Shown here piece after piece: positions 1 through 42,701 of a stretch of DNA of 42,701 bases. The stretch spans positions 1 to 42,701 of the forward strand of contig CAYGGT010000005.1 of NCBI GenBank assembly GCA_964349475.1, in the 5' to 3' direction. The stretch comes from an uncultured Rhodospirillaceae bacterium (GTDB taxonomy: Bacteria > Pseudomonadota > Alphaproteobacteria > Micavibrionales > UBA2020). Each line of letters begins with the position of its first letter. Position 1 is the first letter of the stretch. The position numbers were made by a program, and so were the translations under genes. The notes beneath the pieces were generated by a model. It ran no database searches. It was given only the letters and a program-made list of their open reading frames with translations, and was not told the origin of the DNA.

Positions 1-395
1 CCCTGCGCACGATGGGCGTGTCGCCCTTCGAGGTGCTGGTGCTGCCGCGCATCCTCGCCATTTTAATCGCCTTGCCGCTGCTGACGGTTGTCGCCGACAT
101 GATGGGGCTTTTCGGCGGGTATATATTTTCGTCTTCCTACCTGGGGTATTCCTACGTGCAATTTTTATCCCGCATGCAGGAAGCGGCGGATATGCAGCAG
201 TTTTACATCGGCCTGTTCAAGGCGCCCGTTTTTGCCGTGCTGATCGGCATCGTCGGCTGCATGCAGGGGCTGAAGGCGGAGGGTTCCGCCGAAGACATCG
301 GGCGCAAGACCATCACCGCCGTCGTGCAGTCGATTTTTCTGGTCGTCGTGGCGGATGCGATTTTCTCCGTCATCTTCACCAGGCTGGGGATATGA
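1..395 (+). CDS. mlaE: ABC transporter permease, MlaE family (C-terminal part; 5' end lies upstream of the window)
   Basis: The reading frame of ORF 12..395 stays open to the window edge. The polytopic sequence (LPRILAILIALPLL..., FKAPVFAVLIGIVGC, AVVQSIFLVVVADAIFS) is typical of MlaE/Ttg2B permeases. It overlaps the downstream ABC ATPase start by 4 nt. Confidence 0.85.
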   Translation, partial: LRTMGVSPFEVLVLPRILAILIALPLLTVVADMMGLFGGYIFSSSYLGYSYVQFLSRMQEAADMQQFYIGLFKAPVFAVLIGIVGCMQGLKAEGSAEDIGRKTITAVVQSIFLVVVADAIFSVIFTRLGI

Positions 396-1108
396 TGCAA
401 AAGCCCCTGATCGAAGCCCGGAACATCGTCAACAAATTCGGCAGCCATGTCGTGCACGACGGGCTTGACTTTGATATTTTTGCGGGCGAAATCGTCGGCC
501 TGGTCGGCGGCAACGGCACCGGAAAATCAGTGCTGCTGCGCACCCTTGTCGGGCTGCACCGCCCGACGTCGGGGACGGTGATGATCGAGGAGAAAAAAAC
601 CTGGGGCGTTTTGTTCCAGAAAGGCGCTCTGTTCTCCAACCTCACGGTCATCGAAAATATCGCCTTTCAGCTCCGGGAGAAAACGTCGCTTTCCGATTCC
701 GACATCCGCAATCTGGCGCGGATGCGCATCGAACTGGTCGGCCTGCCCGCCCATGCCGGGTCGAAATACCCGTCCGCGCTTTCCGGCGGCATGATCAAAC
801 GGGCGGCACTCGCCCGCGCGCTCGCGCTCGATCCCCGGATACTGTTTCTCGATGAGCCGACGGCGGGGTTGGATGCCGTGGCCGCTGAAGCCTTCGACCA
901 GTTGCTGCGCGACCTCGTGGATAACCTTGGCATTTCGGTGATGATGATCACGCACGACCTTGACAGCCTGCATTCCATCTGTGACCGCATTGCCGTGCTG
1001 GTGGATAAAAAAATAAAAACCGGCACACTGCAAGATCACTTAAAAGACCCGCATCCGTGGCTGCAAGAATACTTCCACGGCAAGCGCGCAAAATTTCTGG
1101 AGGAGTAA
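392..1108 (+). CDS. mlaF: ABC transporter ATP-binding protein, MlaF-like
   Basis: Walker A GGNGTGKS, ABC signature LSGGMIKR, Walker B ILFLDEPTAGLD and H-loop ITHD are present. It sits between the MlaE-like and MCE genes. Confidence 0.9.
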   Translation: MMQKPLIEARNIVNKFGSHVVHDGLDFDIFAGEIVGLVGGNGTGKSVLLRTLVGLHRPTSGTVMIEEKKTWGVLFQKGALFSNLTVIENIAFQLREKTSLSDSDIRNLARMRIELVGLPAHAGSKYPSALSGGMIKRAALARALALDPRILFLDEPTAGLDAVAAEAFDQLLRDLVDNLGISVMMITHDLDSLHSICDRIAVLVDKKIKTGTLQDHLKDPHPWLQEYFHGKRAKFLEE

Positions 1109-1111
1109 AGC

Positions 1112-1786
1112 ATGGAAACGGAAAAGTATTATTTCAGGGTCGGCGCGTTTTTTCTGGCGGTGGCGGCGGCCTTCATCTATTACCTGATCAGCTTCGGCGG
1201 CGGGCAGGAAAGTGCCGACCTGACGCGCTATGCGATTTACTTCGAGAATTCCGTGGCGGGGCTCACCCGCGGCGCGCCCGTCAAGCTGAAAGGCATCTCC
1301 GTCGGCCTGGTGGAAGACATCCGTTTTGTCTCCCGCGACAACGACCGCATTCTGGTGCTGGTGGATGTGACCGAAACCGCCCCTGTGCGCCAGGATACCG
1401 TGGCATCGGTCGGGTTTCAGGGCATTACCGGGACGACGTACCTGTCGCTTGAAAACACCAATCCGCTGGCGCCGCCGGCTTACCTGAAAAAAGAAAAAGG
1501 CGAGAAGTATCCGGTGATCCGCTCCGTGCCGTCGGAGTTGCAAACCGTTCTCTCCAACGCGCCGGAAGTCCTGGGACAACTGTCCAAAACCGCCGAACGG
1601 GCGCAAAAACTTCTCAGTGATGACAATATTGCCGCCGTGCAGGGGCTGTTTCCCGATGCTCACGACGCGCTGGTGGAAGCGACCGGGGCGTTTCGCGAGA
1701 TTAAAATGCTGGCGCGCACGCTGCGCGAAGACCCGTCCGTCATCCTGCACGGCACGCAATACGAAGGCTACAGGGTGCCGCAATGA
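1112..1786 (+). CDS. MCE/MlaD-family substrate-binding protein
   Basis: It has an N-terminal TM helix (VGAFFLAVAAAFIYYLI) followed by an MCE-domain signature (GLTRGAPVKLKGISVGLVEDI). It starts 4 nt after the ATPase stop. Confidence 0.85.
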   Translation: METEKYYFRVGAFFLAVAAAFIYYLISFGGGQESADLTRYAIYFENSVAGLTRGAPVKLKGISVGLVEDIRFVSRDNDRILVLVDVTETAPVRQDTVASVGFQGITGTTYLSLENTNPLAPPAYLKKEKGEKYPVIRSVPSELQTVLSNAPEVLGQLSKTAERAQKLLSDDNIAAVQGLFPDAHDALVEATGAFREIKMLARTLREDPSVILHGTQYEGYRVPQ

Positions 1787-2385
1787 GAATGGGACTCCTG
1801 CCTCTTCTTTTCCTTCTGGGCGCTTGCGCCCTGACACCGCGGGACACGGGGAAAGCTTTCCTGTTCGCGTTGCCGCCGGTGACGACCGCCGTAACGACCA
1901 CTGGCGCCGCCCTGGCGGTCAGCGACAGCCTGATCGTGGCCCTGCCCGTTGCGGCGCCGGAGCTGGATACATACCGCATCGCTTTGATCCGAAAAGACGG
2001 ACGGCGCGATTACTATGCCGGCGCGAAGTGGGTGGAATTTTTGCCGTTGCTGGTTCAAGCCAGCCTGACCGAAACGCTGAAAGACGCAAAATTGTACAAG
2101 ACAGTGGCGACGGATCAGAGCGGACTGGCGGGCAGCCGGGTTCTGAAAGCGGAGATCGGCGCGTTTCAGGCTGAGTATGCGGCGGAGTCAGCGCCGGTCG
2201 TGAAGATCACGATGTCTGTCAGCTTGCTCGACCGCTTCAAAAGAATCCCCAGCGCCGCTTTTGACATCCGCGTCGAAGAAAAAGCCGCCGCCGACCGCCT
2301 GCCGGAAATTCAGGCGGCTTTTGCAAAGGCTTTTGCGAAGGCTCAGAAACAGATCGTGCAGGAGCTGGATCGCGTATTGCCATAG
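1783..2385 (+). CDS. ABC-type transport auxiliary lipoprotein (YmbA/PqiC-like)
   Basis: It has a signal peptide with lipobox LLGAC. It overlaps the MCE gene by 4 nt. This is the position of the auxiliary lipoprotein in alphaproteobacterial MCE operons. Confidence 0.65.
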   Translation: MRMGLLPLLFLLGACALTPRDTGKAFLFALPPVTTAVTTTGAALAVSDSLIVALPVAAPELDTYRIALIRKDGRRDYYAGAKWVEFLPLLVQASLTETLKDAKLYKTVATDQSGLAGSRVLKAEIGAFQAEYAAESAPVVKITMSVSLLDRFKRIPSAAFDIRVEEKAAADRLPEIQAAFAKAFAKAQKQIVQELDRVLP

Positions 2386-2434
2386 GGATGCAATTGGTTT
2401 AAGACTTCATGAATAAAATCTTCGGAGAAACCGC

Positions 2435-4351
2435 ATGTCCTTAAAAATAAAAACCTTCAGCAATGCCAGCGGCGGCAACAGCGCCTTTAAGGCGCTGAGC
2501 CACCCGCTGGCGGCGGACAAGGCGGTCGCTCTTGTCAAGCGCCTTGCGCGGATGGGGCCGGTGGCGATCTACGATCCGTTGGGGCAGGCGGCGGATTTTG
2601 ACGCCCTGTATGACCTGTCAGGCGTGAATGTGGCCGGGGTGTTCGTGCAGAATATGGCGGATGTCGGTAAAAAACTTCTTGGCCGCGAAACACAGCCCGT
2701 CGGCAACCTGCCCTTCGCCGGCGCAAGGGCCGTTTTCGTCGCGGCCTTCGATGCCGGGTGGGTCATGCGCCAGGTCGGGCATCTTTTTCCCGACAAAGCC
2801 GACGTGCTGATGCTGGACGAATTGCGCCTGCCCGATGAATTCCTCACCAATACGCGCAACTACCTCGATCCTTTGAACTTTGCCACCAACTTCGCTTTCT
2901 TCCGCGAAGCGGCGGGGCTGCACACGCGGGTGGTGACGGTCAATTACTGGGCCGGGTACGGCGCGAAAAACGCGGCCCTGTGGCTGTGCCTGTTCGACGA
3001 TCATGGAAAAATCCTGGCGCAATGGCGGGAGCCGCTGGGCGGCGGCGCGCATCTGGTCACCATCGACAGCCAGGACGTTCGGCGCAAATTCAACCTCGGC
3101 GATTTTTCCGGCAGCCTTTTCATCCACGCGACGGGCATCGCCGGGCATGATGTGGTGAAATACGCGCTTGATACCTATGGCGATGACGAGACGGTTTTAT
3201 CATGCACGCACGACGCCAATGCCTGGCCGGCGGATCTTTACGCCGGGGTGCCGGCGCCCGGTAAAGGTGAAAAAGTCATTCTCTGGATCGAGAATAGCCA
3301 CCCCTGCGCCATTCCGGCCAATACCGTCGGGCTGAATTATATGGGCGCCGATAATATTGCTTACCTCAACAAGCAGATCGCGCCTTTCGCGACCTATGCG
3401 CTTGACGTGGCAAGCCTGATGCCCGACGCCGTCTGGCCGCAACAGCTGGAAGTGCAGGCCGGAAAACATTTTGTGCGCCCGCGCTATGAAGTCGTTGTCG
3501 CGAACGGCCATCGCCGCATCGCGCATGCGAATGTCGAACGCACCGACTTAAAGCCCGACCCGAATATTCCCGGCCTCTCCAACATCCTGGGCAAAGGCTA
3601 TCTGCTGCCGGCGCCGATTTTGCCGCTGGAGCGCTGGAAGAGCATCGTCCAGCCGACGCCGATGGCGACGTGCCAGGAAGACCTGCCGGTGGCGCTGCTG
3701 GTTTACGACGCGACCGGCGCCGAGGTGTTGCGTCACCGCATCGGCAAGCTGGCGCGCAAGGACAGCGTCGCGATTGACGTCGGCGACGTGCTGAAGCGCA
3801 AGGGCATCGAAACGCTGAAAGGCGGCTTCGGACACATGGAACTGGTCTATGATTTCGCCGACGGCGGCAGCGCCGACGGCTGGCTGCACGCGCTCTTCCG
3901 CTATGAAGACAGTTTGAGCGGACAAGGGGCGGAAACCAGTTTCGGTGCGCATATTTTCAATACGCTGATGGTTTATAAAGGAGAGCCGCAGTCCTACAAC
4001 GGCAAGCCGCCGGGTTTAAGCACGCGGCTGTTTTTGCGCATCGGACAAAAAGACGTCGATACCCTGTGCCACCTGATTTACCCGGCCTCCACCCCCTGGC
4101 ACGCGTTTTCGGAGACGGATCTGATCCTGTTTGACGGACATGGCGTGGAGCTGCTGACAAAACGCGTCCGGATCGCCTGCAGCGGTTCGCTGCTCTGGCG
4201 CTACACGTCGATGTTCAGCGAAGAAGAACGCCAGCGCGCCGGAAACAATGCTTACGTCATGATCCGCGACACCACCTGCCGCCTGTTCGGCTACCACGGG
4301 CTGATCAACGACGGAAAATCATTCAGCCTGGATCATATGTTCGGGTTTTAG
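2435..4351 (+). CDS. Hypothetical protein, 638 aa, soluble, with a thrice-repeated L-[FY]-D-x-x-G motif module
   Basis: This is a long clean ORF with host-like GC and a GGAGA Shine-Dalgarno 7 nt upstream of the ATG. I recognise no family motif. Confidence 0.7.
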   Translation: MSLKIKTFSNASGGNSAFKALSHPLAADKAVALVKRLARMGPVAIYDPLGQAADFDALYDLSGVNVAGVFVQNMADVGKKLLGRETQPVGNLPFAGARAVFVAAFDAGWVMRQVGHLFPDKADVLMLDELRLPDEFLTNTRNYLDPLNFATNFAFFREAAGLHTRVVTVNYWAGYGAKNAALWLCLFDDHGKILAQWREPLGGGAHLVTIDSQDVRRKFNLGDFSGSLFIHATGIAGHDVVKYALDTYGDDETVLSCTHDANAWPADLYAGVPAPGKGEKVILWIENSHPCAIPANTVGLNYMGADNIAYLNKQIAPFATYALDVASLMPDAVWPQQLEVQAGKHFVRPRYEVVVANGHRRIAHANVERTDLKPDPNIPGLSNILGKGYLLPAPILPLERWKSIVQPTPMATCQEDLPVALLVYDATGAEVLRHRIGKLARKDSVAIDVGDVLKRKGIETLKGGFGHMELVYDFADGGSADGWLHALFRYEDSLSGQGAETSFGAHIFNTLMVYKGEPQSYNGKPPGLSTRLFLRIGQKDVDTLCHLIYPASTPWHAFSETDLILFDGHGVELLTKRVRIACSGSLLWRYTSMFSEEERQRAGNNAYVMIRDTTCRLFGYHGLINDGKSFSLDHMFGF

Positions 4352-4511
4352 TGCTCCGACAGATATGATAAACCGTTTGAAATTAATCATTAAAACAACA
4401 GCCTGTCCGGGTACATTGTTTATGATTTTGTAAATATATTTGATTTTCATATTATCTTATGTTATTGTCCTTATGATATTAATTCAGAGAACCATACAGG
4501 AGAAAAACATC

Positions 4512-4988
4512 ATGACGACTTTCAAAGAAAGCCTGCTCAACCCCTTCAGCACGCTGGCGCAAAATGCCAGGGACCGTTTGTTGACGTTTTGCGGAGGCGC
4601 TATTTTGGGTGCTGGCGCTGTTGTTGGTACTCTTGTTGCAGGTGCCGTGAGCTTTGCTGCCGGCTCTGTTGCCTTTATAAATCCTGGCCCCTTTAGCCCG
4701 ATAATGGCCGGTATTATTGGTGGTACAGTTCTTAGTGTTGCCATTCCAGGCGCGGTCTATGCGCTGCTGACTGTTTCTCGCGTTCTTGACAAAACCATTC
4801 ATAAGAACACCGTTCAAAAGCGGGAAATTGCAGAACCGTATGGCTGGATAACAGGTATAGCGGTCAGTGCTGTTCTGGGTTTATCTATCGCCAACCAATT
4901 TTGCGACAGTGCTGAAAAACCAAAGGCTGCGCTGCAGGAATTAACGATAAAAACAGATATCGGCCCCTACAACTGTCGAAAACTCTGA
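4512..4988 (+). CDS. Small Gly/Ala-rich membrane protein (hypothetical)
   Basis: The ATG at 4512 is preceded by CAGGAGAAAAAC. The 4440 start in the ORF track has no RBS. There are three or four Gly/Ala-rich hydrophobic segments (GGAILGAGAVVGTLVAGAVSFAAG, IMAGIIGGTVLSVAIPGAV, ITGIAVSAVLGLSIA). The gene lies in the AT-rich islet. Confidence 0.5.
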   Translation: MTTFKESLLNPFSTLAQNARDRLLTFCGGAILGAGAVVGTLVAGAVSFAAGSVAFINPGPFSPIMAGIIGGTVLSVAIPGAVYALLTVSRVLDKTIHKNTVQKREIAEPYGWITGIAVSAVLGLSIANQFCDSAEKPKAALQELTIKTDIGPYNCRKL

Positions 4989-5048
4989 AAGCGTCAAGTC
5001 AAGGCTGACCGTGGCTGAACCTGAAATTGTTCGCAGCGATATCCCTTT

Positions 5049-5462
5049 TTATACGCGCGGCTTTTCCTGATGAATACGCTCAATTGCCGACTGGACGAGA
5101 AAGGAAGACCTGTCATGGTGCTTGCCTGTTCTTTTCAGCCAGTTGTCAATAACTTTCATATCTGATTCGCGGGCGGTGATGTTAAAGCGTTTTACGGCGA
5201 TTTTCGGCACTTTTACTGAGACGGGGATCATGGCAATGGCCGTTTTATCCTCAATAATATCCTCGATGCTCGACGGGCCGGGAATGAGGTCGCCGTATTC
5301 GACCCCGACATCAATATGGCCTTGCAGGGCCTCCTGTGCGTTGTTTAACAGTTCATCGAAATCGACACCCGCGGAGGTGCAGCCGGGAAAGTCAGGAAAA
5401 CTGACCCCGTAATCGCTGTTTTTATCCTTATGCACCACGCCTATATAAATTTTGTTTTCCAT
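5049..5462 (-). CDS. hicB: HicB-family antitoxin
   Basis: The N-terminal HicB fold signature is present (YIGVVHKDKNSDYGVSFPDFPGCTSAG...EALQGHI). A C-terminal DNA-binding tail follows. It starts 1 nt after the hicA stop. Confidence 0.85.
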   Translation of the reverse strand: MENKIYIGVVHKDKNSDYGVSFPDFPGCTSAGVDFDELLNNAQEALQGHIDVGVEYGDLIPGPSSIEDIIEDKTAIAMIPVSVKVPKIAVKRFNITARESDMKVIDNWLKRTGKHHDRSSFLVQSAIERIHQEKPRV

Positions 5463-5463
5463 T

Positions 5464-5661
5464 TTATTTATCCTTTCTCAGGGTTACACCGGACTGTTTT
5501 TCTATCGCACGCAAGGTGCCAAGCGGCGTATCTTTCTTTGGATGAACAACTGTCGTCGTACCCGGCTTTCTTGGGTGTCTGAGGTGAAGGTGGCTACCTT
5601 TTTGCCGTATCTCGAACCACCCATCCGCTTTCAGCTTTTTTATAATTTCTTTGCTGTTCAT
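5464..5661 (-). CDS. hicA: HicA-family mRNA interferase toxin
   Basis: The sequence MNSKEIIKKLKADGWFEIRQKGSHLHLRHP...VVHPKKDTPLGTLRAIEKQSG matches the HicA/YcfA pattern (GW...GSH...H). I use the internal ATG at 5661, not the 5709 ORF start. Confidence 0.85.
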   Translation of the reverse strand: MNSKEIIKKLKADGWFEIRQKGSHLHLRHPRKPGTTTVVHPKKDTPLGTLRAIEKQSGVTLRKDK

Positions 5662-5667
5662 ATCTTT

Positions 5668-5697
5668 ATTATACACATTATATACACACCAAGTCAA
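5668..5697 (-). promoter_or_regulatory. Candidate sigma70 promoter for hicAB (TTGACT-N18-TATAAT)
   Basis: On the minus strand, TTGACT lies at 5697-5692 and TATAAT at 5673-5668. Only 6 nt separate the -10 box from the hicA ATG, and there is no Shine-Dalgarno. Confidence 0.35.
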
Positions 5698-5710
5698 GAC
5701 TTCTTGCATA

Positions 5711-5755
5711 ACCTCATCTCCCTTCGGGAGAGGGTCGGGGTGAGGGAGAGAGCGA
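5711..5755. repeat. Solo copy of the GGGAGAGGG hairpin repeat with a GGGGTGAGGG tail
   Basis: The sequence is tctccc-ttc-gggagagggtcggggtgagggagagagcgat. It is related to the two copies at 6331-6480. Confidence 0.55.
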
Positions 5756-5795
5756 TCTGGCGAATATGAACGCAGATATCGCCCTTTCCATCACC

Positions 5796-6083
5796 TTACC
5801 GCAACGCGTCAATCACTGTTTCCGGCGCGTATTCTATTACCCGAAGATAGTGCCGGGCACTCACGTCCGGAACACGCTTTCCTTGCTCCCATGCGCTCAC
5901 AATGGAAGGAGAGAAACCGAAGACGGCGGCAAATTGCTCCTGTGTGAGTTTCATCTTCCTGCGGATTTTCCGCACGTCGGGAGACTTGATAACGATACGT
6001 GTTGAGGGAAGCGCAGTGCGGCCCTCCAGGTGGTCCTTCACTTCCATCAGTGCGCCCATCAAATCGTCGAATGTTTTACTCAT
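5796..6083 (-). CDS. XRE-type HTH antitoxin (HigA-2/NadS-like)
   Basis: A 95-aa protein whose C-terminal HTH reads LTQEQFAAVFGFSPSIVSAWEQGKRVP. The layout is that of antitoxins paired with RelE/HigB-2-type toxins. Confidence 0.8.
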   Translation of the reverse strand: MSKTFDDLMGALMEVKDHLEGRTALPSTRIVIKSPDVRKIRRKMKLTQEQFAAVFGFSPSIVSAWEQGKRVPDVSARHYLRVIEYAPETVIDALR

Positions 6084-6205
6084 CGCTTTTCTCCTTTCGT
6101 CCTCAATCGCTCCGCGGTTTCGCCAAGATTTTTTTCACGCCAAATTCTTCTCGCCTCACGGTCGAATTTTTTGGTGCGGTAAACAATAAAAACAGCATCG
6201 CCCAT
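6080..6205 (-). pseudogene. 41-codon stub resembling the N-terminus of a HigB-2/RelE-type toxin
   Basis: My own translation is MGDAVFIVYRTKKFDREARRIWREKNLGETAERLRTKGEKR. It makes an ATGA overlap with the antitoxin start. It is far shorter than the roughly 100 aa usual for such toxins. It is absent from the ORF track because it is under 60 aa. Confidence 0.3.
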
Positions 6206-6330
6206 ATCTATCACGATAGCACTATGTGCTAGAAAATCAATATAAAAATACTACCCAGTGCTTTTTAAGCATTATAAACAAATAAAATCAAATGGTTATA
6301 CCAACGGCCCCAAGTTTTGACCTGTCTTTT

Positions 6331-6480
6331 TCCCCTCTCCCGCAGCGCGGGAGAGGGCGGGGCCCATGCAGCATGCTGCGTGGGAAGGAGAGGGAAAGCT
6401 TTGCTGCATGTTCAAAGCTTCTGTCCACCTCGCATCGCTCACCCTCTCCCCAGCCCTCTCCCGCGTTGCGGGAGAGGGGG
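6331..6480. repeat. Composite palindromic element: two about 33-bp hairpin repeats in inverted orientation flanking about 85 bp (MITE/BIME-like)
   Basis: 6331-6363 reads tcccctctcccgcagcgcgggagagggcggggc. It is nearly identical to the reverse complement of 6448-6480. Each arm contains a perfect 11-bp stem (ccctctcccgc/gcgggagaggg). The interior holds further palindromes (gcagcatgctgc; catgcagca...tgctgcatg). Confidence 0.6.
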
Positions 6481-6493
6481 GTAGCATGCGAGC

Positions 6494-6528
6494 AAAAAAG
6501 AAAGCCCGGGATTTGGTCCCGGGCTTTC
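6494..6528 (-). terminator. Rho-independent terminator downstream of the pilin gene
   Basis: On the minus strand the stem gaaagcccggga/tcccgggctttc has a 5-nt loop and is followed by TTTTTT. It lies 28 nt after the pilin stop. Confidence 0.7.
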
Positions 6529-6555
6529 TTTCAGATCATCAAAAAACCAGCAGCC

Positions 6556-7359
6556 TTAGCCCCCGATTTTGAAGTACTGACCGCAGTCTTTGGAGTCAGC
6601 GGCGCTGTAAGTATACGGTACCGCGGCGCCAGCATAGCAACTTGCAGCCAACCCATAAGACTGGACAAATCCGGTCGCGGGAATACCATCATCCATCTTG
6701 CGGTCCATCTGACCCGCCAGAATCGGCGTCAGCACGTTGGTACCCACAACCGCACCCAGGGGGGCAGAAGGATTCGGAACCAATGCCAGAGATGTACCAG
6801 TCAAGCTCTCAGGAACCGGGCGGCCAGGAATAACAGCTGTCGCAGTTGTGTTGGCATAGCCCACAATAAAGCCGCCGCCAACCCGTGCCGCCGGCAAAGA
6901 GCCTCCAAAAGATGGAGCGATACTAGTGATACCATCATCCGTCACGCCGGAAACCAGGTTGGCGTGGGCCAGGTGCACCCAGAACAACAAAGTTTCATTG
7001 TTGACGTTACCGGCAGTAGGGCCCCCGGCAAACGAGGCCGACTGAAGCGCACTCATGTCCCAGGTATCGAGTCCCACAATGCCGTCACCCGCCGTCACCG
7101 CAACGGCGAGGCCGCAGTTTCCGCAGTTCGGGACGCGTGTGGGCGCTGTCACCAGATCACCCGGAATGCCGCTGTAAGTATCCTGGAAGGTCGTTACAGC
7201 CGCTTCAATTGCTTTCACCTGCGCCATCGTTGCCGAGACGCGGGCGTTTTCCATCAGCTGCTGGCCCTTCAGAATGCCGCCGATCAGAAGTCCGATAATG
7301 GTCAGCACGATCGCCAACTCGACGAGCGTGAAGCCTTTTTGTTGGTGCATTTTTGTCAT
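6556..7359 (-). CDS. Type IV (a-type) pilin, unusually long at 267 aa
   Basis: It has a short leader and a class III signal (MTKMHQQKG|FTLVELAIVLTIIGLLIGGIL). A C-terminal Cys pair (SCYAG...SKDC) fits a D-region disulfide. The Shine-Dalgarno AAGGGGA is present. Confidence 0.9.
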   Translation of the reverse strand: MTKMHQQKGFTLVELAIVLTIIGLLIGGILKGQQLMENARVSATMAQVKAIEAAVTTFQDTYSGIPGDLVTAPTRVPNCGNCGLAVAVTAGDGIVGLDTWDMSALQSASFAGGPTAGNVNNETLLFWVHLAHANLVSGVTDDGITSIAPSFGGSLPAARVGGGFIVGYANTTATAVIPGRPVPESLTGTSLALVPNPSAPLGAVVGTNVLTPILAGQMDRKMDDGIPATGFVQSYGLAASCYAGAAVPYTYSAADSKDCGQYFKIGG

Positions 7360-7555
7360 GTTTCAGATTCCCCTTTGGATGTTGAAGTTTACGTTTAGTG
7401 AATGAGCAACGCTCATGAGTTTGGTGGACATACACCCATTATTCAACCAAAAAGTTGAAGAATTTATTAAAAAACGCAAGACGGCTGCTCAAAGTGACAA
7501 AATGATCAGTATTTATTTCGATATGCAAAAAGTCTCTCCGTTGCACCGGCCGTTC

Positions 7556-8611
7556 TCACGGTTTTTCGCTTGGGCGGGGATCGCTGTCCTGACGGTACTG
7601 CGTCGGTGTTACCCCGGTTATTTCCCTGAATACGCGGTTAAAAGAGGCCAAAGAGTTAAAGCCCACTTCCGAAGCCACCACCTGAACGGGGATATTCTTG
7701 TCGAGGAGCATTCTTTTGGCGTCCTCCACCCTGAATTCGCTCAGATACCGCGGAAAGCTTTTGCCGAAAGAGACGTTAATCACGCGGGAGACGATGCTTT
7801 CGGAGGTGGGAATCTCACGGGCGAGGTCGGCGCGGCTAAAACTTGGCTCCTGATAAAGCTTGTCGAGCTCCATCAGTTTCTTCACTTTCTCGGCGATTCG
7901 GTTTTCTTCCGCGGTCAGAGCGCCCCGCGGCGCGGCCTGCAACTGCACAGGGGCCGGGTAAACCCGAAACATCACGGAACTCGCCAGGTAAACGAAGGCC
8001 AGGCCCAGCACGATCAGCAAAGCATCCGCATCCGCCCCCGGCAACCCCCCGACCGAGCGAAAAGAGTTAATGCCGACGACGCCGACATTGGCCATGACCA
8101 AAGTCATCACCAGCCAGTATCTTTCCCGCCCGGCGCCTTTAAACTTCCAAAGGTCCAGAAACAGGCCCCTGTGGCCCCAGAGCGCCAGCAGCACAACGCC
8201 GCCAGAAATGGAGCCGAGCAGGTAAAGCCACTGAAAAAAATCCGCGATCTGGGCAACAGTCACCGCCGCCCAGGACAGCGGCGTCAGCGCCAGAACGGAA
8301 AACTGCCGCCAGTCCGGCGGCGCGCCCTTCGCAACCTGGAGCACCAGCAGGTAGCAAAGCGGCGGACTTAAGGACCAGACAAGCCATTGCGCCAGCCGGA
8401 TGACATGCTCGTATTCGTCCAGCCGCAGCGCAACTTGCAGGCCAAAAGCGGCGGACAGCGCCAGAAAGTAGCCGATGGCCAGTGACGCTTCCCGCCAGCT
8501 GCGCACCCGGAAAAAAATATAGACCAGAATAAGGACGCCCTGCGCCAGCCCGGTCACGGACAGCCATTCAATCAGGTCGAAGGTGGGCGTCGCGTGGATG
8601 AAGGACATCAT
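7556..8611 (-). CDS. Polytopic membrane protein with a C-terminal AraC-type HTH domain
   Basis: The first 220 aa or so form about seven hydrophobic segments. The C-terminus reads SRADLAREIPTSESIVSRVINVSFGKSFPRYLSEFRVEDAKRML...VASEVGFNSLASFNRVFREITGVTPTQYR, an AraC/XylS double HTH. Confidence 0.85.
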   Translation of the reverse strand: MMSFIHATPTFDLIEWLSVTGLAQGVLILVYIFFRVRSWREASLAIGYFLALSAAFGLQVALRLDEYEHVIRLAQWLVWSLSPPLCYLLVLQVAKGAPPDWRQFSVLALTPLSWAAVTVAQIADFFQWLYLLGSISGGVVLLALWGHRGLFLDLWKFKGAGRERYWLVMTLVMANVGVVGINSFRSVGGLPGADADALLIVLGLAFVYLASSVMFRVYPAPVQLQAAPRGALTAEENRIAEKVKKLMELDKLYQEPSFSRADLAREIPTSESIVSRVINVSFGKSFPRYLSEFRVEDAKRMLLDKNIPVQVVASEVGFNSLASFNRVFREITGVTPTQYRQDSDPRPSEKP

Positions 8612-9345
8612 TTTTTCGCCGGCGTTTCCCGCATCCGCATCAGCAGCTCAACCTCATGGGGATCGACGCCGAGTTGTTCGATCAGGTAGCTCTTCATGAA
8701 TTCCACTTCTTGCGGATGGACGGTTTTTTCCGTCACCAGCATATTCTTCATCATCTGCCTGGATGCTTCCGTGTCGCCTTTTTTATTCAGGATAAAGGCC
8801 GGCATCTGCCGCGCCCACTGGGGCATGCTGCTGCTGTTCGGCAGTTTGGCGAGTTTATAGGCAATGTCCAGCGCGAGGTTCAGGTCATTCATCCGGTGCT
8901 GCGCCAGAAAAGCCGCCTGCGCCAGCCAGCGCCATTTTTCGCCAAAGGGAATTTGACCCGCCACCGTCAGGTATGCAACCACGGGCGCAATGTCCTTGGG
9001 CACGCGCGTGCCGCCGAAATAATAAGCCGCGATCATCGGCACGTGGTCGGACAGCGGGTCAAGCGCGTGCAGCAAAAAAAACCACTGCCCCAGCCGCGTG
9101 TAGTTGTAATCTTTCAGCGGCGTCACATCCCGCCCGGTATCGCCCAGATTTTGCAAGGCCAGCGCCAGAAAACGATAGGCAAGCTCCGGATCCCCCAGCG
9201 TCATCATCGTCGCCTTGCGCGCGGTCGGCACGGGGGGCACGCCTTCCCATCTCGAATAAATCTCCCGGCTGGCGCCCCACAAAGAGAGGTTCAGCGCGAG
9301 GATCATAAAAAGCGCCGCCTTGACCCTGACCCGCTGCTGCTGCAT
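8608..9345 (-). CDS. Hypothetical 245-aa protein with an N-terminal anchor or signal, then an all-helical (TPR-like?) region
   Basis: I use the ATG at 9345 (MQQQRVRVKAALFMILALNLSLWG), which shares 1 nt with the stop of the upstream permease (TAATG). The 9525 start in the ORF track would overlap that gene. Its stop overlaps the AraC start (ATGA). Confidence 0.6.
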   Translation of the reverse strand: MQQQRVRVKAALFMILALNLSLWGASREIYSRWEGVPPVPTARKATMMTLGDPELAYRFLALALQNLGDTGRDVTPLKDYNYTRLGQWFFLLHALDPLSDHVPMIAAYYFGGTRVPKDIAPVVAYLTVAGQIPFGEKWRWLAQAAFLAQHRMNDLNLALDIAYKLAKLPNSSSMPQWARQMPAFILNKKGDTEASRQMMKNMLVTEKTVHPQEVEFMKSYLIEQLGVDPHEVELLMRMRETPAKK

Positions 9346-10166
9346 TAAAACTGCCGCCGCAGGAAATCGTAAGAGGACGCCGCCAGCAGCAGCGCAATAA
9401 ACACAAGCCCCTGCAAGCCGATGAACCCGGCCAGGCCGATATTTTCCATGACGATATGCGCGTAAGACCCCGCATCGGGCAAAAACTTGACGCCGCCGGA
9501 ACCTGCCGTCCCGTATACCAGCCACGTGGTTTGTCCCATCATGTCCAGGCGCGGGACGATGATCGAGATCAATTTCATCAGGCTGCCGATCACGGCGAAG
9601 AACCAGTTGACCGGCGCCACGTCCATGATCCCCAGCAATGTCCCGATCATGCGCGCCAGCGCGTAAAAGCCGAGCGTGGCAAGCGCGGAGCCGGCGGCGC
9701 TCGACAGAACCATCGAGAAAAACAGCGCCGCCACCGACATCATGGCGAATTCAACGGCAAGGCTGGCGCCCCAGACGGCAAGCCCGCCCATGTCGGGCCG
9801 CCCCACAACCGACACCACCAGCACGATCGCCAGCGCGATGAAGAAAGACAGAATGGAAAAAGCCGCCGCATGGCTGAACAAAAAACACGGCCGGGAGATC
9901 GGCCGGGACAGCAGGAACTCCACTTCCTTGTTTTCAAAAGAACGGCGGACGTAAAAACAGCAAAAGAGGATCACCCCGGTCACGCCCAGAAACCGCAACC
10001 CCCCGGAACCGAAAACCAGCGCGAAGCTGTCGCCTTCGGTCACGCTGGCCGAGCCCGTGAAAACCGCCACCACCCCCCCCATCGCGATCATCAGCGCCAG
10101 CGTCATCATCAGCTTGTCGCGCAAGGCGGCCGTCAGAATGTATTTGATGAGTGTTTTTGAGATCAT
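9345..10166 (-). CDS. Polytopic membrane protein, ABC-2-type permease-like
   Basis: A 273-aa protein with about six hydrophobic segments and a layout like ABC-2/NosY/PilI-type permeases. The assignment rests on architecture only. Confidence 0.55.
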   Translation of the reverse strand: MISKTLIKYILTAALRDKLMMTLALMIAMGGVVAVFTGSASVTEGDSFALVFGSGGLRFLGVTGVILFCCFYVRRSFENKEVEFLLSRPISRPCFLFSHAAAFSILSFFIALAIVLVVSVVGRPDMGGLAVWGASLAVEFAMMSVAALFFSMVLSSAAGSALATLGFYALARMIGTLLGIMDVAPVNWFFAVIGSLMKLISIIVPRLDMMGQTTWLVYGTAGSGGVKFLPDAGSYAHIVMENIGLAGFIGLQGLVFIALLLAASSYDFLRRQF

Positions 10167-10247
10167 AAAAGCACTTTCACTTAAGGGTCCGCCGCCCGCC
10201 GCGAAGACGGGGGCTTATTCTCGCCGGCGCGGGAACGACAAAAAAGC

Positions 10248-12020
10248 CTACAGCCGCACCGGCCGCCGGTCATGGCCGAAGTCCTGGTAAATCTTGCGGT
10301 CCATGTCGTCGGCGTTGGAGCCGCCAGGAACAATCGTCGCGCGCATCAAAATCACCAGCTCGCTCTTGCGGATGTTGTCGCCGTGATTGCGGAACAGCGC
10401 GCCGACCATCGGGATATCTCCCAGCACCGGAATGCCGGTTTCGGATACCGTATTGTCTTCGCGCATCAGCCCGCCCATCACCATCGTCTGGCCGGAGTGC
10501 AACTTGACGATGGAGTCAATCTCCTGCACCGATAATTCGGGGATCAGGTTGCCATCGTTCAGGGGGTCGTCAATCTGCGCGGTAATTTTAGAAACGGTCG
10601 GCCGCACCGCAAGAATAATTTCACCCGTATCCAAATTGGCCGTCGGCAGGACGTTCATCAGAACGCCTTCGGGGGTCGATTTGACCGTGCCCGTCCGGGT
10701 GACCGTGGGCTCGCCGCCGACAATCGCGGACGCCGTCTGCGTCGTCTGGATGTCGAAATAAATCCGGTTGTTCGACACGTTGACGACCGCCGGCTGATTG
10801 TTGAGGACCATGACGCGCGGGCTGGAAAGGGCGCGCACCGAGCCAAAACGGCTGAGCGCGCTCAGCACCGGGCGCAGCCCATCGTTCAGGTCGATATTGG
10901 CCGTGAAAACATTGGTTGTCGGTGTAGAAAAAGTCGGCGCCGTCAGGGTTCCCGTGGCCGTCACCAGCCCCGTCAGGCTGACCTGGCCCCAGTCGATGCC
11001 GGCGGCAAATTCGTCCGACAGGGACACTTCCAGCACGCGGGCTTCGATCAGCACCTGCGTCATCGTCATTTTTTCGAAATCGTTCATGAATTTTTTCACC
11101 ATCTTGTGCTGGCGCTCGCTCGCAAAGACGCTGACGATGCCGGTTTGCTTGCTGATGGAATAGCTCGATGGCGGATTGGGAATGAGCGGCTCCGAGGTCG
11201 AAGACACATTGAGCGTCGGCGGCTCGATCGGCGGCAGTGGCGGCGGCACGGCCGCCGGATTGTTCGGATCGACAGGCAATGGCGGCGGCACATAGGCCGG
11301 CACCGGCGTCGCCACCGGATCCGCCAAAGTCGCCAGGGAGAGGTAGGTATCCGACGCGGTCAGAATCTGCTTCAGGCCATCGTTAATTTCCTTCCAGAAA
11401 TCCGGCTCGTATTTGTTTTCAATGTCGGCGTCCGAGCCGGAAGAGCTTTCTCCGGAATCGGAATCACTGGCGACGGAAATGCTGCTCTTGATGTTCGTCG
11501 TGCTTTTACGCGCGATGTTCATGTAATCGACACGGTAGTTTTTGATGTAAGGGCGGTCAAGCTCGACACGCAGGACGTTCTGCTCGAACGTATAGCGCAG
11601 GCCCGCCATCTCGGTTATCCGCTCGATGACTTCGCGGAAGGGGCGGTCTTTGGCGGTGAAAATGATCGAGCCGCGAATCTGCGGATCCATCTCCAGATCA
11701 ATCCCGGCCTGCTCGCCCAGTTCAAACATCAGGTCGCGCAGGGAGACGGTCTGGTTGACGGATACCGTCACCAGCGGCGAGGGCAGTTTCAAATCTTCCG
11801 GCATGGCGATCACGGATTGAAAATCGGGCGGCGAAGACACTTCTTCGGGCGGCAGCGGCTGCGGCGCCAAGGCGTCGCGATAGCCCTGCCGGTCTTTTTC
11901 CGCGCTGCGATCGTAAGTCACCTGGTTTTTTGCCAGCTGGCAACTACCGAGCGAGAGGGTGACAAGAGTGAGTGCAACGACGATGCAGCCGCCCCGAAAA
12001 AGATGACGCAATCCAGTCAT
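10248..12020 (-). CDS. pilQ: Secretin (PilQ/MshL family) with a lipoprotein signal
   Basis: Lipobox LSLGSC is present. An N0-like domain reads VSLRDLMFELGEQAGIDLEMD...FTAKDRPFREVIERI. The MshL-like core reads FWKEI...QVLIEARVLEVSLSDEFAAGIDW. The C-terminal secretin motif is GQTMVMGGLMRED...GIPVLGDIPMVGALF. Confidence 0.9.
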   Translation of the reverse strand: MTGLRHLFRGGCIVVALTLVTLSLGSCQLAKNQVTYDRSAEKDRQGYRDALAPQPLPPEEVSSPPDFQSVIAMPEDLKLPSPLVTVSVNQTVSLRDLMFELGEQAGIDLEMDPQIRGSIIFTAKDRPFREVIERITEMAGLRYTFEQNVLRVELDRPYIKNYRVDYMNIARKSTTNIKSSISVASDSDSGESSSGSDADIENKYEPDFWKEINDGLKQILTASDTYLSLATLADPVATPVPAYVPPPLPVDPNNPAAVPPPLPPIEPPTLNVSSTSEPLIPNPPSSYSISKQTGIVSVFASERQHKMVKKFMNDFEKMTMTQVLIEARVLEVSLSDEFAAGIDWGQVSLTGLVTATGTLTAPTFSTPTTNVFTANIDLNDGLRPVLSALSRFGSVRALSSPRVMVLNNQPAVVNVSNNRIYFDIQTTQTASAIVGGEPTVTRTGTVKSTPEGVLMNVLPTANLDTGEIILAVRPTVSKITAQIDDPLNDGNLIPELSVQEIDSIVKLHSGQTMVMGGLMREDNTVSETGIPVLGDIPMVGALFRNHGDNIRKSELVILMRATIVPGGSNADDMDRKIYQDFGHDRRPVRL

Positions 12021-12074
12021 GAAAAAGATCCATCCCCTTAAAAAACCCGCAACAAAATTGTTCCGCAGTAATTG

Positions 12075-13196
12075 TTACAGAGACAGTCCGGAGTTGTCAA
12101 TCTCTCCGCTTCTTTGTCCTTTGCCGGCGAGGTTGATCTGCCAGATTTTCATTTTCATATCTGTCGGGAAATCGGCCTCCGCGATCGCGGTCTGTTCGCT
12201 AATGATGCCGGCACGGTAAAGATTGATCAGCGACTGATCGAAAACAATCATGCCGGTGGAGTTGTTAAGGGTCATTACCTCGCGGATTTTAATGGTCTCC
12301 CCTTTCAGAATATGCTCCTTGATCAGACCTTCGTTGAGCAGGATTTCCAGCGCCACCACCAGCTGCCCCCGGATGGAAGACACCAGGCGCTGCGAGATCA
12401 CCGCGCGCAAATTCATCGACAGCGCGATTCGCACTTGCTGATGCCGGTCCTCCGGGAAAAAATTGATAATTCTTTCCACCGCTTGCGACGCGTTGTTGGC
12501 GTGGACGGTGGAAAGACAGAGATGCCCCGTCTCGGCGGCGATGAGCGCCTGCTCCATGACTTCCCGGTCGCGGATCTCCCCCACCAGGATAACATCCGGC
12601 TTCTGGCGCAGGGCGTTTTTAAGCGCGATGTGATAGGATTCGGTGTCGATGCCGACTTCCCGCTGCGTCACGATGCCTCTTTTGTGCTCGTAAAAAAATT
12701 CAATCGGATCTTCGATGGTGATGATGTGCCCGCCGGTCGTCTTGTTGCGAAAATCCGCCATCGCCGCCAGCGATGTCGATTTGCCCGAAGCGGTCACGCC
12801 GCAGACGAGAATCAACCCCCGCCTTTCAAGCGCCAGGTTCTCCATCATCTTTGGCAGGTGCAGATCTTCGAAACTGGGGATTTTGCCGGTGATGCGCCGG
12901 ACCACCAGCGCCGGATATTGCCGCTGGCGCAGGACGCTGATGCGAAAGCGGCCGTCTTTGCCCATGTCAATCGCCAGGTTCAGCTCCATGCGGGATTCAA
13001 ACTCGCGGCGCTGCCGGCTGGTCAGGATATCCCCCAGCATGTCCTGTATATCCGCTTCTTCCAGCGCTTTTTCCGACAGCGCATGCAGCCGGTCGTTCAC
13101 GCGGAGCATCGGCGGCACGCCGACCGTCAGGTAAAGGTCGCTTGCCTCTTCCGTGACCATCTTGTTGAGATAAGGATAAATCGCAACATCGGTCAA
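12075..13196 (-). CDS. pilU: PilU-like type IV pilus retraction ATPase paralog
   Basis: The N-terminus SDLYLTVGVPPMLRVN, Walker A GVTASGKST, and the Asp and His boxes are present. It lacks the AIRNLIRE motif. The TTG start overlaps the pilT stop (TTGA). Confidence 0.85.
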   Translation of the reverse strand: MTDVAIYPYLNKMVTEEASDLYLTVGVPPMLRVNDRLHALSEKALEEADIQDMLGDILTSRQRREFESRMELNLAIDMGKDGRFRISVLRQRQYPALVVRRITGKIPSFEDLHLPKMMENLALERRGLILVCGVTASGKSTSLAAMADFRNKTTGGHIITIEDPIEFFYEHKRGIVTQREVGIDTESYHIALKNALRQKPDVILVGEIRDREVMEQALIAAETGHLCLSTVHANNASQAVERIINFFPEDRHQQVRIALSMNLRAVISQRLVSSIRGQLVVALEILLNEGLIKEHILKGETIKIREVMTLNNSTGMIVFDQSLINLYRAGIISEQTAIAEADFPTDMKMKIWQINLAGKGQRSGEIDNSGLSL

Positions 13197-14398
13197 AACG
13201 AATATCCTTCTTTTGGATCGTCCTTGACAGGGGAGGACGCCGACGGTTTGGCCGCCGTCACGGGCGGCTGCGCTTTACTGGCGGCCAGCGGCGGCGAATT
13301 TTTCTTTGCCGTCACCGGCGTCACAGGCGGCGCAGATGGGGCGTGCGCGCTTGCTGCAATGTCATCCGTGTCGTCGGAAGTGTCTTTCTTCATCGCATCA
13401 ACCGCCGATTGTTCGCTCACCAGCCCTGCCGCCAGCAAGTCGTTCACGGAATCGGCCATGGTCTGCATGCCGTAGCGCGCGCCGGTCTGGATCATCGAGT
13501 AAATCTGCGGCAACTGGTTTTCGCGGATCAGGTTGCGGACCGCGTTCGTGCCGACCATGATCTCGTGCGCGGCGACGCGCCCGCCGCCGACCTTTTTCAG
13601 CAGCTGCTGGGAGATGACGCCCTGGATCGCCCCGGCCAGCATCGTCCGCGCCATTTCTTTTTCAGCCGCCGGAAAAACGTCGATCAGCCGCGAGGCGGTC
13701 TTGGCGGCATCGCTGGAGTGCAGCGTCCCGAACACCAGGTGGCCGGTTTCCGCCGCGGTCAGGGCGAGAGAAATCGTTTCGTAGTCGCGCATCTCCCCCA
13801 CCAGGATCACGTCGGGGTCTTCCCGCAAAGCGCTGCGCAGCGCGGCGGCGAATGATTTCGTGTCGGTGCCGACTTCGCGGTGGTTGATCAGACTCTTTTT
13901 CGACGTGTGAAAAAATTCCACCGGATCTTCGATGGTCAGGATATGGCCGGCCATCGTTTCATTAATGTGGTTGACCATCGCCGCCAGCAGCGTCGATTTA
14001 CCGCTGCCGGTCGGCCCGGTCACCAGGATCAGGCCTTTTTCAAAAGACGTCAGGCGGGTGATAATCGGCGGCAAGTTCATGTTTTCGATGCGCGGGATGA
14101 CGGACGGGATCACCCGGAGCACGGCGGCGGAGCCGATACGGTTGGTGAAGGCGTTGATACGAAACCGCGCGGTTTCCCCGAAAGAAATAGCGAAATCGAT
14201 CTCATAGTCGCGCTCGTACACGCTGCGCTGTTCTTCGGCCATGACGGAAAAAAGCATGGCGCGGATTTCGTCCGCGGTCAGGGGGTTGGTCTTGATCGAC
14301 GCCAGCTCTCCGTCGATGCGCACCATGGGCGGGTTCTTGCCGCTCAGATGCAAATCCGAGGCTTTGTTATCAAGCGTAAACTTGAGCAATTCTGTCAT
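13193..14398 (-). CDS. pilT: PilT twitching-motility ATPase with a Pro/Ala-rich C-terminal extension
   Basis: SDLHLSGKNPPMVRIDGEL, Walker A GPTGSGKST and the PilT signature AVRNLIRE are present. I prefer the ATG at 14398 (MTELLKF), which has GGGGAGGG upstream. The longest ORF start is 14428. Confidence 0.9.
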   Translation of the reverse strand: MTELLKFTLDNKASDLHLSGKNPPMVRIDGELASIKTNPLTADEIRAMLFSVMAEEQRSVYERDYEIDFAISFGETARFRINAFTNRIGSAAVLRVIPSVIPRIENMNLPPIITRLTSFEKGLILVTGPTGSGKSTLLAAMVNHINETMAGHILTIEDPVEFFHTSKKSLINHREVGTDTKSFAAALRSALREDPDVILVGEMRDYETISLALTAAETGHLVFGTLHSSDAAKTASRLIDVFPAAEKEMARTMLAGAIQGVISQQLLKKVGGGRVAAHEIMVGTNAVRNLIRENQLPQIYSMIQTGARYGMQTMADSVNDLLAAGLVSEQSAVDAMKKDTSDDTDDIAASAHAPSAPPVTPVTAKKNSPPLAASKAQPPVTAAKPSASSPVKDDPKEGYSF

Positions 14399-14471
14399 GT
14401 CCACGGAAAACCCTCCCCTGATAATCAACCCTTTCCAAGACTACGCCATAGGCATGAAAAAAGTGTAAATA

Positions 14472-15257
14472 TCAGATATTTATAAAAACAGGAATATGAA
14501 GACATAATACGGTGAAAAAGGCGATCATCAAAGCAGGGCCGAAAGGAACTTCCGGGTCTTTAAACATTTTTTTCCAGATCAGGGAAAGCCCCACGCCGCA
14601 CAGGCCGGCGATTGTCATGAACAACGCCGCCGCGTCAAGATCGGCTCCCAGCCAAAATCCCGCGGCGGCGAAAAATTTAACGTCCCCCAGCCCCATCGAT
14701 TCACGCTTGACCGCCAGCATGACCGCCTGACGCAGCGCCAGCGCCGCCACGCCGTAAAGCACGGCCCCGCCCAGGGCAATGCCGCCCTTGGCGAGGATAA
14801 ATTCCAGCGGGGTCCCGTCGGTGAAAGCGTTCACCACCAGCAGCGCCGCCCCAAGCAGTAAAACGGAAAGATTGAGACTGTCGGGAATAATTTTGTGGTG
14901 CAAGTCGATGTCGATGATGCTGACAATGATCGGCGCCAGCGCAAAAACCAGCACTGTTTCAGGCGCCAGCCCGTAAACGGCGTAAAGAATGAGACAGAGG
15001 GCAAGCGTCGCCAGTTCGATCAGCGGATACCGCCAGCCGATCGGCGCGCGGCAATGCCGGCATTTCCCCCGCAAGAAAACCCAGGAAAAAACCGGCACCA
15101 GGTCCGCCATGCCAAGGGTATGCTGACAAACCGGGCATAAGGAGCGTTTTACCGTCAAAATCGAAATGTCGCGCGGCATGCGGTAAGAAAGCGCCGTCGC
15201 AAAACTGCCCAGCACCAGCCCCAGAAAAGTGACGATCATGATATTGAAGGCGTTCAT
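14472..15257 (-). CDS. pilD: Prepilin peptidase / N-methyltransferase (A24 family)
   Basis: The Zn-finger-like CPVCQH...CRHC and the catalytic Asp motifs (IDLHHKIIPD and GLGDVKFF) are present. I prefer the ATG at 15257 over the TTG at 15287. Confidence 0.9.
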   Translation of the reverse strand: MNAFNIMIVTFLGLVLGSFATALSYRMPRDISILTVKRSLCPVCQHTLGMADLVPVFSWVFLRGKCRHCRAPIGWRYPLIELATLALCLILYAVYGLAPETVLVFALAPIIVSIIDIDLHHKIIPDSLNLSVLLLGAALLVVNAFTDGTPLEFILAKGGIALGGAVLYGVAALALRQAVMLAVKRESMGLGDVKFFAAAGFWLGADLDAAALFMTIAGLCGVGLSLIWKKMFKDPEVPFGPALMIAFFTVLCLHIPVFINI

Positions 15258-15305
15258 TGAGAAGGCGCTCCGCCGGAATGACAACAAGAACTTTTAGAAA
15301 TGCCT

Positions 15306-16256
15306 TTATCGAATAATCGACAGGCGTTTTTTCACCGTTTCGAGCGGAAAACCGTGGTCGAGAGAGCCGTCTTCCCCCAGAAGAACGATTTGGCGATAGA
15401 GATCGGCGGCGCGGTTTTTTTTCCCCATCCGGTCGTAAACAATGGCCCTGTTGTAGAGGATGTTGGCGTTCCCCGGTTCCAGGGCATGGGCCATCTCCAG
15501 GTATTTCAGCGCCTTTTCGTAGTCGCCGGCCATGCCGTAAGCCAGGCCAAGCTGCGCCGTAATATCCGCGTTGGAGGGGTAAATATCGCGCAACTGGTGA
15601 AGTTTTTCAATCGTCAGCGCCTGATCTGCCTTATCAAGCAGGCCCAGCATGTTTGTCAGGGCTTCCAGGTTTTTGGGGTCGTTGCGGAGAGCCAGCTCGT
15701 AAGCGGCCAGCGCTTCTTCTCTCTGCCCCAGTTTCTGAAAGGTGATCGCCCGGCCCATCAGCACGCGCTTGTTGTGCGGAAATTCCACATAAAGGTCGCT
15801 GAAAATTTGCAGCGCCGCCTGATAACTGCCCTGCGCCAGCGCCGTGCGCGCCGCCGCCAGACGCGCATCCATGCCGTCGGCGCCCTGGGTTTTTTTGACC
15901 ACCAGATATTTCTCCGGCAGATCCCGTATCTCCGCCGGCTGCGCCAGAATATCCGTCACCTTCGGTCCGGCCCCGGCGTTTTTCGGATTGGGAGACGCGG
16001 GCGCAACGATATTCGCGGGCGGCGCTGCGACCTGCGCCGGAGGCGTTGTTGGTTGCGCCGGAGGCGCTCCTGGCTGCGCCAGAGGCGTTACCGGTTGCGC
16101 CAGAGGCGTTGTTGGTTGCGCCAGAGGCGCTGTGATATTCAGCGGCGCCGCAACCGGTGCGGCTGGTGTTTGTGCCAGAGCGGCTGAAACAATGCCGACA
16201 GACACAATCAGGCTTGCCGTCGCCAGAAGGGCATTTTTCTTGCTAAACGATTTCAT
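15306..16256 (-). CDS. Secreted TPR-repeat protein (MshN/PilF-like position)
   Basis: A signal peptide is followed by a Pro-rich tandem region (PLAQPTTPLAQPVTPLAQPGAPPAQP). TPR-like repeats follow (YQAALQIFSDLY, EEALAAYELALRNDPKN, YEKALKYLEMAHALEPGN). Confidence 0.8.
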   Translation of the reverse strand: MKSFSKKNALLATASLIVSVGIVSAALAQTPAAPVAAPLNITAPLAQPTTPLAQPVTPLAQPGAPPAQPTTPPAQVAAPPANIVAPASPNPKNAGAGPKVTDILAQPAEIRDLPEKYLVVKKTQGADGMDARLAAARTALAQGSYQAALQIFSDLYVEFPHNKRVLMGRAITFQKLGQREEALAAYELALRNDPKNLEALTNMLGLLDKADQALTIEKLHQLRDIYPSNADITAQLGLAYGMAGDYEKALKYLEMAHALEPGNANILYNRAIVYDRMGKKNRAADLYRQIVLLGEDGSLDHGFPLETVKKRLSIIR

Positions 16257-17035
16257 GATTCATAAACCCTTGTTGATCCTTCGATAATTTTCAGGAAAGC
16301 CCGCTCCAGATTATCTTTCTGGGTCTTTTCTTTTAGATCGGCGGGGGTGCCTAAAAACTTTAGCGCACCGTCATGAATAACGCCCACCCGACCGCAAATT
16401 TCATCCATATCCGCCAGAATATGCGAGCTTAAGAATACCGTGATCCCCCGCTTGCGGCAAGCGACAATCTCGTCCTTCACAAGCACACGCGCGCGCGGGT
16501 CGAGGCCGCTCATCGGCTCGTCAAGAATCAGCAAGGGGCATTCCGTCAGCCAGGTGCCCATCAGCCCGGTTTTCTGGCGCATGCCTTTGGAATAGGTATT
16601 GACGCGGCGGCGCAGGGCCGCGCGGGAAAGGGCAATGCGGTCCGCCGCCGCCAGCACGGCATTTTCGTCAAACGGCCGCTGGTACAGTTCCAGCGAAAAG
16701 CGAATGAACTCAAGCCCGCTCAGGAAAAACGGCGGCTCGAATTTTTCCGGCAGGTAGGCGATCTTGGCCTTGCTCGCCGGCGCCGGCGTTTCCTGGCCGA
16801 ACAGGCTGATCTTCCCCTTTGACGCTTCCATCAAGCCCAGAATAATTTTAATCAGCGTCGTCTTGCCAACGCCATTCAACCCGATCAGCCCGAAGGTTTC
16901 CCCGGTTTCGACATCGAAAGTGATGTCTTCAATAACATTGCCGAACCCATAGTTGGCGGTGACGCCGTCGATCCTGATGGCGCTGGGGGCGGGCTGGGTT
17001 ATTTTCGCGGCGGCTGAAACCATCATATCCCTCAC
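16253..17035 (-). CDS. ABC transporter ATP-binding protein embedded in the pilus operon
   Basis: Walker A GLNGVGKTT, signature YSKGMRQK and Walker B LLILDEPMSGLD are present. It has 4-nt overlaps with both neighbours. Confidence 0.9.
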   Translation of the reverse strand: MRDMMVSAAAKITQPAPSAIRIDGVTANYGFGNVIEDITFDVETGETFGLIGLNGVGKTTLIKIILGLMEASKGKISLFGQETPAPASKAKIAYLPEKFEPPFFLSGLEFIRFSLELYQRPFDENAVLAAADRIALSRAALRRRVNTYSKGMRQKTGLMGTWLTECPLLILDEPMSGLDPRARVLVKDEIVACRKRGITVFLSSHILADMDEICGRVGVIHDGALKFLGTPADLKEKTQKDNLERAFLKIIEGSTRVYES

Positions 17036-17640
17036 TTCGACGTCGGCAGTAAAATGCCGGTTTGCACGTCATACGTCTGGTGCGGCCGCATCGTCACGGC
17101 GATGATACTGTTCAGGGCCTGGTCGTACCACTTGAGATGCACGTGGGACGATTTTTCGACTTCGATGCCGCGAATCTCCGGCAGCAGCGCGCCGGGCGTT
17201 ACCTTTCGGCCGTTGATCCAGACAATCCAGTCGTCCGGCGCACGGTAGAAAACCCCGTAAACCCGGATCACGCTGTAAACCGGCGGCGGCAGCGGCGCGC
17301 CGTTGGGACCCACCCCGCCCGTCACCTGGGGCCGCGGCATGTTTTCGCCGGCGGTCAGCATCGCCGCGTCAGGGCCGATCACGCCCTGCAAAGCTTGCCG
17401 GATCGCGGCTTCCTCGCGCTGGGTCAGGAAGAGAGATTTGCTGAATAATGCATTCTTGACCACCTCCGGCACCACCCCCGGCACTACCTCTGGCACCACG
17501 TCCGGCGCAACACCCGCCGCCGGCGGCGTGACGGGTGCCGCCAGAGGTAGTGCCGGGACGGCATCGACCGCGCGGCCCAAAGAAACCCCGCTCAGGATAT
17601 AAAAAAGCGCAACGCCGGCAAGCAGAGAAATATTTTTCAT
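17032..17640 (-). CDS. Secreted Pro-rich protein, PilP/MshK-sized (hypothetical)
   Basis: A signal peptide is followed by a VVPEVVPGVVPEVV linker and a C-terminal beta-rich domain (IRVYGVFYRAPDDWIVWINGRKV). Function is inferred from size, position and architecture only. Confidence 0.5.
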   Translation of the reverse strand: MKNISLLAGVALFYILSGVSLGRAVDAVPALPLAAPVTPPAAGVAPDVVPEVVPGVVPEVVKNALFSKSLFLTQREEAAIRQALQGVIGPDAAMLTAGENMPRPQVTGGVGPNGAPLPPPVYSVIRVYGVFYRAPDDWIVWINGRKVTPGALLPEIRGIEVEKSSHVHLKWYDQALNSIIAVTMRPHQTYDVQTGILLPTSK

Positions 17641-18293
17641 CGCGGCGCCTCCACCGGCGGGGGCACGTCTTCCGGCACAAGCGTCAGCCAGTCAAAAGTG
17701 ATGTCCGCGCTGAAAAAACTGGCGGGCTTCTTGTTCGCCACCATTTCGACCAGGCTTTGCCGTGTGATCTCCCGGCTGCGCTTCACGGAAAAGTTCTGAA
17801 TGCGCGTATGGGCGGGGAAAACCCGCGCCAGCTCCTGAAGAAAAACATACACATCGGTATCGAGCAGCACGGGCACCGCCCTGACTTCGATGCGGCTGTC
17901 GATCAGCCGGTGTTTGATGGCGGCAAGGTCCACATTCGGCACCGCGATGGTTTGCGTGTCGCCAACGGAATAAGGCAAGGTCAGCCAGGATGTCTTTTTT
18001 CGCATGTCTTCCATCGTGCGGCCGATCATGAAACGATCCTGCTTCATCAAAAACCCTTGGCCTTCCAGCGCCTGGTAGGCTTGCAGGTTTTCTTTTAAGA
18101 ATTTTTCATCTTCCCGCAGACCGGCGATTTTCCCCTGCAGGCCGGATATTGCGCTTTTCGTGCCATTCAGCTCCGCCGACACTTCGGCGGACATGGGCAC
18201 GATCCCGCCAAAATAAATAGCGGTGACAATCAAAAGAAAGCCCAGAAGAGCGACAAGGATAACATAGTTTTTAAGGCCGACCAGCTTGATCAT
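17637..18293 (-). CDS. Bitopic membrane protein with a coiled coil, PilO/MshJ-sized (hypothetical)
   Basis: An N-terminal TM helix (YVILVALLGFLLIVTAIYFGGIV) is followed by a heptad-like stretch. It has ATGA overlaps on both sides. Confidence 0.5.
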   Translation of the reverse strand: MIKLVGLKNYVILVALLGFLLIVTAIYFGGIVPMSAEVSAELNGTKSAISGLQGKIAGLREDEKFLKENLQAYQALEGQGFLMKQDRFMIGRTMEDMRKKTSWLTLPYSVGDTQTIAVPNVDLAAIKHRLIDSRIEVRAVPVLLDTDVYVFLQELARVFPAHTRIQNFSVKRSREITRQSLVEMVANKKPASFFSADITFDWLTLVPEDVPPPVEAPR

Positions 18294-19921
18294 AGAGGTG
18301 CACCCTCCATTTCAAATTCTGCGAAATCAGTGTCTTTTTGCCCGGCGGCAAGCTCGGCGCCGCCGGCCACGCCGGCGAATTTTCCGTCGGCCGAAGAAAT
18401 GCCGCCGAACTGGGTTTTAATTCTAACAAGATATCCGGGGAAAGCTTTTCTTAAGTCCTCCACCAGAAGAGCGGAACGCTGCACTTTTTTCTCCAGGGTC
18501 AGCCGCTCGATGAACTTAAACTGGAAAGTGATGCGCACGGAACCGCGATCATTTTCTTTTGCCTTGCCGGCAGAGGCGCTGTTTCCGGGCGCCGCGTTCC
18601 CGGCCGACTCAAGCTTGAGCGCGACCGCCGGCCGGTGCTCGAAAGAAAAAGATTCAAGGCCGACGGCGCCGGCGAAAACCTTGTGCAGGGCTTCAAGCGT
18701 CAGCGCAATGTCGATGGTGTTGTTTTCAAGCAGTTTTTTCGTCGTCATAATGGCCCGGATCACCGCCGGTTTAGCTGGCAGCGCATCAATATCTTTGACG
18801 CGCTGCTGCAGGTCCGCCTCCAGCCCTGATTTTTGAAGGCGCGCGATCTCAGCGTCTTTTTTGACGGTGTCGTAAACCTGATAGCCGGTTAAAGTGAAAT
18901 AGCCGAGCACCAGAAAAGCCAGCGCCAGCGCAATCGTGGCAAGGCGCACGACCAATCTTGGTTTTATAATGCGCTCGACGCTCGGCACCTTGACCGGAAC
19001 CGCCAGGGATTTTTTCTTGCTGGCCCAGGCGGCATGCAGGGCATCGGCGTAGTTCACCTCTTCGAACGTTTCGCCTTTGCCCATGCCGATGGCCGTCAGC
19101 GCTTCCAGCGGGGTGATGCATTGAAAATTGGTCACCGGCAAGTGCTTGTTCTCGAAGTATTGTTTTTCGGCGTCGCCGCAGACCATGACGATATCAATGC
19201 CGTCTTCCGGCTTGTAACCGAAACGGGCGATGTAGGTCAGCGTCGCCTTGAATTCCCGCAGCACTTCTTCCGCCCATTCCGGTCCGCGGATACCGGCTTC
19301 GGACGCGGGCGTCATCCGGGTCAGGGCCAGGTTGCCGTCTTTGACGACGACCTGGCGCAACCCGCCCGTCTCGTGCTGACCGATCAGGACCGCCCAGCGG
19401 GACATATCGCCTTTTTTGCCGAACAAGTTCCCGGCAACGGCGGTGACCAGCCCCTGCGATTCGGCGGGCAACAGGCCAAAGCCGGCCAGCGGAACGGCTG
19501 CCTCCAGAACATTTTCCACAACCCGGTCGGAGCGTTCAATCTCCGGTATCGCCGCGAAAAGATAAGACGGCATCCCTTTCGGTCCCCGCACCCGCGGCGG
19601 CGGAATTTCGATGGACGTGCGAATGGGGTAGCTTGGAAACGCCTGTTCCAGCTTGCGCTCGATAAACCGCTTGCGGTCGAAAATACTCAGCTTTGGAACA
19701 TTCTCTTCCTTGCGATAGGTCTGGTCGGCGCCATCAAACAGCAGCAGCATCGGGCTTTGCTGATGCTGCTTGCCCAGCACGTCCGTCAGATGCTCGTCAA
19801 AGTCGGGGCTGTCCCAGGAAAGGGCGATTTCACGCTCGATGCCGCCGGCAACAGGTCCGAAAAGCACGACGCCGTCGCCGCCGATCAGCAAGATGCGTTT
19901 CCTGGGGCTGAGTAAAGACAC
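18290..19921 (-). CDS. Bitopic 543-aa protein, PilM-PilN fusion / MshI / GspL-like architecture (hypothetical)
   Basis: A cytoplasmic region of about 320 aa precedes a single TM helix (VVRLATIALALAFLVLGYFTL). A coiled-coil and periplasmic domain of about 200 aa follows. The GTG start lies 3 nt after the pilC stop. Confidence 0.55.
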   Translation of the reverse strand: MSLLSPRKRILLIGGDGVVLFGPVAGGIEREIALSWDSPDFDEHLTDVLGKQHQQSPMLLLFDGADQTYRKEENVPKLSIFDRKRFIERKLEQAFPSYPIRTSIEIPPPRVRGPKGMPSYLFAAIPEIERSDRVVENVLEAAVPLAGFGLLPAESQGLVTAVAGNLFGKKGDMSRWAVLIGQHETGGLRQVVVKDGNLALTRMTPASEAGIRGPEWAEEVLREFKATLTYIARFGYKPEDGIDIVMVCGDAEKQYFENKHLPVTNFQCITPLEALTAIGMGKGETFEEVNYADALHAAWASKKKSLAVPVKVPSVERIIKPRLVVRLATIALALAFLVLGYFTLTGYQVYDTVKKDAEIARLQKSGLEADLQQRVKDIDALPAKPAVIRAIMTTKKLLENNTIDIALTLEALHKVFAGAVGLESFSFEHRPAVALKLESAGNAAPGNSASAGKAKENDRGSVRITFQFKFIERLTLEKKVQRSALLVEDLRKAFPGYLVRIKTQFGGISSADGKFAGVAGGAELAAGQKDTDFAEFEMEGAPL

Positions 19922-19924
19922 TGA

Positions 19925-21139
19925 CTATCCCCCCATCTTGCCGAAGCTGTCGTAGATCGGGCCGAAAACGGCGGCCGCGATCCATAGAACCGTGATGCCA
20001 AGCACGGCTGTCAGGATAGGCTCGATCAGGAGGATCATCGCATCCACCGACTCATCCACATCCTTGTCGTAAAATTCGGACACCTGTTGCAAAACGGTTG
20101 TCAAATTGCCTGATTCTTCTCCGATCTTGACCATGCGCATGACGAGCGGCGGAAACTCGCCCGACCCTTTCAGCGCCACCGACAGGGGCACGCCTTCCTG
20201 CACGCTCTGGCGCACGCGCCCGAGCGACTCAATCAGCACCAGATTGCCCGTCGTATTCTTGGCGGCGTCCAGGCATTTCAGGATATCAAGCCCGCTGGTG
20301 AACAAAATCCCGAAAGTCTGACAGAACTGCGACAGGGCGATCTTGCGGATCACCTGGCCGATCAAAGGCATATTCAAAAGAATGTAGTGAACCCGGTATC
20401 TGAATTCCTGCGACACGGCACAGCCGATTTTGACAAAAATAACGACAGCAATGACTCCGAGGATCACGTAGAGAAAATAATTGATCACAAATTCCGAAGT
20501 CGCGATCAACGCCAGCGTGATGAAAGGCAGTTCCTGGCCGATGTCTTTCAGAAATCCCGTCACCTGCGGCACCACATAACCCATCATCACCCAGATCACG
20601 ATCACCACAACCACGCAAAGGATCATCGGGTAACGCCGCGCTTTTCTGATTTTACTCTGTATCGCATCCGTCCATTTGAGATGCCGGATGACCTGCGCGA
20701 AAGACGTATGCAGGTTGCCGGTTTCTTCGCCGCCGGCGATGAGGGACACGAAAATATTCTTGAAGGTTCCCGGATGCTTGGCAAGCGCCGCGGAGAACGA
20801 GTTGCCTTCCACCACGTCGCGATGCACGTCCGCCATAATGTCGCGCAGCTTCGGCGATTCGGCGCTGTCCCGCACGTCGGCGAGCGCATCCAGCAGCGGA
20901 ACGCCCGCTTTCTGAAGTTGTTCCAGGTGAATGAACATCTGTATCAGGTCGCGAACTTTTATTTTTTTGCCCGCGAACCCTGCCACCGCGCCGGCATTTT
21001 CGGAGATCTCCTTGCAGTCGATCAACGTCATCCCGCCTTCTTCCAGGCGTGAGAAAAGATCGGACTCATTGGCCGCTTCCACGATGCCACGTGCCGGACG
21101 GCCTTGCGTATTCAGCGCTCTGTACTTAAATTTCGGCAA
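19925..21139 (-). CDS. pilC: Type IV pilus platform protein PilC/GspF family
   Basis: A 404-aa protein with the duplicated GspF domain (KVRDLIQMFIHLEQLQKAGVPLLDAL and QFCQTFGILFTSGLDILKCLD) and three TM regions. Confidence 0.9.
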   Translation of the reverse strand: MPKFKYRALNTQGRPARGIVEAANESDLFSRLEEGGMTLIDCKEISENAGAVAGFAGKKIKVRDLIQMFIHLEQLQKAGVPLLDALADVRDSAESPKLRDIMADVHRDVVEGNSFSAALAKHPGTFKNIFVSLIAGGEETGNLHTSFAQVIRHLKWTDAIQSKIRKARRYPMILCVVVVIVIWVMMGYVVPQVTGFLKDIGQELPFITLALIATSEFVINYFLYVILGVIAVVIFVKIGCAVSQEFRYRVHYILLNMPLIGQVIRKIALSQFCQTFGILFTSGLDILKCLDAAKNTTGNLVLIESLGRVRQSVQEGVPLSVALKGSGEFPPLVMRMVKIGEESGNLTTVLQQVSEFYDKDVDESVDAMILLIEPILTAVLGITVLWIAAAVFGPIYDSFGKMGG

Positions 21140-21234
21140 CTTGAAAGGCCCCTTCCCCGGGTAAAAAGCTCTCCCCGAGCTCTCTATATAGAGCTATTAT
21201 AAAGAGAAACCAAGTCCAGAACAATGGGGAGCCG

Positions 21235-23040
21235 CTACATCCTGTCGGCGAAGCTGACGGTCTTCATCAGCGCGTCAAGCGTGGTCAGTCCTTCAAAGAC
21301 CTTTAAAGTCCCGTCATCGCGCATGCTTTTAAAACCGTTCTTGCGGGCAACGGCTTTCAGCTCGGACTTATGTCCATTTGCGGCGATGACCGCTTCGATG
21401 TCTTCGTCCATGAATAATATTTCGTGAATGCCCATGCGGCCTTTGTATCCGCTATTTTTGCACTCCGCGCATCCGACCGGACGGTACAGTGTCGGCGGCT
21501 GCGCCGGATCAACCGCCAGCAGCTTGCACTCTTCAGGAGAAGCGTCATAAGGCTTTTTGCAATTTTGACAAAGTTTTCTGACAAGTCGCTGGGCGAAACA
21601 AGCGATGATGGCGCCCGCCATCATCCCCGGCTGCAAGCCCAGATCCACCAGCCGCGGAATGGCGCCAAAACTGTCGTTGGTGTGGAGCGAGGTAAACACC
21701 TGGTGACCGGTCATGGCGGCTTTCAGCGCCTGCTCCGCCGTCACCTCATCCCGGACCTCGCCGACGAAAATGATGTCGGGATCCTGACGCAGCAGCGCCT
21801 TGATGCCCTCCCCAAACGTAAAGCCGGCGCCGTCGCGCACGCTCGACTGGCGGATCAGGCCCAGCGAATATTCCACCGGGTCTTCCAGCGTCTGGATATT
21901 CACATCCAGCGTGTTGATGGCGTTCAGCATCGAGTAAAGCGTCGTCGTCTTGCCGCTGCCGGTCGGCCCGGTGACGATGATGATGCCTTCCGGCCGGGCG
22001 AGGGCCTTTTGGATCAGGCGCATGTTATGTTCGCTGAAGTTGAGCTTTTCCAGCGGCACGATGCTGGCGTTTTTATCCAGCACCCGCAGCACGATATTTT
22101 CGCCGTGCACCGTCGGCAGGGCGGAAACACGGAAGTCGGCGTCCCGGCCGCCCATGTTGAGGCCGAACCGGCCGTCCTGCGGGGTCAGCTTGTCGGCGAT
22201 GTTCATCTCCGACATGATTTTCAGACGCTGCGATATCCCGTTCCAATAATCGCGGTGCAGCGTATGCGCCACCAGCAGGTCGCCGTCCAGGCGATAGCGG
22301 ATGCGCACGAAACTGGCCTCCGGCTCGAAGTGCAAATCCGACGCGCCCATCTTTACCGCCTCAAACACCATGGCGTTGACGAGGCGCACGATCGGATGGC
22401 TATAGGCGTCTTCTTCGGACAGGCTGTCCAGATTTTTCTTCGCGGCGCTTTTGTCGCCGGCAAGCTCCGCCAGGATCGCCTTGATCGAGGTCGATACGCC
22501 GTAAGCCTTGTGAATCGTATCCGCGATGATGGAAGGAGAACAAATCAGCGGCACCATCGTCAGCCCGCGCGGCAAGATCTGCTTAAGACGGTCGAAGACC
22601 ACGACATCATAAGGGTCCGCCATGGCGATGCTGATCTCATTTTTGGCGGGGATGACGGAAACCGGCAGAATCTGGTACTTGAGCGCGTCTTTTTTCGCGA
22701 TCATGGCGAGCGCTTCGGGATCGAGCATGGTTTTTTTCGGGTCGAACTGCTGAAACCCGGTGGTTTCCGCCAGAAAATTGGTTAAAACCTCCGCGCTGAT
22801 GAAACCCAGCTCGACCAGCGTTTCGCCGATCATTTTTCCCGATTTTTGCTTGTCATGCAAAGCGACGTTGAGCTGATCTTCGCTGATCAGCCCCTTGTCC
22901 ACCAGGTGGTCGCCGATGCGTTTGGATTTTTTATCATCCGTCAGCGTCGCATCCCGCATCACCGGCAGCGACGACTCGTGCACGGGATCAGGTGTCTGAA
23001 CAATCAGGTTTTTTTGGGTGACATCATCCGTTTTCATCAC
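21235..23040 (-). CDS. pilB: Type IV pilus assembly ATPase, GspE/PilB family with an MshE-like N-domain
   Basis: Walker A GPTGSGKTT and a tetracysteine motif (CQNCKK...CAECKNSGYKGR) are present. The N-terminus reads RIGDHLVDKGLISEDQLNVAL...MIGETLVELGFIS. Confidence 0.9.
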   Translation of the reverse strand: MMKTDDVTQKNLIVQTPDPVHESSLPVMRDATLTDDKKSKRIGDHLVDKGLISEDQLNVALHDKQKSGKMIGETLVELGFISAEVLTNFLAETTGFQQFDPKKTMLDPEALAMIAKKDALKYQILPVSVIPAKNEISIAMADPYDVVVFDRLKQILPRGLTMVPLICSPSIIADTIHKAYGVSTSIKAILAELAGDKSAAKKNLDSLSEEDAYSHPIVRLVNAMVFEAVKMGASDLHFEPEASFVRIRYRLDGDLLVAHTLHRDYWNGISQRLKIMSEMNIADKLTPQDGRFGLNMGGRDADFRVSALPTVHGENIVLRVLDKNASIVPLEKLNFSEHNMRLIQKALARPEGIIIVTGPTGSGKTTTLYSMLNAINTLDVNIQTLEDPVEYSLGLIRQSSVRDGAGFTFGEGIKALLRQDPDIIFVGEVRDEVTAEQALKAAMTGHQVFTSLHTNDSFGAIPRLVDLGLQPGMMAGAIIACFAQRLVRKLCQNCKKPYDASPEECKLLAVDPAQPPTLYRPVGCAECKNSGYKGRMGIHEILFMDEDIEAVIAANGHKSELKAVARKNGFKSMRDDGTLKVFEGLTTLDALMKTVSFADRM

Positions 23041-23144
23041 CAGCGCCGTACTCCCTTGAAACTTCCCACACCTTAGCGTGCCATAGAAAAGTTAATTTAG
23101 GGCTTACGTGAGAAGTCATAAACATGGGGGAGCGCTGATAAATC

Positions 23145-24587
23145 CTACATCCGCGCAATCGTCTTCGTCGTGCTGAAGCCTTCTTCCATCTCGGCGCGGA
23201 TGATTTTGCCGCCGTAAGACATAACGATGTCCCCGCCGACGACTTCCTCCAGCTTGTACTGCCCGCCTTTGACAAGAATATCGGGGCGGATGGCCTCGAT
23301 CAAAGTCAAAGGCGTGTCTTCTTCGAAGATCAGGACCATATCCACCATGTCGAGCGCTGCCAGAATATCGGCGCGCGCGTCCTGGTTTTGCACCGGCCGC
23401 GCCGGCCCTTTCAGGCGTTTCACCGACGCGTCGCCGTTGATCGCGACGATCAGAAAATCGCAATGGGCTTTTGCCTGACGCAGCGACGATAAATGACCGG
23501 GATGCAGCAGGTCGAAACAGCCGTTGGTAAAGCCGGTCTTCAAACCGCGCGCGCGCAGGCGGTCGGCGGCGTCGGTGGCTTTTTGCAAGGTTGCGCGTTT
23601 TGACGGCTGGCTTTCTTCCAGCGCTTCGAGAATTTCTTCGGGGCGGGCGGTGGCGGTGCCCGGCTTGCCGACGACGATGCCGGCGGCGATATTGGCGAGC
23701 AGCGCCGCGTTTGTGATCGACAGCCCCGCCGCCATCCCGGCGGCAAAAGCGGCGATGACCGTGTCGCCCGCGCCCGATACGTCAAAAATCTCGCGCACGC
23801 GGGCGGGGATATGCACGGGCGTTTCGTCCGCCGAAATAATCGACATGCCCTGCTTGCTGCGCGTCGCCAGCACGACGCCGATGCCGCAGGTCGTCAGCAG
23901 CTTCAGGGACGCCGCGCGGACTTCATCGTCGGTGCCGGCTTTCAGGCCGGTCGCTGTTTCCAGTTCCTTGCGGTTGGGCGTGATGACGGTGGCGCCGCGA
24001 TACCGCGAAAAATCCAGCCCCTTGGGATCGACGATCACCGGCTTGCCGTGGCGGCGCGCGGCGGCAATCGTCGCCGCAATCACCTTGTCGGTCAGCAGGC
24101 CTTTTTTGTAGTCAGACAAAATAACCGCGCCCGCATCGGCGACGAGACTTTCGATGCGCCGGATGATTTTATCTTCGATGGCGGCGGAAATGAAAACCGT
24201 TTGCTCGCGGTCCACGCGCAGCATTTGCTGCGTGCCGCAGATGAAGCGGCTCTTGACCGTGGTGAACCGGTCGGGCGCAACCTCCAGCGCCGCCGTGACG
24301 CCAAGCAGGGCAAGTTGTCTTTGAACATCCGCGCCGGCGGCGTCATTGCCCACCACCGCCACCAGAGTCGTTTTGACGCCGAGCGCCGCCAGATTGGCCG
24401 CGACGTTGCCGGCGCCGCCGAGCATATGTTTTTCCCGTTCCACCAGCAAAACCGGGATCGGCGCTTCGGGAGAGATGCGGTCGATGGAGCCGTAAACAAA
24501 CCGATCCATCATCATATCCCCGACGCACAGGACGCGGGCGGCGCGGAGAGCGGTCAGGCCTTCGATCAGGTCGTTCTTTTCAGGCAT
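23145..24587 (-). CDS. hldE: Bifunctional D-beta-D-heptose 7-phosphate kinase / heptose 1-phosphate adenylyltransferase
   Basis: An N-terminal ribokinase-like domain (GGAGNVAANLAALG, DVSGAGDTV) is joined to a C-terminal cytidylyltransferase domain (GFTNGCFDLLHPGH). Confidence 0.9.
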   Translation of the reverse strand: MPEKNDLIEGLTALRAARVLCVGDMMMDRFVYGSIDRISPEAPIPVLLVEREKHMLGGAGNVAANLAALGVKTTLVAVVGNDAAGADVQRQLALLGVTAALEVAPDRFTTVKSRFICGTQQMLRVDREQTVFISAAIEDKIIRRIESLVADAGAVILSDYKKGLLTDKVIAATIAAARRHGKPVIVDPKGLDFSRYRGATVITPNRKELETATGLKAGTDDEVRAASLKLLTTCGIGVVLATRSKQGMSIISADETPVHIPARVREIFDVSGAGDTVIAAFAAGMAAGLSITNAALLANIAAGIVVGKPGTATARPEEILEALEESQPSKRATLQKATDAADRLRARGLKTGFTNGCFDLLHPGHLSSLRQAKAHCDFLIVAINGDASVKRLKGPARPVQNQDARADILAALDMVDMVLIFEEDTPLTLIEAIRPDILVKGGQYKLEEVVGGDIVMSYGGKIIRAEMEEGFSTTKTIARM

Positions 24588-24602
24588 GTGAATGTGTTTT
24601 CT

Positions 24603-25028
24603 TTAAAGAGTAAACTCTGATTTTGGTTTTGAGCGGATCGGCTTGTCAAGCGTTGGCGGGCGCAGCTCTTCATACACCGCATCTATTTTTGCGGAAAGCT
24701 TGTTGAACAGTTCGAGCATAAACGCCCGATCCGGGGAGAGATATTTTTCATCAAGCTGATCGCTGGCGCAGAGTAAACCGGTGGCGAAGTGTCGTTCTCT
24801 GGGTATAGTCCAAAGCAACCCTTGCTCATCAAGCACCATGCCCCCGCTAACACTTCCAGAAGTATCGCGTATAGAAGCGCCACAATTGTTTCCCCAATTA
24901 TAACCCATGGCAAAAATTTTGCGCTGAATAAAGGCTGCCTCCTCTTCCGTTTGCGGAAAAAAGATCAGAGTTTTGCCCTTGCAAAACTCTTTCGTGATGA
25001 CGGCAGTGTTGTTCTTCATGTGACGCAC
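24603..25028 (-). CDS. Hypothetical 141-aa protein (AT-richer than its neighbours)
   Basis: This is a clean ORF between the Clp-like gene terminator and hldE. I recognise no motif. Confidence 0.5.
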   Translation of the reverse strand: MRHMKNNTAVITKEFCKGKTLIFFPQTEEEAAFIQRKIFAMGYNWGNNCGASIRDTSGSVSGGMVLDEQGLLWTIPRERHFATGLLCASDQLDEKYLSPDRAFMLELFNKLSAKIDAVYEELRPPTLDKPIRSKPKSEFTL

Positions 25029-25074
25029 TCCTAAATGATTTTCATATGTAATAAATCATTTATTAGTTTATGTC

Positions 25075-25108
25075 AATATAAAATTGAGCCCCCCGCATTC
25101 CGGGGGCT
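25075..25108 (-). terminator. Candidate intrinsic terminator after the Clp-like gene
   Basis: On the minus strand the stem agccccc/gggggct has a short loop and is followed by caatttttatatt. Confidence 0.5.
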
Positions 25109-25126
25109 GGCAGGCTTTCCGAGCGT

Positions 25127-27778
25127 CTACAGCTGATCGGGTCCCTGTGATTTTTTCGTTTTGGCGCGGGGCGGTTTTTTGGCCGTGGCGTTGTCATTGG
25201 CCACGGACGCTTCCGGAACCGGAACATCCATCTTGGCAAGATGCGGGGTGACAAACGGCAAAGCGTCGATGACGATTTTTGCCGGACCGTGTTCGGCGGT
25301 GAAAGCCGCGAGTGTTTCCTTGTTGCGCATCAGCCATTTGCCGAGCGGGTTCTGGATCTTTTCGCGCACCACTTTGCGCATGGGGCGCGCGCCGTTGGCT
25401 TTGTCGTATCCGTCTTTGGCAAGCTGCTCCCTGACCGCGGCGCTTACTTCCAGCGTCACATCGCGCAGGTTGACGGCATCCTGATTTGTCAGGCGTTTGT
25501 TCACTTTATCCAGCTCGCGATCAACCAATTTGCTGATAACCGCAGGTTCCAGCGGCAGGAAAGTGATGAACCCGCCAAGTTCTTCGATACGGTTTATCAT
25601 TTCCGGACGGAACAAAGGCGGACGTCCGGGCTCTGACGATTCAGTCACGGCTTTTTTATAGATTTTTTTAAGATCGTCGCTCGTTTTTTCAGGCGTATTG
25701 ACCTGCGCGCCGGTATCAAAACCGATGCTGGAACCGCCTTTGAGGTAATTCATCACGGTCACGGCGCCGGCATTGGTCGTCATGACAATGATCACGTTGT
25801 TGAACAGCACGGTTTTGCCCTGATTATCGGTCATCTTGCCGTCGTTGAGAATGGGCAACAAAACGTTAAACACATCCGGGTGAGCTTTTTCGATTTCATC
25901 GAGCAGCAGGATGGAAAAAGGACGCTGGCGGATTTTTTCGGTGAGCGCCGGTTCCGCGCTTTCAAAGCCGACAAAGCCCGGCGGCGCGCCGATCAGGCGG
26001 GAAACGGTGTGCTTGTCGCTGTATTCCGCCATGTCGAGCTTGATCAAGGCGTCTTCGGTGCCAAACAGATAACGGGCAAGCGCCTTGCAGGCCTCGGTCT
26101 TGCCTGTGCCGGTCGGGCCCTGAAACACGAAGCAGCCCCAGGGCTGGTTCGGGTCGGTCAGGCCGGAGCGGGAGCCGATCAGGCCGTCAACGACGCGCAT
26201 CAGCCCGGGCTGGCCCAGCACTTCCTGCGGCAAAGCGGTTTCGAGTTTCAGAAACCGGTCGTGGTCGCTCTGGTTCAGGAAGTCAGTCGGCAGTTTCGAC
26301 ATCTGCGCGATGGCGGTCAGGATGTCTTGTCTGGAGATGAAATCGCGGCCCTCGAATTCCGCGCTGGCCGCCGCCGTGAGCATGACTTTTTCGGCCTTGC
26401 TCGGCTGCGCCTCCTGCGGCGCGTAGCGGTTGCTCATGGTGACGATGTAGCGAATCTCGTCATCCGTCAGCCCGCGTGTCAGGTTGTTATGTTCTACGGC
26501 CAGCGGCATCAGCGCCTTGATAATGGCATTGGTTTCTTCCTCGCTGGTCGGCAGCAGCGGAACCGGCTCGAAGCGGCGGCCCAGCGCCCCGTCTTTTTCG
26601 ATGTGCTTTTTATATTCTTCGGAGGTCGTCGTGCCCATCACCGAAATGCCTTTGGAAGTCAGGAACGGCTTCATCAGGTTGCCGGAGTCGGTGCCGCCTT
26701 CGGCCTTGCCGGCCGTCAGCTGCGAGTGAATTTCGTCGATGGCGAGGATGATCTTCCGGCCCTTGAGGACGCCTTCACGCTCTTGCAAGCCGTCGATCAG
26801 CGGTTTCAATTTTTCCTCGAACTGGCCGCGGAACTTCGCGCCGGCGTTCATGCCTTGCAGATCCAGTTCCAGCACGCGCGCGCCCTGCAGGGTTTTCGGC
26901 AGGTTCTGGCCGTCATGCAGGCGCTGGGCGATGGCGGCAAACATCGCCGTCTTGCCGACGCCGGCGTCGCCGATGAAACAAAGGCTCGACTGCTTGCGGC
27001 GCATCAGCACTTTCAGGGATTGTTCGGTTTCAGGACCGCGGCCGATGACCGGGTCCAGCTTGCCCTGGGCGGCAAGCTCGCTGAAATCCCTGCAGTATTG
27101 CTTGATGAGTCCTTCGATAACGCTGTCAGACACTTTGTAGCTGACGCGCGGCGGTGGTGGTGCTGCGATATCACGGCGCGGCGCCCTGTTGTTAAAATCG
27201 GTTGTCGGGCGGGAGGGAGGAAAGGAAGGGCCTGGTTTTTGGACAGACGTCTGCCCTCTGGGCGTCATATCTATCCCGCTTGTCCCCTGGCGCGCGATGT
27301 CAGCAATGCCGTCGTGATGCGGGGGGAATGTCAGCGCCTGATCCATGCCAAAGACCGCGAAGGTGCGGGGAAAGCCCGGGTGAAAACCCGCGACTTGCAG
27401 ATTTCTGACAGATTCGGCCGTCATTTCAAAACGCGTGGTGCCGGTGAACGGATCGGCCGACATTTGATAAGTGACTTCAAAGAAGAAGACCTGCTTTGGC
27501 TCCGCCGCCGCGTTTGTCTTGATTTGATAAAGCGTCGTCGTGACGACAGGGCCGAGAGTCGGATGATTGACAATTTCGACCGGGTTGTCTCTTTTGTCTG
27601 AATCATCCAGGGCAAAGATCACTTCATTCGGCTGAAAGCCGCCGGTGCGGATGTCTTTGGCAAAAGCATGCGCGGCGGAAGGCGCCCCATGACTGAAAAG
27701 AATGGCATATTGTCTGGAATTTTTGGCATCCATCAGATACCGTGTGCCGGAATAAATTTCGTCGTTCTCGTTCGCCAT
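25127..27778 (-). CDS. ClpA/ClpB-family double AAA+ unfoldase with a non-canonical N-terminal domain and no M-domain
   Basis: D1 has Walker A GDAGVGKT and Walker B ILAIDEIH. D2 has Walker A GPTGTGKTE and Walker B ILLLDEIEKAHPDVFN. An SSIGFDTG loop lies in D2. The first 235 aa or so do not resemble a Clp_N repeat. Confidence 0.85.
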   Translation of the reverse strand: MANENDEIYSGTRYLMDAKNSRQYAILFSHGAPSAAHAFAKDIRTGGFQPNEVIFALDDSDKRDNPVEIVNHPTLGPVVTTTLYQIKTNAAAEPKQVFFFEVTYQMSADPFTGTTRFEMTAESVRNLQVAGFHPGFPRTFAVFGMDQALTFPPHHDGIADIARQGTSGIDMTPRGQTSVQKPGPSFPPSRPTTDFNNRAPRRDIAAPPPPRVSYKVSDSVIEGLIKQYCRDFSELAAQGKLDPVIGRGPETEQSLKVLMRRKQSSLCFIGDAGVGKTAMFAAIAQRLHDGQNLPKTLQGARVLELDLQGMNAGAKFRGQFEEKLKPLIDGLQEREGVLKGRKIILAIDEIHSQLTAGKAEGGTDSGNLMKPFLTSKGISVMGTTTSEEYKKHIEKDGALGRRFEPVPLLPTSEEETNAIIKALMPLAVEHNNLTRGLTDDEIRYIVTMSNRYAPQEAQPSKAEKVMLTAAASAEFEGRDFISRQDILTAIAQMSKLPTDFLNQSDHDRFLKLETALPQEVLGQPGLMRVVDGLIGSRSGLTDPNQPWGCFVFQGPTGTGKTEACKALARYLFGTEDALIKLDMAEYSDKHTVSRLIGAPPGFVGFESAEPALTEKIRQRPFSILLLDEIEKAHPDVFNVLLPILNDGKMTDNQGKTVLFNNVIIVMTTNAGAVTVMNYLKGGSSIGFDTGAQVNTPEKTSDDLKKIYKKAVTESSEPGRPPLFRPEMINRIEELGGFITFLPLEPAVISKLVDRELDKVNKRLTNQDAVNLRDVTLEVSAAVREQLAKDGYDKANGARPMRKVVREKIQNPLGKWLMRNKETLAAFTAEHGPAKIVIDALPFVTPHLAKMDVPVPEASVANDNATAKKPPRAKTKKSQGPDQL

Positions 27779-27949
27779 CAGGTGCCCCCGTTGAGTGAAG
27801 GAATCTTGAAGTTTATGGTGCGCCTTCTCACGGTAAGGTAAAAAAATCGTGAAGCAAGTAAAATTGCATTAAAAATAAATATTAACTCTGTTTAGTCAGA
27901 TTATTACAAAATCTGATAATAATATTTTAAATGAACAGTGTATATATTG

Positions 27950-28600
27950 TCATACAGTTTTAGGAACAGCCCTCAGCTGATAGTCCGACGTAGAATTCGC
28001 GCCTGAATTTACGTCGGGGGTGACTCGCTCCAGCACGCGGCTGATGATTTTATTATAGTAGTAGCCGGCGATGACGCGGTTGTTGACCATCGCATAAGCG
28101 CAATTGGTGCCCCAGCGCTGATAGCCCATCGATTCGTATAATTTTATCGCGGGCGTTTGCGTCTCGCGCACATCCATCTGCAAAACTTTATAATTCATAT
28201 CCCGCGCGAGTTTTTCAGCCGTCTCGACCAGCTTGCGTCCGCTGCCGCGCCGCTGCGCCCAGGGGGCGACGAAAATGGCCAGCAGCGTTGCCGAGAACGC
28301 CTGCGCTTCGTTATGACGGCTGGGCTCGACCAGTTGCACCGCGCCGCAGACAACGCCGTCCACCCGCGCCACCAGCAAATGCCGCTCCGGCACGACCATA
28401 ACGCCTTTCCAGTACCTTTCCAAAGCGTCCCGGCCGGGGGTGTTGATCCAGCCAAATCCGCCACCGGCTTCAATGGCAGCTTCCGTCGCCTCGCATAAGT
28501 CATTGAGGTCCGCGGCCGAGAGAGCGTCAGCGATTTCAACGGAATGGCGCGCATGTGGTGCGGGAGCGCCCGATGCCGACCTGAGATTCGAATTTAACAT
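27950..28600 (-). CDS. GNAT-family N-acetyltransferase
   Basis: The acetyl-CoA binding motif is present (FVAPWAQRRGSGRKLVETAEKLA...LYESMGYQRWG). Confidence 0.8.
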   Translation of the reverse strand: MLNSNLRSASGAPAPHARHSVEIADALSAADLNDLCEATEAAIEAGGGFGWINTPGRDALERYWKGVMVVPERHLLVARVDGVVCGAVQLVEPSRHNEAQAFSATLLAIFVAPWAQRRGSGRKLVETAEKLARDMNYKVLQMDVRETQTPAIKLYESMGYQRWGTNCAYAMVNNRVIAGYYYNKIISRVLERVTPDVNSGANSTSDYQLRAVPKTV

Positions 28601-28664
28601 ATGTTTTCCTTATGCAGCGTATCTCATTACATCACGGAAAGGTAAATAAAAGGGGTAAAGATCC

Positions 28665-29213
28665 TTAAAAAATACTTTCGAGCGTATTTTGTTTCTTTTC
28701 AATCACAGGGACGGCGCCATCGGTAATGGGTTTACCTTCGGCCTGGTTTTTTTTAATGCGCGCGGCTTCGGCGGCAGGATCAACGACCGAAGAAGGGATG
28801 TTGTCAGCGGGCTTTTCGTCGTCCCAGAAAATCAGCTTCTCGGCGACCGTGCGGTTGTTAAAAGAGAGAATGCCGTTTTCTTCGTCAATGCGCCGGCGGA
28901 TGTCAGCGTCGGCAAGACCAGCCCCCAGCTTGTCCAGCAAGGCCGTTTCCGCAGCGCCCTTGGTGACGGGCGCGGACGTGCTGCCCAGCACCGCTTGCCG
29001 GGCCGTTCCCGACGCGGCGGCGGCGAGCGGCATTTCTTCCTGGGTTGTCGGCGGCCGCAAGGTGTAATCAGGCGGCATGGTCAGCGGCGCCTGTTTCACG
29101 ACCATGAACTCATCGGGTGAATTCCGGTCCACCCCCAGCTCCCGCTTCACCACGTTACAGCCGGTCAGGGACAGCAGAACGGCGATGATCAGGATATTTT
29201 TTAAACGTGTCAT
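28665..29213 (-). CDS. DUF3035-like lipoprotein
   Basis: A lipobox (LSLTGCN) is followed by a low-complexity periplasmic protein. It makes an ATGA overlap with the lspA stop. This is the usual partner position downstream of lspA in alphaproteobacteria. Confidence 0.7.
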   Translation of the reverse strand: MTRLKNILIIAVLLSLTGCNVVKRELGVDRNSPDEFMVVKQAPLTMPPDYTLRPPTTQEEMPLAAAASGTARQAVLGSTSAPVTKGAAETALLDKLGAGLADADIRRRIDEENGILSFNNRTVAEKLIFWDDEKPADNIPSSVVDPAAEAARIKKNQAEGKPITDGAVPVIEKKQNTLESIF

Positions 29214-29794
29214 TTTTTTCCCCGTTGTTCGTCTTTGGTGAGCAGCGCGTCCAGCATCAGAAGGCCGGCGCCGATGACGATGCAGCTGTCGGCCAGGTTG
29301 AAAGCCGGCCAGTGAGACGTGCCGATATGCACGTCGATAAAATCAGCGACGGCGGAAAACCGCACCCGGTCGATCACATTCGCCAGCGCCCCGCCGATGA
29401 TCAGGCCCAATGCCGCAGCAACTATTCTGCGGCTGGCCATGGCGAGCCAGATGATCAGCAGCAGCGAGATCATCATCGACAGCGCGATAAAGAACAGCTG
29501 CGTGCTGACGCCATCCGTGTCCATCAGGCCGAAACTGATGCCCCGGTTCCAGACCATGACAAAGTTCAGCAGGGGCGTAATCGCGACCGTTCTGAAATTT
29601 TCCTGCTCCAGAATAAAAAACGCGACTTTCTGCTGGGTCACGAACCAGTCAAAGAACCCGCCCGCCGCAGGCCCATCTATACGCAGTACAGTTTCCATGA
29701 CCAGCCACTTGGTGTATTGATCTGTCAGAAACGCCGCGAACATAATGATAAAACCCAGGAGAAAATGTCTTCCGACAGCAGAAGCTTGAGGCAT
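29210..29794 (-). CDS. lspA: Signal peptidase II module with its own possible start inside the ribF-lspA ORF
   Basis: The ATG at 29794 ([19 protein letters not shown]) is preceded by AAGGA at a 7-nt spacing. LspA catalytic Asp motifs are present downstream. Confidence 0.6.
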   Translation of the reverse strand: MPQASAVGRHFLLGFIIMFAAFLTDQYTKWLVMETVLRIDGPAAGGFFDWFVTQQKVAFFILEQENFRTVAITPLLNFVMVWNRGISFGLMDTDGVSTQLFFIALSMMISLLLIIWLAMASRRIVAAALGLIIGGALANVIDRVRFSAVADFIDVHIGTSHWPAFNLADSCIVIGAGLLMLDALLTKDEQRGKK

Positions 29795-30766
29795 GAGGCT
29801 GTCCTTCTTGCAGTAGCGGGGGCATGAAAGCACAGCTTTCGCCTCTAAGCAATCCACTTTCATTTGCCGGATGAGCATCGGCAAATTCGAGAAAGAAAGT
29901 TCCGGCCGTAAATAATGCACCGGGCGGACGCGCATCATCTTGCCATAAACATCGTCGTCAAAATCGAAGATGAAAGTTTCAAAAACCGGCTGGGGCCGCA
30001 AGAACATCGGGCGGATGCCGAAACTGGCGACGCCGGTGCGCCACATGGCCCTGCCGCTCCCATTTTTTTCCTTCTCGTCTTCGATCAATACTTCCACCGC
30101 ATAGACGCCGTAAGGGATGCGAACCTGCGCGCCCATGTCCTGGTTGGTGGTGGGATAGCCCAGCGCGCGGCCGCGCTTGTCGCCGTGCACGATGAGCGCT
30201 TCCGTCTGCCAGGGCCAGCCGAGCAGGTTTTGCGCTTCGGAAAATTTACCCTGCCGCAGCAAAGCGCGGATGGCGGTAGAAGAGTAAACTTGGCCTTCCG
30301 GAGAAGCGACGGTCGGCACGACGGTGAGTTCGAATTGTCTGTTTTTTAAAGTCTCGACCGTGCCTGTCCTGCCCCGTCCGAAGGAAAAATCCGCGCCGAC
30401 GACGACGTGCCGGACTTTCAGTTTTTGAATCAGGATGCGGTCGATGAACGCATCCGCGTCCAGCTGCGAAAACACCTGGTTGAATCCCCAGGCAAAGAGG
30501 TGATCCACGCCCATCTCTCCCAGCAGGCGGCCTTTCATCGGCAGCAAGGTCAGGCGGAAAGGCGCCGCGTCCGGATAAAAAAACTGCTGGGGATGCGGCT
30601 CGAAAGTCAAAACGCCGAGAGGCGCTTGTTCCTTGGCAGAGATTTCCTGTGCGGCCTTGATCAGCGCGCGGTGGCCCAGATGCACGCCGTCGAAGTTTCC
30701 GATCAGCAGCACGCACCCCTCTGCGTCAGGAGGGATGCTGCTTTGATCGGTGTGAAGCGTGATCAT
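29210..30766 (-). CDS. ribF: Single 518-codon ORF joining RibF (FAD synthetase/riboflavin kinase) to LspA (signal peptidase II)
   Basis: Residues 1-313 are RibF-like ([15 protein letters not shown], riboflavin kinase [14 protein letters not shown]). An 11-aa linker follows. Residues 325-518 are LspA-like ([28 protein letters not shown]). No stop codon separates the two parts. Confidence 0.8.
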
Positions 30767-32013
30767 GCCGCGCGTTTCAGGCTAAGTCCCGCCCAGACAT
30801 CGCACAGCGCATCCGCCAGCGCCGCCATATCGTCGTCGGTATGAAACGGCGTCGGGGTCAGGCGCAGACGTTCCAGTCCGCGCGGCACCGTCGGGTAATT
30901 GATCGGCTGAACGTAAATATTATGGCGGAGCAGCAGTTCGTCGCTGGCGCGCTTGCAAAGCCGCGCATCGCCGATCAGCAGCGGCACGATATGGCTGACG
31001 GACGGCATCACCGGCAAGCCGTGACGGAGCAGCAGTTTCTTGAGGACAGCCGCGCGTTCCTGATGCTGCGCCCGTTCCGCCTGCGACGTTTTCAGGTGCT
31101 GCACGCTGGCAATCGCGCCCGCCAGCAAGCACGGCGGCAGCGCGGTCGTGAAAATGAAACTGGCGGCGTAAGACCTGACGACATCGACAATGGCCTGGCG
31201 GGCGGCAATATAACCGCCCATCACGCCAAACGCCTTGCCGAGCGTGCCTTCTATGATGTCAATGCGATCCATCTGTCCCGTGGCTTCGGCGATGCCGGCG
31301 CCCCGCGGGCCGTACATGCCGACGGCATGCACTTCGTCAAGATAGGTCAAGGCGCCGTATTTTTCTGCGAGGTCGCAAATATCTTTGATCGGCGCGACGT
31401 CGCCGTCCATGGAGTAAACGGATTCGAAGGCGATGATTTTGGGGCGGCATCTTTCCACCGTATGCAGCAGCGATTCCAGATGCGCCAGGTCGTTATGCCG
31501 GAAAATAAGCTTTTCGCAGCCGCTTGAACGAATGCCCTGAATCATCGAGGCGTGGTTCATTTCATCGGAAAAAATCATGCAATCGGGCATGATTTTTCCA
31601 AGCGTGCCCAGCGCCGCTTCGTTGGAAACATAGCCGGAGGTGAAAACCAGCGCCGCCGCCTTTTGGTGCAGGTCGGCCAGTTCTTGTTCCAGCAGCACAT
31701 GGTAATGCGTGGTGCCGGAAATATTGCGCGTGCCGCCGGCGCCGGCGCCGGATTGCCGCACCGCCGCGCACATGGCGTCAAGAACTTTCGGGTGCTGGCC
31801 CATGCCGAGGTAATCGTTGCTGCACCAGACCACCACTTCCCGCGCATGACCCGCCGCATCGCGGTAAAGGGCTTTGGGAAATTTTCCCGCCTGCCGCTCC
31901 AGGTCGGCAAAGACGCGATAGCGCCCTTCCTTGTGCAGGTCGGCAAGACGATGTTCAAAAAAACTTCCGTAAAAATCCAGAAGAGAATTTTTGGGAGGGG
32001 CGGCACGCAGCAT
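30763..32013 (-). CDS. hemA: 5-aminolevulinate synthase
   Basis: This is an alpha-oxoamine synthase fold with the ALAS N-terminus ([23 protein letters not shown]), the PLP lysine GTLGKAFG and SVYSMDGD. It makes an ATGA overlap with the ribF start. Confidence 0.9.
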
Positions 32014-32070
32014 TTTTTATACTCTTCCTTTAAATTCTCTCTGCACATCCCAACGAAGAGCAGCAAAAAG

Positions 32071-33138
32071 CTATTTCTTAAACTCCGCCGCCGCCTTGAC
32101 CAGGTTGCGCCCGCTTTTTTTGGCGTCATAAAGCGCGGCGTCGGCCCGGTCGATAAAATCCGTGACGCTTTCGCCCACCGCATACTGGGCGACACCGACG
32201 GAAAGCGTGATCTGGCCGAGACTTTCGTTGGTGGCTTTATTGATCAGTTCCTTGTTTTCCACGACCTTGCGCAGCGTATCCGCGACTTTCAGCGCCGCCG
32301 ATAGCGGCGTTTCCGGCAGGATAACGGCAAATTCCTCGCCGCCAAAACGCGCCGCGACGTCACGGCCCTTGACGCCATCCGTCAGGGTGCGCGCCACCAG
32401 CCGCAACACCTGGTCGCCGGTCTGGTGGCCGTGGAGGTCGTTGAATTTCTTGAAATGGTCGATATCCATCATCAGCAGAGATAACGATCCGCCGGAAATT
32501 GTCGTTTCTTCGGCCCAGTCGCGCATTTGCTTGTCAAAGGTCTTGCGGTTGGCAAGACCGGTCAGGCCGTCTGTCATGGCTTCTTTTTTGACGTTGTCGA
32601 GGTTTTTTCTCAACTCCGCCACCTGGGTCGATGAGTTGATCAGCTGGAATTCCAGGTCGTGGTTTTTCTGCACCATCATCTTGGTATCGTTGACGATGAC
32701 CGAAACAACGCGGCCCAGATCATCGAGGCTCTCCGCGCGCGCAATTTTCTGGCTGGCATCCCCCAGCGTATCGCCGTATTCCGAGGTTGCCGACTGGGCC
32801 GTGTTCAGCATCCCGCCCAGCGCCGTGATGGCCTGCTGGACCTGGTCAGTGATTTTTTTGACGGTATCGTCGCGCGCCGTCTCGCTTAAATAACGCTTGT
32901 AAAATTTATGACAGGTGATTTCATCCATGACCCCCGGGTTGGCGTTGATGGCTTCGACGATTTCGGGATCTCCCTGAAAATACCGGAACCAGAGTTCGTA
33001 CAGCGGCGGGGTGGGCTCGAGTTTCAGCTGTTCTATTCTTTCAAGCGCAAGACAGGCAAGCTCCGTCGCACGCGCCGGCTGCCCGCCGTTTTCACCCTTA
33101 TCTTCTCTGCCAGCCAAATGTCGTACTCCAGACGTCAT
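32071..33138 (-). CDS. Diguanylate cyclase (GGDEF) with a helical N-terminal sensor or coiled-coil region
   Basis: DGLTGLANRKTF, DIDHFKKFNDLHGH and the active site RFGGEEF are present. Confidence 0.9.
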   Translation of the reverse strand: MTSGVRHLAGREDKGENGGQPARATELACLALERIEQLKLEPTPPLYELWFRYFQGDPEIVEAINANPGVMDEITCHKFYKRYLSETARDDTVKKITDQVQQAITALGGMLNTAQSATSEYGDTLGDASQKIARAESLDDLGRVVSVIVNDTKMMVQKNHDLEFQLINSSTQVAELRKNLDNVKKEAMTDGLTGLANRKTFDKQMRDWAEETTISGGSLSLLMMDIDHFKKFNDLHGHQTGDQVLRLVARTLTDGVKGRDVAARFGGEEFAVILPETPLSAALKVADTLRKVVENKELINKATNESLGQITLSVGVAQYAVGESVTDFIDRADAALYDAKKSGRNLVKAAAEFKK

Positions 33139-33209
33139 TACAAAACTTCCTGAAAAATGATAACCAAAATATGCGGCGAATGCACATGAATATCAAATTT
33201 TTCCGGAAA

Positions 33210-33791
33210 CTAGAGGCGTTTTATATCCGGGCGGATGTGCTGGACTTGCGCGCGCAACGCCGGCAAGGCGTCTTCGGGCATCTCCACCACCTGAAACAGG
33301 TTTCTTTGCCAAAACGGCGTAAATCCGCTCTCCACCATATGGTCGATCATGGCCAGCAGGGGCGCGTAAAAATTTTTGGTATTCAAAAAAACCACCGGCT
33401 TGTCGTGCAGGCCGATGTATTTCCAGGTCAAGATCTCGAACGTTTCGTCGAGCGTGCCAAAACCGCCCGGTAAAACCACGAAACCGTCCGACCTTTCGAC
33501 CATCACGCGCTTGCGGGTATGCATGCTGTCAACGATCAGCAGCTCCGTCACATCGGTATTGCGAATTTCCGTTTCCTGCAGGTGTTCGGGGATGACGCCC
33601 GTTACCAGGCCGCCGTTGCTGAAAACGGCGTCCGACACGATCCCCATTAACCCGGCCCGCCCGCCGCCGTACACCAGCCGCACTTTTTCCTGGGCAAGAA
33701 TTTCGCCGAAACGCCGGCCGCCGTCTTTGTAAGCCTGATCCACGTTGGAACTGGTCCCGCAATAGACCGTTACAGAGTTTATTTTCATCAT
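33210..33791 (-). CDS. LOG-family (TIGR00730) nucleotide 5'-monophosphate nucleosidase
   Basis: GGGRAGLMG and PGGFGTLDE motifs are present. It makes an ATGA overlap with the add stop. Confidence 0.85.
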   Translation of the reverse strand: MMKINSVTVYCGTSSNVDQAYKDGGRRFGEILAQEKVRLVYGGGRAGLMGIVSDAVFSNGGLVTGVIPEHLQETEIRNTDVTELLIVDSMHTRKRVMVERSDGFVVLPGGFGTLDETFEILTWKYIGLHDKPVVFLNTKNFYAPLLAMIDHMVESGFTPFWQRNLFQVVEMPEDALPALRAQVQHIRPDIKRL

Positions 33792-34795
33792 TTTTCCATT
33801 TTCATTATCAGGCGCCGCCGCGTGTCTTCATCGACAAAGGCCTCTTCGATAGCATTTTTTGAGATCCGCCGCAATTCATCTTCGCTGAAGCCGAATTTTT
33901 CCCGGGCGATCTGGTATTCGCGGCCGATGCTGGTGTTGAAAAAACTCGGATCGTCGCTGCCGAGCGTGACTTTCAACCCGGCGTCGAAAAACAGGCGCAA
34001 CGGATGGCTGGCGTAGTCTTTGAAGACACCGAGAACCAGGTTGCTGGAAACGCAGACCTCCGGCACCGCCTTGATGGCGATCAGTTCTTTCATTAAAACG
34101 GGGTCTTCCGGCGCACGCACCATGTGGCCGAAGCGGCGCAGGCGCAAAGCATCCCGCACCGCGCGGATGCTCCCCGGCCCTGCCGCTTCTCCCGCATGCG
34201 CGGTGCGGCACGGCAAAGCGGCGCGGTCGAAAGCCGGCGCAAAATCCGCCGGCGCATAAGCGTTTTCATCCCCCGCCATGCCAAAGCCCGTCACCAGCGG
34301 ATGGGGGTGGTCGCGCGTCAGTCCGCCGACGTTCAGCGCCGCCGCCGGGCCGAAATGCCGCACGCAGGTCGATATCAGCCGCGCTTCGATGCCGGTCGCC
34401 GCTCTGGCTTTTTCGACGCCCGCCGCGATGGCGCCCAGCATGGCGGGATAACTGAGCCCCGCCATCGCGCCGTGATCGGCGGAAATCGTGATCTCCGCAT
34501 AAATACAGCTCTCAGCGGCGGACCGCTCCAGGAAATCATACGTGATGTCGGTGTAATCGGCGGCGCATTTCATGACCGATGTCGCGGCGTCATAGGCTTG
34601 CAGAAACGGCGTTAAGCCAGTTCCCGCCCATTTGAACGCATCCCCCTCGATCAGCCCGTCGGGCACGGCCACGCTGTTGCGGCGCGCCAGGCGCTGCACC
34701 ATCTTTGGCGTGATCGTGCCTTCGAGATGAACGTGGAGATCGACTTTGGGGATATGCTGCAACAAAGAGATCCCTCGTATCCGCTCAGGGTTCAC
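33788..34795 (-). CDS. add: Adenosine deaminase
   Basis: Metal-binding VDLHVHLEG, HAGE and GSDDPSFF are present. I prefer the in-frame GTG at 34795, because the 34855 ATG would overlap the thiolase 3' end by 49 nt. The start is uncertain. Confidence 0.8.
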   Translation of the reverse strand: MNPERIRGISLLQHIPKVDLHVHLEGTITPKMVQRLARRNSVAVPDGLIEGDAFKWAGTGLTPFLQAYDAATSVMKCAADYTDITYDFLERSAAESCIYAEITISADHGAMAGLSYPAMLGAIAAGVEKARAATGIEARLISTCVRHFGPAAALNVGGLTRDHPHPLVTGFGMAGDENAYAPADFAPAFDRAALPCRTAHAGEAAGPGSIRAVRDALRLRRFGHMVRAPEDPVLMKELIAIKAVPEVCVSSNLVLGVFKDYASHPLRLFFDAGLKVTLGSDDPSFFNTSIGREYQIAREKFGFSEDELRRISKNAIEEAFVDEDTRRRLIMKMEK

Positions 34796-34806
34796 TGTGA
34801 TAGATG

Positions 34807-42701: not shown

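Follow-up and report, generated by a model that had tools for sequence, protein, structure and literature searches.

A probable retractable type IV pilus machine with a conserved ABC module in Alphaproteobacteria

The locus described here probably holds the genes for a complete, retractable type IV pilus, a machine that represents a distinct alphaproteobacterial branch of the MSH/T2SS-like type IV filaments and includes an integral ABC module, itself probably required for pilus assembly (a reading to which we assign a probability of roughly 0.6). The gene cluster is real and is conserved in Micavibrio-like and other Alphaproteobacteria. Within the window, i.e., the whole 42.7-kb stretch of DNA that was analyzed, all 15 open reading frames listed in a preliminary description were found, co-directional on the minus strand from 23040 down to 6556 (Table 1), and their products were assigned to families by Pfam and NCBIfam profile searches. 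Ten GTDB species (Micavibrio sp. or Rhodospirillaceae, Rhodospirillales, Alphaproteobacteria, and Pseudomonadota MAGs) share this gene order, which extends to deep relatives in which PilM-N identity drops to 25 to 29% and GC content ranges from 35 to 66%. The locus had been called an unusual hybrid, but its architecture is the standard one for a broad alphaproteobacterial clade and no one-off.

Table 1. Features of the pilus locus in the window.
Feature	Coordinates	Strand	Basis
MshE-like pilus assembly ATPase (PilB family), N-terminal c-di-GMP-binding MshEN domain	21235..23040	-	PF00437, PF05157, NF053729
Inner-membrane platform protein (PilC/GspF/MshG family)	19925..21139	-	PF00482
Putative PilM-PilN fusion (GspL/MshI-like), 543 aa	18290..19921	-	Predicted structure
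PilO/GspM/MshJ-sized bitopic protein	17637..18293	-	Position and topology
PilP/MshK-sized secreted protein	17032..17640	-	Position and architecture
ABC-2 (type V) class ABC ATPase, minimal nucleotide-binding domain	16253..17035 (likely true start 17023)	-	PF00005 (ABC_tran), E = 3.3e-23
Secreted TPR protein (MshN/TadD/PilF-like)	15306..16256	-	Multiple TPR families; signal peptide and Pro-rich linker
Prepilin peptidase PilD (A24)	14472..15287	-	PF06750, E = 1.7e-28; PF01478, E = 8e-11
PilT retraction ATPase	13193..14428	-	TIGR01420, 463.5 bits (cut-off 319.1)
PilU-like second PilT-family ATPase	12075..13196	-	TIGR01420, 404.1 bits (cut-off 319.1)
Lipoprotein secretin, MshL-like	10248..12020	-	PF00263, E = 1.1e-36; Secretin_N_2; lipobox LSLGSC
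ABC-2 family permease, 273 aa, six predicted transmembrane segments	9345..10166	-	Six hydrophobic segments; match of L009 ortholog
p245: N-terminal membrane anchor and all-alpha helical-repeat (TPR-like) domain	8608..9345	-	AlphaFold2 model; adjoins permease in 22/22 loci
Membrane-anchored AraC-family regulator	7556..8611	-	HTH_18, E = 1.6e-19
Major pilin candidate, 267 aa	6556..7359	-	N_methyl, E = 4.5e-08; class III signal peptide QKG|FTLVELAIVL

The pilus machinery

The product of the first gene matches T2SSE (PF00437, E = 3.5e-121) and MshEN (PF05157, E = 4.8e-12) and reaches 64.9 bits (cut-off, 38) for the MshE-related c-di-GMP motif, while the PilB and GspE models give 504.9 and 487 bits, each under its own equivalog cut-off. 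The platform protein carries the T2SSF domain twice (E = 2.8e-53), its top NCBIfam model being GspF (333 bits, under the cut-off of 424). The 543-aa protein encoded next has no match in Pfam, NCBIfam, or PDB sequences. Its AlphaFold2 model (pLDDT, 88.1) shows an actin-like domain on the cytoplasmic side, a single transmembrane helix, and, in the periplasm, an alpha/beta domain that comes after a long coiled coil, with PilM (5eou, E = 5.5e-9; 2ych) and the cytoplasmic domains of GspL/EpsL (4pht and 1yf5) as top Foldseek matches, and one relative is named "GspL periplasmic domain-containing protein" in UniRef. The predicted structure thus suggests a PilM-PilN fusion.

The two following products are without a family match in Pfam and NCBIfam. 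The first has a single N-terminal transmembrane segment, and in the loci compared its gene always follows and overlaps the PilM-N gene; hhalign gave no significant alignment with the periplasmic part of the 543-aa protein. Position and topology point to a member of the alignment complex. The second consists of a signal peptide, a Pro/Ala-rich linker, and a C-terminal domain of about 80 aa to which conservation is confined (alignment A3), an architecture that, together with gene position, is consistent with a PilP-like role. Farther downstream, the TPR protein, which in the sister clade carries a fused SLT lytic transglycosylase domain, may act as a secretin or assembly helper. PilT has the motif AVRNLIRE and ends in a low-complexity tail of about 65 aa; the PilU-like ATPase lacks an AIRNLIRE-type motif. 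The AraC regulator has five hydrophobic segments in its N-terminal 215 aa, ahead of HTH_18, and both L020 and the Micavibrio-like clade conserve its gene downstream of p245. The pilin N terminus, for which GspG is the top-scoring model, recurs downstream of AraC (L006 and L011) and between p245 and MshE (L023 and L024). A single prepilin motif is present across the entire window and minor pilins are absent nearby, in agreement with the preliminary description.

The locus is MSH-like in its MshEN-type ATPase, in the fused PilM-N protein, in the MshL-like secretin, which is a lipoprotein, and in the presence of a TPR protein. It has dedicated PilT and PilU, as had been proposed. In contrast to canonical MSH loci, it lacks MshM (a Pfam profile search found no AAA_22 gene among the 15) and holds PilD, PilT, and PilU, so that it is not a canonical MSH system. 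The published MSH model counts MshM among its mandatory components (PMC6668835).

The best-scoring models of the platform protein and pilin, as well as the GspL architecture of the PilM-N fusion, could also be taken to indicate type II-like secretion or a nonretractile pseudopilus instead of a surface pilus, with the ABC module serving secretion; the M. aeruginosavorus genome paper counted an incomplete T2SS without GspC, G, H, and K (PMC3189940). However, PilT and PilU are encoded within or beside the locus in both clades, every T2SS equivalog cut-off is missed, and the 267-aa pilin far exceeds GspG in size. Moreover, the top model of the secretin is MshL (TIGR02519, 227.2 bits, under the cut-off of 250.2), compared to 124.9 bits for GspD and 92.3 for PilQ, and neither GspC nor a GspH-K pseudopilin set emerged from the profile searches of the locus and the prepilin-motif scan of the window. 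We regard a secretion system or pseudopilus as highly improbable.

The ABC genes and their conservation

The ABC ATPase displays a Walker A motif (GLNGVGKTT), signature (YSKGMRQK), Walker B motif (LLILDEP), and H-loop (SSH), and its closest solved relatives are TM0544 (1vpl), ABCA4 NBD2, and NosF. It may start at Met5 (17023), which corresponds to the 256-aa database gene call P0001 and has a GAGG motif 6 nt upstream; the gene would then lie 8 nt past the upstream stop without overlap. Four stop-start overlaps had been reported, and all four 4-nt overlaps are in the sequence (18290-93, 17637-40, 17032-35, and 16253-56), but the one at 17032-35 would be lost with this later start. In relatives, the PilP-like and ABC ATPase genes overlap by 1 to 4 nt according to their gene calls. 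Other tight junctions are pilT/pilU (TTGA, 13193-96), permease/p245 (TAATG, 9345), and p245/AraC (ATGA, 8608-11).

The window's own permease has no Pfam match and misses thresholds. Its earlier designation as ABC-2-like holds at the level of the family: the L009 ortholog matches ABC2_membrane_2 (PF12679; E = 3e-6, 27.1 bits, cut-off 27.2), and precomputed annotation places PF12679 on about a quarter of the family members listed, with NosY-type permease as the JGI name. We infer that it is the partner of the ABC ATPase. For p245, the longest open reading frame (8608-9525) has 305 aa, but the conserved reading is the 245 aa from the ATG at 9345, as originally described. The protein belongs to an orphan family, with 872 homologues of which none has a name, and no Pfam or NCBIfam model matches it. 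AlphaFold2 (pLDDT, 90.9) predicts one N-terminal helix followed by a TPR-like solenoid, which positive residues ahead of the helix would, as read from the sequence, put in the periplasm. Foldseek returned generic TPR-like or BamD-like matches only (E of at least 0.085). The permease gene is followed by p245 in all 22 loci, an invariable coupling that the preliminary description had missed. The protein is most likely the third ABC component, a periplasmic accessory subunit.

The ABC genes are strictly conserved and co-inherited with the pilus genes. Of all proteins of the locus, the ATPase is conserved best (72 to 81% identity across 10 species), diverging to the same extent as PilC (mean distance, 0.44 each). 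Its gene comes directly after that for the PilP-like protein in 30 of the 31 related loci, at most 3 kb downstream of the PilM-N gene. The permease gene lies directly downstream of the secretin gene in 18 of 22 loci; in the other four, permease-p245 has no adjoining secretin. The distance matrices of PilC and PilM-N show correlations of r = 0.86 to 0.97 with those of the ATPase, permease, and p245, high values being expected for any vertically inherited genes. In a neighborhood comparison that had been set beforehand, close and distant homologues of ATPase and permease were all located in the same kind of pilus locus, and no relative in a nonpilus context was seen above about 30% identity. The possibility that these genes are unrelated passengers, which the five genes separating ATPase and permease in the window and the missing Pfam match of its permease might suggest, is effectively refuted by this conservation, maintained across very deep divergence, and is further opposed by the stop-start overlaps with pilus genes. 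This upholds the original view of the ABC genes. As a point against the favored reading, the ATPase and permease genes never adjoin, and in some genomes they occupy different loci: those of L004, L007, and L008 end after pilD, and L018 and L022 have no permease nearby.

The preliminary description also suggested, as one option, that the ABC ATPase replaces MshM nonorthologously, in which case it would assume the part that MshM plays, together with the TPR protein MshN, in assembling the secretin. In the window, the ATPase gene does overlap the TPR gene, and none of the 15 genes encodes the otherwise mandatory MshM. The sister clade argues against this proposal, since the two proteins coexist there: L023, L039, and L044 have an ExeA/MshM-class AAA_22 ATPase beside pilD together with the ABC ATPase, permease, and p245, and the L044 and L039 proteins match TIGR03015 over nearly the full length (E = 1e-31 to 6e-37). 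In addition, the sister-clade TPR gene is away from the ABC ATPase, in a convergent pilU-pilT-SLT/TPR-pilin unit, the steady neighbor of the ATPase being the PilP-like gene. Replacement of MshM therefore seems very unlikely.

A possible role for the ABC module

We propose that a c-di-GMP-gated MshE-type assembly ATPase would work with the PilC platform, which the GspL/MshI-like PilM-N fusion and the PilO- and PilP-like proteins would connect to the lipoprotein secretin. PilD would process the 267-aa pilin, and PilT and PilU would retract the fiber. The three-part ABC module (ABC-2 class ATPase, ABC-2 permease, and p245, the latter presumably translationally coupled to the permease) would be built into the machine, with which its genes are inherited. 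The closest functional precedent is the Myxococcus pilA-pilG-pilH-pilI operon, whose accessory factor, ATPase, and permease are each required for piliation as well as S-motility (PMC3546991, PMC3724824, PMC5544727). By analogy with PilGHI, pilus assembly probably depends on the ABC module.

As to its mode of action, the ATPase is near NosF and the permease family carries the NosY-type label. NosFY, to which the 7o0y-series structures among the structural matches of the ATPase belong, drives a periplasmic partner and is not known to export a solute. Likewise, ATP hydrolysis in the cytoplasm may well be converted via p245 into periplasmic work rather than the pumping of an unrelated solute, the module acting as a mechanotransducer. 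Candidate targets are the assembly of the secretin or alignment complex and pilin handling, of which a secretin-specific role is weakened by the four loci that have permease-p245 without an adjoining secretin. The protein p245 lacks a specific structural relative, which makes the role given to it a guess. Among the relatives, L045 is the most divergent and has no ABC module genes in the 21.5 kb retrieved (its sole ABC match lies in a gene run recognized by eye as suf-type); the basic machine may thus be able to do without the module.

Conceivably, the module is not a mechanical accessory but a true exporter of cargo that the pilus needs, such as a lipid-linked glycan with which pilin would be glycosylated, a polysaccharide or lipid for triggering or lubricating pilus function, or a peptide or toxin used with it. 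The ATPase falls in the ABC-2 class, in which exporters of glycans, lipids, and drugs are found, and has DrrA, NodI, GldA, and ABCA among its best matches. Furthermore, the unusually large pilin is rich in Ser, Thr, Ala, and Gly, and L045, the sole relative without ABC genes in the retrieved stretch, has a TPR-GT41 glycosyltransferase adjoining the secretin. The four loci in which permease-p245 is separate from the secretin also fit export. Nevertheless, no glycosyltransferase, oligosaccharyltransferase, or polysaccharide gene is found in any ABC-containing locus examined, the permease family is annotated as PF12679/NosY-type and not PF01061/Wzm-type, and a permease that is always coupled to a periplasmic helical-repeat protein better fits a protein-protein role. 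We therefore consider export unlikely and favor an ABC module that acts in pilus assembly. The locus offers a second system, beside Myxococcus PilGHI, in which to study a pilus-linked ABC transporter.

Gene content and class of the pilus cluster

All fifteen co-directional minus-strand genes that the preliminary description had placed between positions 23040 and 6556 were present in the ORF list as described, and their products were assigned to families by Pfam and NCBIfam scans of the ORFs (see the table below). Together they form a full gene set for pilus assembly and alignment, the secretin, the prepilin peptidase, and retraction. The assembly ATPase has a predicted c-di-GMP-binding signature, as the MshE-related c-di-GMP motif of NCBIfam (NF053729) scored 64.9 bits, over a cut-off of 38. 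The first of the two PilT-family proteins carries the AVRNLIRE motif, which is typical of PilT and absent from the second. Its C terminus is prolonged by a Pro-, Ala-, and Ser-rich tail of about 65 aa that canonical PilT, with its roughly 345 aa, does not have. PilT proteins of relatives are 385 to 411 aa long, which suggests that this tail is conserved. The secretin contains the lipobox LSLGSC.

The four 4-nt stop-start overlaps on which the preliminary description relied were found in the sequence, and three further tight junctions connect pilT with pilU, the permease gene with the 245-aa gene (p245), and p245 with the AraC gene. One of the four overlaps needs qualification. That between the ABC ATPase gene and the gene upstream of it is seen in the gene calls of relatives, but in the window it would become a gap of 8 nt if translation starts at Met5 (17023). 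This is probably the true start; it coincides with the database gene call of 256 aa and has a GAGG motif 6 nt upstream. For the ORF at 8608-9525, the conserved reading is the 245-aa one. The absence of minor pilins from the locus was confirmed, with a single prepilin motif across the whole 42.7-kb window. A plus-strand ORF of 368 aa covers the entire pilin gene and exceeds the pilin in length. This ORF is probably spurious, since the pilin is supported both by its N_methyl motif and by its N terminus, which is conserved in the same form in four related loci (L006, L011, L023, and L024).

Features of the pilus cluster and of the rest of the window
Feature	Coordinates	Strand	Length (aa)	Family evidence
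PilB-family ATPase, MshE-type	21235-23040	-		T2SSE E=3.5e-121; MshEN PF05157 E=4.8e-12
PilC/GspF platform protein	19925-21139	-		T2SSF E=2.8e-53
PilM-N protein	18290-19921	-	543	
PilO-like protein	17637-18293	-	218	
PilP-like protein	17032-17640	-	202	
ABC ATPase	16253-17035	-		ABC_tran PF00005 E=3.3e-23
TPR protein	15306-16256	-		Multiple TPR families
Prepilin peptidase PilD	14472-15287	-		A24_N_bact E=1.7e-28
PilT-family ATPase no. 1	13193-14428	-		TIGR01420 463.5 bits (cut-off 319.1)
C-terminal tail of PilT	13193-13400	-	~65	
PilT-family ATPase no. 2 (PilU)	12075-13196	-		TIGR01420 404.1 bits (cut-off 319.1)
Secretin	10248-12020	-		Best model MshL TIGR02519, 227.2 bits (cut-off 250.2)
Permease	9345-10166	-	273	
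p245	8608-9345	-	245	
AraC-type regulator, N-terminal half hydrophobic	7556-8611	-		HTH_18 E=1.6e-19
Prepilin	6556-7359	-	267	N_methyl E=4.5e-08
Probably spurious ORF over the pilin gene	6292-7398	+	368	
638-aa ORF	2435-4351	+	638	
Low-GC stretch	4001-6000			
HicB-like antitoxin gene	5049-5462	-		
RibF-LspA ORF	29210-30766	-	518	
GGDEF diguanylate cyclase	32071-33138	-		
Three Sel1-repeat proteins	36847-41053		239, 463, 144	

The designation of the locus as MSHA-like, that is, of the pilus class of the Vibrio msh genes, holds in part. With the MSHA locus of Vibrio cholerae (mshHIJKLMNEGF plus pilin genes), the cluster shares an MshE-type ATPase with an MshEN domain, a secretin that scores best with the MshL model, an MshN-like TPR protein, the single-locus organization, and a fused PilM-N-type protein, which we take to be MshI-like. 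It differs in that PilD, PilT, and PilU are encoded in the locus, that there is one large pilin and no set of minor pilins, that the secretin misses the MshL cut-off, and that an ABC trio (the ABC ATPase, the permease, and p245) is present while MshM is not. A gene for MshM (AAA_22/ExeA-like) was found neither among the 15 genes nor among the other window ORFs scanned with Pfam. In the published model of MSH, mshA, mshE, mshG, and mshL, as well as mshM, are mandatory, several msh pilin genes are expected, and the locus contains no prepilin peptidase; reports of the class come from Gamma- and Epsilonproteobacteria and Chrysiogenetes, not from Alphaproteobacteria (PMC6668835). Judged by its gene content, the cluster fails this definition.

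The retraction ATPases PilT and PilU, a feature of type IVa pili (T4aP), are present and both exceed the TIGR01420 cut-off, but with the exception of this family the cluster misses all T4aP and type II secretion system (T2SS) equivalog cut-offs. Scores were 504.9 versus 675.65 for PilB, 92.3 versus 284.35 for PilQ, and 229 to 275 versus 700 for the PilC models on the T4aP side, and 487 versus 630.25 for GspE, 333 versus 424 for GspF, and 124.9 versus 351.35 for GspD on the T2SS side. Furthermore, the PilM-like and PilN-like parts, which are separate proteins in T4aP, are fused here in one protein of 543 aa. Neither GspC nor pseudopilins beyond the single prepilin (the GspG-K set) were encountered among the window genes, and a T2SS identity was rejected on the basis of the presence of PilT and PilU and the lack of GspC and GspH-K. 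The most fitting description of the cluster is that of a distinct branch of MSH/T2SS-like filaments in the Alphaproteobacteria. A literature search on MshL, Alphaproteobacteria, and the type IV pilus found no paper on such a system, and the genome paper of Micavibrio mentions dispersed pil genes and an "incomplete T2SS" in passing only (PMC3189940).

Several features elsewhere in the window deserve mention. A GGDEF diguanylate cyclase is encoded about 9 kb from the MshE-type ATPase with its c-di-GMP-binding motif; likewise, a PAS-GAF-GGDEF gene adjoins the cluster in L023, a locus of the high-GC sister clade. A single ORF of 518 aa unites FAD synthetase/riboflavin kinase (RibF) and signal peptidase II (LspA), usually the products of separate genes. 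In myxobacterial pilus clusters a riboflavin kinase gene is reported beside pilB (PMC6060248), and the occurrence of this enzyme near pilus genes in both may be a coincidence. Just past the pilin gene, a stretch of low GC content (0.49 versus about 0.58) with short ORFs and a gene for a HicB-like antitoxin may be an insert, small and either mobile or variable, at the cluster edge. The three Sel1-repeat proteins are clustered near the far end, and the 638-aa ORF had no Pfam match at E<=1e-5.

The PilM-N, PilO-like, and PilP-like proteins

Five cluster products, those of 543, 218, 202, 273, and 245 aa, had no Pfam or NCBIfam match. Profiles of the 543-, 218-, and 202-aa and permease families retrieved nothing meaningful from the PDB sequences, and lenient Pfam scans of the same families returned no match except for the permease ortholog of one related locus, L009. 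An exhaustive HMMER search collected 649 cluster representatives of the 543-aa family, nearly all 520 to 580 aa long and down to about 26% identical, and the Pfam models of PilM, PilN, and GspL matched none of 69 diverse members. An AlphaFold2 model of the 543-aa protein, built on family sequences, reached a pLDDT of 88.1. In this model, roughly the first 300 residues can be superposed on PilM (5eou, E=5.5e-9; 2ych) and on GspL/EpsL cytoplasmic domains (4pht, 1yf5). After this actin-like domain come a transmembrane helix, about 70 residues of coiled coil, and a small periplasmic alpha/beta domain. The protein thus resembles PilM/GspL in its actin-like cytoplasmic domain, single transmembrane helix, and periplasmic alpha/beta domain, whereas its coiled coil is much longer (helix 313-380) and matches at the sequence level are lacking in Pfam, NCBIfam, and the PDB. 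Given the fold match and this layout, the protein as modeled is a PilM-PilN fusion of the GspL/MshI type. An independent label points the same way, as one distant relative carries the UniRef name "GspL periplasmic domain-containing protein."

The 218-aa protein has a single N-terminal transmembrane segment, and in the 202-aa protein a signal peptide is joined by a Pro/Ala linker to a C-terminal domain of about 80 residues that is conserved. These two proteins would hold the PilO/GspM and PilP positions, respectively. Paralogy of the kind expected for PilN and PilO was not significant when the 218-aa and 543-aa families were compared with hhalign (probability, 2.6%), so it is position and topology that carry the PilO-like label.

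Conservation of the ABC genes within the locus

The 120 clusters nearest to the ABC ATPase share 71 to 100% identity with it, and the names they bear, where given, are Micavibrio sp., Alphaproteobacteria, Proteobacteria, and, once, Patescibacteria. A scan of GTDB species genomes yielded ten related loci from Micavibrio sp. and from Rhodospirillaceae, Rhodospirillales, Alphaproteobacteria, and Pseudomonadota MAGs. NCBI taxonomy places the genus Micavibrio, which is alphaproteobacterial in its genome paper and in MAG titles, under Bdellovibrionota, which explains the label "Bdellovibrionales bacterium" on one permease homologue. Close relatives have the gene order pilB-pilC-543-218-202-ABC-TPR-pilD-pilT-pilU-secretin-permease-245-AraC in common, and among them no protein of the cluster is better conserved than the ABC ATPase (72 to 81% identity, versus 69 to 75% for PilB and 31 to 41% for the 218-aa protein). 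In three loci (L004, L007, and L008), pilD is the last gene of the cluster, and the retrieved sequence lacks the permease half; hence, the locus is made up of two modules that are able to separate.

To these loci, 27 more were added from the contexts of distant 543-aa relatives and from a metagenome scan with a 10-sequence alignment. The complete order, including the permease, p245, and AraC genes, is kept in L020, a locus with a GC content of 40% and a 543-aa protein that is 29% identical. The sister clade (GC, 0.56 to 0.66) has the order pilD-secretin-permease-p245-pilin-MshE-pilC-543-218-202-ABC together with a convergent pilU-pilT-(SLT+TPR)-pilin unit, and its ATPases score 206 to 257 bits against that of the window in BLAST, compared with 41 to 71 bits for unrelated ABC ATPases. 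The ABC ATPase gene is found no more than 3 kb downstream of the PilM-N gene in all but one of the 31 loci with enough sequence. Likewise, p245 follows the permease gene in 22 of 22 cases, and the secretin gene directly precedes the permease gene in 18 of 22. Distance matrices of the ATPase, permease, and p245 correlate with those of PilC and PilM-N (r=0.86 to 0.97), and the ABC ATPase and PilC diverge at an equal rate. This fits co-inheritance of the trio with the pilus genes since their common ancestor, although a correlation of this kind would be expected of any genes passed on vertically.

The view that the ABC genes are an integral part of the locus is thereby upheld, because the neighborhoods of the closest homologues are not unrelated and the arrangement is conserved; an insertion of these genes as passengers is ruled out by the same conservation. 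The proposal that the ATPase stands in for MshM was not supported by the comparison. A gene of the ExeA/MshM class (AAA_22) lies directly upstream of pilD in three sister-clade loci (L023:1-957, L039:1946-3673, and L044:2557-3804) that have the ABC trio as well, and the proteins from L044 and L039 match nearly the full length of the related model TIGR03015. The two ATPases thus coexist in the sister clade, and replacement was rejected. The conserved neighbor of the ABC ATPase gene is the PilP-like gene rather than the TPR gene.

The sole exception to the ATPase linkage is the most divergent locus, L045, which has genes for the secretin, pilin, PilB, PilC, PilM-N, and the 218-like and 202-like proteins (L045:1797-15483). 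The 21.5 kb retrieved contained neither a permease, nor p245, nor a dedicated ABC ATPase. Downstream of the PilP-like gene comes a stretch of genes taken, by eye, for a suf (Fe-S cluster) operon, and the only ABC match lies in this stretch. Possibly, L045 is an ABC-less outgroup. A TPR-GT41 glycosyltransferase is encoded upstream of its secretin gene.

Two further variations were observed. In the subgroup of L039, L041, L042, and L044 (e.g., L044:3804-5876), pilD is directly followed by the permease gene and p245, the secretin gene not being in between, and no 218-like or 202-like genes could be detected between the PilM-N and ABC ATPase genes. Sister-clade TPR proteins are fusions with an SLT lytic transglycosylase domain (L018:17553-19028, L035:15857-17080, and L043:14492-15649), which suggests a peptidoglycan-remodeling role for the TPR component.

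The ABC trio and its possible role

By its sequence, the ABC ATPase is catalytically intact and of the ABC-2 (type V) class. It contains the Walker A, Q-loop, signature, Walker B (with the catalytic Glu), and H-loop motifs, and its nearest solved relatives are the ABC-2 class nucleotide-binding domains of TM0544, ABCA4 (NBD2), and NosF; no PilH-named model was among the top NCBIfam matches. The permease has six hydrophobic segments. The window's own copy matched neither Pfam nor PDB sequences, while its ortholog in L009 matched ABC2_membrane_2 (PF12679, E=3e-6, 27.1 bits versus a cut-off of 27.2) and PF01061 (E=0.0026). Among the permease relatives listed, about a quarter carry a precomputed PF12679 assignment and some have the JGI label NosY-type. 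The p245 family comprises 872 clusters, all unnamed. Its AlphaFold2 model (pLDDT, 90.9) consists of a long N-terminal helix and a TPR-like helical solenoid, for which Foldseek returned generic repeat proteins only (BamD, MamA, and designed TPRs, all at E>=0.085). The anchor helix is preceded by basic residues, from which a periplasmic location of the solenoid is predicted.

An ABC system within a pilus cluster has a precedent. The pilGHI genes of Myxococcus, which are co-transcribed with pilA, encode an ABC accessory factor, an ATPase, and a permease, and pilGHI deletion mutants have no S-motility and are treated as unpiliated (T4P-) (PMC3546991, PMC3724824, PMC5544727). Both piliation and S-motility depend on PilGHI in Myxococcus, by an unresolved mechanism, and the system has also been reported from Bdellovibrio, Geobacter, and relatives (PMC3546991, PMC3724824, PMC5544727, PMC6060248). 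The likeness to our trio is at the level of architecture, namely, an ATPase, a polytopic permease, and an accessory protein within a type IV pilus cluster. In contrast to the contiguous pilGHI genes, those of the trio are split over two positions, one after the PilP-like gene and one after the secretin gene, and the ATPase gene is five genes away from the permease-p245 pair (8608-10166). Furthermore, PilGHI belongs to a canonical T4aP in which PilM, -N, -O, -P, and -Q are separate proteins, whereas the trio belongs to an alphaproteobacterial, MSH/T2SS-like machine whose PilM-N is fused.

A second comparison is with NosFY-NosD, a PF12679-type ABC-2 complex that powers a periplasmic partner, although the resemblance is at class level only. 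NosF is one of the nearest relatives of the ATPase with a solved structure, the permease family is of the PF12679/NosY type, and in both systems a dedicated periplasmic partner is encoded beside the permease. However, NosD is a beta-helix and p245 an alpha-helical repeat protein, and the present locus shows no association with copper or an N2O reductase.

Probably, the ATPase, the permease, and p245 form one complex, which, by analogy with Myxococcus PilGHI, would be needed for piliation. The class-level likeness to NosFY and the linkages of the ATPase gene with the PilP-like gene and of the permease gene with the secretin gene suggest that this complex may act as a mechanotransducer, working through p245 on secretin/alignment-complex assembly or on pilin handling. 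The main rival explanation is that the module truly exports a glycan, a lipid, or another cargo that the pilus requires; this appears less likely to us, as glycosylation genes do not accompany the ABC-containing loci examined. A more novel reading, to which we give a low probability of roughly 0.27, is that the trio is a core subsystem so far overlooked, by which a new subtype of type IV filaments is defined across the Alphaproteobacteria, including the predatory Micavibrio. The ABC motor would then be an extra energy source beside PilB, PilT, and PilU that, via a periplasmic TPR-like adaptor, assembles or gates the secretin or loads pilins, and the requirement for PilGHI would reflect the same principle, either by descent or by independent recruitment.

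In conclusion, an ABC transporter inside a pilus cluster is known already from the PilGHI precedent, and what is new is the type of machine, the lineage, the split arrangement, the PilM-N and p245 families with their folds, and the breadth of conservation. A fold or role has thus been given to two families without a Pfam or NCBIfam match (PilM-N and p245), and an uncharacterized pilus type has been defined in the Alphaproteobacteria, which are generally thought to use Tad/Flp pili. Micavibrio, one of the groups with this pilus type, is an epibiotic predator in which pili are suspected to function in prey attachment. To our knowledge, the role of PilGHI in Myxococcus pilus biogenesis has been unexplained since 1998 and is usually seen as an oddity of that lineage. 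The present locus provides a second case of an ABC trio paired with a type IV pilus machine. This pairing is deeply conserved and concerns another type of machine and another lineage, and the linkages of the ATPase gene with the PilP-like gene and of permease-p245 with the secretin gene offer concrete hypotheses for interactions. Taken together, this second pairing and these linkages suggest that such machines recurrently have an ABC motor as a functional add-on, and comparison of the two systems makes the old question of PilGHI approachable.

Follow-up and report, generated by a model that had tools for sequence, protein, structure and literature searches.

The stretch of DNA analysed here (hereafter the window; 42,701 nt, contig CAYGGT010000005.1 of assembly GCA_964349475.1) carries on its minus strand a single frame of 518 codons in which ribF, encoding a riboflavin kinase/FAD synthetase, reads without a stop codon into lspA, encoding the lipoprotein signal peptidase. 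We propose that this is probably a recent, tolerated stop-loss gene fusion in one species-level lineage of Micavibrio-like Alphaproteobacteria. In the DNA the two genes are fused, both halves are intact and the start signals of lspA are retained within the fused frame. The fusion appears to be tolerated, being neutral or slightly costly, rather than to have evolved as a bifunctional machine. The features on which this reading rests are as follows.

30763..32013, minus strand: 5-aminolevulinate synthase gene, upstream (TIGR01821, 665.9 bits); its TGA overlaps the ribF ATG (ATGA)
29210..30766, minus strand: RibF-linker-LspA ORF, a single ATG-start frame of 518 codons; predicted product 57.8 kDa
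30275..30730, minus strand: RibF FMN adenylyltransferase (FMNAT) module, residues 13-164 (Pfam FAD_syn, PF06574, 160.9 bits), with HLGH at 29-32 and YSSTAIR at 161-167
29828..30223, minus strand: RibF riboflavin kinase module, residues 182-313 (Pfam Flavokinase, PF01687, 105.3 bits, full profile 1-124/124; AF2 pLDDT above 90)
29795..29827, minus strand: linker, residues 314-324, modelled as low-pLDDT coil in both AF2 runs
29807..29809, minus strand: codon AAG (K320), the 10th after GCT GTG; the same slot holds the ribF stop TAG in the closest relative, L058
29802..29806, minus strand: Shine-Dalgarno-like AAGGA, 7 nt 5' of the lspA ATG, homologous to the AAGGA/AAGGG/AGAGGA before stand-alone lspA in relatives
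29210..29794, minus strand: complete lspA frame, M325-K518 plus stop; 194 aa, 21.4 kDa if self-initiated
29342..29344, minus strand: codon of the predicted catalytic Asp D475 (VADF), aligned to the VVDF Asp of P. aeruginosa LspA (position 124 counted on chain 9emz)
29288..29290, minus strand: codon of the predicted catalytic Asp D493 (FNLAD), aligned to the FNLAD Asp of P. aeruginosa LspA (position 143 counted on chain 9emz)
28665..29213, minus strand: DUF3035 lipoprotein gene, downstream (PF11233), with a signal peptide and the lipobox LTGC; its ATG overlaps the lspA TGA (ATGA)

Two complete enzyme halves in one frame

The initial annotation had described one 518-codon ORF with a complete RibF in residues 1-313, an 11-residue linker, a complete LspA with N-x-G-x-x-F and FNLAD regions, and an AAGGA 7 nt upstream of the LspA ATG at 29794. 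All of this agrees with our results: the ORF listing returned the same frame, Pfam and NCBIfam matches cover the RibF, the linker spans residues 314-324, the two LspA motifs lie at 406-412 (WNRGISF) and 489-493, and the spacing is exactly 7 nt.

The RibF half scored above the cut-offs of two NCBIfam RibF equivalogs (NF004160, 305.1 versus 295; TIGR00083, 233 versus 184.35) and keeps the residue of every invariant column in 47 RibF rows, among them G23, N24, D26, G27, H29, G31, H32, S162, S163 and R167, as well as P205, T206, N208 and E263. The HxGH and SST..R motifs define the FMNAT module of this family, as in CaFADS. The kinase module holds the catalytic Glu (E263) and carries PTTN at 205-208, with T in place of the A of the PTAN of known RibFs at the third position, and ends in a terminal helix (292/295-312/314). 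AF2 run with RibF rows gave mean pLDDT values above 85 for most blocks of 10 residues as far as residue ~319, falling to 60-75 at three places, and Foldseek matched this half to 2x0k, 3op1, 1mrz and 1s4m with TM(target) values of 0.77-0.87. The build of two modules, FMNAT plus riboflavin kinase, and the motifs (HxGH, SST..R, PTxN, catalytic Glu) are the same as in Corynebacterium ammoniagenes FADS (2x0k) and Thermotoga maritima TM379 (1mrz). Whereas known RibFs are soluble proteins of ~290-340 aa, this RibF has a membrane protease with four transmembrane (TM) helices at its C-terminus.

The LspA half likewise scored over the cut-offs of its profiles (PF01252, Peptidase_A8, residues 341-508, 111.3 versus 25; TIGR00077, 103.6 versus 73.95) and keeps the residue of every invariant column in 45 LspA rows. 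The 14 highly conserved residues reported for LspMrs (D21, K25, N52, G54, G102, N106, D109, R110, V116, D118, F132, N133, A135 and D136; PMC6952399) all have counterparts in the fusion, namely D349, K353, N407, G409, G459, N463, D466, R467, V473, D475, F489, N490, A492 and D493, which are invariant in the 45 rows; alignment to 5dir/9emz identifies D475 and D493 as the Asp dyad. AF2 with LspA rows placed TM helices at ~335-361, 420-443, 447-470 and 491-517 and strands at 394-407 and 473-481, with block-mean pLDDT mostly at 76-98 and lower values for residues 411-420 (59) and the final residues (69). TM(target) was 0.77-0.80 versus 5dir and 0.74-0.76 versus 6ryo/6ryp by Foldseek, and the four TM helices, beta-cradle, Asp dyad and 14 conserved residues are shared with these LspAs of P. 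aeruginosa (5dir) and S. aureus (6ryo/6ryp). Compared with known LspAs, the fusion LspA has an insertion of ~40 residues after TM1, which is also present in its alphaproteobacterial relatives. Two AF2 models of the fusion were built, one on RibF rows alone and the other on LspA rows alone, and they inform each half and not the relative placement of the domains. With the catalytic residues kept and the folds predicted confidently, both halves look functional and are predicted to remain catalytically competent.

With four TM helices and a C-terminus in the cytoplasm (PMC6952399), LspA must have its N-terminus there as well, which bears out the earlier view that a fusion is topologically feasible. 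Known LspAs are ~160-200 aa long with a short cytoplasmic N-terminus, whereas the N-terminus of the fusion LspA can carry an enzyme of 324 residues.

The fusion ORF is the only Peptidase_A8 and Flavokinase match in the genome, a metagenome-assembled genome (MAG) of 189 contigs that is 84% complete with 4.6% contamination; a second ribF or lspA could still lie in the missing DNA. The classical ribF-ileS-lspA cluster, which the initial annotation had given as context, does not apply: ileS lies between ribF and lspA neither here nor in any relative, and is found on other contigs.

Relatives, rarity and origin of the fusion

We compared the junction with 22 relatives, comprising 19 genomes of the same genus/family, two named MAGs (one labelled Micavibrio sp.) and L058. 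In all 22, ribF has a stop codon (TAA, TAG or TGA), which the window ribF lacks; it is followed after a gap of -4 to +52 nt by an lspA ATG with its own Shine-Dalgarno sequence. The start context of these stand-alone lspA genes is that of the window, in that a Shine-Dalgarno-like AAGG(A/G) precedes the ATG by 6-8 nt. Stand-alone RibF and LspA of Micavibrio-like bacteria are 52-69% identical to the fusion at the protein level, and their gene pairs (for example in Micavibrio sp. Chal_Metagen_Bin5, JAPWJZ010000004.1, and on Logan contig SRR22387849_135095) show the same gene order, (hemA-)ribF-lspA-DUF3035 lipoprotein-GNAT. In the closest relative, L058, LspA is 69% and RibF 64% identical, and ribF ends in AVLLSPGSV-TAG. 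The nearest other RibF is 65% identical (317 aa) and the nearest other LspA 69% identical (194 aa).

These comparisons favour one of the options raised initially, a stop codon lost by mutation, as the origin of the fusion, given the stop in all 22 relatives and the TAG in the K320 slot of the closest one; the stop-less junction itself, for which a search of relatives had been advised, occurs in none of the 22. We propose that the ancestral ribF had its stop a few codons past a conserved ...AVLKS tail and that lspA followed 0-50 nt on with its own Shine-Dalgarno sequence and ATG. The ribF stop would then have been lost in this lineage, and the short spacer would have come into frame. The apparent path is a change of TAG to AAG at codon 320 together with a 2-nt difference in spacer length; with the genes only ~65-69% identical at the protein level, the placement of TAG opposite AAG is only suggestive of this mutational path. 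On this account the linker is the old RibF tail plus the old ribF-lspA spacer, now translated, with the Shine-Dalgarno sequence still inside it.

The fusion is also unique among the sequences searched. A search of 5.8 billion protein clusters yielded no stand-alone RibF or LspA nearly identical to the halves of the fusion, and no other protein with both RibF and LspA was found in those clusters or in 1.84 billion representatives, among which none of the best 150 matches exceeded 419 aa. Of the proteins of 285-906 aa found to contain LspA, those with RibF domains all belong to the window's own cluster, and our literature search found no paper on a ribF-lspA fusion protein. Other upstream cytoplasmic enzymes are joined to the cytoplasmic N-terminus of LspA in database proteins much as here, with a methyltransferase (P0273/P0274) or an IleRS anticodon domain (P0275) as the partner; none of these carries RibF. 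The RibF+LspA architecture was not found in several divergent lineages, as it would be in a conserved family of the Rosetta-stone type, and with one species-level lineage only, a conserved or selected architecture is not supported.

It is nevertheless conceivable, though unlikely, that membrane tethering of FAD synthetase beside LspA was selected, for example as a local source of FMN/FAD for flavoproteins that are exported or sit in the membrane, or as a way of keeping RibF and LspA at a fixed ratio. In keeping with such selection, neither half is damaged, no further copy of either was found in the genome, and all three haplotypes described below carry the fusion; however, none of the 22 relatives has the fusion, and seven of the 19 genus/family relatives, where ribF and lspA share a frame and are separated by just one or two stop codons, retain those stops. 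Its absence from the top matches and from the other long LspA-containing proteins, and a linker that is merely old tail and spacer with its Shine-Dalgarno sequence still in place, also argue against selection. To our knowledge, nothing connects the synthesis of flavin cofactors functionally with the cleavage of lipoprotein signals. We regard as more doubtful still the specific form of this idea in which the fusion is kept as useful in a predatory, genome-reduced bacterium, as an obligately membrane-anchored FAD synthetase coupled to LspA that delivers flavins at the inner membrane. If this were true, cofactor supply could be tied to envelope biogenesis, and the fusion would offer a natural system in which to study the spatial organisation of flavin metabolism.

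As a recent stop-loss fusion, the gene offers a clean, datable case of how a multidomain protein can arise from tightly packed operons, through one stop loss across a spacer of 0-50 nt; the same outcome lies one or two stop codons away in the seven sampled relatives just mentioned. It opens no long-standing question, and nothing indicates a new mechanism.

Internal lspA start, predicted products and assembly of the junction

If the fusion is translated as written, each ribosome on ribF would continue into lspA, and the 57.8-kDa product would consist of a cytoplasmic riboflavin kinase/FAD synthetase, a flexible tether of ~20 residues (314 to ~334) and an inner-membrane four-helix LspA aspartyl protease. 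We infer that this protein accumulates and that its RibF would work while tethered; in that case an essential soluble enzyme can function even when a second essential enzyme anchors it permanently to the membrane. Since the start signals of lspA survive inside the ORF, with the M325 codon as the internal ATG (29794-29792), free LspA of 21 kDa is probably made as well. Dual expression, which the initial annotation had considered, is thus plausible, the ATG and AAGGA being homologous to the start signals of stand-alone lspA in the relatives. RNA structure around the internal start was not significant (z = -1.69), and terminator-like matches were about as frequent as in shuffled sequence. There were 4 promoter-like matches versus 1.5 +/- 1.4 in shuffles, none of them better than weak (9 of 12), and a weak -35/-10 match ~140 nt 5' of the lspA ATG gives no evidence of a promoter.

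Alternatively, a protease of the cytoplasm or membrane might cleave the translated fusion within the linker, leaving ordinary soluble RibF and free LspA. The ~20-residue linker is predicted to be unstructured and exposed and contains the basic residues R317, K320 and K321, but no recognisable processing site was found in it, and we consider such processing improbable. The lipobox-like VLSC at 312-315 was rejected as a site cut by LspA itself: it lies on the cytoplasmic side with no preceding signal peptide, whereas the active-site dyad of LspA faces the outer leaflet of the membrane (PMC6952399).

The least probable explanation, in our judgement a very remote one, is that the junction is an artefact or a mixed-population consensus, and that the true genome has a ribF stop and two ordinary genes. 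The fragmented state of the source MAG and a linker in which 6 of 11 codons are one substitution from a stop would be compatible with it, and it is formally conceivable that the assemblies have a systematic error in common or miss a minority variant with a stop; yet the same junction occurs in three assemblies from different pipelines and on different SNP backgrounds, no indel restores a stop before lspA, and near-identical stand-alone proteins are absent from the 5.8 billion clusters. Sequencing error, the remaining option in the initial annotation, is therefore now unlikely.

The three assemblies encoding the 518-aa protein, which may stem from related samples, are the window, Logan ERR3094292 (L021) and ENA ERZ27247837 (L022). 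The junction is letter-for-letter identical across them, while their SNP haplotypes differ: L021 has 6 SNPs in 4698 nt relative to the window, its lspA part differing by I448T and 3 synonymous changes, and L022 is a different contig with other SNPs. The three haplotypes are more than 99.6% identical and uninformative on selection on the linker. A scan of JGI metagenomes for the junction with an exact-flank pattern gave 0 matches.

All three frames are stop-free from the RibF core to the lspA ATG, and the two other frames stay open to 29725 and 29649. Because both remain open well beyond the lspA ATG, an indel error cannot account for the absent stop, and a stop before lspA could be re-created by base substitution only and not by a single indel. 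A homopolymer slip in the C5 run (TGC CCC CGC) was accordingly rejected, the shifted frames continuing 36 and 61 codons into lspA, and an alternative genetic code or recoded stop does not apply, there being no stop codon at all. For annotation, the gene is best labelled as a RibF/LspA fusion, neither split nor flagged as a frameshift, with the internal lspA start marked.

A single reading frame spanning ribF and lspA

The initial annotation had described a 518-codon ORF with RibF and LspA content and an AAGGA shortly before an internal ATG, and every checkable detail of this description was correct when compared with the ORF, the Pfam and NCBIfam profiles and the sequence.

Features of the ribF-lspA region
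29210-30766, (-) strand: single ORF of 518 aa with an ATG start
Residues 13-164 of the product: FAD_syn (Pfam)
Residues 182-313: Flavokinase, entire profile (Pfam)
Residues 341-508: Peptidase_A8 (Pfam)
29806-29802, (-) strand: AAGGA, 7 nt ahead of the lspA ATG
29794-29792, (-) strand: lspA ATG
28665-29213, (-) strand: DUF3035 lipoprotein gene directly after lspA, with a signal peptide and the lipobox LTGC

The product exceeds the curated NCBIfam cut-offs of the RibF equivalogs NF004160 (305.1 versus 295) and TIGR00083 (233 versus 184.35) and of the lspA equivalog TIGR00077 (103.6 versus 73.95). The junction reads ...GCT GTG CTT TCA TGC CCC CGC TAC TGC AAG AAG GAC AGC CTC ATG CCT... and is translated as [19 protein letters not shown]; downstream of the RibF core, none of the three frames meets a stop codon until after the lspA ATG, the first stops of the two other frames lying at 29725 and 29649. 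There is also no intergenic base around the ORF: the ribF ATG overlaps the TGA that ends hemA, and the DUF3035 lipoprotein gene has an ATG overlapping the TGA that ends lspA.

Three different assemblies encode this protein exactly or nearly so, namely the window (a 42.7-kb contig), a 4.7-kb Logan contig from run ERR3094292 (L021) and a 26-kb contig of ENA assembly ERZ27247837 (L022), and the junction is letter-for-letter identical in all three. Over 4698 positions, L021 and the window show 6 differences; five fall in the lspA half, of which three are synonymous and two together result in I448T. L022 has two differences in the 3' part, and its 5' end, which lies inside hemA, is strongly diverged. 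The corresponding protein cluster has two members, each of 518 aa. Among 5.8 billion clusters there was no near-identical stand-alone RibF or LspA, the next best identities being 65% for RibF and 69% for LspA, and no record shows a stop-bearing variant of this species. An assembly or base-calling artefact, the sequencing error considered in the initial annotation, is therefore a very improbable cause of the missing stop, because no indel could yield a stop before lspA with all three frames open and because three pipelines agree on different haplotypes. The fusion is very probably real at the DNA level.

Apart from its 5' end, L022 is >99.9% identical to the window. L022:1-190, which corresponds to window positions ~31750-31940 inside hemA, contains 20 mismatches within ~90 nt, with the first 96 nt unaligned; this reflects either a patch of strain-level recombination within hemA or chimerism at the end of the contig.

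Stop loss in a single lineage

Both halves had matches in all 40 related genomes searched except two incomplete ones, the nearest named relatives being MAGs labelled Micavibrio sp. and Alphaproteobacteria bacterium. We dissected the ribF-lspA locus in 19 genomes of the same genus or family, and the two genes were direct neighbours in every one. In these genomes, ribF continues after ...AVLKS with a variable tail of 0-11 more residues and then stops, and lspA has its own ATG, located from 4 nt inside ribF to 52 nt past it; the two genes share a frame in 7 of the 19, with one or two stop codons between them. The ribF stop is also present in two named MAG loci (L023 and L024) and in the closest relative found (L058), so the search for the stop-less junction among relatives returned a retained stop in all those examined. 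The tail after AVLKS varies freely in both length and sequence. In two relatives (L016 and L020) the ribF stop overlaps the lspA start (ATGA), so that spacer lengths in one family extend from -4 to +52 nt.

Loss of the stop by mutation, another of the possibilities raised initially, is borne out by these retained stops and by the ribF end of L058, which reads GCT GTG CTT TTA TCG CCG GGA TCG GTC TAG, followed by 14 nt and an ATG. Its TAG is the tenth codon from GCT GTG, and the same slot is AAG (K320, 29809-29807) in the window, where the spacer is 2 nt shorter. A TAG to AAG change together with the 2-nt spacer difference would be sufficient for the fusion; this path is one that we infer between sequences only ~65-69% identical at the protein level. 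The fusion arose through stop loss in a single shallow lineage; it is tolerated, with no sign of a selected, conserved architecture.

When the whole protein was scored against 1.84 billion cluster representatives, the best 150 matches were all ≤419 aa and RibF-only. A search with the LspA part among proteins of 285-906 aa found five, including that of the window; the others were a 366-aa LspA with an unassigned extension (P0272), methyltransferase domains joined to LspA (P0273 and P0274, 379-381 aa) and an IleRS anticodon-binding domain joined to LspA (P0275, 474 aa). A full-text literature search for a ribF-lspA fusion protein gave only one unrelated paper. As far as these searches reach, RibF-LspA occurs in this lineage alone and represents a new domain combination made from two well-known enzymes.

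Integrity, topology and predicted products

Both halves keep the residue of every invariant column (47-row RibF and 45-row LspA alignments). The invariant RibF residues include G23, N24, D26, G27, H29, G31 and H32 of the HxGH region, S162, S163 and R167, and G195, D196, R198, G199, P205, T206, N208 and E263, the sole motif deviation being PTTN in place of PTAN. In the LspA half, D475 and D493 align with the catalytic dyad of Pseudomonas aeruginosa LspA, and counterparts are present for 14 of the 14 highly conserved residues listed in PMC6952399. AlphaFold2 models were confident for both halves: block-mean pLDDT was mostly 86-98 over residues 1-319 with RibF rows (dips to 60-75), and mostly 76-98 from ~331 with LspA rows (dip to 59 at 411-420). 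Foldseek matched the RibF half to FAD synthetases (TM 0.77-0.87) and the LspA half to LspA 5dir (TM 0.77-0.80). No second Peptidase_A8 or Flavokinase gene was found in the window's own genome, which is 84% complete.

LspA contains four TM helices and reaches into the cytoplasm with its C-terminal residues (PMC6952399); its N terminus is therefore cytoplasmic too, and the topology permits fusion of a cytoplasmic enzyme at this end, as had been anticipated. Both models end the C-terminal helix of RibF at 312-314. For TM1, the reliable model (LspA rows) gives a start at 335, and the RibF-row model, in which confidence is low here, begins a helix at 328. In between, both models show coil or a very short helix and are least confident at ~315-330; a hydropathy scan places the first hydrophobic segment at ~330-348. 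At the RibF/linker border, V-L-S-C (residues 312-315; window 29822-29833, (-) strand) loosely fits the lipobox [LVI][ASTVI][GAS]C; we rejected it as a lipobox and judged it a coincidence because the setting is cytoplasmic and a signal peptide is absent.

As there is no stop codon, all RibF would be part of a membrane-anchored fusion protein of 57.8 kDa. Additional free LspA (21.4 kDa) is likely, because the AAGGA-N7-ATG is preserved; AAGG(A/G) ahead of the lspA ATG is common to all aligned genus members, and the internal start signals of the window are therefore ancestral. Expression, stability, possible linker cleavage and activity of the tethered RibF are what we infer.

Neighbouring genes

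The E. coli-type order is ribF-ileS-lspA, whereas the cluster in the window has no ileS between ribF and lspA. In the window's genome (G000), ribF-lspA has no link to ileS, which is split over the contig ends C107:2-1378 and C162:2-1111. A DUF3035 gene also directly follows lspA in L023, L024, L058 and a further relative's locus, L052; in L023, L024 and L052 the products begin with a lipoprotein signal peptide and carry the lipoboxes LGGC (L023), VAGC (L024) and LTAC (L052), and the gene in L058 is likewise a PF11233 gene. The window and L058 both show a 4-nt overlap between the lspA stop and the DUF3035 start. Judging by its lipobox, the DUF3035 lipoprotein is a likely LspA substrate, encoded right after its peptidase in these loci. 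Outside its ribF-lspA pair, the genus relative G007 contains a second, partial LspA-like match (C8:3234-3593; 44% identity to residues 393-510), which may be an lspA paralogue.
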